DNA of 64,000 nt, taken from positions 64,001 to 128,000 of the forward strand of contig OY729427.2 in the NCBI GenBank assembly GCA_963422375.2, given 5' to 3'. Source of the DNA: Bryobacterales bacterium. Its GTDB lineage: Bacteria > Acidobacteriota > Terriglobia > Bryobacterales > UBA6623. The position numbers were made by a program, and so were the translations under genes. Positions within the stretch are counted from its first letter, which is position 1, and each line of letters begins with the position of its first letter. This document shows, in pieces, positions 1 to 64,000 of this stretch. The notes beneath the pieces were generated by a model. That model was given only the letters and a program-made list of their open reading frames with translations. It ran no database searches and was not told the origin of the DNA.

Positions 1-1145
1 GCGGCCGAGCCCGGTCCCGATTCGCTTGGGGATCTCGCCTGACTCCAGTGGAGGATCACTCGCCATCCGCAGCGCATTGCGATCGAATTCCCTGCGGTGG
101 GAAGCAAACTGCCGCAGCTTCCAATTCATCAGCGGCTGGGAGGTAGCGGCCAAACCTTCCACATGCGGGGAGACGAACTGCTTCGCGACGAGCCTTCGAA
201 TCCTGACCACGAAGTCGCGCATCGCGCGCGAAGCGACCGGGAAGAGACCTCGCTCGCCTCAGGCAGCGCGCGCCACATGGCGCGGAGCTCGGCCAGGGGC
301 CCGAAGTCGTCTTCCGAGCCTTCCAGCAGCTGCCAGACCGTCGGAAGGTATCCCGAGCTGACCCTCGCCTTCCTAGCGACGTCGGCCATGCTGTCGCCGG
401 GACTGCCTAGTGCAGCCCGGTGCTTGAAGCGCCAGGCGGCCTCGAAGTACTCCGCGAAATCTGTCGGCTGGCGATCGTAGAATTCCACGATCCGCCGGAT
501 CGCGTATTTCTCGCGGTCCGTGACGACAACCATCGGATGGGGCGCGAAGCCGAAGCCGTCCGGCGTGAGGACCAAGTGCTCACCGACTTCGCGGGCTGCC
601 TGCAAGTACTTGGCCAGCAGCGCCGGGGACATCAAGAGGGACTCGCCGGAATTGTCAAACCCTGCCGGATTCGCGGGGTCAACGGGAAACTCCCTGGCGG
701 GGCGGATGTCGACTCCCGTCAGGTCCCGCACGGTGTAGTTGTATTCGGCATTGCTCAGCCGGCGTACCAGAACGGGACCGGGATCGCCGGACTGCCGGCG
801 CGCCACTTCATCCCGGAGCGATTCGATCCAAGCGATCACTTGACGACGCACAGGCCGGTCGGGCTGGGGAGCCGACTTCGGCGGCATTTCGCCCGCGGCA
901 AGCCTCTCTAGAATCAACGCCCAGTGCCGGTGGTCGCTCACAACCGCGTCCACCGACGCATATGCCTCAACGCTGAACTGCGCGACGGGACTGGCACCGC
1001 CGTGGCAGCCGACGCAATACTGGCCGAGGAACGGGCGGACTTCGCTCTCGAACTGGCGCTCGAGGGCGGCTTCCGCGGCAACGGCAGGCGAAGCGAGCAG
1101 GAGAACCGACGCGACGAGGACCAGTGAGAAGTGGCGACTCGACAT
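1..1145 (-). pseudogene. DUF1587/DUF1592-type (planctomycete cytochrome c) protein, 5' part; frameshift near 225-245; continues beyond window start
   Basis: Signal peptide MSSRHFSLVLVASVLLLASPAVA from ATG 1145, CVGCH heme motif, RRLSNAEYNYTVRDLTG (DUF1587-like). Protein-like sequence MRDFVVRIRRLVAKQF...QPLMNWKLRQFA continues in another frame below ~222. Could be an assembly indel. Confidence 0.75.
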
Positions 1146-1850
1146 CAAGCCATATGCGCCTGGCGCCTGATCGCCAGGAACGGCCCGGAAGCTTCCAAGC
1201 TGCCAACAGCGTATCACCGCCGTAGCGAGCGCGGGCCGACCAGGCCGGGCGCGAAACGGTCGAGAATACAGCGGGCAACGTTGACTGTAGATCCAAGCGC
1301 GTGGCATCGTTGCGCGCCCACGGCAGGGGATGATGCACCACCGTCCTTCCGGCGAGCGACTGGCTGACGGACCCGAGCAGCGAGAGCATCTGCGAGCCCG
1401 CCGGAATCCAGCGCCCCGGCTCGGGGTCCGCGTCGACTAGGCCCTGCAGGTACGGGGGAAGATCCGGCACGCGCCGGACTTCGTCCAGCTCCGCACCGCC
1501 TGGAAACTGCGCGAGAAAGACTCGCGGATCCTCGACCGAGAACGATCAAAGGTCCGGGGCCTCCAATCTGACGTATGGGATGGTCCGGAAACAACGCAGG
1601 GCAAAGCGTCGTCTGGCCGCTCTGGCGAGCGTGACGGAAGGAAACCGGCGGGCCGCGTCCGGGAGCCAGGTCGCGGACCGCCATCATCAGATACATGGTG
1701 GCCCGCGGATCTGGCGGATACAAGATGGGACTTGTGTTTGGCCGGAAGACCCATTCGCACGAGGTTTCGCCGACCAGACACGCGGCCACGGCGCATTGCG
1801 CGTTACTGGGACCAAGATCGCTTGACACCAACCGAAGAGGCGTCCTCACA

Positions 1851-3344
1851 ATGAACAGCATGCCCCGGATGCTCTGGTCTTCGGTCGCGGCGCTCGCGCT
1901 TCTCGCCCGGTGCGCCGCGCCGGCCCCGCCCGACCGCCCTAACGTCGTCTTTTTCCTCGCCGACGACCTCGGCTGGAAGGACCTCGGCTGTTACGGAAGC
2001 CCGTTCTACGAGACGCCTCACATCGACGGACTCGCTGCCTCCGGCGCAAGGTTCACGCAAGCCTACGCGGCTTGCCCGGTCTGCTCGCCGACCCGCGCAA
2101 GCATCATGACTGGCAAGTACCCGGTGCGCGTCCGCTTGACCGACTACATCAGCCCGTCCGGAGGCAACCAGCCGGAAAAATGGGGTCGCAACACTGTGAT
2201 GCTGCCGTCGGCGTACTCCGACCGCATGCCATTAGAGGAGGTAACCCTAGCCGAAGCGCTCAAGGAAGCCGGCTACGCCACGTTCTTCGGCGGGAAGTGG
2301 CACCTCGGACCGGAGGGATTCTGGCCAGAGGACCAAGGCTTCGCCGTCAACAAGGGAGGTTGGGAGCACGGCGGGCCGTGGGGCGGCAGGAACTACTTCT
2401 CGCCCTACGAGAACCCAAACCTGACAGATGGGCCTCCCGGGGAGTTCCTGCCACAGCGGCTGGCAAGAGAAACTGCCAGCTTCATTGCCGACCATCGCGA
2501 CCAGCCCTTCCTCGCCTATCTCTCGTTCTATTCCGTCCACACGCCGCTCATGACTACCGACGAGCTGGAAGCGAAGTACTCCGGCAAGTCCGCCAAGCTT
2601 GCGTTTTCCGGCCCGCGCTGGACCACCGAGGGCTTCCGCGAGGCTCGCCAAGTGCAGGATCACGCCGTGTACGGCGGCATGGTCGAAGCGCTCGACTCGG
2701 CGGTCGGCATGGTGCTGCAGGCAATCTCCGAAAACGGCTTGGACGACCGGACCGTGGTGGTCTTCATGTCGGACAACGGCGGGCTGAGCACATCCGAAGG
2801 CTCTCCCACTTCGAATCTTCCCCTACGAGGGGGCAAGGGCTGGATGTATGAGGGCGGAATCCGGGAGCCGATGATCATTCGCGCACCGGGGGTGTCGCGG
2901 CCAGGGGCGGTGATCCGATCCCCCGTGACCAGCACCGATTTCTACCCGACTCTCTTGGAGCTCACCAACCTCCCGGCGCGCCCCGACCAGCACATCGACG
3001 GCGAGAGCATGGTCCCGCTCCTGCTCGGCCAGTCGGCCAACCGCGCACCGCTCTTTTGGCACTACCCGCATTACGGCAACCAAGGGGGCGCTCCGAGCGC
3101 GGCTGTCCGGGACGGGAACTGGAAGCTGATCAAGTGGTATGAAGACGGAGCGACCGAACTCTATGATTTGGATAGAGGCCCGGCCGAGCGCTACGATTTG
3201 GCCAAGACGCATCCGGACATAGCGGACGCTCTGGCCCAGCAGCTTGACAATTGGCTCAACGAAGTCGATGCGAACATGCCGTCTGTCAACTCCGACTACA
3301 AGGCGGATCGGCCATCGGGGCGACTTCCTCCGGACCGGCGCTGA
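1851..3344 (+). CDS. Sulfatase (formylglycine-dependent), secreted
   Basis: PNVVFFLADDLG, CSPTRAS (CxPxR), GKWHLG, SDNG, GKGWMYEGGIREP; hydrophobic N-terminus. Confidence 0.93.
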   Translation: MNSMPRMLWSSVAALALLARCAAPAPPDRPNVVFFLADDLGWKDLGCYGSPFYETPHIDGLAASGARFTQAYAACPVCSPTRASIMTGKYPVRVRLTDYISPSGGNQPEKWGRNTVMLPSAYSDRMPLEEVTLAEALKEAGYATFFGGKWHLGPEGFWPEDQGFAVNKGGWEHGGPWGGRNYFSPYENPNLTDGPPGEFLPQRLARETASFIADHRDQPFLAYLSFYSVHTPLMTTDELEAKYSGKSAKLAFSGPRWTTEGFREARQVQDHAVYGGMVEALDSAVGMVLQAISENGLDDRTVVVFMSDNGGLSTSEGSPTSNLPLRGGKGWMYEGGIREPMIIRAPGVSRPGAVIRSPVTSTDFYPTLLELTNLPARPDQHIDGESMVPLLLGQSANRAPLFWHYPHYGNQGGAPSAAVRDGNWKLIKWYEDGATELYDLDRGPAERYDLAKTHPDIADALAQQLDNWLNEVDANMPSVNSDYKADRPSGRLPPDRR

Positions 3345-3387
3345 ACGGCTTGAAGGGCAGACTTCCATAGGACCGAGTCGGACTCAG

Positions 3388-3562
3388 CTAGCAGACGAAC
3401 CAGACGTCCCCGCACGGCTAACGGTCGACCGAGGCTCGCAAAGGGAGGCCCTGTCTGCCCAAGCGCGCCGGAGGATGCAAGTTGATCTTGCGATCGCCGA
3501 GATGGACGAGGCGCATTTCCTCTCTCGTGAGTCGCGAATCCGTGAGACCAATGGTTTCAATG
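3388..3562 (-). pseudogene. Degraded VOC/glyoxalase-family remnant, paralogue of 21382-21891, cut by IS1595 end
   Basis: Manual translation MRLVHLGDRKINLHPPARLGRQGLPLRASVDR*PCGDVWFVC* aligns with ICSVHCGDHKINFHRPALWQDTGFSLRASAAKPPCGDFCFVW. Confidence 0.65.
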
Positions 3563-3951
3563 GGGAATTATATATCTGAGTGCCGACAACGCCATGTTCG
3601 ACGAGAACTGCTGTGATCAGGGAGGTCGGCGTCTGGCTCCGGTCATTCGAATGCGGCCGCGGTAGGCACGGAAAAGTGGGATCGTATCTGAATCGAACCT
3701 GCCAGCGGAATGGACGAGGCACGGATAAGAGAGGCCCCCTCGCATGCCCCGGTGGAATCCGGTTGGCGGTGGAGGGCACCCCTTGCAAGCCGCTTGCGTG
3801 CCCTGCGAGGGCCGAAGACAGCGGCTCCCCGGCGCTCGACGGCCTGCATGGACGGTCCGGGCCGGACTCGGGTCGCGCCGGGGGATTCCGGATCCGGCGC
3901 GCCCCTCGCACCGAGCGTGAAGCGCATCGAGCGTGAAGAGTGCGTCGGCAG

Positions 3952-4778
3952 CCCCCCACTGCCGCGGCTCCAGCGTGCAGTCCGGCACGGCCCACCCTTC
4001 GATGCCGTACCGTTGCCGCGGCTGCGGCAAGCGCTTTTCGGTGCGCACCGGCAGCGTGATGGCCGACACCAAGCTCGGCTACCGCACCTGGGCCGTCGCC
4101 CTGTTCCTGCTAACCACCGGCATAAAGGGCGTCTCCAGCATGAAGCTGCACCGCGACCCGGGCATCAGCCGGAAGTCGGCCTGGCACCTCGCGCACCGCA
4201 TCCGCGCGTGCCGGGAGCGGGATCGGGGCCTGTTCGCCGGCCCGGTGGAGGTGGACGAGACGTACGTCGGCGGCAAGGAGCGCAACCAGCACGAGAGGAA
4301 GAAGGCCCGCGCCGGGCGCGGGCCCGTCGGCAAGACGTCCGTGGCGGGCGCGCGGGACCGCGCCACGAACGCAGCGGCCGCGCAGCCGCTGCCGGGTACG
4401 ACCAAGGGCGACCTGCAGGGCTTCGTGCGCGGCCGGGTCGCGCCGGGCGCGCAGGTCCGCTCCGACGAGGCGGCGGCCTACGCCGGCATAGCGGAGTTCC
4501 CGCACGAGGGTGTCCAGCACTCCGGCGGCGAGTACGTGCGCGGGGCGGCGCATACGAACGGCATCGAGTCGTTTTGGTCCCTGTGCAAGCGCGGCCTGTA
4601 CGGCACCTATCACCGGATGAGCGTCCGTCATCCGGGTCGCTACCTCACGCAGTTCGCGGGACGGTGCAACGACCGCGACTGCGACACGGCGGAACGGATG
4701 CGGCGCATGGCGCGGGGCCTGGTCGGCCGGACGCTGACCTACCGGCAGCTGACCGGCAAGGCCGCGGTCTCGGCCTGA
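3952..4778 (+). pseudogene. IS1595-family DDE transposase lacking N-terminal ~45 aa
   Basis: Zn-ribbon (PHC...YRCRGC), VEVDETYVGG, RSDE, HTNGIESFWS..KRG. Confidence 0.88.
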
Positions 4779-5193
4779 GCGGCGCCCTCCGAGCTGAGCG
4801 CGGCAGCCCGCTGCGGACGCGCTCTTCACGCTCGGTGCGCTTCACGCTCGGTACGAGGGGCGCACCGGATCCGGAATGCCCCGGTGCGACCCCGGTCCGG
4901 CCCGGACCGTCCATGCAGGCCGTCAAGCGCCGGGGATCCGCTGTCTTCGGCCCTCGGAGGGCACGCAAGCGGCCTGCAAGGGGTGCCCTCCACCGCAAAC
5001 CGGATTCCACCGGGGCATGCGAGGGGGCCTCTCTAATCCGTGCCTCGTCAATTCCGCGGGCAGGTTCGATTCAGATACGATCCCGCCTTGCTGTGCCTAC
5101 CGCGGCCGCATTCGAATGACCCGAGCCAGACGCCGACCTCCCTGATCACAGCAGTTTTCGTCGGACATGGCGTTGTCGGCACTCAGATATATA

Positions 5194-5448
5194 GTGCTTG
5201 TGACAAAACCCCTGAATTCTGGCCCGATCAGCATTTCATACTACATCCTGAGTTCGGATAGATCTCCAAACACAACATATAGGGCCCAAGGTCGGAAGTT
5301 GCTCAGACGCCAATCGCGAAGATTTCCGCGCTCTACCCAGAATCGCCAGGATTTCGGATTAGTCGTAGCATTCCAGCGAAATCTTCGCCTTGAGAGATTG
5401 GACCTAACGCCTTTGTTGTCAAGGGGATACGAGTTTTTTCACGGGCAC
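5194..5448. mobile_element. 255-bp MITE with ISDol1-like ends, 6-bp TATATA TSD, inside the IS1595 right TIR
   Basis: Ends GTGCTTGTGACAAAA / TTTTCACGGGCAC; TATATA at 5188-5193 and 5449-5454; second copy at 12576-15414. Confidence 0.85.
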
Positions 5449-5460
5449 TATATAATTCCC

Positions 5461-6226
5461 ATTCGAAACCTAGCACCGGCCGATGCGGATCCGATCCAGC
5501 GGGCCAAGCTCGCGGCGGTCATCGAGCAGGACAGCTTCCTGTCCGAAGCGCAAGGCGGGGACGAAGCCGTCGAATCCGCGATCCGGAACTACGAACTCGC
5601 GTACCGCATGCAGTCCTTGCTGCCGGACGTGCTGGATCTAAGCAGGGAGACAGCCGCCACGAAGCGCGCGTACGGGCTCGAGGCGGAGGAAGAGGAGGCG
5701 CGGCGCTATGCCACGCAGTGCCTCAGGGCGCGCCGTCTGATCGAAGCGGGCGTCCGGTTCGTGGAAATCACCTGCGCGGAGGTCTACGGAGGCAACAACG
5801 GCACCTGGGACCAGCACACCGACCTGAAGAAGGGTCACGAGGGCAACGCGAGGATCACCGACCGGCCCGTGGCGGCGCTGCTTGGCGACCTCAAGGCGCG
5901 CGGAATGCTTGACGAGACGCTGGTGGTGTGGGCCACGGAGTTCGGCCGCACGCCGGACATCGGCAACGGCGACGGGCGGGACCACCACGAGTCGGGATTC
6001 ACGATTTGGATGGCGGGAGGCGGTGTGCGGAGGGGGCTGGTGTACGGCTATACGGACGAACTCGGGGTGCATGCCGTCGACAACGTAGTGTCCATTCACG
6101 ACCTGCACGCAACGATTTTGCATCTCGTCGGGCTGGACCACGAGAGGCTGACCTACTCGCTTCGGCGGACGCGACATTTCACTGACCGACGTACATGGGA
6201 GGGTGGTCCGCGACTTGCTCGCATGA
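5461..6226 (+). pseudogene. DUF1501 protein, 3' fragment (5' part lost at IS end; +1 frameshift near 6157)
   Basis: YELAYRMQ, CLRARRLIEAGVRFVE, WDQH, EFGRTP, GRDHH; ends ..RFGGRDISLTDVHGRVVRDLLA* in the shifted frame. Confidence 0.85.
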
Positions 6227-6251
6227 GGGCCGGGCGGGCTCCTGCGGACCA

Positions 6252-7151
6252 CTATCGCGAGCGCCCGAAGATCTGGACGCGCTCTCCCTGAACCTCCGTT
6301 ACGTACAGGCGGCCGCGCTGGTCGACGTCCATCAGGTGCGGCAGCTTGAGCGTCTCGGGATTCCCCCATTGCGCGGTCATCTCGCCATCTCCCAGCCGCA
6401 AGTGGCTGATCGTGTGGGCGTCACCGTCCGAGACGATCAGCTCGTCGCCGACCACCAGTACGCCGAAGGGATTGCCGAAACCGGTCCACGCCGCGAGGAA
6501 CTCGCCTTCCGGGGAAAACACCTGCACGCGATCGTTGCCGCGATCCGCCACGTAGATGCGGTCTTGCGGGTCGATCGCGATTCCGTGGGCCGCGGCGAAC
6601 TCCCCCGGGCTCTTTCCCTTGCGCCCCCACTGCGAGACGAACCGGCCATCCGGGGAGAGGCGCACGATGCGGCCGTTTCCGGCGTCAGCCACATAGATAT
6701 CCCCGTTCGAGGCGAATACCAGATCGTCTGGCGAACGGAAGTGACTGCGATCGCTGCCGCTAACCGACTTCTCGCCGTACGTCGCAAGGACCTCGCCGTC
6801 AGGCGAGAACTTCCACAGCACGTGCAGCTGGTTGTCCGTCGCCCAAACGTAGCCGTCCGCGTCGACGCGCAGGCCGTGCGCCACGCCGAATTCCCCTCGG
6901 CCCCAGCCGTGGCTGAACCTGCCGTTGGCATCGTAGGCCAGCAGGGGCGGCTCGCCCCTGTGCAGCACGTACGTCCGACCGGCAGGGCCAACCGCCACGG
7001 CGGAGACCGCGCCGACCTGCACGTCGGAAGGAAATTCCAAGAAGCCCTCGGAGCGGTAGGGGCCTTCCGCTTGAAGCGAGACCGCGCCCCACGCAACCGC
7101 CAGGGCGAGCCGCAGCCAGCCGCGCCGCGGCAAGGATACTTTGACCACCAT
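6252..7151 (-). CDS. NHL-repeat beta-propeller (peptidyl-alpha-hydroxyglycine amidating lyase-like), secreted
   Basis: Repeats AHGLRVDADGYVWATD, PDDLVFASNGDIYVADAGNGRI, AHGIAIDPQDRIYVADRGNDRVQVF; signal peptide from ATG 7151. Confidence 0.87.
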   Translation of the reverse strand: MVVKVSLPRRGWLRLALAVAWGAVSLQAEGPYRSEGFLEFPSDVQVGAVSAVAVGPAGRTYVLHRGEPPLLAYDANGRFSHGWGRGEFGVAHGLRVDADGYVWATDNQLHVLWKFSPDGEVLATYGEKSVSGSDRSHFRSPDDLVFASNGDIYVADAGNGRIVRLSPDGRFVSQWGRKGKSPGEFAAAHGIAIDPQDRIYVADRGNDRVQVFSPEGEFLAAWTGFGNPFGVLVVGDELIVSDGDAHTISHLRLGDGEMTAQWGNPETLKLPHLMDVDQRGRLYVTEVQGERVQIFGRSR

Positions 7152-8361
7152 TGCCGAGACTCTAGCAGAGAGTCCGAGGCTCGCTGGTACGGTCCCCGAG
7201 GGACGCGGGACATCAGGCGAGCGCCTCCCGGAGAACTGGGGCGTCCGTGGCGGTCGGCCGGCGGCGGCCCTGGCACCGGCAGAGCAGCTTTCGGTGGTGG
7301 ATTCCCACATGGTGCACAATCTTCGCCGACGCTGCATGGGGGGCCGCCGCTGCGTCCGCGACATTGCCGCTGAACCCGTCCGCCGTCCCGCGGCGTTGCG
7401 GTCACTGGCAGGGTGGTCGCGACGGTAGGTGTCGGGCTCGGGGGGCTTTGCGCGTGGGGCCTGCACCCGAACTCCCTGCCCCAGACAACCGGCACGGCGT
7501 CGAGAGGGTCGCGCACCAGCGCCGCGGAGTGCTTGTCGGTGTCGCAAGCCGACACCCGCAGGCGCTTGGGCGCCTTGCCGTGGTGGCAGCACCGGAGGAC
7601 TCGCATGTCGCGCTCTACGAGTCCGCGACGCGCCGGCATTGCATCTCGTTGATCCCGGCACCCGATTTATCGTCAAGTGGGGACGGTGGCGGGTGATGCC
7701 GGGCCGATCGCACAGGTAGGACACTGGATCCCCCTTTCGGACCCGAACTCTCAGCCCTGACGGCGGCTCGGCAGGAATCAGGTGGTGCCCCACGGCCGGG
7801 CCAACGGCCCAGCCCGCGAAGCCCCTCGCTGGCGGCAGAATCCGGCGCAACGAAGGCCGGGAGCTTATCATTGGCGCTACCCGGGCGTAGTCGATTCAAG
7901 CGCCATGCGCCTTGGGCATGGCGGATGGCCTCCGGTCCGGAAGGACGTGATGGCGGAGGCATGGCTAGTCGCTTCTGCACGCACCGACTGGATCGGGCAG
8001 ATCCGGCCCGCGATACCCGCGGCGCGGGACAGGATCTCGCCGAGCTCGGTTCCGCTCTGGCGGACCTTCTGGAAGCAATGCGCTGTCGGCATGACTTGGA
8101 ATCGCACCCACCGCGCAACGATGCCGGCCGCGCGGTGGCCGCCGAACGCCGGCACCGAAGTATCGCCGGCGAACCGCTCCCTCGGGAGCTGGTTCGAAGC
8201 GAACGGATCCCCGCGCGAGGGGCTACCCCGCTACCGCTAGCCCGGGGGCAAGTCCACTAGCAGCAAGGGCGGAAGCTGTCAGGCAAGGCTAGATCGATCA
8301 TCGGCTAGGAGCAGGCGCAGCGGCCGGCTGGAGTGTTATGCTGGCCTAGGACGCAATTACC

Positions 8362-9186
8362 ATGGCTCGAGGCACTCTGATTCTCCTTGCGGGCGTACTG
8401 CTGCTTGCGCCGGGCAGCCTTCGAGCCGCAGAGGAACTGCATACGAAGACCGGCTTTCTGAACTTCCCGTTCGAGGTAGGCGGCACAGAGCGTACCGCCG
8501 CGCTCTACGTCCCTCCGCAATACGACAGATCAATGGAATGGCCGCTGATCGTGTTCCTGCATGGAGGCGGCGGGAAGGGCGACAACAACGGCAACGCTTT
8601 AACCGAGCGATTCATGAGGCAGGGCCTCGTCAGTACGATCCAGAGCTACCCGGAGGGTTTTCCTACCTTGGTAGTGTTTCCTCGTTGTCCTGAAGACAAG
8701 ATCTGGACACCCATTCCCCCCGAACCAATACAATCACCTTGGCGTTTGCGACGGCACGGGACCGATCCTATCCCAGACGCCGAGGAGCACATCACCGCAG
8801 TGATCAACGCAGTCATTGCGGATTTTTCCGTAGCAGAAGACAGGATTATCCTCACCGGGCACTCGATGGGCGGGGAGGGATCTACACGATACGCGGCACT
8901 TCACGCGGATCGAGTCGCCGCTGTCGCGCCGTCAGCCGGTTCTGCGGTGGTGGTGCTCGAAGACGCCCCTGCTCTCGCGAAAATCGGCGTCTGGCTCTTT
9001 CAAGGGGAGACGGACAACATCAGTACAGTGACGCTTGCCAGGCGCATGATCGCCGCAATCCGCTCCGCAGGTGGAAACCCGAGGTACACCGAATACGAGG
9101 GAGTGGGTCACGCTACGGCCGGTCTCGCGTATCGAGATCGCGAGGTCATTGCTTGGATGCTTGAACAAAGGCGTCGAAAGAAATAG
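8362..9186 (+). CDS. Secreted alpha/beta hydrolase (esterase/peptidase-like)
   Basis: PLIVFLHGGG, GHSMGG nucleophile elbow, QGETD, YEGVGH; signal peptide. Confidence 0.87.
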   Translation: MARGTLILLAGVLLLAPGSLRAAEELHTKTGFLNFPFEVGGTERTAALYVPPQYDRSMEWPLIVFLHGGGGKGDNNGNALTERFMRQGLVSTIQSYPEGFPTLVVFPRCPEDKIWTPIPPEPIQSPWRLRRHGTDPIPDAEEHITAVINAVIADFSVAEDRIILTGHSMGGEGSTRYAALHADRVAAVAPSAGSAVVVLEDAPALAKIGVWLFQGETDNISTVTLARRMIAAIRSAGGNPRYTEYEGVGHATAGLAYRDREVIAWMLEQRRRKK

Positions 9187-9201
9187 TTAGGGAATTATAT
9201 A

Positions 9202-11059
9202 GTGCTTGTGACAAAACCCTGATATTTTGGGTATTCTAGCTGATAGATCCCCACCAAATGATAGCTATGGAAGAAACAGTCTGCGCCAATTAACCGAACT
9301 CATTGCCTCATATTCCATTTTCATTGTGAGGATACAGTTAGTTCTGTTCTAGTTGTACACTTTTCCTGAACCTTGTCTCTTCAAGGTTTCAATTCAGGGC
9401 AATTCAGATCGCTGCCGACTGCCTATGCAGCCAGCGGCAAGGGTCCCGTCTTGAGACGCTCCCTCTCTCTGTCGCGCACGATCCGGCCCGCTCGATGCAC
9501 GTTCGCCGCCAGGACCGCTAGCCCGATCATCCGCTCGAATCCCTCCGCTCCCCGGTCCATCACCCTGTCCGGACCGCGGCACTCGAGATTGTTGATCGCG
9601 GACTCCACGGCCGGGTGCGCCTGCCTCGCTGCCACGAATTCGGGCGCGCATTCCGTCGCCTTCGCCGCCTTCGACAGCCTCCCCTTCCGCGGCATCGCGT
9701 GGCACGACAGCAGTTCCGCCAAGCGCGTCCGGTTCGCCGGGCTGCGAAAGCCCTTGTCGAAGCTGCAGCTCGACAACCCCGCGTACAGCCCCTGCGCGCC
9801 CTCGACGATTCCCACCGCTACGTCCGCGTCGCTCCCCTTGCACATCACTTCGTGATTCATCACGAATCGGTGCTCGCTTTCCACGATGCATACCGGAACG
9901 CCCGGCTCCACCGGCACCCCCGCTTTTCCTTTCACGCACCAGCGCGTGTGTTCCTCGAAGATCGAGAACACTTGCTCCTCGTGCGGGATCTTCTCCCCCC
10001 GCAGCACGCGCCGCTCCACCGGGTCCGCCAGGAGCTGCACGCACCCGAGGTAACTCCTTGCCGCTCGCAAGGTTCCCTCGTCTTCCCCGGCCTGCGCCAG
10101 GGCCGCCAGCGCACCCTCCGCCCGCCGCGCTATCTCCAGGGCCGCCTCCAGGTACGACCGCACCCTCTCCGGGTTGCCTTGCCTCCTCTTCGCCTGCCGC
10201 ACCCGGTTGAATTCCTGCTTCAGCGTCTTCGGCAGCCGCGCGCTCTGCCGCCAGCCCGCGATACCGCGCCCCTTGCACAGCGGCGCAATAGAGCGAATCA
10301 GGCAGCGCAACGCGTCCCGCAGCAGACTCACCTCCGTCGGGTAATGCACGTTCGTTTCCACCGCGAAAGAGTCGCACCGCGCCTTCAGCGGATCGCCTTC
10401 CTCGCGCCCCGCCAGCGCGTGCCCTTCCTGCACCACCAGCTGATTGATTTCCGCGAGGAGGTCGGGCGTGAGAAGCTTCGGATTCCGGTTGACTGTCCGG
10501 TAGCTGAAGACCTGCTCGTCGAGCGTCGCGTTCAGACCGAGGAAGCGCCGGACGTCCGCGTGCTTGTTCGCCAGCTCCGTCACGCGGCCGTAGTCGCAAT
10601 TCAATCCCTGCTTGAGCAGGCCCGGGACGAGAATATTCCACAGCTGCATGCCGGGACGACCGACAGCAGGGTTGATCCTGCCGGACTCGCCTGCGGAAGG
10701 ATCGCTTCCGTTCTCGCCGTTCCCGCCGTTCCCGCTACTCTCACCGAGGCCGAGGATACGGCTCTCGAGCAGTCCGAAAACCCTGTCCCGCAACTCCTCG
10801 GTGGGATAGATGAATTGTATTCCTAGCAAGATGGCCGGGATATCTTCGCGGGAACGGACGTCGAGATCGATATCCTCGATTGCAGTCCGGCCAAGGGTGA
10901 GCTGGCTCTCCTGAACGGTCCTCACGGGCGGTTCCTCAACGAAGATTGTCGCACAACCCCCGGAAACGCGCAAGCCGGCCCGGATCGCCCCGATCTTCGT
11001 CCCACGGACCTGCTGCAACCTCCCGGAAACTAAGAGCTTGCGCGTTCTGTCACAAGCAC
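9202..11059 (-). mobile_element. ISNCY element, ISDol1-like, 1858 bp, TATATA TSD
   Basis: TIRs GTGCTTGTGACA / TGTCACAAGCAC; TATATA at 9196-9201 and 11060-11065; size and 6-bp DR fit the ISDol1 group as I recall it. Confidence 0.82.
9423..10925 (-). CDS. ISNCY-family transposase
   Basis: GTG start with GAGGA RBS; GRPGMQLWNIL, RCDSFAVETNVHYPT, SFDKGF, HPAVESAINNLE; open frame with suspicious Pro substitutions. Confidence 0.82.
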   Translation of the reverse strand: MRTVQESQLTLGRTAIEDIDLDVRSREDIPAILLGIQFIYPTEELRDRVFGLLESRILGLGESSGNGGNGENGSDPSAGESGRINPAVGRPGMQLWNILVPGLLKQGLNCDYGRVTELANKHADVRRFLGLNATLDEQVFSYRTVNRNPKLLTPDLLAEINQLVVQEGHALAGREEGDPLKARCDSFAVETNVHYPTEVSLLRDALRCLIRSIAPLCKGRGIAGWRQSARLPKTLKQEFNRVRQAKRRQGNPERVRSYLEAALEIARRAEGALAALAQAGEDEGTLRAARSYLGCVQLLADPVERRVLRGEKIPHEEQVFSIFEEHTRWCVKGKAGVPVEPGVPVCIVESEHRFVMNHEVMCKGSDADVAVGIVEGAQGLYAGLSSCSFDKGFRSPANRTRLAELLSCHAMPRKGRLSKAAKATECAPEFVAARQAHPAVESAINNLECRGPDRVMDRGAEGFERMIGLAVLAANVHRAGRIVRDRERERLKTGPLPLAA

Positions 11060-11138
11060 TATATATCTGAGTGCCGAGGGAATCAAGTCGGCAAATTATC
11101 AAGCCATAATAAGATTTCATATTTCTTCCGACTTTCCG

Positions 11139-11168
11139 TTGACATTCTGTAGTGTTTCTTGGTAGAAT
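11139..11168 (+). promoter_or_regulatory. sigma70-like promoter of the IS1595 transposase
   Basis: TTGACA-N18-TAGAAT; both hexamers conserved at 23341-23370 (+) and 54099-54128 (-) while the spacer differs. Confidence 0.65.
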
Positions 11169-11191
11169 AGTTCCAGTATGGGATACCGTAA

Positions 11192-12160
11192 ATGAAGAAA
11201 CAAGATCCCGGAAAGTGGTTCCGTAAAGGCATCACATTGATCGAAGTGATCGCCATGTTCCCCGATGACGAATCCACGGAAAGATGGTTCGCTGCCATGC
11301 GCTGGCCAGGACGGCCCCGCGTGCCCCCACTGCCGCGGCTCCAGCGTGCAGTCCGGCACGGCCCACCCTTCGATGCCGTACCGTTGCCGCGGCTGCGGCA
11401 AGCGCTTTTCCGTGCGCACCGGCAGCGTGATGGCCGACACCAAGCTCGGCTACCGCACCCGGGCCGTCGCCCTGTTCCTGCTGACCACCGGCATCAAGGG
11501 CGTCTCGAGCATGCAGCTGCACCGCGACCCGGGCATCAGCCGGAAGTCGGCCTGGCACCTGGCTCACCGCATCCGTGCGTGCCGGGAGCGGGATCAGGGC
11601 CTGTTCGCCGGCCCGGTGGAGGTCGACGAGACCTACGTCGGCGGCAAGGAACGCAACCAGCACGAGAGCAAGAAGGCCCGCGCCGGGCGCGGGCCCGTCG
11701 GCAAGACCCCGGTGGCGGGCGCGCGGGACCGCGCCACGAACGCAGCGGCCGCGCGGCCGCTGCCGGGCACCGCCAAGGCCGACCTGCAGGGCTTCGTGCG
11801 CGGCCGGGTCGCGCCGGGCGCGCAGGTCCGCTCCGACGAGGCGGCGGCCTGCGCCGGCATGGCGGAGTTCCCGCACGAAGCCGTCAAGCACTCCGGCGGC
11901 GAGTACGTGCGCGGGGCGGCGCATACGAACGGCATCGAGTCGTTTTGGCCCCTGTTCAAGCGCGGCCTCTACGGAACCTATCACCGGATGAGCGTCCGTC
12001 ATCCGGGTCGCTACCTCACGCAGTTCGCGGGACGGTGCAACGACCGCGACTGCGACACGGCGGAACAACGGCGGAACAGATGCGGCGCATGGCGCCGGGC
12101 CTGGTCGGCCGGACGTTGACCTACCGGCAGCTGACCGGCAAGGCCGCGGTCGCGGCCTGA
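11192..12160 (+). pseudogene. IS1595-family transposase, frameshifted (~11308; 11-bp duplication 12057-12078)
   Basis: MKKQDPGKWFRKGITLIEVIAMFPDDE in one frame, catalytic core in another. Confidence 0.88.
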
Positions 12161-12754
12161 GGCGGCGCCCTCCGCGCCGAGCGCCGCAGCCCGCTGCCGA
12201 CGCACTCTTCACGCTCGGTGCGCTTCACGCTCGGTGCGAGGGGCGCGCCGGATCTGGAATCCCCCGGCGCGACCCGCGTCCGGCCCGGACCGTCCGTGCA
12301 GGCCGTCGAGCGCCGGGGATCCGCTGTCTTCGGCCCTCGCAGGGCACGCAATCGGCTTGCAAGGGGTGCTCTCCACCGCCAACCGGATTCCACCGGGCAT
12401 GCGAGGGGGCCTCTCTTATCCGTGCCTCGTCCATTCCGCTGGCAGCTTCGATTCAGCTACGATCCCACCTTGCTGTGCCTACCGCGGCCGCATTCGAATG
12501 ACCCGAGCCAGACGCCGACCTCCCTGCTCAGAGCAGTTCTCGTCGGACATGGCGTTGTCGGCACTCAGATATATAGTGCCCGTGACAAAACTCGTATCCC
12601 TTTGACAAAAAAGGCGTTAGGTCCAATCTCCCAAAGCGAATATTTCGCTGGAACGCTACGACTAGTCCGAAATCCTGGCGATTCTGGGTAGAGGTCGGAA
12701 ATCTTCGCGATTGGCGGCTGAGCAACTTCCGACCTTGGGCATTATATATCCTGA

Positions 12755-13702
12755 TTACCCACAAGACTCAGCCAAGGTTAGGAGGCGGTAAGGCATGGGC
12801 GGGGTGCGCACGGAGGCGTGGAGCAGGCGGGGGACCAGCGCCTCCAGGTCGTAGCGGCGGTTGAAGCGGTAGCGGAACTCGGCGAGGTACCGCGGCAGGT
12901 GCTTGCCGTCGAGCGCATGGCAGGTTCCCGCCGGGGACTGCTTGACGTTCGCCAGCATCGTGTTGACCCGGACGAAGCGCGAATCCGCGCAGCTCCGCTT
13001 CCCGCCTCCGGTGACGGTCGGCACGTGCTCGCAGCCGGCGCCGGCCACGCCCCGGAAGCAGGCCGGGCCGTCGGAACGCACCTCCGTGCCGGGCTGCAAG
13101 TGCCGCCCGGCCCATGCTGCCAGCGTCTTCTTGCGGCAGCCCGCCACGCCGCTCATGCGCATCCTTGCCGGCTTGCCGGCGGCGGTGACCTGCACGGCGG
13201 CGACGAACGGCGTCTTGCCTGCCGCGCCGCGCCCGCGCTTGCCGCCGGTCCGCTCCCCGCCCCGGCAGGCGTCGTCCACCTGCACGATGCCGCCCAGCGG
13301 CACGCGCTCGTCGCGCTCCTTCATCACTTGCAGGAGCTTGTGCTTCATCTTCCAGGCCGTGTTCCGGCTCACGCCCGGCTGCCGCGCCAGTTCCAGCGAC
13401 GAAACGCCGTGCTGGCCCTGCGTCAGCAGGTGCAGCGCCAGGAACCAGACGGTCAGCGGCAGCTTGGTGGCGGCGAAGATCGTGCCGGCGACGAGGGAGG
13501 TCCGGCGGTGGCAGGCGTGGCACTGCCGGAGCTTGCGGGAGCGGATGCGGCAGTGCCGGCGGGAGCCGCACTCCGGGCAGCGGAAGTCGTCCGGCCAGCG
13601 GGCGTTGAAGACGGCCTGCTCGCATGGCCCCTCGCTGCCGTAGCGCTGCAGGAACTTGCCCAGGCTGAGTCCCTTCTGGAATTGCACGCGATTGCGTTTC
13701 AT
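12755..13702 (-). CDS. IS1595-group transposase (probably inactive)
   Basis: MKRNRVQFQKGLSL, CPEC..CHAC, VQVDDA, RSDG, VNTMLANVK, YLAEFRYRFNRR. Confidence 0.85.
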   Translation of the reverse strand: MKRNRVQFQKGLSLGKFLQRYGSEGPCEQAVFNARWPDDFRCPECGSRRHCRIRSRKLRQCHACHRRTSLVAGTIFAATKLPLTVWFLALHLLTQGQHGVSSLELARQPGVSRNTAWKMKHKLLQVMKERDERVPLGGIVQVDDACRGGERTGGKRGRGAAGKTPFVAAVQVTAAGKPARMRMSGVAGCRKKTLAAWAGRHLQPGTEVRSDGPACFRGVAGAGCEHVPTVTGGGKRSCADSRFVRVNTMLANVKQSPAGTCHALDGKHLPRYLAEFRYRFNRRYDLEALVPRLLHASVRTPPMPYRLLTLAESCG

Positions 13703-13704
13703 CT

Positions 13705-15243
13705 GAGCCTTTTGCAAAAATCCCGAGCTCATAGCATTATCATTTAGTTAGTCTATTAAGTATTCGATATAATCAATGGAATAGAACTGTAGTAAATGTA
13801 GTTTTAATGGCTTATCATGCGTTTTGAGTTTCCTGGAAATCCCTTGCCATCCGTGCTATTATTGTAATGCAAGCCTAGTAAGCAGCTGGCAGGATTCAAC
13901 GAATATGTCCTTGATAGAAACCGTATCCGCGTACTGGTTCACGTTCCAGCAGGGGCTGTTCCCCTGGCTCGAGCAGGAACTCGGCCCCCTCGGCGAGCGC
14001 TACCGCAGCTTCGTCCAAGCGGTGGAACGGGCGCAGGTCGAGGACTGCCTGCCCGTCGGGCAGGGCGGCCGCGGCCGCCCCCTCGAAAGCCGCGCCGCCA
14101 TGGCGCGCGCCTTCATCGCCAAGGCCGTCTTCGACCAGCCCGCTACGCGCTCGCTGGTCGAGCGCCTGCAGACCGATCGCACCCTGCGCCGACTGTGCGG
14201 CTGGGACCTGGCCGGGGCCGTGCCCGGCGAGGCAACCTTCTCGCGCGCCTGCGCCGAGTTCGCCGCCGGCGAACTGCCCGGACGCTTGCACCAGGCGCTG
14301 CTCGCGCGGACGCTCGACGGCCGCTTGGCAGGGCACGTCTCCCGCGACTCGACCGCCATCGAGGGCCGCGAGCGGCCCGCCGGGAAGCCCGCGCCGGAAC
14401 CGGAGCCGAAACGCAAGCGCGGGCGCCCTCGCAAGGGCGAGCAGCGGCCGCCCGCTCCGCGCCGACTGGCGCGGCAGCCCGACATGAATCTCGAAGCAAT
14501 GCTGCACGACCTGCCGCAGGACTGCGATACCGGCACCAAGCGCAACGCCAAGGGCCGTACCGTCAGCTGGCGCGGCTACAAGCTGCATATCGACGCGATC
14601 GACGGCGGGATCCCGGTCAGCTGCCTGCTCACCTCGGCTTCGCTGCACGACAGCCAGGCCGCGATCCCGCTGGCGACACGGACCGCGGGCCGCGTCGACA
14701 ATCTGTACGACCTGATGGACAGCGCGTACGACGCGGCCGGGATCCGGGCCTTCAGCAAGCGGCTCGGGCACGTGCCGCTCATCGCTGTCAACCCGCGCGG
14801 CCGGACGGAGCTGCAGGCGGATCTGGCACGGGAGGCCAAGGCGCTGCGCAGCGCCGGGCGGGCGGAGCCCGCGCAGCTGCGCTACCGGGAGCGCTCGACG
14901 GTGGAGCGTGTCAACGGCCGCCTGAAGGACGATTGCGGCGGGCGCCGCGTGCGCGTCCGCGGCAAGGTGCTGTGCCACCTCCTGTTCGGCGTGCTCGCGC
15001 TGACGGTCGCGCAGCTCCTGCGCCTGGCGCTCCGAGAGCCCGGGCCGCCGGGACAGCCGCGAAGAGCGCCCGCCCGCAGGGCCGGGCCGGGAGAGCTGCG
15101 CCTGCACGCGGCCGCTCCCCGCAGGAGCGCCCCGCAGCCGAGCAAGCCCAGCTGAAGGGAGTCTTTTTCGGCGAGAATAACAGCCCGGAAACTAGTCGTT
15201 CATGGGGCGGTCAGCCCTCTTTTCTGAATTTTGCAAAAGGCTT
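13705..15243 (+). mobile_element. IS5/IS1182-like element, 15-bp TIRs, 4-bp TSD ATCT
   Basis: GAGCCTTTTGCAAAA / TTTTGCAAAAGGCTT; ATCT at 13701-13704 and 15244-15247; the uninterrupted site is visible in the sister copy near 46200-46215. Confidence 0.83.
13905..15155 (+). CDS. DDE transposase (IS5/IS1182-like)
   Basis: SRDSTAIE, GYKLHID, SLHDSQAAIPL, LMDSAYDA, YRERSTVERVNGRLK; the tail after CGA 15033-15035 looks like stop-codon readthrough. Confidence 0.82.
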   Translation: MSLIETVSAYWFTFQQGLFPWLEQELGPLGERYRSFVQAVERAQVEDCLPVGQGGRGRPLESRAAMARAFIAKAVFDQPATRSLVERLQTDRTLRRLCGWDLAGAVPGEATFSRACAEFAAGELPGRLHQALLARTLDGRLAGHVSRDSTAIEGRERPAGKPAPEPEPKRKRGRPRKGEQRPPAPRRLARQPDMNLEAMLHDLPQDCDTGTKRNAKGRTVSWRGYKLHIDAIDGGIPVSCLLTSASLHDSQAAIPLATRTAGRVDNLYDLMDSAYDAAGIRAFSKRLGHVPLIAVNPRGRTELQADLAREAKALRSAGRAEPAQLRYRERSTVERVNGRLKDDCGGRRVRVRGKVLCHLLFGVLALTVAQLLRLALREPGPPGQPRRAPARRAGPGELRLHAAAPRRSAPQPSKPS

Positions 15244-15426
15244 ATCTGCTAGCCCCTTTCCTAGCAGAGATTTCCGACCTCCTTCAGTATAGCATATCCT
15301 CGGCTGACGTTCGTTGGTAATCAGGTTATATATTGTGCTTGGAGCTTCAACTGACCTCAGGATGTAGTATGAAATGCTGATCGGGCCAGAATTCAGGGGT
15401 CTTGTCACAAGCACTATATAATTCCC

Positions 15427-15585
15427 AAAAAGATCGGGCAGCTGCGACCGTCCCGCTGCCGGGATCTCGCCGACTGCACGGACTGGCCCTGCCGTCTACC
15501 TACCCGAAGGCCCCGCTGCGCGACTCCCTGTGCCCGGGGCTTCCGTTTGTCGAGTCCGACTCATGGGGCATGGGCAGGCCGCGCC
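15427..15585. repeat. ~160-bp copy of the putative IS110 5' end seen at 42212-42370
   Basis: Collinear near-identity AAAAAGAT...CTGCGACCGTCCCGCTGCCGGG...ATGGGGCATGGGCAG. Confidence 0.8.
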
Positions 15586-15611
15586 CGCGGGCAGCTGCAG
15601 GGTCGCACCTC

Positions 15612-17039
15612 TCAAGCGAGCGCGCCTCGGATTACGTGGCCTTCCGTGTCGGTCAGCCGGAAGCGGCGGCCTTGGAACCGATACACCAGCCTCTCGTGGT
15701 CGATGCCCAGCAGGTGCAGGATCGTCGCCTGCACGTCGTGGACGGGGACCGCTCCCTCCGCGACGTTGAAGCCGTACTCGTCCGTTGATCCGTGGACGTG
15801 CCCGGCCCTGATGCCCGCGCCGGCCATCCAGATCGAGAAGCACCGGCCGTGGTGGTCTCGACCGTAGTTGTCCGGCTTGGGGTCGCCTTGCGCGTACGGC
15901 GTGCGCCCGAATTCCCCGGCCCAGACCACAAGCGTGTCGTCGAGAAGCCCTCGCTCTTTCAGGTCGCGGACCAGTGCCGCGGAAGGCTGGTCGGTGTCGC
16001 GCGCCGACACGGGCAGGCGCTTGGGCAGCTCGCCGTGATGGTCCCAGCCGCGGTGGTAGAGCTGGACGAATCGCACGTCGCGCTCCGCGAGCCGACGGGC
16101 CAGCAGGCAGTTGGCGGCAAACGTGCCCGGCTTGCGCGAGTCCGGACCGTACAACTCGTATATCGATTCCGGCTCGGACCCGACGTCCATGAGCTCCGGG
16201 ACGCTCGCCTGCATGCGGTAGGCCATCTCGTACTGCTCGATGCGCGTCTCGATCTCCGGATCCCCGACCTGGCGGTAGTGCAGCTTGTTTAGCGCGGCTG
16301 CCGCGTCCAGCGTCATGCGGCGGCGTTCGCGGGTCATGCCGGGCGGGTCGCTCAGGTAGAGCACCGGATCCCCCTTGGACCGGAATTGCACGCCCTGGTG
16401 GCGGCTCGGCAGGAATCCGGCGCCCCACAGCCGGGCCAGCAGGCCCTGCCCGCCGGGCCCCTCGCTGGCGACCGAATGCAGCACGACGAAGGCGGGCAGG
16501 TTCTCGTTGGCGCTGCCCAGCCCGTAGTCGATCCAGGCCCCCATGCTCGGCCGGCCCGGCAGCTGGCTGCCGGTCTGGAAGAACGTGATCGCGGGGTCGT
16601 GGTTAATCGCCTCCGTATGCACGGACCGGATCAGGCAGATCTCGTCCGCGATACCCGCGGTGTGCGGCAGGAGCTCGCTGAGCTCGATGCCGCTCTGCCC
16701 GTGCCGCTTGAAGGAGTACTTCGTGGGCATCACTTGAAAGCGCTCTTGGTGCGCGACCATGCCCGTCACGCGCTGGCCCCGGAACACCGACTCGGGCACG
16801 TCCTCGCCGAACCGCTCCCTCAGCAGCGGCTTGGAATCGAACAGATCCACGTGCGAGGGGCCTCCCGACTGGAAGAGGAAAATCACGCGCTTCGCCTTGG
16901 GAGCGAAGTTCGGGAAGTCGCCGCCCTGGGCCGCCTCCGACGCACCCAGCGCGTGAAGGCCGATCGCGCCCACGCCGTAGGCGGAGCGCACCAAAAGGTC
17001 GCGGCGCGTCAGATAGCGGGCAGGTCCGTGCATGGTCAT
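15612..17039 (-). CDS. DUF1501 protein (Tat-like signal)
   Basis: TRRDLL, KAKRVIFLFQSGGPSHVDLFD, NHDPA, WDHH, GEFGRTP, GRDHH. Confidence 0.92.
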   Translation of the reverse strand: MTMHGPARYLTRRDLLVRSAYGVGAIGLHALGASEAAQGGDFPNFAPKAKRVIFLFQSGGPSHVDLFDSKPLLRERFGEDVPESVFRGQRVTGMVAHQERFQVMPTKYSFKRHGQSGIELSELLPHTAGIADEICLIRSVHTEAINHDPAITFFQTGSQLPGRPSMGAWIDYGLGSANENLPAFVVLHSVASEGPGGQGLLARLWGAGFLPSRHQGVQFRSKGDPVLYLSDPPGMTRERRRMTLDAAAALNKLHYRQVGDPEIETRIEQYEMAYRMQASVPELMDVGSEPESIYELYGPDSRKPGTFAANCLLARRLAERDVRFVQLYHRGWDHHGELPKRLPVSARDTDQPSAALVRDLKERGLLDDTLVVWAGEFGRTPYAQGDPKPDNYGRDHHGRCFSIWMAGAGIRAGHVHGSTDEYGFNVAEGAVPVHDVQATILHLLGIDHERLVYRFQGRRFRLTDTEGHVIRGALA

Positions 17040-20000
17040 CCCTTCGTGATCACTTCGTCAAGGTTCAGGATCAGGTTCGCAAGGGCAGCGTAGGCGGCCA
17101 GCTCTCGCGGGTCAATGCTCGGGTCCGCCGCCGACGCGCCCATCGCAAGGAACTCGCGCGCCTCTTCGGCGCTGGCAGCGAACGAGCCCTGCAGCCCCGC
17201 CAGCGCCTCGCGCAGGACGGCCGCCTCGGCCGGGGCCGGGAGGCGCCCGGCGGCGATCTCGAACAGCCGCTCCACGCGCTCGTCCGCAGACTCCGAGGAA
17301 GCGAGCAGGACCCGCTCGGCGAGCTCTCGGGCTGCCTCGACAAACGTCGGATCGTTCAGTAGAGTCAGGGCCTGCAGCGGCGTGTTCGTAGCGGAGCGCC
17401 GGACGGTGCAGAACTCCCGGTCCGGCGCGTCGAAGACCGTCATCGCCGGATGGGGCAAGGTCCGCTTCCAGAACGTGTACACGCTGCGACGATACAGATC
17501 CTCGCCCTCGCTCTGCTTCCAGATCGTTCCCGGATAGGCCGCTCCGACGACAACGCCGTCGTAGAGCCCTTCGGGCTGGTACGGACGAACGCTCGGGCCG
17601 CCGATGTTCCCGGACAGCAGGCCGGCCAGCGCCAGAGCCTGGTCGCGAATCGCCTCGGCCGGAAGCCGGAAGCGCGGCCCGCGCGCCAGCAGGCGGTTCT
17701 CGGGATCCTTGGCGCGGAGGGCCGGATCCGCGGCCGAGGACTGGCGGTAGGCGGAGGAAAGCACGAGGGACCACAGCAGGCGCTTGACGTCCCATCCGGA
17801 CTCGACGAAATCGACGGCCAAGCGGTCCAGCAGTTCCGGGTGGCTCGGCGCCTCGCCCTGCAGTCCGAAGTCCTCGCTGGTCTTGACGAGGCCGATCCCG
17901 AACAGCTGCTGCCAGAACCGGTTGACGACCACCCGCGCCGTGGTGGGATGGCGCTTGCCGGTCAGCCAGCGGGCCAGTCCGAGGCGATCATTCGGAGTCC
18001 CGCCGGGCCACGAGCCCAGCAGGCCCTCGGGGACGCCGGGCTCGACCGGCCTGCCGGGGCTGTCATACCGGCCGCGCATCAGGACATGCGTCTGACGCCG
18101 CCGAGCCATCTCCTCCATGACCATCGTTGTGGGCAGGCTGCGACGCAGCGCGAAGAGATCTTCCCGCAGCCGCTCGAGCCGGCGGTCCGGACGGAGGACA
18201 CGGTAGAGCCAGCGGCGCTCGAGTCCGCTGCCGGCTCGCTGCCTCGCCCAAGGAAGTGCCGCGGCCTCGAAGGCCTGCCGCACCTGCGCAGGATCCAGCG
18301 CCTGCTTCCAGACGGCCGCCTCGTCGATTCGCCCCCGGAACCGGCTGCCGCCGGGGAGGTTGTCGCGAGCAATCCGGTACGGCTTAGCGAATGCTGCCGG
18401 CGACTGAGCGTCGTCGTGCAGGACCTCGGTGCCGATCTCGCGGCCGTCGGCGAACAGTCGCACCCACGCCGCGCGGGCCCGCATGGAATCCTTGCCTTCC
18501 GAGCCCTCGTACACCGCGGCGACGTGCCGCCACTGGCCGGGGGCAAGATTCGCTCCCTCGCTGCGCACGGTGATGGAGTACGACGGGAAGCGCTTGCTCA
18601 GGCGCAGCTCGACTTCGCTTCCGGCGAGGCGCAGCTCGATCCCCGCGCCGTGCTGGGACGAGGCCGGATCGGGGGAGTAGTCGATTGCCGAGAACAGCGG
18701 GGCGTCCGACTGTTCGGCGTCGGCCCGCAGCCACAAGGCCAGAGTGAAGGCTCCGTGCTTCTCCAGCTTGAGCGGCTCTTCCGAGTCGATTTCGAGCGAC
18801 GCGCAGGCCATCCCGGCGATACCGGCCTCCCGCCCGTCGTCGCAGCCGAGGAAGAAATCGGCGTTGGCCGGGTACTCGCGGGCGGCAAGCGACGCCAGCG
18901 CCTCGCTCGACGGCTCCCAGCTCGCAGCCCGTTCCCGGTCTGCCCGCTCGCGGGCATCGGCCTCAGCGCGGAGAGCGGCGATCCGCTCGGCCTGCTCCGC
19001 AGTCGGGGCCGGGATCATCGGCACGGCGTTCGCCACGCGGCCCGCCTCGCCCAGTTCCGGGACGTTGTCGAAGAACGCGAACAGCCGGTAGTAGTCCTCC
19101 TGCGAGATCGGATCGAACTTGTGGTCGTGGCAGCGGGCGCACTCGAAGGTCAGCCCCAGCCAAGCCATTCCGACCGTGCGGACGCGGTCCGCCACGTACT
19201 CGACGCGGTACTCCTCGTCGATGATTCCGCCCTCGGAGTTGATCACGTGGTTGCGGTTGAACCCGGTCGCGACCAGCTGGTCGAGCGTCGGGCTGGGCAG
19301 CAGGTCACCCGCCATCTGCTCCTCGACGAAACGGTCGTAGGGCAGGTTCCGGTTGAACGCTTCGATCACCCAGTCGCGCCAGCGCCACATCGAGCGCTCG
19401 GAGTCGTTGTTGAAGCCGTGGGTGTCGGCGTAGCGAGCCACGTCCAGCCAGTCCATGGCCATGCGCTCGCCGTAGCGCGGCGACGCCAGAGCACGCTCGG
19501 CAGCCGCCGCGTAGCCGTCCTCCCCGCGCAGGGCGACGGCCCTTTCGAACTCCCTGACCTCGCTCAATGTCGGAGGCAGGCCGTTGAGGTCGAGCATCAT
19601 GCGCCTCAGCCAAGCCGCAGCGCCTGCGGGAGGCGACGTCTGCAGTCCCTCGGCCTCCAGCCGCGCCAGGATAAAGGCGTCCATGGGCCGACGCGGCCAG
19701 CGGCCAGCGGCGACGGCCGGCTCGAGCCGCCGCACCGGCGGATTGAACGCCCAGTGATTGGAGTACTCGGCCCCCCGCTCGATCCAGCTCCGCAGAATCG
19801 AAACCTCGCCCGGCTCCAGAGGCACGTGCCCTAGGTACGCGGGCGGCATGCGCGTTGCGGGATCCTCGGACTCGACGCGGCGCAGCAGCTCGCTGGCAGC
19901 GGGATCTCCGGGGCTGACCGCCACCCGGCCCGAAGCTGAGGGAGCAGTCGCCGCCACGCGATCATCGAGGCGCAGCCCGGCCTGGCGCTGAGCCTCGTCC

Positions 20001-20146
20001 GGCCCGTGGCAAGCGAAGCAGCGGTCCGAGAGCAGCGGCTGCACGTCGCGGCCGAAATCGACCGGGGCCGCGTCTAACGGGCCGGGCAGCCAAGCAGCCG
20101 CCAGCGCGGCGAAAGCCGCAAGTCGGCAGGGTCGCTTCCCGGTCAT
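17036..20146 (-). CDS. DUF1549/DUF1553 planctomycete-cytochrome-c protein with internal LamG-like domain
   Basis: CFACH, WLDVARYADTHG, CARCHDHKFDP, GQWRHVAAVY..GRIDE (LamG-like), [21 protein letters not shown]; stop overlaps the DUF1501 start. Confidence 0.92.
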   Translation of the reverse strand: MTGKRPCRLAAFAALAAAWLPGPLDAAPVDFGRDVQPLLSDRCFACHGPDEAQRQAGLRLDDRVAATAPSASGRVAVSPGDPAASELLRRVESEDPATRMPPAYLGHVPLEPGEVSILRSWIERGAEYSNHWAFNPPVRRLEPAVAAGRWPRRPMDAFILARLEAEGLQTSPPAGAAAWLRRMMLDLNGLPPTLSEVREFERAVALRGEDGYAAAAERALASPRYGERMAMDWLDVARYADTHGFNNDSERSMWRWRDWVIEAFNRNLPYDRFVEEQMAGDLLPSPTLDQLVATGFNRNHVINSEGGIIDEEYRVEYVADRVRTVGMAWLGLTFECARCHDHKFDPISQEDYYRLFAFFDNVPELGEAGRVANAVPMIPAPTAEQAERIAALRAEADARERADRERAASWEPSSEALASLAAREYPANADFFLGCDDGREAGIAGMACASLEIDSEEPLKLEKHGAFTLALWLRADAEQSDAPLFSAIDYSPDPASSQHGAGIELRLAGSEVELRLSKRFPSYSITVRSEGANLAPGQWRHVAAVYEGSEGKDSMRARAAWVRLFADGREIGTEVLHDDAQSPAAFAKPYRIARDNLPGGSRFRGRIDEAAVWKQALDPAQVRQAFEAAALPWARQRAGSGLERRWLYRVLRPDRRLERLREDLFALRRSLPTTMVMEEMARRRQTHVLMRGRYDSPGRPVEPGVPEGLLGSWPGGTPNDRLGLARWLTGKRHPTTARVVVNRFWQQLFGIGLVKTSEDFGLQGEAPSHPELLDRLAVDFVESGWDVKRLLWSLVLSSAYRQSSAADPALRAKDPENRLLARGPRFRLPAEAIRDQALALAGLLSGNIGGPSVRPYQPEGLYDGVVVGAAYPGTIWKQSEGEDLYRRSVYTFWKRTLPHPAMTVFDAPDREFCTVRRSATNTPLQALTLLNDPTFVEAARELAERVLLASSESADERVERLFEIAAGRLPAPAEAAVLREALAGLQGSFAASAEEAREFLAMGASAADPSIDPRELAAYAALANLILNLDEVITKG

Positions 20147-20418
20147 GAATCCGATGTTTCCTTGCGAGCCCATTATCACCGATCCCCTCGGTCCGTTGGC
20201 AGGGTCGGGGCCGTGAAGATTGCAGATCGCGGCGCCCCGCGCAGCTCGCCCAGGCGGCGACACGGCGTGGGCCGTGACAGCGGCGGACACCGACACGACC
20301 GCCGGGCGAGCATGCACCTGGCGGAGTTCCCAAGCGCCGGAGGACAGCACCGTGGCGGTCCCGGCCTGCAAGCGGCCCGGCCACCGAGTGCGGCACTGGA
20401 ACCTAGACTGGCAGTCCC

Positions 20419-21147
20419 TCAGTTCGTCCCAGATCGGCATCGGTCACCAGAAGACCGACTGCCTTCAGTGAGCGTTCCGGGGGAAACCGACTGTCCGCTC
20501 CCGTGAAAACCTCCTGCGGAGTACCGTCCCAGATGCTGCCAGTGGCAAGCCCCTCGGGCGACGGAATTGGCCCGATCCATGCCCGGGCACGTGACGCCGG
20601 AGCGGACCGCCGACCTCAGCCGCCGAAGAACTGAAGTACGACGAGGAGCAGAGCGATGAATGCGACGCCGGACCCGATCATCCATCGCTGGACGCAACTC
20701 GCGCGCTGCAGCGAATGGATCGAATCCAGTAGCATCTTGGCGCCAGCGCTGTTCTGGGCCAGTCAGGCGGTCAATCCTGGCGTTGGTCCGGCTGACGTCG
20801 GCCGCAGTCTCGGCCCTTAGAGTGCCGCTGCGAGCGGTCGTGTCCACTCGCAGCTGAACAGCGCGGGCATTGGCCTGCCTGATGCGAGTGTTGGTCTCGG
20901 CGCGCAGCCGGTCGATGAGAGCGTTACCGCGGGCCTCGGACATCCGGATTTCCGCTACCACATGGTTCACTGCAGGGTCGCGGTCATCCTCCGCCGCGCC
21001 GTGAGACTCCTGCGGATCCGCGCCGAGTGCCAGCAGAGTGCGGGGCAACACTCCTTCAACGGGCTTGGTCGACGTAGCGGACAGTTCTGGTTCGAGCACG
21101 GGCGCGCCTGCCGCTTCGGAGTACATCAGTCCGGAGCCGATCGCCAA
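20419..21147 (-). pseudogene. Hypothetical coiled-coil protein or remnant
   Basis: Amphipathic stretch AEIRMSEARGNALIDRLRAETNTRI..TNARIDRL; remainder not protein-like. Confidence 0.25.
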
Positions 21148-21381
21148 CTCGATCCTCTTGCGTTACGACCTGAATCTGGAGACCGCTGGCGCTTCTCGCG
21201 AGAGATGGGCCCGGCCGGGGCCGACTCGGCTCGTATTCGGAACATGGATTGTTTCGGTTTGTCCATGAATCGAGGCTGGGGACATCGACTGGGTTCTTCC
21301 GTTTCGAGACTCGCGGGGCTGCTGGGAGAGCCGGCCGCGTACGCGGCGAACAGTACACCCAGAGGTCAAGGAGACAGGATC

Positions 21382-21891
21382 ATGAGAAGCTCGCCCCGGA
21401 GGAGCATTCTGCAGCGGCTCGCCCGCTCGACGGCAGGAGCGTGGGTGGCCGCGCAAGCGGTCGCCCGCAGGCCGGCCCGAGCGCAACCCGCCGGGCGGAT
21501 CGTCGGGTTCGATCACGTCGCGGCCCCCATGCAGGACGCCGAAGCGATGACCGGCTTCTACAGGTCGCTCGGATTCGTCGTGAACGAGGGGGAGCGGATT
21601 TGCTCGGTCCACTGCGGCGACCACAAGATCAACTTCCACCGCCCGGCCCTTTGGCAGGACACGGGCTTCTCCCTGAGGGCATCCGCGGCGAAGCCCCCAT
21701 GCGGTGACTTCTGCTTCGTCTGGAACGGCTCCGAGGAGGGGCTCGCCGAAATGCTCCGAAGAGCGGGGGCGACCGTGATCGAGGGGCCGGTGGAGTGCAG
21801 GGGCGGACAGAACGCGGGAACCGCCGTCGGCGTCAGCCGATACACCCGCGACCCGGACGGGAACCTGCTCGAGTTCATCGTCTACCGGTGA
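21382..21891 (+). CDS. VOC/glyoxalase-family protein with Tat-like signal
   Basis: AAGGAG RBS, RRSIL, FDHVA..FYRSLGF, RDPDGNLLEFI. Confidence 0.85.
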   Translation: MRSSPRRSILQRLARSTAGAWVAAQAVARRPARAQPAGRIVGFDHVAAPMQDAEAMTGFYRSLGFVVNEGERICSVHCGDHKINFHRPALWQDTGFSLRASAAKPPCGDFCFVWNGSEEGLAEMLRRAGATVIEGPVECRGGQNAGTAVGVSRYTRDPDGNLLEFIVYR

Positions 21892-23255
21892 GGCCGTGGT
21901 CGCTTCGCTCCCGCGGCAGGCGCAGGTCGCCCGACAGCACCAGCCGCCCTTCGCGAACCAGCTCGTCCGCGCGCAGCTCGACCGCCAAGCGCATCTCCTC
22001 GCTGGCGTAACGCGCTCCGAACATGCGCGCGACCTCCCTCGCGCAGTCGGCCAAGCCGATGCCGACGTTGCGCTCGACGGCCCGCAGGATCGCATCCTTG
22101 ACTTCGGGCGGCGGGAGCATATCGACCCTGGGCAGCGACTGCGACCGGACGGAGCTGCGGTCACGGACAGTCACCGCCTCGATCCGGTCGCTGCGGTCAA
22201 GGAATCCCTTGGTCTCGTCGCCGTCCCGACAGACCTGCCCCCCGCCCACCGCCTGGCGAACGGCCGCTCGCGCGACCTCCTGGATTCTCGCCCCCGCCCG
22301 CTGGTAGCCTCACAAGGAGCTGAGACAGCGGACCACCTCGTCGGCGTGGACCGGTCCCTCCTCCTCGACGATTCGCGTCACGCACCGTTCCAGCAATGGC
22401 TCGGGCGCGACGTGGATCTCGGTTCCCTCGCTTTCCGGAACCAGGAACGAGGCTTCCCTGTACGGTTGCGGCGACTGATTCGCCGCCTCGGAGGTGCCGG
22501 ATCGCTGCACCTGGCGACGCGGCTCGGCGGCCGGGGCTATCAGCTCGGCACCTCCGACGGACCAGGCGCGGTCGATCGCCTCCAGCAATTTCGCCATCTC
22601 GTTGTCGCGGTCGTAGAACCAGTCCGTGCTCCAGATGCGGTGAAACCTCCAGCCCTTCTGCTCGAGAACGGTCTGGCGCAGGCGGTCCCGCTCGCGCGCC
22701 CAGCTCGAGGAGTGGTAGCGCGCCCCGTCGCATTCGATCGCTAGCACGAATCGCCCCTCGTCGTCCGGGTCGTACACCGCGAGGTCGATGCGGAATCCGG
22801 CCGAGCCCACTTGCGCGGCCACGCGGTGTCCGTGGCTCTGCAGGGCCATGGCCACGGCTTCCTCGAACGGGCTGTCCATTTCGGCGCCGGTCAGCACCGG
22901 CACGTCCAGCTCGCCGGTCTGGGCGTACTTGAGATAGCGCTTCAGCACCCTCGTGCCGGCATGCTTGGTCGCGTCGACCCGGATCTCGTCGTGGCGGATC
23001 GACGAGAACACGCGGCATCTTTCTCCGCGCCCGCGTGAAGAGGACATTCAGACGCCGCTCGCCTCCCTCGCTCGAGACCGGCCCGAAGTGTTGCGACATG
23101 TAGCCGCCCGCGTCCTTGCCGTAGCCGATCGAGATGAAGATCACGTCGCGCTCTTCGCCCTGGACGTTCTCGAGGTTCTTCACGAAGAATCCCTCGTCCC
23201 TGCCCTCCTTGCAGAACGCCTCGAGCTCGGGAAACTCAGCGCGCATGAATTCCAG
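21875..23255 (-). pseudogene. C-terminal part of an SF1 helicase-Vsr-like nuclease-DUF3320 protein (Hhe-like), truncated by IS1595
   Basis: VKNLENVQGEERDVI, GERRLNVLFTRAR, DSPFEEAV..FRIDLAV..AIECDGARYH..RERDRLRQ..RIWSTDWF, EEEGPVH; frameshift ~23025, stop at 22310-22312. Confidence 0.85.
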
Positions 23256-24650
23256 AGGAATTATATATCTGAGTGCCGGGGCAGCCGATTTGGAAAATTA
23301 TCAATCCATAAAGGAATTTGATATGTCTTCCGTATATCTGTTGACAGTCTGTGGAGTTTCTTGATAGAATAGTTGCAATATAGGAGGTCGTCATTGAAGA
23401 AGTCGAAGCAGAAAGGTCCCGGGAAGTGGTTTCGTAAAGGCATCACCTTGATCGAAGTGATTGCCATGTTCCCCGATGACGAATCCGCGGAAAAGTGGTT
23501 CGCCTCCGTGCGCTGGCCGGACGGTCCGGCATGCCCCCGCTGCCGCGGTTGCGGCAAGCGCTTTTCCGTGCGCGCCGGCAGCGTGATGGCCGACACCAAG
23601 CTCGGCTACCGCGTCCGGGCCATGGCCCTGTTCCTGCTGACCACCGGCCTCAAGGGCGTCTCCGGCATGAAGCTGCACCGCGACCCGGGCATCAGCCGGA
23701 AGTCAGCCCGGCACCTGGCGCACCGCATCCGCGCGTGCCGGGAGCGGGACCGGGACCTGCTCGTCGGCCCGGTGGAAGTGGACGAGACGTACGTCGGCGG
23801 CAAGGAGCGCAACAAGCACGAGAGCAAGAAGGCCCGCGCCGGGCGCGGGCCGGTCGGCAAGACCCCCGTGGCGGGCGCGCGGGACCGCGCCACGAACGCA
23901 GTGGCCGCCCGGCCGCTGCCGGGCACGACCGAGGGCGACCTGCAGGGCTTCGCGCGCGGCCGGGTCGCGCCGGGCGCGCAGGTCCGCTCCGACGAGGCGG
24001 CGGCCTGCGCCGGCATGGCGGAGTTCGCGCACGAGGGCGTCAAGCACTCCGGCGGCGAGTACGTGCGCGGGACAGCGCATGCGAACGGCATCGAGTCGTT
24101 CCGGTCCCTGTTCAAGCGCGGCTTCTACGGAACCTATCACCGGATGAGCGTCCGTCACTTGGGCCGCTACCTCACGGAGTTCGCGGGACGGTGCAACGCC
24201 CGCAACTGCGACACGGCGGAACGGATGCGGCGCATGGCGCGGGGCCCGGTCGGCCGGACGCTGACCTACCGGCAGCTGGTCGGCAAGGCCGCGGTCGCGG
24301 CCCGAGCACGGCCTGGCCGGTCCGCTGCGGCCTCTCTTCACGCTCAGTGCGAAGGGCGCTCCGGATCCGGAATCCCGCGCCGCGACCGGTGTCCAGCCCG
24401 GACGATTCATAGATGCAGCCGCCCTGGAAGGGGAGCCTCTCCACGGCAATCCGGGTTCCACCGGGGCGCCCGAGGCGGCCTCTCCGGTCCGTGCGTCGCG
24501 AGATCCGCTTGCAGGCGCAATTCAGATACGAACCGACCTTTCGGCGCCCACCTCGGCCGCACACGAAAGATCCGAGCTAGACGCCGACGTCCCCAAGCAG
24601 AGCAGTTCTAGCCGGATATGGCGTCGTCGGCACTCAGATATGTAATTCCC
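23256..24650 (+). mobile_element. IS1595-family element (ISNwi1-like ends); transposase 23394-24611 with in-frame Zn-ribbon deletion and lost stop
   Basis: AGGAATTATATATCTGAGTGCCG ... CACTCAGATATGTAATTCCC; CPRCRG|CGKRF (18 aa lost between TGCCGCGG repeats); GCC-TGA to GCC-CGA near 24303; no TSD. Confidence 0.9.
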
Positions 24651-25353
24651 CAAATAATTCGGAGAAAATATAGTCAGGAGGTAGACCAGTCATCTTAAGT
24701 GGCTCATAACGGATACGAGGGGTTTGCTCTATTCGCTCGCCTAGGTCCGGGGAAGATCTTCATTTGAAATATGTTTCAACATAGCGTTCCCGTCGACGAC
24801 CCAGTTGAAGCAGCGGTGTAGTGTCTGCAGACAACGCGCTTCTTTCCATCTCTTCCACAGTCGGTGCCTTCAGCGGCACGTTCGTCGGGTCAGGATCTGT
24901 CCGCGCCAGCTGCTCAATCAGGTCCTGCAGGTCTTGCATCCCAATCGAATCGGGAGTGGACCGAGACAGCACGGGTCCGAAGATTGTTTCTCTTCTCGAG
25001 GAACGCATTAGTGAACAGAAGGCCGTAGATTGCACACTGTACGTCATCCAATACGTTGTTCCCATTGTCAACCTAGCACAGTCGGCCCAGATGCGCTTGC
25101 ACTGCGTTCTGGGACGCGCTCCACCGAAGGCGAACGGCCCCTCCCTGCCCAAACGCATCGCGATTCACGCGACCCCTCGAGAACCGAGCGAAGGTCCGAG
25201 AGAGCCTGTGCCCGTTGAGCGCTGTAACCCAGCCGCCTACGCAAGGCATGCCGATCGTAGGCGGCGGAGGCTTCCGCCGCGCCTGGCGAATGCTGGCCCC
25301 GGCGGACGGAGGCGCGCTAGCGCCCGGATCGACCCGGCGGCCAGCCGGGGACG

Positions 25354-28300
25354 CTAGGCTCCGTCCGCTTGCATCGCTGCCTGCTTGAGCACCCATTCGC
25401 GCAGGACACGGAAACCCTCGTCCTCGGGCTCGTAGCGCAGGCCTCCTTGGTGGCCCTCCTCCTGGCCCGTCTGAACGTTTAGGGGCTTGCGCAGCAGCAG
25501 GCTGCTCTCGGGCTCCGCGAGATCGACCCTCGCCTGCAGCTTGCGGTAATTCGCGAGCAGTTCCGCCGCCCCGATGTGACCGGCACTATCAGGCGCGTTC
25601 AGGTACAGCGTCGGGACACGCCCAGGCACTCCGTGGCACGAAATGCACGCCTTGTCGTCCCGGTCGCTGATTCTGTTCATCTCTGCGAACGCGTGGTCGC
25701 GGAAGTGCAGGATATCGGCTACGAACTCGTCGCTGGCCTCAAGTCGCCTGCCGGTGGATTCGGTGCGATCCGAGCTGCCGGAGGCGATCAGCTTGCGGAG
25801 TTCACTGCCGAACTGTGCTTCGTCGCTGGCCAGCAGGTTGTTCAAGCGCACCTGGATCGAAGGATCGGTCTCCCGCTGGACGTGAGCCGCGACCGCCTTG
25901 CGCACTTCGGGGTTGCGGCGCAGGGACGGCGAACCCGCTAGCTTCGCCGCGAACAGCCGGGTCTCCAAGGGGACGCCCGCGGAGAACCAATTCACGAACA
26001 TCTGCACCACCCGCGCCTTGGCGGCCATGATCGGGTCGATCACGTCAAGGCCCCGTTCGTCCTTGGTGAACAGGGTCTGCGGGCCCTCGCGGGGCGTTAG
26101 CTTGAGATAGTCCAGACCGAACTTGAACTCGGGCTCCGCCTCCGGATTCGTGCCGAGCATCTTCACCGTGAACAAGGCGCGTCCCTCCTCGAGGTTGAAG
26201 GCGCCCAGCGGCATAGGGCCCGTCGAGGTCATGTCGGGGCGAAAGAAGTCCACCTCTTCAAGCACCGGCTGCCCGCCGATCGACATCTCGACGGTCCCGT
26301 GGGACGCCCCGTAAAGGAACGCACCGAGCAGCTCGTAGCGACCCGCGGCGGGAACGTGCAGCGCGAAGGAGACGTGGGCGCCGACCTTGCCTTCTTCCCA
26401 AATCAACGCGCCGTTGTTGCTCGCGATCCCGCCGGAGATCATCTGCTCGGTCGTTCTCCCGAAAGTCAGTTCCGCCACTTCCAGCTCTTCCGCCTCCACC
26501 GCACCCTCGACCGCCTCTTCCACGGTCGCGTCTCCGTCGCGGAACGCGAGCATCCACTCCGTCGAGTCGAGCCACAGGCGCGGATCGCCGGCGAGTTGCT
26601 CGAACGCCTCCCTCCGATGCAGGCTGCGGTTCTCGCCGAGAATGCGCGCTACCAGCGGCGCATAGGCGTCCTCCGCCGGCTCGGCCCGGCTCGAGGGGGC
26701 CGGCTCGCCGGCAAGGCCGCGCGGCACGCCTTCGAGACTGGCACGCCCGCTGTCCTCCAGTCCCAGCAGGAGCCGGTAGAACGCCTCTTCCTGGGCCGCG
26801 TCGACTCCCTCGAAGTCCCACCGGACCCGCGCGAGAAAGTTCGCCACACCGTCGGCGTCCTTCCGCTGGCCGCGCCGAGAGAACTGGCGCATGACCCGCA
26901 GCAGCGGTTCCAGTGACTCGCGCCGAGCCGGCAGCGAGAGCTCGCCGGGGTTGGACAACGCCCTCGCCGCAATCGCGACGCTAGCGGGATCCGCTGCCAG
27001 CAGCAAGCCTAGGATTGCGTCCTGCAGGGGCTTGTGCGTGATGTTCCGCGCACCCTCCAGCGCGATGGTCTTCCACGGAATCGGGCCGTCCGTCTCGTTG
27101 CGGTAAATGGACAGCACGGCCTTGCCGTAGAGCTCGGTCGCCCCCGGCGTGCTGTAGGCGAACTGCCCGGGGCTCTGCTGATTCGCCCGCTCCATGTAGT
27201 GGGACGCCGCCATCGCGACCAAGCGGCGGTCGAGCCGCCTCCTGTCTGCGGGAGGGGCTCCCTCGCGCCACCCGTCCAGATCACGGTAGAGATCGGAGAG
27301 TTCCGTGTACTGCTGGTCCAAGTACTTCCCGCCGGTGATGTTGTTGACCTGGCCGTTCACCACGAACAGGGAGATCGTCGAGTAGCGCAGGGCCATCTCG
27401 ACATGCGCCTCCTTCTCGTCGCGCAGCAGCGCGTCCATCCAAGCGCGGCTGATGGGCTCGCGCATAGGCGGGTTCCAGACCCACCAGTGCCACGCGGCCT
27501 TGAAGGCGTACGCCCGCACGCCGGGATGGGAATCCACCATGCCGGCCGTCAGCAGCGCCGCCAGCTCGGACAGGTCGACGTCCACGCCGCTGCCGGGGAG
27601 GTGGGCTCGCGTGACCAACGCCTGCAGGACCGACTGCCGCGTCCGGTCGCTGCCTTCGCGGAAGGCCGGGAAAACGGCGTCCCATCCGACCCCATCCAGC
27701 AGCAGCTGGCGCAGCGACCAGAACGCGGCTTCGCGGCAGCTCTTCACCGGGTCGTCGAGGTGCTCGACCAAGGTCGGCACGGCCTCGCGCACCAGCGCGC
27801 CGCCGAGGCCGAGAAGGCCGTAGAGGCGGATCTGGGGCCGCGGGCTCCGGGCCGCCTCGATCAGCAGGCTCGCATGTCGGCTGTCGCCGCGCGCCTGGGC
27901 GGCACGGACCTTCGCGAGCGCGGCCAAGAAAGGGTCTTCATCAGCCAGCGTGACAGGCGAATCGTCGGGAGCGGGCTGGATCGGATGCAGGCGGCTGAGG
28001 GCGCGGATGGCGTAGGCGCTGGTCACGAACCCGGTGGCGGCCGCGGCGTTCCAGAGACCGTAGGGGTACTGGTTCCGCAGCATCCAGCGCACCCCGTCGG
28101 CGACGACCGGGTCGTCGGCGCGCCTGCCGGCGGCCTCGAGTGCGATCAGCGCCACGGCCGTCGCGGCCGGGTAGCTGTGGTCGTCCGGCGGCCGTAGCCA
28201 CTTCCCGGCGGGACCGGAGCGGCCGGGGTCAAAGCCCCATCCGCCGTCGTCGCGCTGCAGCACCAGCAGGCGCTGCAGGTCGAGCGCCGCACGTTCCCGA

Positions 28301-30156
28301 AGGCCTTCGTGCAGGATCTCCGCTTGCGCCACGCGTCTCGGGGAATTTGTGAGCTTGCGGACCTGGTCCACGTAGTCGCCGGGCCAGATCCTGTGGAAGA
28401 ACTCGATGCGGTGCCCGTAGTCGTCCGTGACCCGGATCTCGTCTCCAGTAGCTAGGATTTTGCGGCCCTTCTCCTCGAGACCGAAGAAGTAGCGCGGCTC
28501 GCCCGTGTCGCGCCAGGCGCGCTCGAGAATCTCGGCGGCGAACTTGAAGACCACGTTCGGCCCGAAGTTCGAGCCGCGCCCCGCGGCGTTGATCCCTTTC
28601 GGGTCCGCAGTCTGCAGAACGTAGTTGGCGGTGCGCCGTTGCCACTGCGCATGCAGCCGCTTGGGCCGGAATGAGCGCTCGTGCAGGACGATGTTGCGGC
28701 CCGCGACCCGCGTCCCGGCCGGCCCGTCGCCCAGGTCGTTGGGAGCGACGCTGGTGTTCACCGCGGCGTCTTCGAGCTCGTTGGTCAGCCGCAGCGATTC
28801 GTACATCGTGTTGACGAGACGGCGGTAGTTCTGCTCGACGCCCGCGGGGCCGTAGCCGCTGCGGAAGGCGTCGGCCACGCCCCAGATCCCGCTCTGGGTG
28901 TGGCAGCTCATGCAGTTCTCGCCGAAGAGGGCCGTGGCGTCGCGCACGCGCCGGTGCAGGGCGATGTTGCGCGGGCGGTGGATGAGCCAAGCGTCGATCT
29001 CGGCCAAGTGGTAATAGACGCCCTGCTTGACCGCCTTGACCGGATCGTCGTACGGAGCGGGGTCGAACAGCCGGACCTGCAGCTCGTAGTGCGGCTGGTT
29101 GGCCTCGACGCGCAGGTAGTAGGTCTCGCCCGGCTCGACCCTGCGGGTGACGAAGGTGCGGAAGGAGCGGTCCTGCTGGTGGGCGCGCTCGTTGAGAGCG
29201 CGGCCCTCCTCGTAGGTGTAGACGGGCACCGGGCCGGGCACGACCGTGGCCGGCGGATGCACGTAGGGGACCGGGTTGAAGTTGGCGAAGTCGTAGCTGT
29301 TCGGCAGCTTGCGCTCCCGCAGCTCCTCCTCGCTGGGCTCGCCTTCCTTGTAGAAGCGAATCCGGGAGCTCACCACGGGCTCGACCAGCTGCAGGTTGGC
29401 GCTGAGGAACCTCGGCACGCTGCCCGCGTATTCGATGCGGTACCAGTCGTCGGGCGCCTGGCCAGTGCGCGTGTTGTTGTAGTACTCGATGTCGTCCGAG
29501 CCGCCGACGACGTACAGGACGCCCTCGCCACCGGCATCGGAGAACTCGAGGGGGACCGCCTGCTCGGGGGCATTGTTCGGCTCGGCCTCGAGGACCAGCG
29601 AGCCGCTCGCCAAGGATTCGAGCGGCGACACCTCGACTCGTATTCCGACCGATTCGACGGCAGGAGTGATCGTCGGCAGGGGGGTGGCAAGCGGGGCCAG
29701 CCCGGTGTCGTGGGGGACCTCGCCCACCGGTTGCGGGCGATTCTCGACCGTCCGGAGCCGCAAGGCGTACTCGCCGTCCACGGGCGCCCGGTAGACCAAG
29801 TAGAGATCCGGGTCGAGCGCATGCAGCGTCTTGAACCAGTCGGACGTGGCCGCGATGCCCGGCTCGCCGCGGTCCCCCTCGAAGGCGAGGCCGGGCAGGT
29901 CGGGGCCGTCCCAAGTCGCCTCGATGCGGGCGTTGGGCAGAAGCGCCGACGGGCGCTCGATGCGGACGCCGATCTCCAAGGCGTCGCCTGCGGCGAGCGA
30001 CCAGGAGCGGCTCCAAGCGCCGTCGAAAAAGACCGTCTCGCCCGGCTCCTCGACGGCGGCGAGCGCCGGGCGAAGGCTGGGCAGCAGGCACAAGCCGAGG
30101 AGCCATGCAGGGACGAGGGGCGCGGCCCACCCTCGCGGCAGCATCATTCGTCGCAT
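25354..30156 (-). CDS. 1600-aa secreted multidomain protein: PPC-like, CxxCH, prenyltransferase/squalene-cyclase-like repeats, HEAT repeats, beta-sandwich, CxxCH
   Basis: Signal peptide; EAEPNN; CMSCH; LQRDDGGWGF and NQYPYGLW; LDDPVKSCREAAFWSL; VPAAGRYEL..LDYLKL; CISCH. Confidence 0.8.
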   Translation of the reverse strand: MRRMMLPRGWAAPLVPAWLLGLCLLPSLRPALAAVEEPGETVFFDGAWSRSWSLAAGDALEIGVRIERPSALLPNARIEATWDGPDLPGLAFEGDRGEPGIAATSDWFKTLHALDPDLYLVYRAPVDGEYALRLRTVENRPQPVGEVPHDTGLAPLATPLPTITPAVESVGIRVEVSPLESLASGSLVLEAEPNNAPEQAVPLEFSDAGGEGVLYVVGGSDDIEYYNNTRTGQAPDDWYRIEYAGSVPRFLSANLQLVEPVVSSRIRFYKEGEPSEEELRERKLPNSYDFANFNPVPYVHPPATVVPGPVPVYTYEEGRALNERAHQQDRSFRTFVTRRVEPGETYYLRVEANQPHYELQVRLFDPAPYDDPVKAVKQGVYYHLAEIDAWLIHRPRNIALHRRVRDATALFGENCMSCHTQSGIWGVADAFRSGYGPAGVEQNYRRLVNTMYESLRLTNELEDAAVNTSVAPNDLGDGPAGTRVAGRNIVLHERSFRPKRLHAQWQRRTANYVLQTADPKGINAAGRGSNFGPNVVFKFAAEILERAWRDTGEPRYFFGLEEKGRKILATGDEIRVTDDYGHRIEFFHRIWPGDYVDQVRKLTNSPRRVAQAEILHEGLRERAALDLQRLLVLQRDDGGWGFDPGRSGPAGKWLRPPDDHSYPAATAVALIALEAAGRRADDPVVADGVRWMLRNQYPYGLWNAAAATGFVTSAYAIRALSRLHPIQPAPDDSPVTLADEDPFLAALAKVRAAQARGDSRHASLLIEAARSPRPQIRLYGLLGLGGALVREAVPTLVEHLDDPVKSCREAAFWSLRQLLLDGVGWDAVFPAFREGSDRTRQSVLQALVTRAHLPGSGVDVDLSELAALLTAGMVDSHPGVRAYAFKAAWHWWVWNPPMREPISRAWMDALLRDEKEAHVEMALRYSTISLFVVNGQVNNITGGKYLDQQYTELSDLYRDLDGWREGAPPADRRRLDRRLVAMAASHYMERANQQSPGQFAYSTPGATELYGKAVLSIYRNETDGPIPWKTIALEGARNITHKPLQDAILGLLLAADPASVAIAARALSNPGELSLPARRESLEPLLRVMRQFSRRGQRKDADGVANFLARVRWDFEGVDAAQEEAFYRLLLGLEDSGRASLEGVPRGLAGEPAPSSRAEPAEDAYAPLVARILGENRSLHRREAFEQLAGDPRLWLDSTEWMLAFRDGDATVEEAVEGAVEAEELEVAELTFGRTTEQMISGGIASNNGALIWEEGKVGAHVSFALHVPAAGRYELLGAFLYGASHGTVEMSIGGQPVLEEVDFFRPDMTSTGPMPLGAFNLEEGRALFTVKMLGTNPEAEPEFKFGLDYLKLTPREGPQTLFTKDERGLDVIDPIMAAKARVVQMFVNWFSAGVPLETRLFAAKLAGSPSLRRNPEVRKAVAAHVQRETDPSIQVRLNNLLASDEAQFGSELRKLIASGSSDRTESTGRRLEASDEFVADILHFRDHAFAEMNRISDRDDKACISCHGVPGRVPTLYLNAPDSAGHIGAAELLANYRKLQARVDLAEPESSLLLRKPLNVQTGQEEGHQGGLRYEPEDEGFRVLREWVLKQAAMQADGA

Positions 30157-30321
30157 CAGACTGGCTGCATTCTATTACGGATGGGGGGGTGCCGGAACAG
30201 GAATCCGTCTCCGCGCGACCGGCCGCACTCTCACCGAGCTCCCATGCCCGCGATGCGCGACGGGGCCGGCGGTGCAGTGCTCCCGGCGGCGGCCGACGCG
30301 TGCGCTAGACTTGCTCGCGCT

Positions 30322-32091
30322 ATGACCGTCCGACTCATCGCCGCCTTCGCCGCGTTCAGCCTGCTAGCCCACGCACGCGTCGACGAGAACGTCGTCTACG
30401 CGATGCGGGGCGGCCTCGCGATGCTGATGGACGTGCATTACCCGGAGCGGTCGAACGGTTTCGGGATCGTGTTCATCCCCGGCAGCGGCTGGCACGCGCC
30501 TATGAGATACGACGCAGCGCCCCTCAAGGCGTCGGGCTTCGCGAGGCTCTACGTTCCGCCCTTGACGGAGGCCGGTTTCACGGTCTTCGTCATCAATCAC
30601 CGGGCCGCGCCTCGGTACGGCTACCCGCTGCCGCTGGAGGACGCCCAGCGCGCCGTGCGCTTCGTGCGCCGGCACGCCGCCCGCTTCGGCATCGAGGCCG
30701 CGCGCGTCGGCGGCGTGGGAGGCTCGTCAGGCGGGCACCTGATCAGCATGCTCGGGGTTCTCGACGGCGATGGCCGCAGCTCCGACCCGGATCCCGTGGA
30801 GCGCGAGAGCGCGAAGCTGCAGGCCGTTCTGGCCCGGGCCGCTCCCACGGATCTGACCCGTTTCGTCGGTCGCTTCTCGAGCGCTTCGTTGTCCTCGCTG
30901 CTGGGGCTGCGACTCGGCGGGCGCGATGGCCCGGCGAGCCTCGAGTACCGCACGTACCGGCGGGCTTCGCCGGCGGCATACGTCACGCCGGACGATCCGC
31001 CGTTCCTCCTGCTGCACGGCACGGCGGACGACCGCGTGCCGTACCACCAGTCCGTGGACTTCGCCGCCCGGCTCGCGGCGGACGGCATCGAGGCGGAGCT
31101 GATGACAATTGATGGCGGCGGGCACGGACCGTCCTTCGGGGGGGCCGAGAGCCCGCCGGACTACCTGGGCGCGATGGTGCGCTTCTTCAACGCCAAGCTG
31201 TCCGGCGGTGCGGCCGCGGGCAGGAAGCCGCCAGAGCTTTTCGCGCGCGACGAGCGCGACGAGCGCGACGTCCCGTTCGGCATGGTTTCCGGCGGGGCGC
31301 TGCTGATGGACGTCTACCGCCCGGAGAGCCCCAACGGGTACGGAATCGTCCATATCACGGGCAGTGGCTGGCATTCCCCGCTCGCGGCGAACGCCGCGCA
31401 GCAGAAGGCCAGCAGGCAGGTCGAGGTCTTCGGCCTGCCGCTAGTCCGGGCCGGCTACACGGTCTTCGCGGTGAACCACCGCACGGCACCGCTGAACAAG
31501 TACCCCGCGCAGCTGGAGGATGTCGAGCGCGCCGTGCGGTACGTGCGGCATCACGCCAAGCGCTGGGGCATCTCGGCCGAGCGGATCGGCGGGGTCGGCG
31601 GCTCGTCCGGAGGCCACCTCACGCTGATGCTCGGGCTGCGACCGTCGCCCGGCGAGGCGGGCGACGCGGACCCCGTGAACCGCGAGAGCGCCCGGCTGCA
31701 GGCCATCGTGCCTTGGGCGCCGCCGACGGATCTCGCGCTGGCCAACGGAATGTACGGAAGCGGCACGTTCGCGTCGCTGTTCGGGATGCGCCTGCTGGCG
31801 CGCGATCCCGAGACCTCGCCGCAGTTCCGGGCCATGCACGAGGCGTCGCCGATCCATCACGTGTCGGCCGACGCCCCGCCGACGCTGCTGATTCACGGGG
31901 ACGCGGACGCGGTCGTTCCCATGGAGCATGCCGAGATGCTGGCGAAAGCGATGAAGGCGACGGGCGCGACGACGGAGGTGCTGGTCATCCCCGGCGGCGG
32001 CCACGGCGCCCTGTTTCCCGGGAAGGCCACCGACGCTCCCGATTACGTGGCGGCCACGGTGGCCTGGTTCGACCGGCATCTGCGGAACTGA
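30322..32091 (+). CDS. Secreted tandem two-domain alpha/beta hydrolase (HSL/BD-FAE-like)
   Basis: Two GGSSGGHL, two HG(T/D)AD..VP, two GGGHG; signal peptide from ATG 30322. Confidence 0.88.
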   Translation: MTVRLIAAFAAFSLLAHARVDENVVYAMRGGLAMLMDVHYPERSNGFGIVFIPGSGWHAPMRYDAAPLKASGFARLYVPPLTEAGFTVFVINHRAAPRYGYPLPLEDAQRAVRFVRRHAARFGIEAARVGGVGGSSGGHLISMLGVLDGDGRSSDPDPVERESAKLQAVLARAAPTDLTRFVGRFSSASLSSLLGLRLGGRDGPASLEYRTYRRASPAAYVTPDDPPFLLLHGTADDRVPYHQSVDFAARLAADGIEAELMTIDGGGHGPSFGGAESPPDYLGAMVRFFNAKLSGGAAAGRKPPELFARDERDERDVPFGMVSGGALLMDVYRPESPNGYGIVHITGSGWHSPLAANAAQQKASRQVEVFGLPLVRAGYTVFAVNHRTAPLNKYPAQLEDVERAVRYVRHHAKRWGISAERIGGVGGSSGGHLTLMLGLRPSPGEAGDADPVNRESARLQAIVPWAPPTDLALANGMYGSGTFASLFGMRLLARDPETSPQFRAMHEASPIHHVSADAPPTLLIHGDADAVVPMEHAEMLAKAMKATGATTEVLVIPGGGHGALFPGKATDAPDYVAATVAWFDRHLRN

Positions 32092-32131
32092 GCGCCTGTC
32101 GGCGGCCTGCGAGCCGACGCGGCCCGTCCGG

Positions 32132-33436
32132 CTAGCGAGCGGGTACGGTGCCGGCGTCGGAGGACGCGATGACGCGCAGCTTGCGCCATTCGTAGAGCTT
32201 GCGGGTGACGAGATCCGCCAAGGCCCTATCCTTCGAGAGCGACAGGTAGGCGGCGTAGGCCTTGGCGGCCCGAGCGTACTCCAGGCGGCCCTCTTGGACC
32301 AATCCCAGGACAGCGTGGCTCTTGGGCCAGCGGTCCATTTCGCCCAGTGCGGCGAGGGCACTCACGCGTTCCTCGGCAAGATCAAGGTTGCCGAGGTTCG
32401 CGGCGGCCGCGGCGCTCATGTAGAGGATCATGGGCGCCTCGGGCGAGAGCGCCAGATACCGCTCGGTCAGCCACTCGACCTCCTCCCAGTTCTGATCCGT
32501 CATTTCGATCCGGATCAACCGCTGGTAGGGGGGCAGGAAGGCGGCGTCGGCGTTGACCGAACGGATGAACGCCTGCATCGCTCCGCCCTCGTTGCCAAGT
32601 TCCCAGCGCGTCTCGCCCAAGGCGTGCCAGGCGGCAGCGAATCCGGGATAGGCCTCGACCGCGCGCTCGAACCGCGACTGGGCCCTCTGGAAGTCGGGCC
32701 AGTCCTTGCGTAGCGCCTTCAATCCGCTGCCGAAGGCATTGCGCGCCTCTTCCGGCGCCTGCGCCGTCGTAGCGCTCGCAGGGCTGCGGGGGAAGCCTTC
32801 GAGCGGACGGAGAATGACCGTGCCGAGCTCGATGCGGGGATGGTGGGCCACGAGAGTAAACCGGTCGCCCCAGATGTGCCCCGCCGGCACGAAATCGGAG
32901 AGGTAGCCCTCCAGCGTGGCGCTCACCGCGCAGGGGGGCATGTACTCCGCCTCGTTCACCGCGAGCCTGATCAGTCCGTCCGGCTGGCCGCCGGCGCTCT
33001 TGACCCGCGCCGCCAAGTCGGGATGCAGCTGCGGCTTGAATCCGAAATAGCCGCTCGGCTGGGCAGGTCCCTCCGCTCGGGCCTCGCCCTCGCAATGCAG
33101 GACCACCCTTGCGCCGGCCGGAGGAGATTCCCCGCCTCCCAGCACCACCCGGCCCGACATTCGCTCGACAGCGAACCATCCTTCGAACTTGGGCTTGCAG
33201 TCCGCCGAGAACGCGTCCAAGTGGCTGCAGGGCTGCCCAGCGCTGGGCATTGGGATCGCGCTGAGCGGCGAAGCGGACTCCGCGGAGGTCTCGTCGCGGG
33301 ACGGGGAGACCACGATCTGCTCGACGCGACGGTTTCGAGCTTCCTCCGGCGCGATGGCAGGGGCCTGGGCCGACAGCCCGCTGCAGCCGACCGTCAGGCA
33401 CGACGCGAGAAAGCCGATCTGGCAAACGGACAGCAC
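32132..33436 (-). CDS. Secreted tetratricopeptide-repeat protein
   Basis: FERAVEAYPGFAAAWHALGE and following TPR-like helices; N-terminal beta domain. Confidence 0.75.
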   Translation of the reverse strand: MLSVCQIGFLASCLTVGCSGLSAQAPAIAPEEARNRRVEQIVVSPSRDETSAESASPLSAIPMPSAGQPCSHLDAFSADCKPKFEGWFAVERMSGRVVLGGGESPPAGARVVLHCEGEARAEGPAQPSGYFGFKPQLHPDLAARVKSAGGQPDGLIRLAVNEAEYMPPCAVSATLEGYLSDFVPAGHIWGDRFTLVAHHPRIELGTVILRPLEGFPRSPASATTAQAPEEARNAFGSGLKALRKDWPDFQRAQSRFERAVEAYPGFAAAWHALGETRWELGNEGGAMQAFIRSVNADAAFLPPYQRLIRIEMTDQNWEEVEWLTERYLALSPEAPMILYMSAAAAANLGNLDLAEERVSALAALGEMDRWPKSHAVLGLVQEGRLEYARAAKAYAAYLSLSKDRALADLVTRKLYEWRKLRVIASSDAGTVPAR

Positions 33437-33729
33437 GTTCGCAGAGGCCGATCAGAACGGCAGTTCAGCATACCAGCAGATCCCGTTCGGGCACCCGCCA
33501 AGCAGAGGACTGGCAGCTGCCGTGGCGAAGCGGTCGGGACAGCGCGGGCGGCGCTCGTCGCAGAATCCCGGAGACGGGCTTGAGGCCTAGCACCCGCTAA
33601 GCCGTCACGCTCGCAATCGGAGCTGAGAAGGCTCCCTTGGGATTCCGGACCCTCACTCTGACCTCGGCAGTCTAGTCGAACCGGTCAGCCCTTGGTCCTC
33701 GATCTATTCGACTCGTGCTCGTTGCTCGC

Positions 33730-34185
33730 CTAACGGCCGATGCAAGCCTCGTCCATCTCCTGGGGACGGGAGAACGGCTCTCCCCGCATGACCCAAGTCT
33801 CGCGGATGCGATGCGCGAGGAACCGAGCCGTCCTCCTGGTCTCGCCTAGGTCTCGGTGGATCTTCGTGCTTGACGGTCCCTTCGGACCGGTCGAGAGTAG
33901 GTACAGCGCGATCACCCAGGTCTGGAGACCGCGCTTGGAGTTAGGCATGAGCGTTCGGGTCTTGGCCGAGAAGTCCTTGCGGCAGTCGCGGCAGCGGTAC
34001 GGCTGCGGTTTGCGCGTCGGTCGCTCCTGCACATCCTGCGATCTGCATTCCGGGCAGCACACAGCAGCAGGCCAGCGGTTGCTGACGAACCGTTCCTCGG
34101 CCGCCGCATCGTCCGGGAACATCCGCGTGATGTCCACGAGCGGGAGCCCAGCGCGCTCATGGCGTCCGCATGCCTTGTGTGTCAA
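33730..34185 (-). pseudogene. Old IS1595-family transposase 5' fragment
   Basis: MFPDDAAAEE..RWP..CPEC..PYRCRDC..HRDLG..LAHRIRETW..EMDE. Confidence 0.8.
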
Positions 34186-34338
34186 CTTCTAGTACTCTGT
34201 TCACCCTCGACGTGGCTGCGTGCAAGTTGAGTCTTGGGTCGCCCCCTCCCGTTGATCCCCAAACAAGTCCACTGTATTATGGATCAAACGGACGGATTCC
34301 GACAGCGAGAGCGAGAGGAACCGATCTTGGCCCTCAAT

Positions 34339-34380
34339 CAGCTACGACAGTACTGCTTGCAGCTACGACAGTACTGCTTG
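34339..34380. repeat. Perfect 21-bp tandem duplication
   Basis: CAGCTACGACAGTACTGCTTG x2. Confidence 0.9.
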
Positions 34381-34488
34381 GTGCGTGGCGCGGTCCTTCG
34401 AGGGCCTCAGAACGAGTCCGGCGGTCAGCGGGGACGCTGCAAGCGGTCCAGCCTCGCCCAAGCTGGCGACCGCGGGCTTGACCCGGTG

Positions 34489-35832
34489 ATGCGGTCAGCG
34501 CGGCAAGGTGCGGCTTGGCTCCTACTCGCGCTAGCCACAGGGGTCGTTCCGGCTCAGGAGCAAGACGCCGCAACAGACATTGGCGTCCAGGCCGACGAGC
34601 ATGGGACAGGCGAAGCGCCGGCCATTCCGAGTTGGCTATCGCTCGGAGGCGAGTTCCGAACTCGCTTCGAGAGTCGCGAAGCACTGGGTTATCTCAACGG
34701 CAGCGACGACGGCTATGCCTTGGTCCGCACCCGCGTGGACATAGGAATCGATGCAGCCGAATGGCTGCAATTCGGTTTTCAAGGCCAAGATTCGCGGGCG
34801 CCGGCGCTTCGCGAGAGCGTAGGGAGGCTCGGAGCCTTCGAGGACGGCTTCGACGTGCGCCAGGCGTACGCCAGGATCGGCGGCTCGAAATCCCCGGTCA
34901 GGGTCACGGTCGGGCGACAGCTGCTCTCCTACGGCGACCAGCGACTGCTAGGCGCGCAGGACTGGTCGAACACTTCGCGAGAGTTCGACGCCGTGAAGCT
35001 GGAACTGCAGTCCGGACAGGCCAAAATCGACGTCTTCACGGCCTCGGTCGTGCAGAACGACCCGGGTCGGCGCATCAACCAATCTCTCGAGGGCAACAAC
35101 CTCCACGGAGTCTATGCGGCGCTGGGTGGAATCGTCCCGCAATCGACAATCGAGCCGTTCGTCCTCTGGCAGACGACCCCGCATTCAATGAACGAACTGC
35201 AGATGCGAGGCGGCCTGGACAGGTACACGGCCGGGGTCCGCATCTGGGGCGAGGGTCTCGGCCCATGGGACTACGATGCGGCATTCGTGCGCCAGACAGG
35301 CGACGTGGCAGATGCGCCGATCAAGGCGTGGGGCTACTACGGGGAACTGGGCTACGCCATCGACTCGACCGGGAAGCCCCGGCTTTACACGAAATACAAC
35401 TTCGGTTCCGGCGACTCCGACCCGAACGACGGCGTGACCGGCGGCTTTGTGGACGTCTACCCGAGCGCACACCGCTGGTACGGCTACAACGATCTAGTCG
35501 GCTGGCGCAATATCAGGAACCTGCAGCTCGGAGCCGAGGTCAACCCGCACAAGCGGCTGAGACTGCAGTTCGATTTCCACTCCTTCTGGCTGGTCAGCGC
35601 TCGGGACGCGCTGTACAACGTCGGGGGGCGGCTGTCCGTGGCTCCGCCGGAATCGGGGGCCGCCGACAAGAAAGTCGGGGACGAGGTGAACGCCACGTTC
35701 TCGCTACCGGTCAGTGACTCCGTCGGCGTCACTGGCGGAATCGGGTACATGTTTCCCGGTCCGTTCGTGAAGGCGAATTCGCCGGGGCACGGGAACACCT
35801 TTTCGTTTCTCGCCATCCAGGTCGGGTTCTGA
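34489..35832 (+). CDS. Alginate-export (AlgE-like) family outer-membrane beta-barrel
   Basis: WLSLGGEFRTRFE, DVRQAY, GRQLLSYGDQRL, FDAVKL, SGDSDPND, C-terminal Phe. Confidence 0.82.
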   Translation: MRSARQGAAWLLLALATGVVPAQEQDAATDIGVQADEHGTGEAPAIPSWLSLGGEFRTRFESREALGYLNGSDDGYALVRTRVDIGIDAAEWLQFGFQGQDSRAPALRESVGRLGAFEDGFDVRQAYARIGGSKSPVRVTVGRQLLSYGDQRLLGAQDWSNTSREFDAVKLELQSGQAKIDVFTASVVQNDPGRRINQSLEGNNLHGVYAALGGIVPQSTIEPFVLWQTTPHSMNELQMRGGLDRYTAGVRIWGEGLGPWDYDAAFVRQTGDVADAPIKAWGYYGELGYAIDSTGKPRLYTKYNFGSGDSDPNDGVTGGFVDVYPSAHRWYGYNDLVGWRNIRNLQLGAEVNPHKRLRLQFDFHSFWLVSARDALYNVGGRLSVAPPESGAADKKVGDEVNATFSLPVSDSVGVTGGIGYMFPGPFVKANSPGHGNTFSFLAIQVGF

Positions 35833-36326
35833 GAGGCATCCTCCGAGCGCGGGCTCGAATACGACCCTGTCGGCTCACCTTGTCCAGGCCTTGGCGCGAT
35901 TGCCGCTGACGGCAACGCTTCGAATCGATCCCGCAAGGCCGACGCGGATTCCCAGGCGGCTCCTCGCATCGACGGAGGGCGTGCCGAGTCAGCTTGTGGA
36001 GCTCACAATCAGGGCATCTATCCCGCGACGCAACGGGCACATTTCATGAGCCCTCGGCCACGGGCCCGACGGCGAATTGACTTGCGCGGGCTTGCAGCGA
36101 GAGGCACCGATATCGCAAGCAAGCCAAGGACGCGACGAAGGGTACTGTCACCGCGCCGAGGCGGCAGCGCACGCCTGCCCGCGTAATGCCCAGCCTCTAC
36201 TCGGCGAGAACTTAACCCCGCGAAAGTTGCCGCACATCCCCAGGGATTTCGGGTGTGCGCTCTTCAAGGCTGCCGGCCCCGGATCAAGAGCCGCGCAGAC
36301 CGCCACGTTTCTCGCGCGCTGGATCG

Positions 36327-39254
36327 TCAGGGAGTCCAATCCGCAGAAAACGAGCCCTTGAGGGAGGAGGTGGCGTATGACGGGCCCAAGCTCCAAGTTC
36401 CGATCACTCCAAGCGGGCCATCGATGCTCTCTCCAACAAACTTCCCCGTGAAGGTTCTCGACCCGCTCCACCGAGCGTCGGAACGACCGAAATTGAAGTA
36501 CCTCACTCGAACTTCGGGGTTGCTGGAGCTGAAGCCGATACCCGCTCGTGGGTTGGAAGACGTTACGGGGACGCCACGGAAGATGATCTCGTCGACTGCC
36601 GCGTTCCGGTAGACCAGCGGGTCTTCGCTGTCGATTGTGCGGAGGTCACGGATCACGGAGTTAACTCTAGCGCTCGACAGCCGCGCGCCCCACTGGACCG
36701 TGAGGCCGATACGGCCGGTGAAGACTCGGGCAAGCGGGGACTGTTCCACGGCGAGCGTGTCCCCTTCGTAGTAGCCGACACCTCCGCTGGGATAGCTCAG
36801 ATCGCCCGAGAAGTACGTGGTCTGCCTGAGCGGGCTGTAGGCGAAGGAGGAAGCGCCGTCGCTCTCCGCGCCTGCGCGAGCGCTGCGGCCGACGGTCTTA
36901 GCCCAGACACCGAAGCGTCCGTAGTTCGTGTGGCCGAAGTCGACCCTCATCGAGTAGAGCCGAATGTCGAATAGATCGTCGACGTCCGACACCAACCGCC
37001 TAGCAGTAGAGAAGATCCCGTCGGTCGCGAGCGAGTCTTGCAGCGTCGCGCGCGATTCGAGCGCGTCCGCGGCCTCGCGGAGGATCCTGCGGGCTTCGTT
37101 GTCGCGACGCGGACCGGAGGGATATGTCCCCAGCAATGTCCTAGCTGGATAGGCTGAACCGAACACGCGGCGCAGTGCGGCATTCGAATCGGACCAGATC
37201 TTCGTCCGCCTAGGCTGCAGGGTGGAATCGGAGGAACTCAAGTCGGTCCAGAAGTCGAGGATTCGGATCTGATTCTCGATCTCCTCCTTCGCCAAGTCGA
37301 CCAACGGCGTGCCTTGCCTCGCGGCGAAGCCGCTCGAATACAATTCGGAGACGTCGAATTCAAAATCTTCACCGTGAGGATCGCTCCCGCCGACGCGGAT
37401 CGCGCCGTCTGAATCGGGGGCGACCTCCAAGTGCGTTCTCGATGCAGTGCCTGAGTCATCGACAGCGGGCACCCGACGATCAGGCGACCTATCGTATTCC
37501 GCTCCGAAGGCTCCCGCCAGGATCGGCCTGGTGGAGCTCTCGGAGATCTCCCAAGTGCCAATCGCGGCCCCCCCGGGCTGCGCGCCCTCACCTACGAACC
37601 GGCCCTCGAGCTCGCCTCTCAATCGCCGAGGCCTAGGCCCGCCCGCAGCGAACGGATAGTTCACGACAGCGTAGCTAGAAGCCGCAACGCTGTCGAATGA
37701 GCCGACGCTACGGTTCAAACGGGCGGCTGGCAGGACGATCGATTCCGGACGCCATAGACCGAACCGCCACGAGGTGCCGCTGTCGCTGACCAAGTCCCTG
37801 ATCGTAACGCCGACTCGATTCGAGTTCAGCAGCACGTTCAGCTCGACGGTGCCGGCGTAGGACTCGCTCGGCTCGTCCGGCTGGACCGCGACGGTGCGAC
37901 CCACGAAGGTTGCCTGGCCGAAGCTCGGAAGTGCCGGCCTGTACGACGCATCCAGCGGGCTGTAGGCGAACGTGTCGAGACCCTCAGTGCGATTCAGGAG
38001 CTTGAGGTCGTCGTCCCAGCGATTGGCTCTCTTTAAGCGCATGTACGCCCCGAACCGCGTGTTCGGGGTTGTACCGAACCCAAGAATGGTCGCGCTGCGC
38101 ACTGCGTCGAAGGCATCGTCGACGTCGGCAAGGTCGATCGCTCCTCCATCGAAGATTCCGCCGTCCACGGCCGAACGGAAGTCCCTGATGCTCGAAAGCG
38201 CCAGTTGCGCGTCCTCCAAGCGCCCGTCGGCCGTGCGGACGTTTACCCGAGTGCCCCGCATTGGCAGGGTATACCCCAGAACCCGGTTAGCAGTCGAATC
38301 GCCAACAAGATCGGCCAGGGCCTGCCGAGCGGCCCTCCAGCGCGATTGCATAATATCCCTTAGGCCGCTTGCGTCGTCTTCGTAGAGGGACCGAAACGTG
38401 TCGAGGTTTTCTCGCACGGTCGCGATTACGTCGGCGGCATGCTGGGCGAAGGTCGTACTCCTGTTGACGCCTCCATCACGGGCCAGCTCCGTCAACGGGA
38501 AATCCACGCCGCCGATCCGGATCGACGTATCCCCGTTTGTGCCGCTCGCAACTGTCAAGGTGGGCTTCATGCCGACGTACGCACCCCGCCGGTCGTAGGC
38601 GAGCGAATCGATCGGGGCCGGGGTCGTGCCGCGATTACCCGGATCCGGCGTTCCCACGGACACCGGGTCTAAATGCCACGCGCCGTTACGCAAAGCGAAT
38701 CTGTAGGAGATTCCAGCTGAATCGCGCGCCCTGAGACCGGCTCGCAGAGGTCTACCCAGATAGGAATAGCTGCCGTCGCGGCTACGGAATATGCTGACCG
38801 ACTCGCCAGACCGGCCGAGCCGCACGCTGATGCGCTGCGAGGAGGGCTGCGCCTGCCACCTCCCCCCCGACCTCACCAGCGTGTACACCGTACCCTCGGC
38901 CGCCGTGACGACGTACCCGCTGGTCACGGGCTCGCCTCCCCACGAGAATCCGCCGGTTTCGATCTGTTTCAGGGTGATGGCGGAACCGCCGCTACCGAGA
39001 GCGACCCGCACCAAGCCCTGCAGGAACCTAGCGACGGGCCGCTCGCCCGAGACCGTAAGAACGTACTGGAGCCCGTTTCCGCCGATAACCACGAATCCAT
39101 CGTTCACGGTCTGGCCGTTCCATGTGTAGCCGCCGGAGTCCGATCGATTCAGAGTTGCAGTGCCGCCGTGATCGCCGAGCTGAACTGAAACCGGCTGCGC
39201 ATTGCCAAGGGCAGGAAGGAGCAGCACCGCAGAAAGCAACGCCGCAGTGCGCAT
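36327..39254 (-). CDS. Secreted surface protein: 3 x ~60-aa repeats + two TbpB-like lobes
   Basis: Signal peptide; repeats VxLGxxG..DGxY..Y.L...GxW; two lobes with RFG, FAYSPL, GRFVG..IGTW..G(A/S)F(G/S)A. Confidence 0.75.
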   Translation of the reverse strand: MRTAALLSAVLLLPALGNAQPVSVQLGDHGGTATLNRSDSGGYTWNGQTVNDGFVVIGGNGLQYVLTVSGERPVARFLQGLVRVALGSGGSAITLKQIETGGFSWGGEPVTSGYVVTAAEGTVYTLVRSGGRWQAQPSSQRISVRLGRSGESVSIFRSRDGSYSYLGRPLRAGLRARDSAGISYRFALRNGAWHLDPVSVGTPDPGNRGTTPAPIDSLAYDRRGAYVGMKPTLTVASGTNGDTSIRIGGVDFPLTELARDGGVNRSTTFAQHAADVIATVRENLDTFRSLYEDDASGLRDIMQSRWRAARQALADLVGDSTANRVLGYTLPMRGTRVNVRTADGRLEDAQLALSSIRDFRSAVDGGIFDGGAIDLADVDDAFDAVRSATILGFGTTPNTRFGAYMRLKRANRWDDDLKLLNRTEGLDTFAYSPLDASYRPALPSFGQATFVGRTVAVQPDEPSESYAGTVELNVLLNSNRVGVTIRDLVSDSGTSWRFGLWRPESIVLPAARLNRSVGSFDSVAASSYAVVNYPFAAGGPRPRRLRGELEGRFVGEGAQPGGAAIGTWEISESSTRPILAGAFGAEYDRSPDRRVPAVDDSGTASRTHLEVAPDSDGAIRVGGSDPHGEDFEFDVSELYSSGFAARQGTPLVDLAKEEIENQIRILDFWTDLSSSDSTLQPRRTKIWSDSNAALRRVFGSAYPARTLLGTYPSGPRRDNEARRILREAADALESRATLQDSLATDGIFSTARRLVSDVDDLFDIRLYSMRVDFGHTNYGRFGVWAKTVGRSARAGAESDGASSFAYSPLRQTTYFSGDLSYPSGGVGYYEGDTLAVEQSPLARVFTGRIGLTVQWGARLSSARVNSVIRDLRTIDSEDPLVYRNAAVDEIIFRGVPVTSSNPRAGIGFSSSNPEVRVRYFNFGRSDARWSGSRTFTGKFVGESIDGPLGVIGTWSLGPSYATSSLKGSFSADWTP

Positions 39255-39531
39255 GCGACTAGAATCCCCCATGGCAGTCACCTCGCTGTCGAATCCCTCA
39301 TGGCTGCTCGTTAGTCTACTCTACGGAGCAGACGAGACCTTCGACGGGATTCGGACTGAACTCTCCTCCGAAAGCTATGGGTCTTGGAGACACACCCCCA
39401 CGGTTCCGCCCCGGCGAGAGATTTCGACGGCCCGGTGGTTGGATTGACGTCAGGGACCGGCGCGGGGCGCCGTTCGCGCGGGCTTCCCCTTCGCACGCGC
39501 TGAGTGACCGAGCGCCCGGTCCGGCCCCGTC

Positions 39532-40007
39532 CTAGGCGAGTGCGGGCCGCTCAGCCGCTCCGGACCCCGGCTCCAGGGCCCTATCGGACTCGGCCAGCCG
39601 CCGTTTCTCGCGCGCGGCCTGCTGTCGCAGCAGCTCCTCCTGCACGCGCCGCGCCACCTCCGGCAGCAGCTGCGCCTTGCGCACCATCCGCAGCCAGCGG
39701 GACAGGTTCTTGCGCGCCGTCAACGCTTCCGGGTCGACGACCGGATCGCGGTAGGGCACGCCGTCGCGCAGCATCGCGAACGCGATGCGCAGGATCTTGT
39801 GCCCCAGCGCCACCGCCGCGCGTCCCGTGCCCCGCCGCGCGTCCCGTGCCCCGCCGCGCGTCCCGTGCCCCGCCGCGCGTCCCGTGCCCCGCCGCGCGGC
39901 CAGGGCGCGCTTGCGCGGGCCGAACTGCGTGTCCTTGGTGCGCGCCGCCGCGCGGGCGATCTCGCACAGGATGCGCCGTACGTACGCGTTGCCCTTGCGC
40001 CTGCGGC
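39532..40007 (-). pseudogene. IS110-family transposase 3' fragment
   Basis: KGNAYVRRILCEIARAAART, VALGHKILRIAFAMLRDGVPYRDP. Confidence 0.8.
39814..39898. repeat. 19-bp tandem repeat x4.5
   Basis: CGCCGCGCGTCCCGTGCCC x4 plus partial unit. Confidence 0.92.
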
Positions 40008-42163
40008 CTGCCTTTTACCCATCAGTCTTGGTTGAGGGCAGATCTTGGTACAAGTTGCTGGCTTGGTCCAGGTCGATCAGCCGCTCGTACCTCTGCGTGG
40101 CCGTAGCGAGTCGCGTGTAGCCCTCCCGGAGAACCTCGTGCCCGGGCGGGGGGATCGTGCTTGCGGTTGAGACAGCTGCCGAGCATCGCCGTGGTGAGCA
40201 CCGCGCGATCTAGGTTGTCGGGCGCCGGCACCTGGCGAGCCTTGGCGAAGTCGCCCGGCGCCCACAGCTCGGCGTCGGAGAACAGATCGCTTGGCGGCAG
40301 TTCGGGCGTGTCCCGGCCCGGCAGCGTCATCACGGTCAGGCGCCAGGCGATCACCGCCTTGATCGTGACCGCCCGCTCGATCCGCTCGCCGCGGCGATGG
40401 CCGAGGTGTTCCGCCCGGCAGCCGGACTTGAGCACCCGGTACCAGTCCTCGATGCGCCAGCGCAGGCGATACCAGGCGAGGATGCGCTCCGCGTCCGCCC
40501 GCGTCCGCACCGGCACGCTCGTCAGCAGGAACCATTCCAGCGGCTCGGCGCCGTCCGGGGCCGCGTCTTCCCGCACGTGCACCATGTTCAGGCGAATCGG
40601 CTCGCTCCCGCGCTCGGGTCCCGCTGCCGGCGCCGGCAGCGGGACCGTCTGCCAGCGCAGCGCCACCTCGGCCGCGCGCGCCGGGCGCAACTCGCTCGGC
40701 GCACAGCTCGAACACGTCCGCCTCGCGGTCCATGACCGCGACCGGCCGGGTCCCCCGCAGCTGCCCGGCCAGCTCGGCCGTGTCCCGCAGCCCGCGCACC
40801 CAGCACTGCGTCTCGCGCAGCTCGGCCGGCTGGTGCTTCCCGGCCCGGCCGTCGGGGGCCTCGAACTGGATCAGCGGCACGCCCGGCGGGATGCCGTCGC
40901 CGTTGACGGCCGGCGTCGAGTGCATGTGCAGGCCGAGGGTGCCCTTGGAACGGCTGTTCCTGCCGATCAGCCCCGGGCCGACGCAGCCCGGACACTCGGC
41001 GAAATTGAGGTCGCTGCCGTCCTGGATGCACAGCACGACGGCTTGGCCGTCCATGCGCTCCAGCGTGCGCGCACGGTGGGGGGCGAGAATGCTGGCGGGC
41101 GTGACGGCGGCCTCGGCCGGCTGGTCGATCATGCGGTAGCAGGCTTTCATCAGGGCGCGGTCGGACCGGGCTGCGGAGACGAACGAGGCCCGCGGCGCGT
41201 CGGCCATGGCGGCCGCGCATTGCACCAGGCGGCGGCTCCAGCGTACATCTCCCAGCGGAGCGCCGCCGAACTCGCGCGGGGGCGGCGGGGGCGCGGGCAC
41301 GCCCGGCTGGCGGCGCCAGTCGTGCCGCAGGGGATACAGGAAGACGGCCTTGACGGGCACGGTCGCGCCGGTCGGGGCGCAGCGCCCGCGGCCGGCGGTG
41401 CGGCCGACGTGAATCCAGTTGGCGGCCTTGAAGCTGGTGCCGGCATGGTGCCGGCGGTCGACGAAGGTCTCCGCGAGCAGGGGCTCGTAGCCGTAGCGCT
41501 GCTGGAAGTCGGCGGGGAGGCGGCGCAGGCCCGGGGCGAGGGCCTTGGAGGCGAGGTTGCGGCACTGCGCGCCGGGCCGGATCAGGAAGCGGCTGAGGGC
41601 GATCACGCGATGCAGCCGGTTGCGGCGGCGCTCGGCGTCCCAGCCGATCCAGCGGTCGCGGTCGGCGAGAGCCAGGGCGGAGGCGGCGAAGCCGAGGGCG
41701 CCGAGGATGCCGTGCCGCGAGAGCGGCAGGTAGCGCAGCTGGGGGCCGACGTGGCAGGCGGCGCCGCGGGGATGCTCGCGGGCGATCAGCTCGGTCCGGA
41801 GCCGGCGGCTGCGGTCGTCGGCGACGAGTTCGAGGCGCAGGTCCTCGACGGCGCCGGCGCGGGCCGGCACGGACCGCGGGGCCCCGACGGGGTGGCCGAG
41901 CCGTCGCGGGCGGCCGTGCCCGCCGTGGCGGACGGGCGGCGGGAGAGCGATGCTGTCGCGGGCGTGGAGGGTCCGCAAAACCTTCAGGCAGGTGACCAGC
42001 TGGGGGTTTCGTCGTGGAAGCGGAAGTCGGCGCACACGTGCGCGGCGAGCGCGGTGCGGTGGGGGAAGGTCTCCGCGTCCAGCAGCGCTCGCAGGCGCAG
42101 GAGACCTCCGGGCCCGACAGCGTTTCGAGAATGCGGTTCCGGGGCATGACCCATAGAAGGCAG
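40008..42163 (-). mobile_element. IS4-family (IS50/Tn5-like) element encoding a DUF4338-fused transposase, frameshifted and deleted
   Basis: IRs CTGCCTTTTA / TAGAAGGCAG; GILGALGF..RDRWIGW..SRFLIRP..NLASKAL..ETFVD..AANW; EFGGAPLGD; IQDGSDLNF; MDREAD; WYRLRWRIEDWYRVLKSGC. Confidence 0.82.
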
Positions 42164-42187
42164 CTCGGCGTAGAAGGCAGCTCGGCG

Positions 42188-42370
42188 GCAGATTGTCGAG
42201 GGCTCCGTGGGAAAAAGATTGAGCGGCTGCGACCGTCCCGCTGCCGGGGTCTCGCCGACTGCGCGGACTGGCCCTGCCGTCTGCCTATCCGAAGGCCCCA
42301 CTCCGCGACTCCCTGTGCCCGGGGCTTCCGTTAGTCCAGGCCCACTTATGGGGCATGGGCAGCCCACGCC
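42188..42370 (-). mobile_element. Putative IS110 5' end remnant
   Basis: Reads ..LNLFPTEPSTICRRAA up to the IS4 junction, where GLDVH would be expected; duplicated at 15427-15585; same strand as the IS110 3' fragment. Confidence 0.45.
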
Positions 42371-42472
42371 TGACCCCGGCCCGGCGTTTGCTCCGAAGGT
42401 ATTAGGGTGATCCAGAGACACCTCCCCAGCTCCACTTCGGCGATGTGTTGTTTCGATAGCCGGCTGGCGGGC

Positions 42473-43024
42473 CTAACGGCAAGCACCCGTTCGGGGCGCC
42501 GTTCGCACGGGCTTGCGCTGCGCTAGCATCGAGGTGACGGAGGGCCCCGGGCCAGCTCCGCCGCGGGCAATGGCCGGACGATCGATGGCTACCCCTCCCC
42601 CCCCCCGGCAGCGGGACGGACCCGCTTCGGCCAGCCTAGGCTGCACGCGGAATACCCGCCGAAGCAATGTATTCTTCTCCACGCGCCGCGTTCGCCAGCG
42701 TTTCGCCCCGCGCACTATCTGGACCCAGCGAGCCAGGTTCTTCCCGTCCGCGCATCCGCGTCCATTCCGGAATCGCGACAGGGCTCGCCGCACCGCAGGA
42801 GCGCGAACGCAATGCGCAGGATCTCGCGCCTCAGCGCCGCCTCCGCATGGCACATGCCGCGCCTCACGGTCACGGCGCGCCCAGGCATGCCGCCCCGTAG
42901 CGGTCTCGCACACGATGGGCCGCGCAGACGCGTTGCCCTTGCGGCATCGGCCAGCAGCGGCCATTGCCGACCAACTCGTGATTGCCCGGGCACACAGCAA
43001 TCTTGGTTTGGCTCGCCCTGACAC
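42473..43024 (-). pseudogene. Degenerate IS110 3' remnant
   Basis: KGNASARPIVCE, EILRIAFALLRCGEPCRD, KNLARWVQIVR across frames; similar to 39532-40007. Confidence 0.65.
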
Positions 43025-43427
43025 CCGATCGCTTCCTCGGCATGGAGTCGCGACCCGGAAAACTCAAGATTGTGGGATGGTTCGCGCTCACCCGTCATCA
43101 CTTCCGAATCTTGCAGTCGCGATACGAGAAACTCGCAGGGGCCGTGCCCGACCGAGACGGCTCGGTCCCCGCGGACTACTGGAACGGAACTACTGCAGGA
43201 AGAAATGGCTGGGCCAGACCAGGCGGGATGCCTGCGGAGCCGCGGCACTCTCAGCGCCGATCCCGGAAGGAAACTAATTGATCAGTTCAGGCAAGCGTCG
43301 GCGCGGGCGTCCCCAAGCGGATCTGCACCGCAGGACGGCGCGCCCCTTGCTGCCCGGCAGGAACAACGAAACTGGAATCGTCGTGCGAGCCCGGTCGCGG
43401 GCCGCGGCACAGTGGAAGAACCCCCTC

Positions 43428-44260
43428 ATGGCAGCGAAGAGCAAGATCGCCCGGAAGCAGACGTGGAAAGAGCTGGCGGTGATCGGAATCGACATCGGCA
43501 AGTGCAGCGTGCATCTGGTCAGCATGGACCGGCACGGCATGCCGCTGGTCAAGGCGAAGCGCACGAAGCAGAGGGTCGCGGAGGTGCTGGGCGCACTGCA
43601 GCCCTGCGTGATCGACATGGAGGCCTGCAGCGGGGCGCACTACCTGGGGCGGCTGCAGCGGGAGCTCCGTCGCGAGGTGCGGCTGATGCCGCCGAAGTAC
43701 GTCAAGCCGTACGTCAAGCGGGACAAGACGGACTTCGACGACCCGGAGGCCAGCCAGCGCCCGACGATGCGCTCGGTGCCGCTGAAGTCGGAAGAGCAGC
43801 TGACGATGCAGTCGCTGCACCGGCTGCGCTCGCGGCTGGCGCGCGCGTCGGCCCGATCAGCCAGATCCGCGGCGTCCTGCCAGAGCGGGAAATCGCGGTG
43901 TCGCAGGGCACGACCAAGCTGGCCGCGGCCCTGCCGGGCATCCTCGAGGATGTCGGCGACGGTCATTCGGACCGTATGCGCGCGATGGTCGCCAGCAGGG
44001 TCGTCGAGTGGGAGGAGCTGGACCGGCGCGAGGCGGAGCTCAACGGTGAGGTGGCGCGGGAGTGCAAGGGGAACGAGGCCTGCCGCAGGCTGGACGAGAT
44101 CGCGGGCATCGGCCCGCTGATCGCGACCGCGCCGGTGGGGGCAGCCGGCGACGGGGCGGCCTTCGAGCGGGCCCGGGACTTCACGGCTTGGTTGGGGCTG
44201 ACGCCCCGCGAGGACGCGACCGGCGGCAAGCGGCGCCTGGGCCGTCCCCAGCAAGGGTGA
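43428..44260 (+). pseudogene. IS110-family (IS1111-like) transposase, frameshifted and 3'-truncated
   Basis: VIGIDIGK, MEACSGAHY, PPKYVKPYVKRDKTD, GIGPLIATA, ARDFTAWLGLTPRE.ATGGK. Confidence 0.85.
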
Positions 44261-45009
44261 GCGCTTCCGCTCGGCTCCGGAGATCGCCGCCCGGGGGCGC
44301 CCGACGGCTGCCCGGCGCTCCGCGCCGGCGGTCGCGAGCGGCGGCCGGACAAGCCGGCCGCCGCGGAGCACCCGCGAGACGGGGCGCGAGCCCCGCATTT
44401 CGCCCGCACATGCGAATCGAAGGACCAACGGTCGCACCGTCGTTGCGGGACCCTGCCTGTTTGGATGGCCCTCGGAGGTCAGCGGCATTATCGGAAGTGT
44501 GAAGCGCGGAACACATCGTGGCCCGGGACCGGCAAGGCTCTGGGAGGTCGGATCTATTCGCGCGGTTCCGTTCCGTCCGGAAAGACGCTGGCGCAGGTAC
44601 CAGACGGCGAACCAAATGTCCGAACATCGGCCGTTTTAGGTTGTCCAAGAGGCTCGCACCGCAGCCGACCGGGACGGTGTGGCCGGGGCGACGAGCTGGC
44701 CGCAGGGACACGCAGACGGCCTTGGGGCGAGCAGCCGCGGACGCATGGATCGGGGCCTTGGCGCCGGCACATTCGAGTGGGAGACCGGTGTCGCCGGTGA
44801 CTGCGCCTAGCACGTCGACCAGCCGACGGGGACGGGTGCCGGGAGCGGCGCGGTCTACGCCGGGGAGGGCCGTCGGCGGCCGCGACTGCGGACGCTCTCC
44901 GCGAAATCCGCCGCGGTCGGTAACGGCTAGCTTGGGATCCGGTCGGCGACCGTGGCCGGGTCCGGGCGCCGGGGAAGCCCGCGCTCCCAAAGCGGCGGCC
45001 GCGTTACGC

Positions 45010-45280
45010 CCCTGCCGGGCGCGGTTGAGGTCCTCAGTCAGCGGCCCGTACACCTCGTCGCGGGCCCGCGTGGATTGGCGCAGCAGGCTGACGGTGAGGG
45101 TGCCCGCGGCCGGGTCCTAGCGCAGGTCGGACTCGCTGCAGAACAACGCCTGCACCGGCTCGCGGGCCGTCTGGGGCTTGGCCGGCTCGGGCGCGACTAC
45201 GGCCGCCTCGGGCCGGAAGGCCGCCATGCGCACAGTCGCGAGGAGGTGGTGGCGCAGCGGTTCGGGCAGGGTCATCACCT
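45010..45280 (-). pseudogene. C-terminal remnant of a putative transposase
   Basis: Manual translation LATVRMAAFRPEAA..ALFCSESDLR*DPAAGTLTVSLLRQSTRARDE..LTEDLN resembles C-termini of the type TIKMIAYRAET..DLIPD..TLTVRL..ELN (from memory). Confidence 0.45.
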
Positions 45281-45342
45281 AGTCCTCCGGGTTCGGCTCG
45301 CCCGCCAAGATCTGCTGCCGACACTGGCTCATGCCCCATGCC

Positions 45343-47938
45343 CAGCAGTTCTAGATTTGGCCATAAAGGTGGTGGATGAACGTTGTTTCGGAGGATGAGG
45401 TGAACAAGTTGACCGAGAGGTCGCGCTTCGAAGGCCGCCCCGCGGGAGTGTCGGACGGCTGGCAGGGCTGTGTCGCGATCCCGCGACGGGTCCGCCTGGT
45501 GCCAGGCCCGCGGGCGGACGCACTCCGGCGGTAGCCTGCTGCCGCAGCCGGCCGCTCGCCGGACGCTGCCGAGGCGAAGCTGCGCGGAGGCTAGGCCCCG
45601 GCCGACTGGCAGCGCGGCGGCGCGCGTCCGTCGCGCACCGCCGCCAGCAGAGCCCGCCAGTCCGGGAAGCGGTATCAGCGCAGCGCGACCCTCAGCTCCT
45701 TGAACAAGTCGCGGCGCGTGACCCGCTTGCACCGGCACTGCCGCCACAGCGCGCAGACGCACTGCAGCACCGCATGGAGCACGAAGGCGAACAGGCTCAG
45801 CACAACCGTCACGTTGGCCGGCGCGGCCTTGCCGTGCCCGAAGTTGCAGCCGTGCCGCGCCAAGCAGTTGAAGCCCTCGTTCTCGATCTTCCAGCGCGCC
45901 CAGCCGACCCGCGCGATCCGCTCCGCGTTGTCCGTGGTGACCGCGAGACTGGTGAAGAACCAGTTGGCGTAGGTACGCTTGCCGCCGCGCTCCGCGGCGT
46001 ACTCGATCCAAGTGCTCGGCCGGGTCCGGGCCGCGGCAGCCAGCCGGTCGATTGCACTGCGCCGCGCGCCTGCCGATTCTCTGGCACCTCGTACGAGTCC
46101 TTGTGGGATCCGGGCTTGCATACCCGGACCTGATTACCAACGAACGTCAGCCGAGGATATGCTATACTGAAGGAGGTCGGAAATCTCTGACAGGAAAGGG
46201 GCTAGCAGCTGAAACGCAATCGCGTGCAATGCCAGAAGGGACTCAGCCCGGGCAAGTTCCTGCAGCGCTACGGCAGCGAGGGGCAATGCGAGCAGGCCGT
46301 TTTCAACGCCCGCCGGCCGGACGGCTTCCGCTGCCCGGAGTGCGGCTCCCGGCGGCACTGCCGCATCCGCTCCCGCAAGCTCCGGCAGTGCCATGCCTGC
46401 CACCGCCGGACCTCCCTCGTCGCCGGCACGATCTTCGCCGCCAGCAAGCTGCCGCTGACCGTCCGGTTCCTGGCGCTCCACCTGCTGACGCAGGGCAAGC
46501 ACGGCGTTTCGTCGCTGGAACTGGCGCGTCAGCCGGGCGTCAGCCGGAATACCGCCTGGAAGGTGAAGCACAAGCTCCTGCCAGTGCTGAAGGAGCGCGA
46601 CGAGCGCGTGCCGCCGGGCGGCATCGTGCAGGTGGACGATGCCTACTGGGGCCTGCTGGGGCGGGGAGCGGAGCGGCGGCAAGAGCGCGGTCGCGGCGCG
46701 GCGGGCAAGACGCCGTTCGTGGCCGCCGTGCAGGTCACCGCCGCCGGCCAGCCGGCAAGGATGCGCATGAGCAGCGTGGCCAGCGTGGCGGGCTTCCGCA
46801 AGAAGACGCTGGCAGCGTGGGCCGGGCGGCACTTGCAGCCCGGCACGAAGGTGCATTCCGACGGCCCGGCCTGCTTCCGGGGCGTCGCCGACGCCGGCTG
46901 CGAGCACGTGCCGACCGTCACCGGAGGCGGGCAGCGGAGCTGCGGGGATTCCCGCTTCGTCCGGGTCAACACGATGCCGGGGAACGTCAAGCAGTCCCTG
47001 GCGGGAACCTGCCATGCGCTCGACGGCAAGCACCTGCCGCGGTACCTCGCCGAGTTCCGCTACCGCTTCAACCGCCGCTACGATCTGGAGGTGCTGGTCC
47101 CCCGCCTGCTCCACGCCTCCGTGCGCACCCCGCCCATGCCTTACCGCCTCCTAACCTTGGCTGAGTCTTGTGGGTAATCAGGTACCCGGATGTAGTCCAC
47201 ATGCCAGCGGCCTCGCAGACCGGCTGGCAACAGTACAGGTCGTCGCCCGGCAGGACGGGGCGGTAGGCCTGCAGCCAGGCGCCGTGAGCGGCGATCCAGC
47301 GCTTGGCGGCGTTGCGCTCGCAGTCCTGCTTGCGCTCGTCCTCGCTCATGTCGGCGCGGGTCGCGGCCGCGTCCTGCTGCGGGCGCACGAACTCGGGCAT
47401 CAGCGGCAGGACGGTGGCGTGGCCGTCGGCCACCGCGGTGGCCGCGACCATGGTGTGGAAGTGATGCGGCCGGCGCTCGTCGAGGCGCTGGAAGGGCTCG
47501 AGCGCGCCCTGCGCGGCCACGGTTTCGAGGCACAGCCGGAACGGCGGGTCGAACGCGGCCGGGTCGAGGCCGTCGAGCAAGTTGCGGATCCGGTGGGCGC
47601 AGGGGATGCGGCCCACGCCGAACAGGGTCCGGCAGTTGGAGCGGGAGCCGTCCCGCTCCATGCTCCGCTGGAATTCGAGGAACGACTCGCACTGGGTGAA
47701 GAAGCAGGCCAGGGCGCAACCGGCGGCGTCGCTGACCAAGTAGCGCGTGTTGCGACCCGTGCGCCGGTCGGGCAGGCCGGCGGCCGTCTCGCGGATGGCG
47801 CTCGGCAGCGCGTCCAAGACATGCGACATACATCCCAACTCGCAGATTGCGCGTCAAGCACCTGCCTGCGCCAGCCTGCCTTCGACACCCTTCTGAGACT
47901 CTCTGGAAATCCCAGAATGCCCAAATTGAGAATCGCTG
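45343..47938 (-). mobile_element. ISNCY element (ISMae2-like, CAG ends), internally deleted and interrupted by an IS1595-group copy
   Basis: IRs CAGCAGTTCTAGATTTGG / CCAAATTGAGAATCGCTG; LPDRRTGRNTRY..FFTQCESFL, KQDCERNAAKRW, GDDLYC, ARWKIENEGFN. Confidence 0.8.
46129..47182 (+). mobile_element. IS1595-group element, 1054 bp, 8-bp TSD TACCCGGA; transposase start ATG changed to CTG
   Basis: CCTGATTACC..GGTAATCAGG; TACCCGGA at 46121-46128 and 47183-47190; ORF 46224-47177. Confidence 0.92.
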
Positions 47939-48480
47939 AGTTTCGACAAGGGCGTTCACAGACCGGCGAACCTGACGCGCTTGGAAGAGCTGCTCGCGTG
48001 CAACGCGATGCCGCGGAAGGGTCGTCTGTCGAAGGCAGCGAATGAGACTGAGGGTGCGCCGGAATTCGTGGCTGCGAGGCAGGCGCACACGGCCGTGGAG
48101 TCCGCGATCAACAATTTGGAGTGTCGCGGTCCGGACCGGGGAACGGAGGGATTCGAGCGGATGATCGGACTGGCCGCGAATGTTCATCGAGTGGGCCGGA
48201 TCCTGCGCCACAGAGAGCGGGAGGGTCTCAAGGCAAGGCGCTTGCTGCTGGCTGCATAGGCAGCCGGAAGCGATCTGGATTGCCTAAACTGGAACCTTGA
48301 AGAGACCAAGTTCACGAAACGTGTTCAACCAAAAGACAACTGACTGTATCCTCATATTGGCAGTGGAATACGAGGCGATGATTTCGAGTAATTGGTCGTA
48401 GTCTGTTCCTTCTGTAGAAATCATCTAGCCGCGTTCTATCGGCTAGAATCCACGAAAACTCAGGGTTTTGTCGAAAGCAC
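47939..48480 (+). mobile_element. 3' remnant of an ISDol1-like element
   Basis: SFDKG..AMPRKGRLSK..VESAINNLECRG; end CAGGGTTTTGTCGAAAGCAC at 48480. Confidence 0.82.
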
Positions 48481-48493
48481 TAGTCTAGGACCC

Positions 48494-51400
48494 CTACGGG
48501 GCAATGTCCGTGCCGAAGGCTCCATGCACTTGTAACGTGGACACCGTCCCTTTCCACTCCCCGAACAGCCCAAGAGGCCCGTCGAAGGAATCGCCGACAA
48601 ACCTAGCCTTAAGCTGCGCTTCTGAAATCCCCATTGCGGTGCTGATCGTTACTTCCTCCGCCAGATTGGTAGTGGTTGTGAATTTGATTTTATTATTTCG
48701 AAGCAGTCCGGTATCGCTTCCAACCCCCCTGAATTCGCTCATACTGACACTCATTGTGTCATTTCCCTCCGGATCCCACTCCACTTCTGCCGTCACGTTA
48801 CCTATGTGGAAGGAAACAGTATCGCCGGAGTGTTTCACGATCACTTGGGTTTTCCCTGAATACTGTGCCGTGAAAGAAAGATGCTTGAGATCGTCATTCA
48901 GTGAGGGCGCCAACGGACTGTAGGCGAATGCTGCGAATGCCAGCTCGTCGCTATTTTTGCTCTCCTTTGGAATGTGCCAAGCACCGAAGCGGGTGAACTT
49001 GGTACCTCTGAGATAGAAGTCTCCAATCTTAACAGACACATCACTACCTCTCCGTATGTTGATAGGAGTAGAAGTACCGGAGCCTGTGCCCCAGTCCATG
49101 AAAATCTGCTCGTAAGAGGTGCTTTTACCGCTGAGTTGCAATTGTGCGAGTGTAAGTTTCGTCTGATCTCGGTCATGGGAAACATAGGAAATCTCTGTGG
49201 CAGGTTGGCCCTGTACTTGAACTTCGGATACGGAAGTCGGATTCGGGGCTGGTTTGGCGTTTGACAAGGTCCCAGGCAGAGCCTTTCGAGCCGGGCTGTC
49301 CACACCGAACGCTCCGTACAGCTTTTCTTTGTTGTCTCCGAAACCCACGGACCACGTGCCAAAGGCATCTGTGGCGTCCTCTCTGATAAACTGACCGTAC
49401 AATCTATCGCTTTGCGGCGAAATTTCCGTTTTATCAACGCTGAATTTGCCTTCTTGACGCTCCAACTTGGCATCCGGGAGCTCGACTGTTCCTACCAGAG
49501 TTCCCCGTACCTTAAGGGCCCCCCCCCGTGCGTTCTTCAATGCGCTGACCTTGCCTTCGACGAGACTGCTGCTGAACGTGGCGACAAGTTCGATTGTTCC
49601 GTTATATGTCTTTGGATGTTCTTTGTTTGGCAGGCTGCTCAAGACTGCTACGGTGTTGCCCGTATAGGTATATTGTCCCCGTGCGGGCAGGCTTTCGGTC
49701 GAACTCAGTTGCTCAAGCGTGCTGTACGCGAACGAGCCGACAGCCCATTCATTATCGATGGTTTTGCGATTCGCGTACCCAACGAAACGCGTGTCGTCAG
49801 TGTGTCCGAAGACAAGTTTCGAGGTGACTGTTTCGAAGTCGCTGCTCGCGATTCCATAGTCTTGTGATGTCGACGCACTCGAAAGGGAGTCTGCTACCAG
49901 TTGCAAGTCCTCTATCAAGCTGTCGAATTGCCTGAGGCTTGTCGGTGAAGTCGATGGGAAGTTGCGGGCACCCGGAATGCGGTGGAACGCATGCGACGCC
50001 TCTTTCAAGACGCGGCTTGGGCTCAAAGTGCTCTTACCCTTGAGATAGTCGTCAGGGTTGATTTCGTACAGCGGCCTGTAGCGTTGAAGCTTCTCGATTG
50101 CCTCCTCGATTGCTACCTTTGCCGCGTCCCCTGCTCTGGACTCTATTCTGACGAGATTCTCGCTAACAAGAAGGTCGTCCATCGAATAGTCGACCACGTT
50201 CTCATCTGGGCCGACAGCGAGAATGCTGCCATCGCCTTTCCTATGCCTAGTCGCTCCTGCTCCGCTACGCAAGCCGAAGCCGACATCATCATCATCGCCC
50301 ACGGACAGGCTATCCTCGAACGACCTAATCGTATCTGTGTCACCGGTGCCTGAACCGGAACCCAAGTCGACGATTGGCAGGGATATCGAGCGTACGGCCC
50401 TCCACCCGCTGGAGCCTCGGGTGAGGCGATAGCGCACTCCGTCGACGGTATAAGTCCGCCCCGAACGGATCGTCCTGCCGTTCCAAGTGTACGATCCGTC
50501 AGCCCGCTTCGACAGCGTGATCGAGTCCCCGGAGGGGAGATCCACAATCTCCTTGCCCGCCCTGAAGCGAGCTGTCCAGCGACGGCCCCTAAGCGTCAGC
50601 TCGTACTCGTTGCCATCCGCAGTCACAATATCGCCACTGCGGATTTGTCGACCCGCGAACCAATAGGTGCCGTCCTGAACTCGAACGATCGGAATGCTGA
50701 ACTGTGAGTCCGTCACTGTGACTGTGATGACTTCCGGCACGTACTCGGCACTCCACTGCCCGTTAGCCAGCGTCAAGCGATAGACGTCGCCATTGGCAGC
50801 AGTGTGCGTTCCCCCGCTCTGGAAGGCAGAGCCCGACAGCCAGTACGTGCCATTTTCTTCTTGCACCAATATCACGCGCACGCCGCTATTCCCGAGAACG
50901 ACCGGTATCTCTCTCGGCTCAAACTGCGCACTCCACGTGCCGCCGGACCTCGTCAGGCGATAGACGTTTCCGTTCTCCGTAGTGCGGCTGTCCCCCACGA
51001 CTAGCGGCGTTTCGTCCGCGCTGTAACTCCCGTCTTCTTGTATTGTCACGACCAACGATTCGCCGCTTCGCCCAAGGGCAACGGTCTGCCCTGGCGGCGG
51101 CACCCACTCGTAAGTCCATTCGCCGCCAGCCAGAGTCAGACGGTATTTTTGCGACCGCACCGTCCAAGTCTCGCCGGACGCGAACTGCAGGCCGTTGGCG
51201 CGGTAGGTGCCATCCTCGTTCCGCTGGAAGACTACACGGAAACCGCTACGGCCAAGTGTCAGCGAGAATGGTTCTGGAGCTACGTACTCGGCGCGCCAGC
51301 TGCCATTAGCGAAGGTGAGGGTGTAACGGCTGCCGTTCGCCGCCGTCCACTGGCCTCCGTTCTCGAATCTAGTATCCCCAGCCTGGAAGCTACCGTCTTG

Positions 51401-52474
51401 ATTCCGGGTCGCGGTAAGTTGCAGGCCGCTCTTGCCCAAGGTGATCACAGCAGGGGGGGGCGGCTGGTATGTCGCAGTCCACGTGCCGCCCGTCAGAGTC
51501 AGCCTGTACTTGCCTCCGTTCGACGACGTAACCTCCCCGCCGCTCGCGATATCGACCTGCCCGGCCCCATAGGTACCATCTTCGTTCCGCGCGAGCGTCA
51601 CTTGGTCGCCGCTCCCTCCCAAGGCGACGGTCTGGGCCGCGGGAGCGATGTACTCCGGCACCCACTCTCCGTTGATCAGCGAGAGCGTGTAGCGGCTGCC
51701 GTTCACCGCCGTCACCGCGGCCCCGCTCTCGAACCTCTGCCCCAATGCCTCGTAGCTGCCGTCTTCATGCCGTGTCACGACCACCTGGCTGCCGCTCTTG
51801 CCAAGAATGACGACCGCGGGCGCCGGCGGCTCGTATGTCGCAGACCACCCCCCATCAGCCAGCGTCAGCCTGTACTGGCCACCATTTGACGACGTGACAA
51901 CCTCGCCATCGGCGATGTCGGCCTGCCCGGCCCGGAAAGTACCATCTTCGTTCCGCGCGAGCGTCACTTGGTCGCCGCTCCCTCCCAAGGCGACGGTCTG
52001 GGCCGCGGGAGCGATGTACTCCGGCACCCACTCTCCGTCGACCAGCGAGAGCGTGTAGCGGCTGCCGTTCTCCGCCGTGACCTGTCCCTTCTTCTGGAAT
52101 CTCTCATTTCCGGCTTGGTAGCTGCCGTCCTCGTGCCGCGTCACCGTCACTTGGTGACCGCTCTGGCCCAAGGTGACGGTCTCAGGGGGAGGCGGCTCGT
52201 ATTCCGCCGTCCACCTGCCGTTCGCCAGCGTGAGCGCGTAGTCCTGGCCGTTGGATCCCTTGACCGTGTGTCCGCTCGTGATCGCTTGGCCGTTCAGCGT
52301 GTATCGGCCAGCCTGAGACTGAAGAGTGATCGTGCCCCCGAAGCTGCCCAGCGTGACGTTCACGGGAATAGGCTGCGGGGGAGGAGGAGCGCTCGACTTC
52401 GATCCGCCGCACGCAGTCAAGCAGATCGCCAAGACGGCAAACGGGACAATGCGGTCCAACTTCAGAACACTCAT
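48494..52474 (-). CDS. Surface lipoprotein: 11 x ~60-aa repeats + two TbpB-like lobes
   Basis: Lipobox LAICLTA-C followed by GGSKSSAPPPP; repeats VxLGxSG..RxEDGxY..NGxxYxLTL..GxW..Y.PP; lobes with FAYS(T/P)L and F(V/I)..FG(T/E)W..GAFG. Confidence 0.82.
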   Translation of the reverse strand: MSVLKLDRIVPFAVLAICLTACGGSKSSAPPPPQPIPVNVTLGSFGGTITLQSQAGRYTLNGQAITSGHTVKGSNGQDYALTLANGRWTAEYEPPPPETVTLGQSGHQVTVTRHEDGSYQAGNERFQKKGQVTAENGSRYTLSLVDGEWVPEYIAPAAQTVALGGSGDQVTLARNEDGTFRAGQADIADGEVVTSSNGGQYRLTLADGGWSATYEPPAPAVVILGKSGSQVVVTRHEDGSYEALGQRFESGAAVTAVNGSRYTLSLINGEWVPEYIAPAAQTVALGGSGDQVTLARNEDGTYGAGQVDIASGGEVTSSNGGKYRLTLTGGTWTATYQPPPPAVITLGKSGLQLTATRNQDGSFQAGDTRFENGGQWTAANGSRYTLTFANGSWRAEYVAPEPFSLTLGRSGFRVVFQRNEDGTYRANGLQFASGETWTVRSQKYRLTLAGGEWTYEWVPPPGQTVALGRSGESLVVTIQEDGSYSADETPLVVGDSRTTENGNVYRLTRSGGTWSAQFEPREIPVVLGNSGVRVILVQEENGTYWLSGSAFQSGGTHTAANGDVYRLTLANGQWSAEYVPEVITVTVTDSQFSIPIVRVQDGTYWFAGRQIRSGDIVTADGNEYELTLRGRRWTARFRAGKEIVDLPSGDSITLSKRADGSYTWNGRTIRSGRTYTVDGVRYRLTRGSSGWRAVRSISLPIVDLGSGSGTGDTDTIRSFEDSLSVGDDDDVGFGLRSGAGATRHRKGDGSILAVGPDENVVDYSMDDLLVSENLVRIESRAGDAAKVAIEEAIEKLQRYRPLYEINPDDYLKGKSTLSPSRVLKEASHAFHRIPGARNFPSTSPTSLRQFDSLIEDLQLVADSLSSASTSQDYGIASSDFETVTSKLVFGHTDDTRFVGYANRKTIDNEWAVGSFAYSTLEQLSSTESLPARGQYTYTGNTVAVLSSLPNKEHPKTYNGTIELVATFSSSLVEGKVSALKNARGGALKVRGTLVGTVELPDAKLERQEGKFSVDKTEISPQSDRLYGQFIREDATDAFGTWSVGFGDNKEKLYGAFGVDSPARKALPGTLSNAKPAPNPTSVSEVQVQGQPATEISYVSHDRDQTKLTLAQLQLSGKSTSYEQIFMDWGTGSGTSTPINIRRGSDVSVKIGDFYLRGTKFTRFGAWHIPKESKNSDELAFAAFAYSPLAPSLNDDLKHLSFTAQYSGKTQVIVKHSGDTVSFHIGNVTAEVEWDPEGNDTMSVSMSEFRGVGSDTGLLRNNKIKFTTTTNLAEEVTISTAMGISEAQLKARFVGDSFDGPLGLFGEWKGTVSTLQVHGAFGTDIAP

Positions 52475-52807
52475 CCTGTACTCCAATTCACTGGCTGCAT
52501 ATTTCAGCTGCTCCATTCTAGCACGATCCGACCCAGAGGAGAGGTGTGGTCTAACACAATGGCGTGCCGAACATCGAACGCACCCTCGATTTCTGGTTGG
52601 ACAGCTAAGGCTGCGGATACGTGCGCCCCCTTCAGCCCCGTCGCCGATATTCGCCCTGTCGCGCAGTCTCGGAGCAGGTCCGCTCACCAATGCCGCGTGG
52701 TGCCATGACCGTGAATCGCCCGACCGTTGCGGCAACCCGTGGGCGATTCGGCATTGCGTACGCGATCCCACACGAGGTTGCTGTCTTCTTCGGAAGCCCC
52801 TTCTATT

Positions 52808-54213
52808 GGGAATTATATATCTGAGTGCCGACGACGCCATATCCGGCTAGAACTGCTCTGCTTGGGGACGTCGGCGTCTAGCTCGGATCTTTCGTGTGCG
52901 GCCGAGGTGGGCACCGAAAGGTCGGTTCGTATCTGAATTGCGCCTGCAAGCGGATCTCGCGACGGACGGACTGGAGAGGCTCCCCTTCCAAGGCGGCTGC
53001 ATCTATGAATCGTCCGGGCCGGACACCGGTCGCGGCGCGGGATTCCGGATCCGGAGGGCCCTTCGCACCGAGCGTGAAGACAGGCCGCAGCGGACCGGCC
53101 AGGCCGTGCTCGGGCCGCGACCGCGGCCTTGCCGACCAGCTGCCAGTAGGTCAGCGTCCGGCCGACCGGGCCCCGCGCCATGCGCCGCATCCGTTCCGCG
53201 GTGTCGCAGTTGCGGGCGTTGCACCGTCCCGCGAACTCCGTGAGGTAGCGGCCCGAATGTTGGACGCTCATCCGATGATAGGTTCCGTAGAGGCCGCGCT
53301 TGAACAGGGACCGGAACGACTCGATGCCGTTCGCATGCGCTGTCCCGCGCACGTACTCGCCGCCGGAGTGCCTGACGGCTTCGTGCGGGAACTCTTCCAT
53401 GCCGGCGCAGGCCGCCGCCTCGTCGGAGCGGACCTGCGCGCCCGGCGCGACCCGGCCGCGCACGAAGCCCTGCAGGTCGCCCTCGGTCGTGCCCGGCAGC
53501 GGCCGGGCGGCCACTTCGTTCGTGGCGCGGTCCCGCGCGCCCGCCACGGGGGTCTTGCCGACGGGCCCGCGCCCGGCGCGGGCCTTCTTGCTCTCGTGCT
53601 TGTTGCGCTCCTTGCCGCCGACGTACGTCTCGTCCACTTCCACCGGGCCGACGAACAGGTCCCGGTCCCGCTCCCGGCACGCGCGGATGCGGTGCGCCAG
53701 GTGCCGGGCCGACTTCCGGCTGATGCCCGGGTCGCGGTGCAGCTTCATGCTGGAGACGCCCTTGATGCCGGTGGCCAGCAGGAACAGGGCGATGGCCCGG
53801 ACGCGGTAGCCGAGCTTGGTGTCGGCCATCACGCTGCCGGTGCGCACGGAAAAGCGCTTGCCGCAACCGCGGCAACGGTACGGCATCGAAGGGTGGGCCG
53901 CGCCGGACTGCACGCTGGAGCCGCGGCAGCGGGGGCATGCCGGACCGTCCGGCCAGCGCATGGAGGCGAACCACTCTTCCGCGGATTCGTCATCGGGGAA
54001 CATGGCGATCACTTCGATCAAGGTGATGCCTTTACGAAATCAATTCCCGGGACATTTCTGCTTCGACTGCTTCAACTATGACCTCCTATATTGAAACTAT
54101 TCTATCAAGAATATCCACAGACTGTCAACAGATATACGGAAGAAATATCAAATTGATTTATGGATTGATAATTTGCCAAATCGGTTGCCTAGGCACTCAG
54201 ATATATAATTCCC
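52808..54213 (-). mobile_element. IS1595-family element (ISNwi1-like ends), both TIRs intact; transposase with early TGA (~54040) and lost native stop
   Basis: GGGAATTATATATCTGAGTGCC at both ends; ORF 52813-54021; flanks CTTCTATT / ATTCTATA are not an exact TSD. Confidence 0.9.
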
Positions 54214-56329
54214 ATTCTATATGCACGGTATTCGGCTGTATTGGCCAGACCAAGTTTCTAACCGATGCAGAAGTCCGTAATATGCGCTCGAGAAACCACT
54301 ACGTAACTCGTTACTTCGCGAGACCAATGGCGGCGTATCTAGGGAACATATCGCAGCTATTGGACTTCGGGAAAGGAGTGACACTGAAGAAGAGTTTAGA
54401 GCTGGTTCGATAAATCTATTGAGCTGCACAACAACAATGGAACTTGGGGTAGATATTGGTGATTTGGATGCCGTGCTATGTAGGAACGTTCCGCCGGGTA
54501 TCTCAAATTACCTGCAACGTGTGGGGCGTGCGGGACGCCGAGGACAAGTTGCACTGGTGGCACTGACGGTAGCACGAAGGAGCAGGTATGATCAAGCTCA
54601 GTTTCATAAGTTGGAGAATTATCTCAATTCCAAGCCGCCTGCTCCCTATGTTACCGTGGACAACAGCAGCTTCTTCCGGCGTCATCAGTGTTCAACCGTA
54701 GTCTCCGGCTGGCTCGTGCACCGCTTGGCCGACCGGAGGCAGCTTGGGGCCCCTAAGCTTCGGGACGTATTGGGAGACGATCTAAGCGAAGAAGTGGAAA
54801 TGGCTATCTGTGGAGATTTCAAATTTTGGATTTCCGGTGATTCGGGGCGGGATGCGATTGCGAATGCAGAGGATTTGACCGAATCTCTGCCAAATGAACT
54901 GTCAGCGGTAGGAGTGAGAGGGACTGAGCTGGCTTCTCACGTTTGCAGTGTGATTCGTGGCTGGATCGGTGATGTTTCTTCTAGATAGAGGACGATGAAA
55001 CGAGCTGCTGATGCGGAGCTAATTGTCCAGAACGATCCGGATGCTACACAGTCTGAAAAACAGATATCTAGTCGGCGCCTTTCGGCTCGCCAGACTGATA
55101 TGAAACGCTATCTGGACCAGTTTCTAGTCGAATCACTATCTCGGGGTGCCGTGATTCCAACATATAGCTTTCCAGATCACTCAATTAGCCTCGAAATCGT
55201 CGAGTCGCATCAGTCGTTTTCTCGAGACGAACGTGCCCTAAGACTTGATCGCAATGCTGCACTGGCAATCAGTGAGTATTCTCCAAGCGCCGAGGTCATC
55301 GCTGGAGGCAGAATCTGGGTCAGTCGCGGTATTGTCCGGCGGAGTCCGGTTACGGGTGAGGAGAGCTGGGTACTGCGACGGTGGTATAGAGTGTGCCGGT
55401 CTTGCGGCCATCCGGAGATCCACGACAAACGAGAACAATACCACTCTTCCTGCAAATAATGTCAATCTAGCCCGAAGAGCTCGCCTCTGGAATTCATTGA
55501 GCCAATTGGGTTCCTTGCCTCGTATTCTGACAGAATGGGGCGAGACCTAGTAAGCTCGAAGCTTGGCGTTCGACACAGTAACGAGGCTCGGTTGCTGACT
55601 CCAGCAGGGATGTCGGACTTTCAAGAGACCGACTTGAAGGACGTGAAGACGTTTCTTGTCGTGGCTAATCCAAGGGATGGAGGACCACAGGGGCACATGG
55701 TTGTCATAAACAGAGGTCCTCATGGATCGGGATACGTCTGGTGTCACTGGTGCGAGTATGCTGAGTCCGTTCTTTCGAGGGTCAGTCGGTTTGGGAGAAG
55801 CGATGTTGAAGCGTTGCACGATAATCCGCGCACGGGGGAGCGCTGCCCGATTTCCCATTTGAAAAATCCCATCGATTGGGGCCATCTGTTTGAAACCGAT
55901 GTACGAATACTCTACTTTCGGCGAGAACTCCCTGAATTTGATAATCTCGCTCCCGAGATCGATAGCGATTTGGTGCGGGAGGGATTCAAGAGAACCTTAT
56001 CAGAGGCAATCCGATTGGCGGCCACTTCTTTGTTGGAGACTGCGAGTCGTGACCTGCGAAGCACTTTTGAGACACGAAATGGCCGTTTGTTCGTTGTGCT
56101 GTCCGATGTGATTTCTGGTGGAGCTGGATACTGCCGACGTCTAGCACGTGACCCGGGTGACCCCAGATTCTCCGCTTCAAAGATCGTAGCCCAAGCGATT
56201 GAGATTCTTGACTGTTCAAACAAGGAGTGCGTACTGAGCTGCACTCGATACCTGAACGAGTATTCGAATCAGATCTTCTGGGATAGTTTTGGGAGGATTC
56301 CCTGCTTGGAGTGGCTAAGTCACCTTTGA
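54214..56329 (+). pseudogene. DEAD/DEAH helicase with C-terminal DUF1998 (YprA/DruE/DrmA-B-like), 5'-truncated, low GC
   Basis: [56 protein letters not shown]..; ORFs 54419, 54995 and 55535 share one frame, split by TAG and TAA; frameshift ~54332. Confidence 0.87.
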
Positions 56330-56916
56330 TCTATTCCTTTCGTCGTCGGAATCTTTGTCTTGCACGGTAGGATGCCGCGAGAGCACGAGAGGTCTGATGC
56401 CTTGCGGGGCCTCGTACCGGAGAGCGTGTCGTCGCGAGTGCGACACGCGCTACCGTTCCACTCCACCTCTAATGTTCTCGTCGTGGTTCCCGTTGCCAAC
56501 GATGGGATGATGGTCCTTTCCGGGAATGCTTCTTGGCGAACGCACCGACCGTTCGGATGGCGGGCGGCGATATTGGTCCGATCGCTTTGATCCGTTGAGT
56601 GATGGCAAACTATTCTATTTTGGTTGGCGCGGCCTTTTCGCGGGCGTCAGTCCCAAGCGTGGATCAACGGCCGCTCCCGGAGACGGGTTTGCACTTGATA
56701 GGGCGGGAGAACCTTGCCCCGGGCACGGATATCACCGTTATCGAAGTTCACGAACAGGTCCGCAACAACAGCGCAGGGAGGCGATGACGGAGTCGGGCTG
56801 CATGGCGGAGCAGCACGCGGAGTGCCACCTCGGGCGCACCCAGCTCCCTCGTCGGCCCGAGGCGTAGACTTGGGAGTCGCTAGTCGTCAAACTGGAAGGA
56901 GCGAAACAGGAGGAGG

Positions 56917-58806
56917 GTGAATACGATGCGTCAACGCAAGCATCCGTGGTCGCGTCGGCGCCAGTGGGCACTGAGCGTCGCCTGTCCGATTCTGGCTTGG
57001 TCGACCCTCGGGTGCGGGACCGTGGACCGGCCCCGGGATCCCCGACCCAACGTGATCATCGTCCTTACCGACGACCAAGGCTACGGCGACGTTTCGGCGC
57101 ACGGCAATCCTGTTCTCCGCACTCCGAACATCGACCAGCTGCACGACGAGAGCGTCCGCCTGACCAACTTCCACGTCGCGCCCGTCTGCACGCCCACCCG
57201 CGGCGAGCTGATGACCGGCCTGTACGCCCTACGCAACAAGGCCGGTATGGTGCCATCCGGGCGCAACCTCATGCAGCGCGACATTCCCACCATGCCCGAG
57301 ATCTTCGCCGCCAATGGTTACGCCACCGGCCTCTTCGGCAAGTGGCACCTCGGGGACACCTATCCGCACCGACCGCTCGACCGCGGCTTCCAGCGAGCCG
57401 TGTGGCACAAGGGTTGGGGCCTCGCCTCCGAGATCGAGTACGACAACGACTACTACTACACGCGCTATATCGACCAGACCGAGACGCGCTACTCCGACCG
57501 CTTCTGCGCCAACGTCTGGTTCGACGAGGCGATGGAATGGATGGGCGAGCGGGCCGCGCAAGGAGAGCCGTTCTTCGCCTACATCGCCCTCAACACGCCC
57601 CACAGCCCGTTCCACGCGCTCGCGAAGGACTTCGCCCAGTACGGGGCCGCGTTGGAAGACCCGACCCTCGCGCACTTCTTCGGGCTGATCCGCAATGTCG
57701 ACGAGAATCTCGCCCGCCTGGACGCATGGCTCCGAGAACGACACCTGCGCGACAACACCCTGCTCGTGTTCATGAACGACAACGGCACATCCAAGGGCGA
57801 GATGTTGTTCAACGCCGGGATGCGCGGCAAGAAGGGCAGCCCGTATGACGGAGGGCACCGCGCGATCTGCTTCCTGCGCTGGCCGAGGGGCGACCTGGGC
57901 AGTCCCCGTCCGGTGAGCTACGCTGCGCACGTCACCGACATCCTCCCGACCGTCGCGGATCTGGCCGGAGTCGGCGTGCCGCTCGAGGCGGCGTTCGACG
58001 GCGCGTCTCTCGCGCCGATCCTCCGATCGGAGGTCGACAAGGGCCCGGACCGCATGATCATCGTCCAGTACGGCGGGCGAATCCGCCCCGCCAAGTACTC
58101 GCAGAGCGCCGTAATCTGGAACCACTGGAGACTCGTCGGCGAAACCGAGCTCTACGATCTCGCCGCCGACCCCGGGCAGCGGATCGACGTAGCGAGCGAC
58201 CATCCCGACATCGTGGAGGCCATGCAGGCCCGCTACGAGCAGTACTGGTCGTCGATCGAGGCGTCGATCAACGAGATCGAGCCGCTCGTGGTCCGCGCGG
58301 AGAGCGAGACCTACACCGATCTGACCTCGAACAGCTGGATCGAAGTCGATTGCGACAACCGCACGCGGGTCGCAATGACCTGCGGGCCGCCGCGCGGCGG
58401 CGTCTGGCAGGTCGAGGCGGAGGCGAGCGGGACCTACTTGGTGGATCTGAGACGATGGCCGTTCCACCTAGAACGCGCCCTGACAGCGGCCGGCCCCGCC
58501 TCGACTATCGGAGGCGTGCCCATCACGACGGGCAAGGCCTTGGAAATCGCTTCGGCTAGGCTGAGCGTCAACGGTAGGGCGCCGCTAGAGGCCTCCGCGG
58601 GCACGGACGCGGCCTCGGTTCGATTCGAGGCTTCCCTGCGCGAGGGCCCGAACACCCTGCAAGGCTGGTTCGTCGACTCGACGGGCAAGGATCTGTCCGG
58701 GGCGTACTACGGCAGGGTGAGCCTCGACTCGTCAGAACGGAGGGCCGCCAGATCGCCTGCTCCCACCAGCCGCGCATTGGCCGCCGGTGCCTCGGGTACG
58801 CCTTGA
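56917..58806 (+). CDS. Arylsulfatase-family lipoprotein with C-terminal beta domain
   Basis: PNVIIVLTDDQG, CTPTRG, GKWHLG, GKKGSPYDGGHR; putative lipobox STLG-C. Confidence 0.92.
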   Translation: MNTMRQRKHPWSRRRQWALSVACPILAWSTLGCGTVDRPRDPRPNVIIVLTDDQGYGDVSAHGNPVLRTPNIDQLHDESVRLTNFHVAPVCTPTRGELMTGLYALRNKAGMVPSGRNLMQRDIPTMPEIFAANGYATGLFGKWHLGDTYPHRPLDRGFQRAVWHKGWGLASEIEYDNDYYYTRYIDQTETRYSDRFCANVWFDEAMEWMGERAAQGEPFFAYIALNTPHSPFHALAKDFAQYGAALEDPTLAHFFGLIRNVDENLARLDAWLRERHLRDNTLLVFMNDNGTSKGEMLFNAGMRGKKGSPYDGGHRAICFLRWPRGDLGSPRPVSYAAHVTDILPTVADLAGVGVPLEAAFDGASLAPILRSEVDKGPDRMIIVQYGGRIRPAKYSQSAVIWNHWRLVGETELYDLAADPGQRIDVASDHPDIVEAMQARYEQYWSSIEASINEIEPLVVRAESETYTDLTSNSWIEVDCDNRTRVAMTCGPPRGGVWQVEAEASGTYLVDLRRWPFHLERALTAAGPASTIGGVPITTGKALEIASARLSVNGRAPLEASAGTDAASVRFEASLREGPNTLQGWFVDSTGKDLSGAYYGRVSLDSSERRAARSPAPTSRALAAGASGTP

Positions 58807-58865
58807 CCCCGCACCCGCGAACAGCGTACAGTGCCCATGCTGGAAGCTGGGGCGAGCGACAGACC

Positions 58866-61541
58866 ATGAGTGCGCCTTCCATCGCGGTCGCCATTCGAGC
58901 CGTCGCAGCGACGCTGGCGGCTGTCGCCTTTGCGCTCCCGGCCAGCGGCGCACCGGACTTCCGTACCGAAGTACATCCGATTCTCCTCAAGTGCCTGCCC
59001 TGCCACGGCCCAGACGAGGAGGCCCGCATGGCGAACCTAAGGCTCGACTCCATCGAGTCGGCGACCGGCCGCGACGGCGGACACGCGGGCTTGGTGCCCG
59101 GAAACGCTGCGGAGAGCCGGGTCATGGCCCGCATCCGCGCCGACCGGAACCCCATGCCTCCGGTCGGCGAGCGGCTCTCGACCGAGGAGATCGCGACACT
59201 CGAGCGCTGGATCGAATCGGGCGCGGGCTACGAGCGCCACTGGGCGTTCGATGCACCCCTCCGCCCCGAGCTGCCGCCCGTGTCCGACCCGAGCTGGCCG
59301 CGCAACGACATCGACTGGTTCGTGCTCGCGAGGCTCGACCGCGAGGGCCTGCGCCCCTCCGACCAGGCCGACCGGTACGTTCTAGCCCGGAGGCTCGCGC
59401 TGGACGTGACGGGCCTGCCGCTGATTCCGGCCGAGGCGGACGCATTCGCCGCCGACCCGTCCCCGGCCGCCTACGAGGCCTTGGTCGACCGCCTGCTCGC
59501 CTCGCGCGCCTACGGCGAGCGCTGGGCCCGCGTCTGGCTGGATCTGGCACGCTACGCCGACTCCATGGGCTACGAAAAGGACACCCTGCGCACGATCTGG
59601 CCCTATCGCGACTGGGTGGTCCGAGCCTTGAACGACAACATGCCGTTCGACCGCTTCACCGTCCTCCAGCTCGCTGGGGATCTCCTGCCCGAGCCCACCG
59701 AGGACGACCTCGTGGCCACGGGCTTTCACCGCAACACGATGACCAACACCGAGGGCGGCACCGACGACGAGGAGTTCCGCGACGCCGCGGTCAAGGACCG
59801 CGTCGCCACGACCGGGCAGACGTGGATGGGCCTGACATGGGGGTGCGCCCAGTGCCACTCTCACAAGTACGACCCGATCTCGCACGAGGAGTACTACTCG
59901 CTCTACGCCTTCTTCAACCAGACGGCCGACGCGGACACGAATGACGACGGCCCGAAGCTCGAAGTGGCCCCGGACGTCTCCACGCCCGTCCTCGAGGAAC
60001 TGTCTCCGGACAAGCGCCGAGAGACCTTCGTCCACCAGCGCGGCAACTACAGGAACCCCGGCGAGACAGTCGAGGCCGGCGTGCCGGACGCTTTTCACGA
60101 ATTCCCCGCGGACGCTCCCAAGAACCGGCTCGGGCTGGCCCGCTGGCTCGTTTCCGAGCGGAACCCCCTGACCGCGCGCGTAGCCGTCAACCGCGTCTGG
60201 GCCCGGCTCTTCGGAGCCGGCATCGTCCGGACCGAGGAGGACTTCGGGACGCAGGGCGCGCTGCCGACCCACCCGGCGCTGCTCGACTGGCTCGCGACGG
60301 AGTTCATGCTGGGCGGCTGGGACCTCAAGACCCTCGTCAAGACGGTCGTGACCTCCGCGACCTACCGCCAGAGCTCGGACGCATCGCCCGAACTCCTCCA
60401 AGCCGACCCGGACAACGAGCTGCTGGCGAGAGGGGCGCGCTTCCGGCTACCGGCCGAGATGGTCCGCGACCAGGCTCTCGCCGCCAGCGGGCTGCTCAGC
60501 GGCAAGATGGGCGGGCCGCCCGTGATGCCGTGGCAGCCGCCGGGCATCTGGCAGGTCGTCTACAGCAGCCGCCAGTGGGAGACGAGCCGCGGGGAGGACC
60601 GGCACCGGCGGGCGCTCTACACCCTGTGGCGCCGCACCTCCCCGTACCCGTCGATGACGACCTTCGACGCCCCATCCGGCGAGACCTGCACGGTCCGCCG
60701 CATCCGGACCAACACCCCGCTGCAGGCGCTCGTCACGCTCAACGACCCGACCCTCATGGAGGCGGCGCAGCTCCTCGCCGAACGCGCCCTAGCGGAGTCA
60801 GGGCCGGGCGAAGAGGAAGTCTTGGAGCGGCTGTTCCGCCTCGTGCTGACGCGCCCGCCGACTGCGGCCGAGAGCGCGCGGCTGCGGGACCTGCGCGCGG
60901 AAGCGGAGCGCGGCCTGGCGCGCGACGCGGCCGCGGCGGCCAAGCTCGCCAGCTATGACCGCGTGCTCTACACATCCGCACGCAGGCAGACTCTTGTGGC
61001 AGACTCGCGGAGCGAGGCTGCCGAATGGCGTTTCACGACCGAGACTCCCGCCTCGGACTGGACTAGCCCGGAATTCGACGACTCGCACTGGGAGTCCGGC
61101 TGGGGTGCGTTCGGACGAGGGGACGGCTACAAGGACAGCCTGAGCTCGGACTGGAGCACGACCGATCTGTGGTTGAGGATCCGCTTCGACGCTAGGGAGC
61201 CCGGCCTCGACGGCTTCCGCCTCGAGGTTCGCCATTCCGGGGCCTTCGCCGCGTTCGTCAACGGCGTCGCCGCGTCCGGGGACATCAACGGCTCCGGTAG
61301 CCATTCTCCGCATCCGCTACCTCCGGCGGCGCGCGCAGCACTCCGTCCGCGGGGCAACGTCCTAGGAATCCGCGCCACGCATACCGGCCTGACCGACGGG
61401 GCACGGAACATCGACGCGGGCCTTACCGCCCTGCGACCCCCAGAGCTCGAATCCGCCGGGACGGACGTCGTCGAGAAAGCCGCGTGGGTGGTCGCTGCGA
61501 ACGTCGTCCTCAACCTGGACGAAGCCCTGACCAAGCACTAG
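58866..61541 (+). CDS. DUF1549/DUF1553 planctomycete-cytochrome-c protein with C-terminal beta-sandwich insertion
   Basis: [54 protein letters not shown] insertion. Confidence 0.92.
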
Positions 61542-61545
61542 ACCT

Positions 61546-62991
61546 ATGAAACCCGCACGAGAGATCGCCCGGAGGCAGACCCGCCGCCACTTCCTAGGGG
61601 GATGCCAGCTGGGCCTCGCCTCGATGTTCCTGGGGTCCCTGCAGCCGACCGGCGCGGTGCCATCCAGGGCGATGGCCCCGAAGGCCCCGCACCACGCACC
61701 GCGGGCCAACTCGGTCATCTACCTGCACATGGCCGGCGGACCGTCGCAGCTCGAGCTGTTCGATAACAAGCCCGAGCTTCGGAAGCATAGCGGGGAGGAC
61801 TGCCCGCAGCACCTGCTCGACGGCAAGCGCTTCGCCTTCATCAAGGGAGTCCCGCAGCTGCTGGGCTCGCCGTACGAGTTCGCGCGGGCCGGGCGGGCCG
61901 GCACCTGGGTCAGCGAGCTGCTGCCACGCTTCGCCGAGGTCGCCGACCAAGCGGCGATCGTGCGCTCCATGACGACCTCGGAGTTCAACCACGCCCCCGC
62001 GCAGCTGCTGCTGCAAACCGGCAGCCAGCGCCTCGGCTCCGCCTCGGTCGGCTCGTGGGCAACCTACGGCTTGGGCACGGAGAACCAGGACCTCCCCGGC
62101 TTCGTGGTGCTGGTCAGCGGGAACAAGACTCCCAGCGCGGGCAAGAGCCTGTGGGGCAGCGGATTCTTGCCGTCGGTCTACCAGGGGGTCCAGTGCCGCA
62201 CGCAGGGCGACCCGGTGCTCTTCCTCAGCAACCCCGAGGGCATGAGCCGCTCCCTGCGGCGCAGCACGCTGGACGCGCTGGCCGACCTCAACCGCTTGGA
62301 GCAGCGCAGGTCGGGGGACCCCGACACGCTGGCCCGGATCGAGCAGTACGAGCTGGCCTACCGCATGCAGGTCGCCGTGCCGGAGGTCATGGACATCTCC
62401 AAGGAGCCCGATGCGATCCACTCGCTGTACGGCACCGAGCCGGGCCGGCTCTCGTTCGCGAACAACTGCCTGCTGGCCCGCCGGCTGGTCGAGAGCGGCG
62501 TGCGCTTCGTGCAGCTCTACGACTGGGGCTGGGACCACCACGGCAACGCTCGCCAGACGGACATCCGCCTCGACCTTCCCGACCGGGCCCGCGACATCGA
62601 CCGCCCGGCGGCCGCGCTGATCGAGGACCTCAAGCAGCGCGGGCTGCTGGACCAGACGCTAATCGTCTGGGGAGGCGAGTTCGGTCGCACGCCGATGCGG
62701 GAGAACAGGCAGGGCGACAAGACGGAGTACTACGGGCGGGACCACCAGCCCCAAGCCTTCACGATGTGGCTGGCCGGCGGAGGGATCAAGGGCGGCGTCA
62801 GCCACGGGTCGACGGACGACCTGGGCTACTACGTCGACAGCGACCCGGTCACGCCGCGGGACCTGCAGGCAACGCTGCTCCATCTGCTGGGCCTGGACCC
62901 GTACCGCCTGCACTTCCCCCACCAAGGACTGAAACAGCGACTGATCGGCCCGACCGACGAGGGCCGGGTCATCGAGGAGCTGCTCGCCTGA
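61546..62991 (+). CDS. DUF1501 protein (Tat-like signal)
   Basis: TRRHFL, VIYLHMAGGPSQLELFD, NHAPAQ, WDHH, GEFGRTP, GRDH. Confidence 0.92.
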   Translation: MKPAREIARRQTRRHFLGGCQLGLASMFLGSLQPTGAVPSRAMAPKAPHHAPRANSVIYLHMAGGPSQLELFDNKPELRKHSGEDCPQHLLDGKRFAFIKGVPQLLGSPYEFARAGRAGTWVSELLPRFAEVADQAAIVRSMTTSEFNHAPAQLLLQTGSQRLGSASVGSWATYGLGTENQDLPGFVVLVSGNKTPSAGKSLWGSGFLPSVYQGVQCRTQGDPVLFLSNPEGMSRSLRRSTLDALADLNRLEQRRSGDPDTLARIEQYELAYRMQVAVPEVMDISKEPDAIHSLYGTEPGRLSFANNCLLARRLVESGVRFVQLYDWGWDHHGNARQTDIRLDLPDRARDIDRPAAALIEDLKQRGLLDQTLIVWGGEFGRTPMRENRQGDKTEYYGRDHQPQAFTMWLAGGGIKGGVSHGSTDDLGYYVDSDPVTPRDLQATLLHLLGLDPYRLHFPHQGLKQRLIGPTDEGRVIEELLA

Positions 62992-63054
62992 GAGCGAGTT
63001 GATCGAGGCCGTTCCCGGCCGGGCGGCTTCGTTCCCTGCTCCGGAGGATCAGAG

Positions 63055-63912
63055 TTGCCCGCAGCGCGAGTGGGTCTGATCGGCATCGGACTGCTCGGCT
63101 CGGCCATAGCCGAGCGACTCCTGGCTTCCGGCGTCGCGGTCCACGGTTTCGACATCGACCCCCGCGGCCGAGAGCGCCTCGCCGCGGCCGGCGGCACGGT
63201 CGGGGAATCGGCCCCGGCCGTCTTCCGGGAATGCGCCGACCTGTTTCTCAGCCTCCCGGACTCGGTCGTCGTCGGAATCGTCCTGGACTCCATCGACCGC
63301 GCCTGCCTAGCCGGGAGGACTGTCATGGACACGACCACGGGCGCACCGCGTGACGCGGCCCGCTTCGGCCAGGAGGTAGCAGCCGCGGGCGGCTGCTACC
63401 TCGACACGACGGTGGCGGGATCCAGCGAGCAAGTCAGGCAGCGCGAGGCGATTGTGATCGCCGGAGGGGAGCGCGCCGCACTGGACCGGTGCCGGCCGCT
63501 CCTAACGTGCCTGGGACGGGCGGTATATCACGTGGGGCCGTGCGGCAGCGGCTCGAGCATGAAGCTGGTGTTCAATCTCGTGCTCGGCCTGAACCGGGCC
63601 GCGCTCGCGGAGGGGCTGTCCCTCGCAGAGGCTTCCGGGCTGCCCGTCCATACAGCGCTGGAGATTCTCCAAGCAGGCCCGGCGCACTCCCGCGCGATGG
63701 ACCACAAGGGCATCAAGATGATCTCCGGCGAATTCTCTCCGCAAGCGCGGCTGCGACAGCACCTCAAGGACGTGCGCCTGATGCTGGCGGAGGGCGCCCG
63801 TCACGGGTGCCGGCTCTCGCTGTCCGAGCAGCACGCCGCCCTCCTCGAGACCGCCGAGGCCATGGGCTTCGGGGACGCGGACAACAGCGCGGTGATCAAG
63901 GCGTACGACTGA
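63055..63912 (+). CDS. NAD(P)-dependent beta-hydroxyacid dehydrogenase-family oxidoreductase
   Basis: VGLIGIGLLGSAIA, DTTT, GSGSSMKLVFN, HLKDVRL, GDADNSAV. Confidence 0.9.
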   Translation: MPAARVGLIGIGLLGSAIAERLLASGVAVHGFDIDPRGRERLAAAGGTVGESAPAVFRECADLFLSLPDSVVVGIVLDSIDRACLAGRTVMDTTTGAPRDAARFGQEVAAAGGCYLDTTVAGSSEQVRQREAIVIAGGERAALDRCRPLLTCLGRAVYHVGPCGSGSSMKLVFNLVLGLNRAALAEGLSLAEASGLPVHTALEILQAGPAHSRAMDHKGIKMISGEFSPQARLRQHLKDVRLMLAEGARHGCRLSLSEQHAALLETAEAMGFGDADNSAVIKAYD

Positions 63913-64000
63913 GACCGGCCGGGCCCACCGTCGCAGCGGCGTACCGCTCGAACCAGCGCTCCAATTCGGAGGGGCCTGCCCAGCCGTCGTGAATCAGCAC

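Follow-up and report, generated by a model that had tools for sequence, protein, structure and literature searches.

Sister copies of insertion sequences (IS) in a 64,000-nucleotide stretch of a Bryobacterales genome (contig OY729427.2, positions 64,001 to 128,000; the window) differ repeatedly at one short motif, which raises the question of what changes these sites and in which direction. A preliminary description of the window had proposed that CTGG and CCAG turn into CCGG, that this damages transposase genes, and that either biased repair linked to repeats or a process like repeat-induced point mutation (RIP) is responsible. The elements concerned are listed in Table 1; the genome as a whole holds several hundred old IS copies. 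In all 10 coordinate pairs put forward, one member has CCAG or CTGG where its partner has CCGG. Of the seven ISB pairs, six fall on sites that are commonly polymorphic (44, 109, 259, 410, 442, and 752 in coding coordinates) and one, 12931/46998, is a singleton (773); of the three ISA pairs, two are common (137 and 230) and one, 4719/24246, is rare.

Table 1. IS elements of the window, with derived motif sites in window coordinates
Element	Position	Strand	Features	Derived sites	Copies in genome
ISA copy 1, IS1595-type	3554..5200	+	Transposase ORF 3933-4778; PF12762 3.7e-35	SCGG: 4159, 4171, 4375, 4459, 4633	~110-120
ISA copy 2, ORF broken	11050..12600	+	Repeat families D1-D3; PF12762 match on 11265-12119	SCGG: 11460, 11530, 11542, 11746, 11772, 11830, 12004	
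ISA-type copy 3, diverged subfamily	23250..24655	+	CGA at 24303, TGA stop in most copies		
ISA-type copy 4, inverted vs copy 3	52800..54220	-	Inverted repeat I1, 97% over 907 nt; copy-number profile		
ISB copy 1, IS1595-type	12750..13705	-	ORF 12755-13732; PF12762 and PF12760	CCGG: 13528, 13503, 13377, 13065; further CCGG: 13262 (site 442), 12931 (singleton site 773)	85 near-full
ISB copy 2, inside family-C element	46206..47182	+	ORF 46224-47177; PF12762 and PF12760	CCGG: 46249, 46314, 46383, 46408, 46464, 46534, 46867, 46978	Flanks: ~50
Family E element	9200..11045	-	565-aa ORF 9423-11120; no Pfam family	SCGG: 10888, 10624, 10363, 10319, 9904, 9826, 9571	13 near-full
Family F element, IS4-like DDE transposase	13710..15245	+	ORF 13824-15155; PF01609 and PF05598	GCGG: 14323, 14947	18 near-full

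Changes were polarised with intact outgroup transposases from the same genus (8 outgroup loci for family E), and a polarised T>C (or A>G) change common to several copies was counted as a hit in four IS families. At every polarised site, CCGG or GCGG is the derived state. The outgroups have Trp, Leu, Gln, or Val at the affected sites, with 6/6 or 11/11 outgroups agreeing at most of them (the ISA GTGG calls at sites 449 and 507 were polarised by 2 to 3 outgroups only). The changes run one way, since the reverse common change, C>T, was found at 0/136 ancestral CCGG and 1/171 GCGG sites, compared to 51/3304 of all G/C sites. Deamination of 5-methylcytosine, which gives CCGG>CTGG and is the classical change at methylated CCGG, would demand that the polarity had been misjudged; given the outgroup residues and C>T at 1/307 ancestral SCGG sites, its probability is negligible, and it was rejected by the outgroup alignments. 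In the reading frames, the T>C changes produce W>R, L>P, V>A, and Q>R. Both the direction and the damage to transposase genes proposed earlier were borne out. The odd residues pointed out in HRDPG, GISRK, RQPGV, and SDGPA are L>P or Q>R relative to the outgroups, and the suspected TGA>CGA change at 24303 is consistent with ISA site 824 (T in 42 copies, C in 23). Stop codons reported at 22310, 54986, 55457, and 54040 are present on the strands given.

The motif itself proved broader than CTGG. CTGG is clearly enriched, with 20 of 62 ancestral sites hit in the pooled families (odds ratio [OR] against the rest, 11; p=4e-12), and GTGG is hit about as often (13/41), which makes the motif S-T-G-G. 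ATGG (2/12) and TTGG (2/15) bring the NTGG total to 37/130, compared to 3/98 for CTGC, 5/75 for GTGC, and 0/47 for TTGC; over all A/T sites the figure is 77/1465, and outside CTGG and GTGG it is 44/1362. Taken family by family, polarised CTGG is hit at 9/18 sites in ISB, where half of the sites are unchanged, versus 5/261 other A/T sites (OR 51, p=3e-9), at 5/8 versus 21/217 in ISA (OR 16, p=6e-4), at 4/20 in family E (p=0.008), and at 2/16 in family F (p=0.09), while GTGG is hit at 0/9 sites in ISB and 5/10 in ISA. Without polarisation, transition polymorphisms in at least 5 ISB copies occupy 12/53 C[Y]GG sites versus 26/899 others, an excess that excludes chance (OR 9.8, p=2e-7).

Could the enrichment instead reflect family history, that is, a few master copies whose changes were spread by transposition and recombination, with an apparent motif created by the content in CTG Leu and TGG Trp codons? 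Codon content cannot explain the dependence on the next base (NTGG against CTGC and GTGC, above). In ISB, each of the four polymorphic W>R sites (36, 59, 86, and 147) is a TGG codon with C before it, and the one identified Trp codon with G before it (position 592) is unchanged. The enrichment also recurs in four unrelated families, and derived alleles are distributed nearly independently over ISB copies (variance 2.6, with 1.6 expected). ISA does have subfamilies, and family E shows long-range linkage together with strongly over-dispersed derived alleles per copy (variance 8.3, with 1.9 expected), as such a history would produce; on balance, we regard it as unlikely.

The IS copies are finely mosaic. 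Fitting the 85 ISB copies to one tree takes 1573 changes, as many as 30 of them at one site, and linkage is gone past ~4 bp (mean r2 down to 0.05 at 4 to 10 bp). Tandem duplications of 9 to 14 bp are unlinked too, with all four gametes in 404/480 duplication-SNP pairs. Recurrent origin of these duplications is unlikely. STGG sites are linked to their neighbours (4 to 40 bp) even less than other pairs are, both in ISB (mean r2, 0.014 versus 0.041; p=0.004) and in ISA (median r2, 0.009 versus 0.023; p=0.02), which we counted toward a short patch. Family E shows the opposite, its STGG sites being more linked to neighbours (p=0.04 at 41 to 160 bp).

We then considered allele frequencies among the copies. 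Rare T>C variants occur at 8/67 STGG sites versus 90/1309 of all A/T sites (OR 1.9, p=0.13), while derived SCGG alleles reach a median frequency of 0.54; the median is 0.24 among the remaining A/T transitions (p=0.003) and 0.23 among S>W changes (p=0.0005). An excess carried by common rather than rare variants, together with the high frequency of SCGG, points to drive rather than to mutation rate alone. Common variants are spread evenly over codon positions 1, 2, and 3 (34/34/29), which indicates no selection filter. Among 242 polarised changes, 121 are AT>GC and 71 GC>AT, corresponding to 8.3% of 1465 A/T sites and 2.1% of 3304 G/C sites.

A mutational hot spot with no bias in transmission is a possible but doubtful alternative. 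High T>C mutation at S-T-G-G, perhaps in a past episode, would be followed by neutral spread through transposition and conversion, and a Vsr or other T:G enzyme could act by miscorrecting replication mispairs or by excising T opposite damaged adenine. Such a hot spot predicts the same motif, polarity, and asymmetry, and both routes have precedents: Vsr is mutagenic in this direction, stimulating CTAGG>CCAGG mutation, according to the part of PMC2715241 dealing with it, and an excerpt of PMC4041421 describes aberrant excision of T, opposite damaged A, by the T:G glycosylases TDG and MBD4, changing TpG/CpA to CpG. The 1.9-fold excess of STGG among rare variants also goes in its favor but is small and not significant beside the more than 10-fold excess among common ones. 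ISB CTGG sites are bimodal, with six sites changed in 0 to 1 of the 85 copies and nine in 9 to 71. This distribution and the elevated derived frequencies both argue against a hot spot, although an older mutation burst could mimic the former and would likewise yield the latter. CTGG, moreover, is not depleted genome-wide: observed/expected ratios are 1.056 for CTGG and 1.043 for CCGG, giving neither CTGG depletion nor CCGG excess, and NCT codons are equally rare ahead of GG and GA.

Polishing is hardest in repeats, where these variants lie, and the public runs carry no record of library type, so a methylation-linked miscall or mis-polishing has to be weighed. It is extremely unlikely. Across the 85 copies of 956 bp, single-base indels are scarce (8 deletions and 3 insertions), and variants of the kind in question number at most 2 at 15/19 consensus CCGG and 6/12 CTGG sites and are therefore not motif-wide. 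The T alleles coincide with outgroup Trp or Leu, and the unlinked duplications are not explicable as miscalls. Contigs from four runs (two studies, at least 98% identity) covering 12400 to 14100 differ only at 12531, 12848, 14002, and 14029, none of them at CCGG or CCAG; these short contigs confirm the local sequence, not the phasing.

The suggestion of a CCGG methylase with a Vsr-like activity found support at the gene level for its second half. The genome contains one intact vsr gene (PF03852, 2e-30; TIGR00632, 154 bits with a cut-off of 98), whose product aligns to E. coli Vsr 1cw0 (E=1e-29) and retains the GRPD, HGCFWH, ERD, and WEC motifs. No methylase gene is adjacent to it, and our methylase search in this genome gave none to which CCGG specificity could be assigned. 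In a relative (G022), a C5-methylase gene follows immediately downstream of the vsr ortholog. The sole match to that methylase family here covers residues 101 to 352 with 2 TAG stops, and an N-terminal piece lies 1.35 kb off, with IS-like DNA in the gap; this methylase is broken here. Since vsr is conserved in this genus (24/30 relatives at at least 60% identity), it does not by itself account for the pattern in this genome. In G003, the one relative examined for the pattern, 12 E-like copies (10 close and 2 divergent, hence low power) showed no enrichment, with hits at 0/14 CTGG and 1/14 GTGG sites.

RIP introduces C>T changes in repeats. As in fungal RIP, multi-copy mobile elements here gain context-specific transitions that ruin genes. 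RIP, however, requires a repeat-sensing step and strikes both copies in one episode, whereas here the change is T>C, the hits are unlinked and common to copies, and there is no sign of repeat sensing or targeting, so the RIP-like claim was not upheld. A related editing defence, for example by an adenine deaminase that targets CCA in transposon DNA when this is duplicated or single-stranded, would fit the change on the other strand (A>G at C-C-A-S) and the several hits on nearly all copies (on average at 4.1 of 9 sites for ISB and 5.3 of 10 for ISA). With the direction opposite to RIP, hits unclustered by copy in ISB, and a weak rare-variant signal that speaks against ongoing editing, we consider it very unlikely.

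Other known systems come closer. In very-short-patch (VSP) repair by E. coli Dcm/Vsr, as is proposed here, T:G in a short motif is converted to C:G, the motif likewise has GG after the T (C-T-W-G-G minus the W), and a clear Vsr family member with conserved motifs is encoded. The S-T-G-G motif, by contrast, is deduced from sequence, vsr stands without an adjacent methylase, the effect is on IS allele frequencies rather than on protection of methylated sites, and there is no genome-wide oligonucleotide skew. GC-biased gene conversion, a eukaryotic process that has also been put forward for bacteria (PMC4450053), shares the excess and higher frequency of derived AT>GC changes, damaging ones included, and the dependence on recombination. 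It differs in acting on alleles, not on paralogous IS copies within one genome, and here a single tetranucleotide context dominates, which suggests an enzyme with sequence specificity and not mismatch repair in general. TDG/MBD4 activity has the same direction and TpG core and would work without a C allele already present, but this is a eukaryotic enzyme family. In the excerpt cited (PMC4041421) the base 5' of the T is without significant effect and no requirement at +2 is described, whereas the +2 G is decisive here.

We propose as the best reading, with about an even chance of being correct, that short-patch repair of T:G to C:G biases gene conversion among IS copies; the pattern is compatible with the earlier idea of such repair on heteroduplexes between repeat copies. 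Counting against it are the difference between ISA and ISB at GTGG, the unchanged half of the ISB CTGG sites, the lack of a genome-wide signature, the linkage in family E, the conservation of vsr in the genus, the failure to assign a methylase specificity, and the result in G003. The copies behave as a recombining population, in which frequent ectopic gene conversion would shuffle variants. Where a T and a C allele meet in a heteroduplex at S-T-G-G, presumably the step that carries the bias, the T:G mismatch would be turned into C:G by sequence-specific short-patch repair. The enzyme responsible is most likely the Vsr of this genome, possibly recognizing N-T-G-G, with a short stretch of resynthesis afterwards, and loss of the partner methylase may have removed an opposing C>T flux. 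SCGG would then be over-transmitted and rise among copies regardless of its effect on the protein, and through the resulting replacements the transposases decay. To judge from sequence, the T>C pattern at STGG thus looks like a footprint of biased DNA mismatch repair, in which the repeats merely supply heteroduplex partners and evade purifying selection.

The genome under study (G000) comprises three replicons totaling 6.0 Mb, with a GC content of 67%, and its nearest relatives have about 77% DNA identity to it. The window, whose domain content (PSCyt1/2, PSD1, DUF1501, and sulfatases) points to a planctomycete, is crowded with nested IS elements. Two families, ISA (∼110 to 120 copies genome-wide) and ISB (∼100 copies), were assigned to the IS1595 type from an ISXO2-like DDE domain (PF12762) in both and an N-terminal zinc ribbon (PF12760) in ISB. 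Families C (∼50 copies), D (∼68), E (a 565-aa ORF without a Pfam family, ∼16), and F (IS4-like, ∼20 to 24) are also present. Identity within families is only 88 to 96% in G000. For the same IS types in relatives of the same genus, equal or near-equal match scores suggest near-identical copies within each genome. Most of the matching relatives (G016, G011, G009, and G010; e.g., loci L070, L079, L071, and L072) have one in-frame TGA in the transposase frame of their F-like elements, and in G000, 24 of the 33 family F matches lack an internal stop and 4 have one TGA. This TGA could be a recoding site or belong to a two-ORF arrangement lost in G000, and it could be relevant to an earlier guess that a TGA stop became CGA at position 15033. 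Other features of the window are listed in the table; among them, the three ORFs of a low-GC island look like a single broken helicase gene of foreign origin.

Coordinates of features in the window and of C5-methylase loci elsewhere in the genome
Feature	Location	Strand	Description
ISB copy	window 12750-13705	-	within the scope of the tandem-duplication count
ISB copy	window 46206-47182	+	within the scope of the tandem-duplication count
ISA inverted arms	window 3569-3952 / 4810-5193		384 nt each, 94% complementary; longer than is usual for an IS1595-type element
ISA copy	window 3953-5193		A>G changes at sites 312, 528, and 602
652-aa ORF	window 40077-42035	-	Druantia DruA domain (1e-27) and transposase DNA-binding domain (1e-7)
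1448-aa ORF	window 48494-52840	-	contains the tandem units of the next line
Tandem units	window 51317-52348		3 units of 366 bp, 61-76% alike
Low-GC island	window 54000-56400		GC 50% vs 67%; three successive ORFs: helicase C-terminal piece, unassigned piece, MrfA zinc-binding domain
408-aa C5-methylase gene, copy on C1	C1:1834182-1835405		identical to the other two; adjoins fragments of a second methylase
408-aa C5-methylase gene, copy on C2	C2:1339612-1340835		identical to the other two; adjoins fragments of a second methylase
408-aa C5-methylase gene, copy on C3	C3:16782-18005		identical to the other two; adjoins fragments of a second methylase
Methylase pseudogene	C2:398768-401145		N-terminal fragment 1.35 kb from the other piece, IS-like DNA in the gap

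We then looked into the variation among ISB copies with 90% or more of the element present (85 copies). In their consensus, 607 of 956 positions are invariant and about 80 are variable in at least 8 copies. Linkage between common polymorphisms is very short, with a mean r2 of 0.27 at 1 to 3 bp and 0.05 at 4 to 10 bp, followed by background. Six recurrent tandem duplications of 9 to 14 bp, which resemble footprints of target-site duplication or hot spots of slippage, lie at fixed positions of the element in 6 to 18 of the 85 copies each, unlinked to one another and to SNPs 5 to 10 bp away. Identical duplications are unlikely to come from recurrent mutation, and heavy ectopic gene conversion in the pool of ∼100 copies would be the simplest account. 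gBGC needs recombination among sequences, and the IS copies of G000 show it as homoplasy, loss of linkage beyond ∼4 bp, and all four gametes in 404 of 480 ISB duplication-SNP pairs. Common variants are spread evenly over the three codon positions (34/34/29), so they are not being filtered by selection on the protein. In ISB and ISA, linkage to neighbors is lower for STGG sites (CTGG or GTGG) than for the rest, the outcome predicted for very short patches; family E trends the other way.

The preliminary description had noted recurrent CTGG/CCAG-to-CCGG changes between IS copies, and all ten pairs of positions that it compared do have CCAG or CTGG in one copy and CCGG in the other. Without polarity, transition polymorphisms shared by at least 5 ISB copies were found at 12 of 53 C[Y]GG positions versus 26 of 899 other positions (odds ratio [OR], 9.8; p=2e-7); the OR was near 2 in other families (ISA, 2.1 to 2.3; E, 2.3; F, 2.0; ISA left arm, 1.8). 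A tree of the ISB copies was tried for polarity and dropped, as it required 1573 changes, with up to 30 at a single site. Because the copies are mosaics, such a tree is useless for this purpose, and we therefore turned to intact homologous transposases of same-genus genomes, polarizing each change by the outgroup residue or, at synonymous sites, by the outgroup base. Majority-rule polarization was also dropped, since at several sites the outgroups mark the majority allele as derived. In ISB, the damaging allele is often the commoner one (W86R, 62/85 copies; L213P, 71/85), and annotators should thus be warned that the majority consensus is not ancestral here. Families C1, C2, and ISA2, with 2 or 3 full-length BLAST copies, were left out, and the noncoding parts ISAL and ISAR stand outside the polarized set.

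In the ISB ORF, 70 of 95 polymorphisms could be polarized. Every one of the nine polarized T>C changes falls within CTGG (9/9), Q67R being the same change read from the opposite strand, and at most sites the affected residue is a Trp, Leu, or Gln conserved in 6/6 outgroups. Such changes occurred at 9 of 18 CTGG sites versus 5 of 261 other A/T sites (OR, 51; p=3e-9) in ISB and at 5 of 8 versus 21 of 217 (OR, 16; p=6e-4) in ISA; the CTGG counts were 4/20 in E (p=0.008) and 2/16 in F (p=0.09). With the four families pooled, common T>C changes were found at 20/62 CTGG, 13/41 GTGG, 2/12 ATGG, and 2/15 TTGG sites, compared with 3/98 CTGC, 5/75 GTGC, and 0/47 TTGC sites. The CTGG motif proposed earlier is thus enriched but too narrow, and the pooled counts define the motif as S-T-G-G, although ISB taken alone had GTGG changes at 0/9 sites. 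The reverse change, C>T, was common at 0/136 ancestral CCGG sites, 1/171 GCGG sites, and 51/3304 G/C sites overall. The outgroup residues and this near absence of reversal (1/307 ancestral SCGG sites, i.e., CCGG or GCGG) bear out the proposal that CCGG is the derived allele, and the original observation now extends, polarized, to four pooled families.

Other contexts also showed recurrent changes. A>C is the commonest polarized change in the ISB ORF (17 of 70, versus 5 T>G) and is rare in ISA (2/56); the context is [A>C]AGC (K>Q) for five of these ISB changes, and another turns the start ATG into CTG in 31 copies. The three ISA A>G changes listed in the table lie in T[A]CG (two Tyr>Cys and one Thr>Ala), a context resembling UACG, the editing motif of TadA. 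Pooled over families, C-T-A-C was changed at 6 of 18 sites.

A sequencing or assembly artifact is an unlikely source of these alleles. In ISB, at most two such variants were present at 15 of 19 CCGG sites and 6 of 12 CTGG sites; most CCGG sites and half of the CTGG sites are therefore nearly invariant, which speaks against miscalling across the whole motif. The T alleles coincide with the outgroup Trp and Leu residues, and one-base indels in the 85 copies amount to 8 deletions and 3 insertions. Contigs from four public runs of two studies, matching positions 12400-14100 with at least 98% identity, differed in letters only at 12531, 12848, 14002, and 14029. These contigs are short and support the local sequence rather than its phasing; in each run they span 23 to 29 of the 30 bins, and gaps, such as that of run X1 at 98% over 12799-13026, are evidence neither way.

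An excess of T>C at one motif may stem from a raised mutation rate or from biased transmission between copies. Among rare variants (those in at most 2 copies in large families or 1 copy in small ones), T>C at STGG was mildly raised, at 8 of 67 sites versus 90 of 1309 (OR, 1.9; p=0.13), whereas the excess at the motif was more than 10-fold among common variants. Derived SCGG alleles had a median frequency of 0.54; other A/T transitions stood at 0.24 (p=0.003) and GC>AT changes at 0.23 (p=0.0005). The ISB CTGG sites were bimodal, with the change in 0 or 1 copy or in 9 to 71 copies. Under gBGC, favored alleles are commoner than those of the opposite class whatever their fitness effect, as found here (W>R, L>P, and V>A among them). 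Overall, polarized changes numbered 121 AT>GC versus 71 GC>AT, even though there are 1465 A/T sites versus 3304 G/C sites. Taken from substitution patterns, this is the signature expected from a conversion bias that would peak at one motif, superimposed on a weaker, general bias toward GC. An earlier mutational burst could mimic the frequency shift of the SCGG alleles and is therefore kept as the main rival to conversion bias. Loss of mismatch repair was considered as a cause and ruled out, as both MutS, with a frame open over 878 aa, and MutL, 631 aa long, are free of stops.

Biased T:G repair, as suggested in the preliminary description, is a plausible cause, and we searched G000 for genes that could carry it out. 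There is a single intact vsr gene (C2:2578401-2578835; PF03852 at 2.1e-30; TIGR00632 at 154.1 bits for a cutoff of 97.85). Alignment of its product with E. coli Vsr (1cw0; E=9.8e-30) showed that LPGRPD, HGCFWH, ERD, and WEC, which we take to be the catalytic, zinc-binding, and intercalating motifs of the E. coli enzyme, are all kept. The putative target of this Vsr, S-T-G-G, is deduced from the substitution pattern. The gene is flanked on one side by that of a nucleoside phosphorylase and on the other by an unrelated ORF, and no methylase adjoins it. In relative G022, an intact C5-methylase gene is directly downstream of the vsr ortholog, and this methylase family is present in 12 of 30 relatives; its sole match in G000 spans residues 101 to 352 with 2 TAG stops and belongs to the pseudogene listed in the table. 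G000 has 18 matches to the C5-methylase family PF00145, and PDB and NCBIfam searches for CCGG specificity among them gave generic C5-methylase matches only. Two of the C5-methylases are not core to the genus, and the 408-aa gene found once per replicon is probably part of a mobile element. Of the proposed Vsr and CCGG methylase, the former is present as a gene and the latter is unsupported.

A CCGG methylase/Vsr module would be expected, in the long term, to deplete CTGG/CCAG and enrich CCGG across the genome; this was not seen either, the observed/expected ratios being 1.056 for CTGG and 1.043 for CCGG, and among codon pairs genome-wide, the fraction of NCT|GG equals that of NCT|GA. In the closest relative, G003, 12 copies of an E-like element had changes at 0/14 CTGG and 1/14 GTGG sites, a comparison of low power given 10 near-identical and 2 divergent copies. 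Since 24 of the 30 relatives within the genus have a vsr ortholog (at least 60% identity), the gene cannot alone explain a pattern specific to one genome; what sets G000 apart would be an IS pool that is large, old, and recombining, perhaps together with the loss of the methylase.

VSP repair was first found through marker effects in phage crosses. One study describes competition of Vsr with MutH for MutL and an ability of Vsr to stimulate CTAGG>CCAGG mutation (PMC2715241), and another describes T:G glycosylases able to create TpG>CpG changes (PMC4041421).

The changes have a cost for the elements. ISB copies carry a mean of 4.1 of the nine polarized SCGG changes (range, 0 to 8), with only 2 of 85 copies free of all nine and an open frame in 37; ISA copies carry a mean of 5.3 of 10, with none free and an open frame in 35 of 65. 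This load per copy means that the process degrades transposases, in agreement with the damage noted at the outset, and these data contain no sign of a purpose in it. The RIP-like targeting that had also been suggested is unsupported: RIP makes C>T and G>A changes in duplicated DNA, whereas G000 has an excess of T>C and next to no common C>T at ancestral SCGG sites.

We tentatively propose, as a possibility that we regard as rather doubtful in its full form, that after loss of its partner methylase, a conserved Vsr acts as a one-way STGG-to-SCGG ratchet. Several hundred IS copies would constantly exchange sequence, Vsr would turn S-T-G-G into S-C-G-G within this exchanging pool, and damaging alleles (Trp>Arg, Leu>Pro, and Val>Ala) would be pushed through the whole IS population. 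The case is a variant on two known kinds of process, VSP repair and biased gene conversion. We found no description of this pattern in the titles and abstract openings of literature on VSP repair or Vsr with gene conversion and IS elements or on bacterial biased gene conversion.

For bacteria, the case for biased gene conversion has mostly been built on GC content and maps of recombination. In G000, the bias is legible per site within one genome, through polarity, motif, and allele frequencies, and a candidate enzyme is indicated as well. If the ratchet is real, one bacterial genome is enough to read off motif-specific biased gene conversion directly, and resequenced lineages of one strain would offer a simple way to assay the bias. 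Should the mechanism hold, it would account for the 5 to 10% divergence and the mosaic makeup of the IS copies of G000 and would provide a passive, repair-based path to transposon decay, in which a repair enzyme for protecting methylated sites can be a drive that degrades mobile elements.

Follow-up and report, generated by a model that had tools for sequence, protein, structure and literature searches.

Insertions of an ISNCY-family IS and of its MITE into the terminal inverted repeats (TIRs) of IS1595-family elements are, with a probability that we put at about 80%, a by-product of target supply and not the result of recognition of IS1595 ends; the choice of sites follows a TA-N2-3-TA rule with an effect of sequence context. 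The IS (1,858 bp, with a predicted DDE transposase) and the 255-bp MITE, which have common termini, insert at TA-NN-TA in either orientation, duplicating the target and preferring surroundings that are not AT-rich. In this genome of 67% GC such hexamers are scarce, and IS1595 TIRs supply ~14% of them and ~74% of the TATATA sites. Insertions into another IS would cost the host nothing, so that such events may be favoured. The window, whose positions are used below, is a 64,000-nt stretch from a Bryobacterales bacterium (GCA_963422375.2, OY729427.2:64001-128000), and the genome as a whole comprises 6.0 Mb (67% GC) in three contigs. We refer to the host IS1595-family element as IS-A, to the ISNCY-type IS as IS-B and to an IS1595-family IS of a second kind as IS-C (Table 1).

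Table 1. Mobile elements and element ends in the window, including those nested in one another.
Feature	Position	Strand	Remarks
IS1595-family copy 1 (IS-A)	3563..5460	+	MITE inside right TIR; TIRs and ORF 3933-4778
255-bp MITE of the ISNCY-type IS	5194..5448	+	TATATA duplication 5188-5193 / 5449-5454
IS1595-family copy 2	9190..15426	+	both TIRs interrupted; ~1,528 bp minus inserts
Autonomous ISNCY-family IS (IS-B), 1,858 bp	9202..11059	-	in left TIR of copy 2; TIR GTGCTTGTGACA(A/G)AAC
Second MITE copy, opposite orientation	12576..15414	-	right TIR of copy 2; duplication 12570-12575 / 15415-15420
IS-C, second-kind IS1595-family IS	12750..15325	-	inserted in second MITE; ends CCTGATTACC; normally ~1,030 bp
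IS5/IS1182-like IS nested in IS-C	~13706..15245 (approximate borders)	+	TIR AGCCTTTTGCAAAA; ORF 13824-15155
Lone ISNCY-type family end	48465..48480	-	flank TAGACTA, 7-bp type target; C1 112480

Within the window, the TATATA of IS1595-family TIRs is split three times, with a 6-bp TATATA duplication at each insert. The intact TIR GGGAATTATATATCTGAGTGCC is found at 3563(+), 52808(+) and 54213(-), and versions with one mismatch are present at 23256 and 24650; with up to three mismatches allowed, there are six matches, versus 0 expected from 100 shuffles. The ends of the inserted elements, GTGCYYGTGACA, are located at 5194/5448, 9202/11059 and 12576/15414 (seven matches in the window with at most one mismatch, 0.84 expected). 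The first junction reads GGCACTCAGA-TATATA(5188-5193)-[MITE 5194-5448]-TATATA(5449-5454)-ATTCCC, and the second GGGAAT-TATATA(9196-9201)-[IS 9202-11059]-TATATA(11060-11065)-TCTGAGTGCC. The third reads GGCACTCAGA-TATATA(12570-12575)-[MITE 12576-15414]-TATATA(15415-15420)-ATTCCC, with the MITE reversed relative to the first one. The coordinates and the three TATATA-duplicating TIR insertions reported in the initial annotation thus all hold on direct reading of the sequence. Its conclusion that these are three separate events holds as well, since the inserts differ and the orientations are opposite.

Copy 1 of the host element is a variant, in which the left arm (3569-3952) repeats the right arm (4810-5193) in inverted orientation (384 nt, 93.75% identity). 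Its ORF matches Pfam DDE_Tnp_IS1595 with 121.6 bits and NCBIfam IS1595 with 161 bits, and comparison of its flanks revealed no matching 8-bp target site duplication (TSD). In copy 2, the IS1595 domain is encoded by ORF 11265-12119 (DDE_Tnp_IS1595, 116.8 bits); a Pfam search with the alternative-frame ORF 11192-12160 gave no match, and the flanks of this copy, AATAGTTA and AAAAAGAT, are without a TSD. The second MITE is broken at its internal TTATATAT, which is the 8-bp TSD of IS-C (12742-12749 / 15326-15333). IS-C contains an ORF on the minus strand (12755-13732) with the Pfam domains DDE_Tnp_IS1595 and Zn_ribbon_IS1595. The borders of the IS nested in IS-C were taken from the gap in an alignment to the intact IS-C copy at window positions 46129-47182. 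The ORF of the nested IS matches Pfam DDE_Tnp_1 and DUF772, and its NCBIfam matches to IS1182 and IS5 are under the cutoffs. For annotation, the four-deep element nest at 9190-15426 is thereby accounted for.

The transposase ORF of IS-B (10925-9423) encodes 500 aa; a 565-aa ORF overruns the element by 61 nt, and the form starting from the GTG at 10925 was taken. The transposase matches NCBIfam NF033593 (transpos_ISNCY_1) with 378.6 bits, above the cutoff of 325, which places it in the ISNCY family; residues 87-546 align to profile positions 2-444 of 444. Its homologs, 1,097 among 7,999 scored candidates, include proteins named ISNCY family transposase. A Pfam search with the 565-aa window protein returned no family; as regards a putative DDE-type catalytic domain related to IS5/DDE_Tnp_1, PF01609 is found in some homologs, and IS5_1 (NF033578) is matched distantly with 62 bits, below the cutoff. 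IS-B resembles the family in its profile score, its length of 1,858 bp, its terminal inverted repeats and its 6-7 bp duplications, and differs from it in no feature of a defining kind. The label 'ISDol1-like' proposed in the initial annotation agrees with the ISDol1 group of ISfinder, whose members are 1.6-1.9 kb long and have direct repeats of 6-7 bp; the length of IS-B and its duplications of 6 bp (TANNTA) or 7 bp (TANNNTA) fall within these ranges. The 255-bp MITE matches the IS over 29 nt (90%) at one terminus and over 16 nt at the opposite one, and 58 copies of MITE size (240-270 bp) are found genome-wide. It is short and non-coding and has the termini and the TANNTA duplication of the autonomous IS, as befits a MITE, and we infer that the ISNCY transposase mobilises it in trans. 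The profile matches and common termini bear out the earlier identification of the insert as an autonomous IS of the ISNCY type that is accompanied by a MITE, and of the host as a member of the IS1595 family. The present data document a TA-NN-TA target rule and a MITE partner for this ISNCY lineage. A literature search for an ISNCY/ISDol1 target rule or an ISNCY/MITE-IS1595 pairing found no printed description, and in the available part of PMC8147514, which mentions ISDol1, targets are undescribed.

Genome-wide, 101 insertion events were detected by their ends (at most two mismatches in 16 nt), of which 18 are inside IS1595 TIRs and 83 elsewhere; 26 unpaired ends were counted as one event each, and pairs with ends more than 8 kb apart would count double. 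A TANNTA hexamer adjoins 76 of the 101 events, and the 25 with flanks other than exact TANNTA were excluded from per-site rates. In the 122 flanks of the 61 paired insertions outside TIRs, T is found 100 times at position -6 and 119 times at -2, and A 107 times at -5 and 113 times at -1. The real target is therefore TA-NN-TA, less often TA-NNN-TA, and it is duplicated on insertion. The remnant pointed out earlier at 48480 consists of a single element end (Table 1). For relatives of the element in two other genomes, all 14 distinct ends adjoin TANNTA, and none of these 14 lies inside an IS1595-like TIR. The element family is present in five of 301 genomes of a phylum sample, the present genome counted, and a contig scan found two loci. 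Short, TA-containing palindromic targets are used by elements of the IS5 family and of the PIF/Harbinger type. The ISNCY element too duplicates a short palindromic TA-rich target, but its 6-7 bp TA-N2-3-TA has another length and another pattern. IS of the IS1202 group, formerly placed under ISNCY, adjoin XerCD recombination sites (bioRxiv 10.1101/2022.12.17.520857). As far as the available part of that preprint goes, they are comparable to IS-B in belonging to an ISNCY-tagged lineage with a non-random choice of target, but their target is a long specific recombination site, whereas here it is a generic hexamer.

The census of TANNTA yields 1,638 hexamers in 6.0 Mb, 319 of them TATATA. IS1595 TIRs hold 225 of 305 TATATA sites (~74%), or ~14% of all target sites, which agrees with the fallback suggestion of the initial annotation that TATATA is rare and IS ends are its main supply. 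Since ~120 IS1595-family copies carry TATATA in both TIRs, insertions in IS1595 ends are expected from supply. Occupancy is 8.0% for TATATA in TIRs (18/225), 5.0% for TATATA outside TIRs (4/80; OR 1.65, p=0.46) and 4.3% for all non-TIR TANNTA (58/1,352; OR 1.94, p=0.027). Insertions are thus nearly proportional to the supply of TA-NN-TA. The main claim of the initial annotation, that the transposon targets another transposon's ends, is not supported by this genome-wide comparison, in which TIRs are not significantly enriched relative to other TATATA.

Improbable, in our judgement, is a real but modest preference of the ISNCY element and the MITE for IS1595 ends, chiefly the right one, over and above TA-NN-TA and its context, for which DNA bending or end-bound proteins could be responsible. 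The excess of TIR insertions over all TANNTA speaks for such a preference, as does the occupancy of right-arm TIRs (13/113, 11.5%), which are among the most used classes of sites. TIR-embedded MITEs are also slightly more alike than the others (mean identity 0.954 vs 0.932), as if recently available sites had been hit. However, the excess is gone once gene-interior-like sites, occupied in seven of 461 cases, are removed (TIR 14/230 vs other 38/878, OR 1.43, p=0.29; paired events only, with a crude GC-phase proxy and not annotation as the coding control). Two other hexamer classes, TAACTA (13/114, 11.4%) and TAATTA (3/24, 12.5%), exceed the occupancy of TIRs. Moreover, only 2 of 107 left-arm TIRs are occupied (right vs left: OR 6.8, p=0.006), a ~6-fold difference in usage between arms whose 24 terminal bp are identical. 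The inner 100 nt of the left arm have 39% GC and those of the right arm 64%. Among non-TIR sites, those with GC<0.5 over ±100 nt are occupied in 2 of 298 cases, versus 43 of 1,041 elsewhere (p=0.0016). The disparity between right and left TIRs matches this general avoidance of AT-rich surroundings, and in a context-matched comparison right TIRs (11/111) do not differ significantly from non-TIR sites (19/251; p=0.54). We also considered longer exposure of older host IS1595 copies as a cause and found no support for it, as the divergence of insert-bearing right arms does not significantly exceed that of free ones (median 9.6% vs 7.4%, p=0.33). A higher rate per time would be masked by equal occupancy should many IS1595 copies postdate the MITE bursts, and the present sample sizes are compatible with a modest true preference for TIRs.

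The TIR insertions are independent events. The 18 insertions are found at 18 different places, with precise junctions and exact 6-bp duplications, and their outer flanks differ in 13 out of 13 cases. MITEs in TIRs are oriented 5:5, the closest relative is a non-TIR MITE for six of eight TIR-embedded MITEs, and a full-length copy embedded in a TIR has a non-TIR counterpart of 100% identity. These observations leave very little room for hitch-hiking, also raised in the initial annotation, whereby an IS1595 with a MITE in its TIR would still move via the outer 12 bp and some of the insertions would be copies of one composite. The outer GGGAATTATATA is indeed kept in every TIR insertion, and the MITEs at C1 69194 and C3 408674, which are of the same class, are 98.8% identical, but the latter has a non-TIR copy as its nearer relative (99.6%). 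A matching 8-bp TSD is kept by only one of ten host copies, which argues against fresh composite insertions. Perfect 8-bp TSDs are present in 48 of 93 paired IS1595 copies, and together with the domain identify the host as a member of the IS1595 family. Genome-wide, no loci were found that agree in side and orientation, share private substitutions in the MITE as well as in the host, and have 8-bp TSDs of their own.

The chances are slimmer still that the element is an adaptive hyperparasite, with the disabling of IS1595 ends as the selected trait. Some 8% of the TIRs of IS1595 are interrupted, probably with inactivation of the IS1595 end concerned, a plausible by-product of insertion; yet 83 of the 101 events are elsewhere, TANNTA is used too in genomes without IS1595 TIR flanks, and no specificity past the hexamer was detected. 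An assembly artefact at repeat junctions can be practically dismissed: it has no positive evidence in its favour beyond the habit of short-read contigs to break at repeat borders, and 18 precise junction pairs or ends with exact 6-bp duplications, at different loci of a three-contig genome, are no assembly accident. Public short-read Logan contigs (four runs) stop at the edges of repeats. Three of them (records 15, 23 and 31) match 5432-6100 without differences, spanning 17 nt of the MITE, TATATAATTCCC and the unique flank, with fewer than 31 letters on the MITE side.

The arrangement resembles that of IS4321 and IS5075 in that an IS lies inside another transposon's inverted repeat. Elements of the IS4321/IS5075 kind have a DEDD transposase and an RNA guide, and insert at one position and in one orientation, almost exclusively in that target. 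Here, by contrast, TIRs account for only 18 of 101 events and not for nearly all, orientation is not fixed, identical TIRs are used unequally, and there is no significant enrichment over TATATA outside the repeat. Furthermore, the transposase is of the ISNCY type by its profile model and not of the IS110/IS1111-type DEDD class, and the target is a generic 6-bp sequence that is duplicated. A closer parallel in one respect is offered by nested plant MITEs, which Jiang and Wessler (2001) reportedly explained by the supply of AT-rich targets inside other MITEs. In both cases elements with a TA-type target pile into elements carrying that target, but the present case concerns a bacterium and insertion into a functional TIR of the host element, and scarcity comes from the 67% GC of the genome.

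Another pair of elements in this genome behaves differently. Of the 29 TIRs that an IS630-type MITE (MITE-D) has in the genome, 15 contain IS-C, and the same 8-mer elsewhere is occupied in 0 of 23 cases; the sequences at issue are an 11-nt near-palindrome, AAAAGTCTTTT, and AAAGTCTT. Composite amplification as the source of IS-C in MITE-D was rejected by the same test as for the TIR insertions. The IS-C/MITE-D pair is a true hot spot, in contrast to the ISNCY/IS1595 pair, and represents an internal positive control for genuine end-targeting. That the genome holds a network of elements using each other's ends as landing pads, with the ISNCY element and MITE taking part through a modest right-end preference, seems doubtful to us; if true, these elements would measurably curb the spread of IS1595 instead of being purely passive occupants.

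Target supply, the reading that we favour, makes the ISNCY/IS1595 pair a worked example of how nests of the 'transposon hunts transposon' kind can come from target-site supply alone. With GC as high as in this genome, TA-type targets would come mainly from the AT-rich ends of resident IS, and interruption of ~8% of IS1595 ends probably retires those copies.

The host element, an IS1595-family IS here called IS-A, is bounded by a 22-nt repeat, GGGAATTATATATCTGAGTGCC, with six matches in the window at up to three mismatches versus none expected. Two copies carry insertions in the TATATA of their terminal repeats (TIRs). The right TIR of copy 1 reads GGCACTCAGA-TATATA-(255 bp)-TATATA-ATTCCC. In copy 2, the left TIR starts with GGGAAT-TATATA and continues, after a 1,858-bp element of the ISNCY family (IS-B), with a second TATATA, and the right TIR holds the 255-bp MITE in the opposite orientation, with TATATA on both sides. 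Direct reading of the window thus bears out the coordinates and the three TATATA duplications reported in the initial annotation. The second MITE is interrupted in turn: at an internal TTATATAT it carries 2,576 bp of inserted DNA, namely a second kind of IS1595-family IS (IS-C, with ends CCTGATTACC). Inside this IS-C lies an IS5/IS1182-like IS, so that the nesting at copy 2 reaches a depth of four elements.

Features in the window and at other loci of the genome (C1-C3, its three contigs; positions without prefix are those of the window)
Feature	Coordinates	Remarks
IS-A copy 1	3563-5460	ORF 3933-4778; DDE_Tnp_IS1595 (Pfam) and IS1595 domain (NCBIfam)
Left and right arms of copy 1	3569-3952; 4810-5193	384-nt inverted duplicate, 93.75%
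ISNCY-type MITE in copy 1	5194-5448	
Hydrolase-like ORF	8362-9186	274 aa; Pfam alpha/beta-hydrolase, dienelactone-hydrolase and esterase matches
IS-A copy 2	9190-15426	Both TIRs split by inserts
IS-B	9202-11059	
ISNCY-type MITE in copy 2	12576-15414	
IS-C in that MITE	12750-15325	
IS5/IS1182-like IS	~13706-15245	
IS-C entries at TTATATAT	12742-15333; C2:324033-324928	Opposite orientations
Intact IS-C at TACCCGGA	46129-47182	
ISNCY-type remnant	48480	Flanked by TAGACTA
IS-C in MITE-D TIR	C2:3555395-3556711 (locus L031 96-1394)	14 further places; none in window
IS-C at tips of IS1595 TIRs	C2:1915766-1916798; C2:122424-123450; C2:374677; C2:3601926; C3:250366	
Head-to-tail ISNCY-type pairs	C2:2584926/2584952; C3:82027/82049; C3:432862/432884	Also at L009/L012 of genome G236

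Copy 1 is a foldback variant, in which the inverted duplicate of the right arm stands in place of the usual AT-rich left arm, as found in copy 2. The hydrolase-like ORF stops 3 nt short of copy 2, on the left side of that element. IS-C has entered the internal TTATATAT of the MITE twice in the genome, and both of these MITEs are themselves embedded in IS1595 TIRs.

The ends of IS-B are GTGCTTGTGACA(A/G)AAC, and its ORF on the minus strand scores 378.6 bits against NCBIfam NF033593 (ISNCY family transposase), above the cutoff of 325. The mechanically called ORF of 565 aa overruns the end of the element; most of the homologs that are 470-510 aa long cover 95-100% of a 500-aa form starting from GTG at 10925. 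Among 7,999 scored candidates 1,097 matched, some of them named ISNCY family transposase. Judged by its transposase, IS-B is an ordinary ISNCY-family member; its size and 6-7 bp duplications agree with the ISDol1 group, to which it may belong. The 255-bp element has only 29-nt and 16-nt stretches in common with the two IS-B termini; it is a MITE with the ends of IS-B rather than a simple internal deletion. The IS-B transposase probably mobilises it.

The genome (5,995,950 bp in three contigs, 67% GC), in which the window occupies C1:64001-128000, contains 237 IS-A TIR matches at up to three mismatches. These include 93 simple pairs, 48 of them with perfect 8-bp duplications of AT-rich targets. 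A 16-mer search for the ends shared by IS-B and the MITE, in which ends with more than two mismatches escape the count, gave 176 matches. They resolve into 75 pairs (10 full-length elements of 1,800-1,900 bp and 58 MITEs of 240-270 bp among them) and 26 unpaired ends, each scored as one event, i.e., 101 events. The IS load is very heavy for 6 Mb, with about 120 IS1595 copies, about 100 of IS-C and about 100 ISNCY/MITE events, and IS630-type and IS5/IS1182-like elements are also present.

In the 122 flanks of the 61 non-TIR pairs, the six positions next to the element are T(100) A(107) N N T(119) A(113), and C is weakly favoured at -7 (54 flanks). Exact TA-NN-TA adjoins the element in 76 of 101 events; the other 25, including the remnant, have 7-bp TA-NNN-TA duplications (e.g. 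TAGTCTA) or one-mismatch versions. Relatives in two other genomes (transposase identity 57% and 50%, TIRs GTGCCCGTGACAAAA and GTGTCCGCCAGAAAA) adjoin TAGTTA, TAGCTA, TAACTA or TATATA at all 14 distinct ends, and an IS1595-type repeat surrounds none of the 14. Since these relatives share the target, TA-NN-TA is a property of the transposase lineage, independent of IS-A. We found no printed description of this target rule in the literature searched. Some ISNCY-type elements and MITEs lie head to tail with one TANNTA between them, as if a newer copy had entered the duplicated target next to an older one.

The initial annotation proposed that the ISNCY element and its MITE target IS1595 TIRs, and named as an alternative that IS ends supply a rare TATATA. 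Only 1,638 TA-NN-TA hexamers exist genome-wide, of which 319 are TATATA. When each insertion was counted as one pre-insertion site, 18 of 225 TIR TATATA sites (8.0%) were occupied, versus 4 of 80 non-TIR TATATA sites (5.0%; OR 1.65, p=0.46) and 58 of 1,352 non-TIR TA-NN-TA sites overall (4.3%; OR 1.94, p=0.027). Occupancy of TAACTA (13/114, 11.4%) and TAATTA (3/24, 12.5%) is above that of the TIRs. Sites with both flanks coding-like, as judged by GC phase (a crude proxy), are rarely occupied (7/461), as expected from purifying selection; after their removal, TIRs (14/230, pairs only) and other sites (38/878) do not differ significantly (OR 1.43, p=0.29). Thus, the targeting of TIRs is not upheld. 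Genome-wide, insertions are essentially proportional to the availability of TA-rich hexamers. With samples this small, a preference for TIRs below about 2-fold may exist. IS-A TIRs account for 14% of all potential target sites and 74% of TATATA sites; 18 of the 76 TANNTA events (24%) fell in them. We therefore adopt target supply as the reading, to which the ISNCY/IS1595 nesting is reduced.

The two IS-A ends are identical over the terminal 24 bp and diverge further inward. The 18 TIR events comprise 13 in the right arm, two in the left and three unassignable. With 100 free right ends and about 105 free left ends (96 classified plus 9 left-like variants judged by eye), occupancy is 13/113 versus 2/107 (OR 6.8, p=0.006). 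This unequal use argues against recognition of the repeat itself, which predicts equal use. GC of the inner 100 nt is 39% in the left arm and 64% in the right. Occupancy of non-TIR sites follows their surroundings in the same manner: with GC below 0.5 over ±100 nt, they are occupied in 2 of 298 cases, versus 43 of 1,041 elsewhere (p=0.0016), i.e., the family almost never uses TA-NN-TA sites in AT-rich surroundings. By GC of the poorer side, 1 of 125 non-TIR sites below 40% and 19 of 251 at 50-60% are occupied, and context-matched TIRs do not differ from these comparable sites on either the left (2/107, p=0.60) or the right (11/111, pairs; p=0.54).

The insertions had been considered independent, and this holds genome-wide. 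Outer flanks of TIR-embedded inserts differ in 13 of 13 cases, the 10 MITE-type inserts are oriented 5:5 relative to the TIR, and the closest relative among the 58 MITEs is a non-TIR copy for six of eight uninterrupted TIR-embedded MITEs. These observations indicate separate insertion events. One TIR-embedded full-length IS-B (C2 254896) matches a non-TIR copy at 100% identity. The outer flanks, orientations and nearest relatives of the inserts give no sign of multiplied IS-A-plus-MITE composites. Matching 8-bp duplications flank one of 10 interrupted IS-A hosts with both ends found versus 48 of 93 uninterrupted copies, and the arms of interrupted hosts are not significantly more divergent; these hosts may sit in rearrangement-tolerant, IS-dense stretches. 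Public short-read contigs do not bridge the junctions by the criterion applied; even so, 18 sets of precise junctions, each at a different locus, make an assembly artefact very unlikely as the source of the nests.

IS-C (about 1,030 bp; 202 ends, 91 pairs, 52 perfect 8-bp duplications) has a loose target consensus, WW-NNNN-WW, with 95,519 such sites. It nevertheless occupies AAAGTCTT, or the position one base shifted, in 15 of 29 TIRs of MITE-D, a 257-bp IS630-type MITE (TIR CTGAGRGGCGCAAAAGTCTT, TA on flanks) whose 1,153-bp relatives code for an IS630-like DDE_3/HTH protein. Orientations are 9:6, and elsewhere the same 8-mer is free at 23 of 23 sites. For all 12 TIR-embedded IS-C copies examined the nearest relatives were classed as lying elsewhere, by a classifier that missed at least one MITE-D-embedded neighbour. 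The MITE-D TIR is a transposon end that serves as a true hot spot for another element; the cue may be the near-palindrome AAAAGTCTTTT or the MITE-D end as such. A second hot spot is TACCCGGA, within a GC-rich repeat that is present about 46 times and includes the palindrome TCCGGG...CCCGGA; 36 copies are empty, and occupied junctions number nine left and six right, with orientations of about 5:4. IS-C also adjoins the very tip of some IS1595 TIRs, with the 8-bp duplication TAGGGAAT wherever both flanks are readable; the IS-C target therefore takes in the outermost 6 nt of the IS1595 end.

IS4321 and IS5075 are described as IS1111-family elements inserting specifically in Tn21-family repeats (PMC11187229). 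IS-B and its MITE are unlike them in how many copies lie in the repeat and in transposase type, and they show neither a fixed orientation nor a significant enrichment over the bare motif. They resemble DDE elements with short palindromic TA-type targets. Plant MITEs nest in other MITEs through the supply of AT-rich targets, and the pile-up in IS-A TIRs is similar. Under the same counting, IS-C in MITE-D exemplifies a real end preference, and the ISNCY/IS1595 pair a nesting without it.
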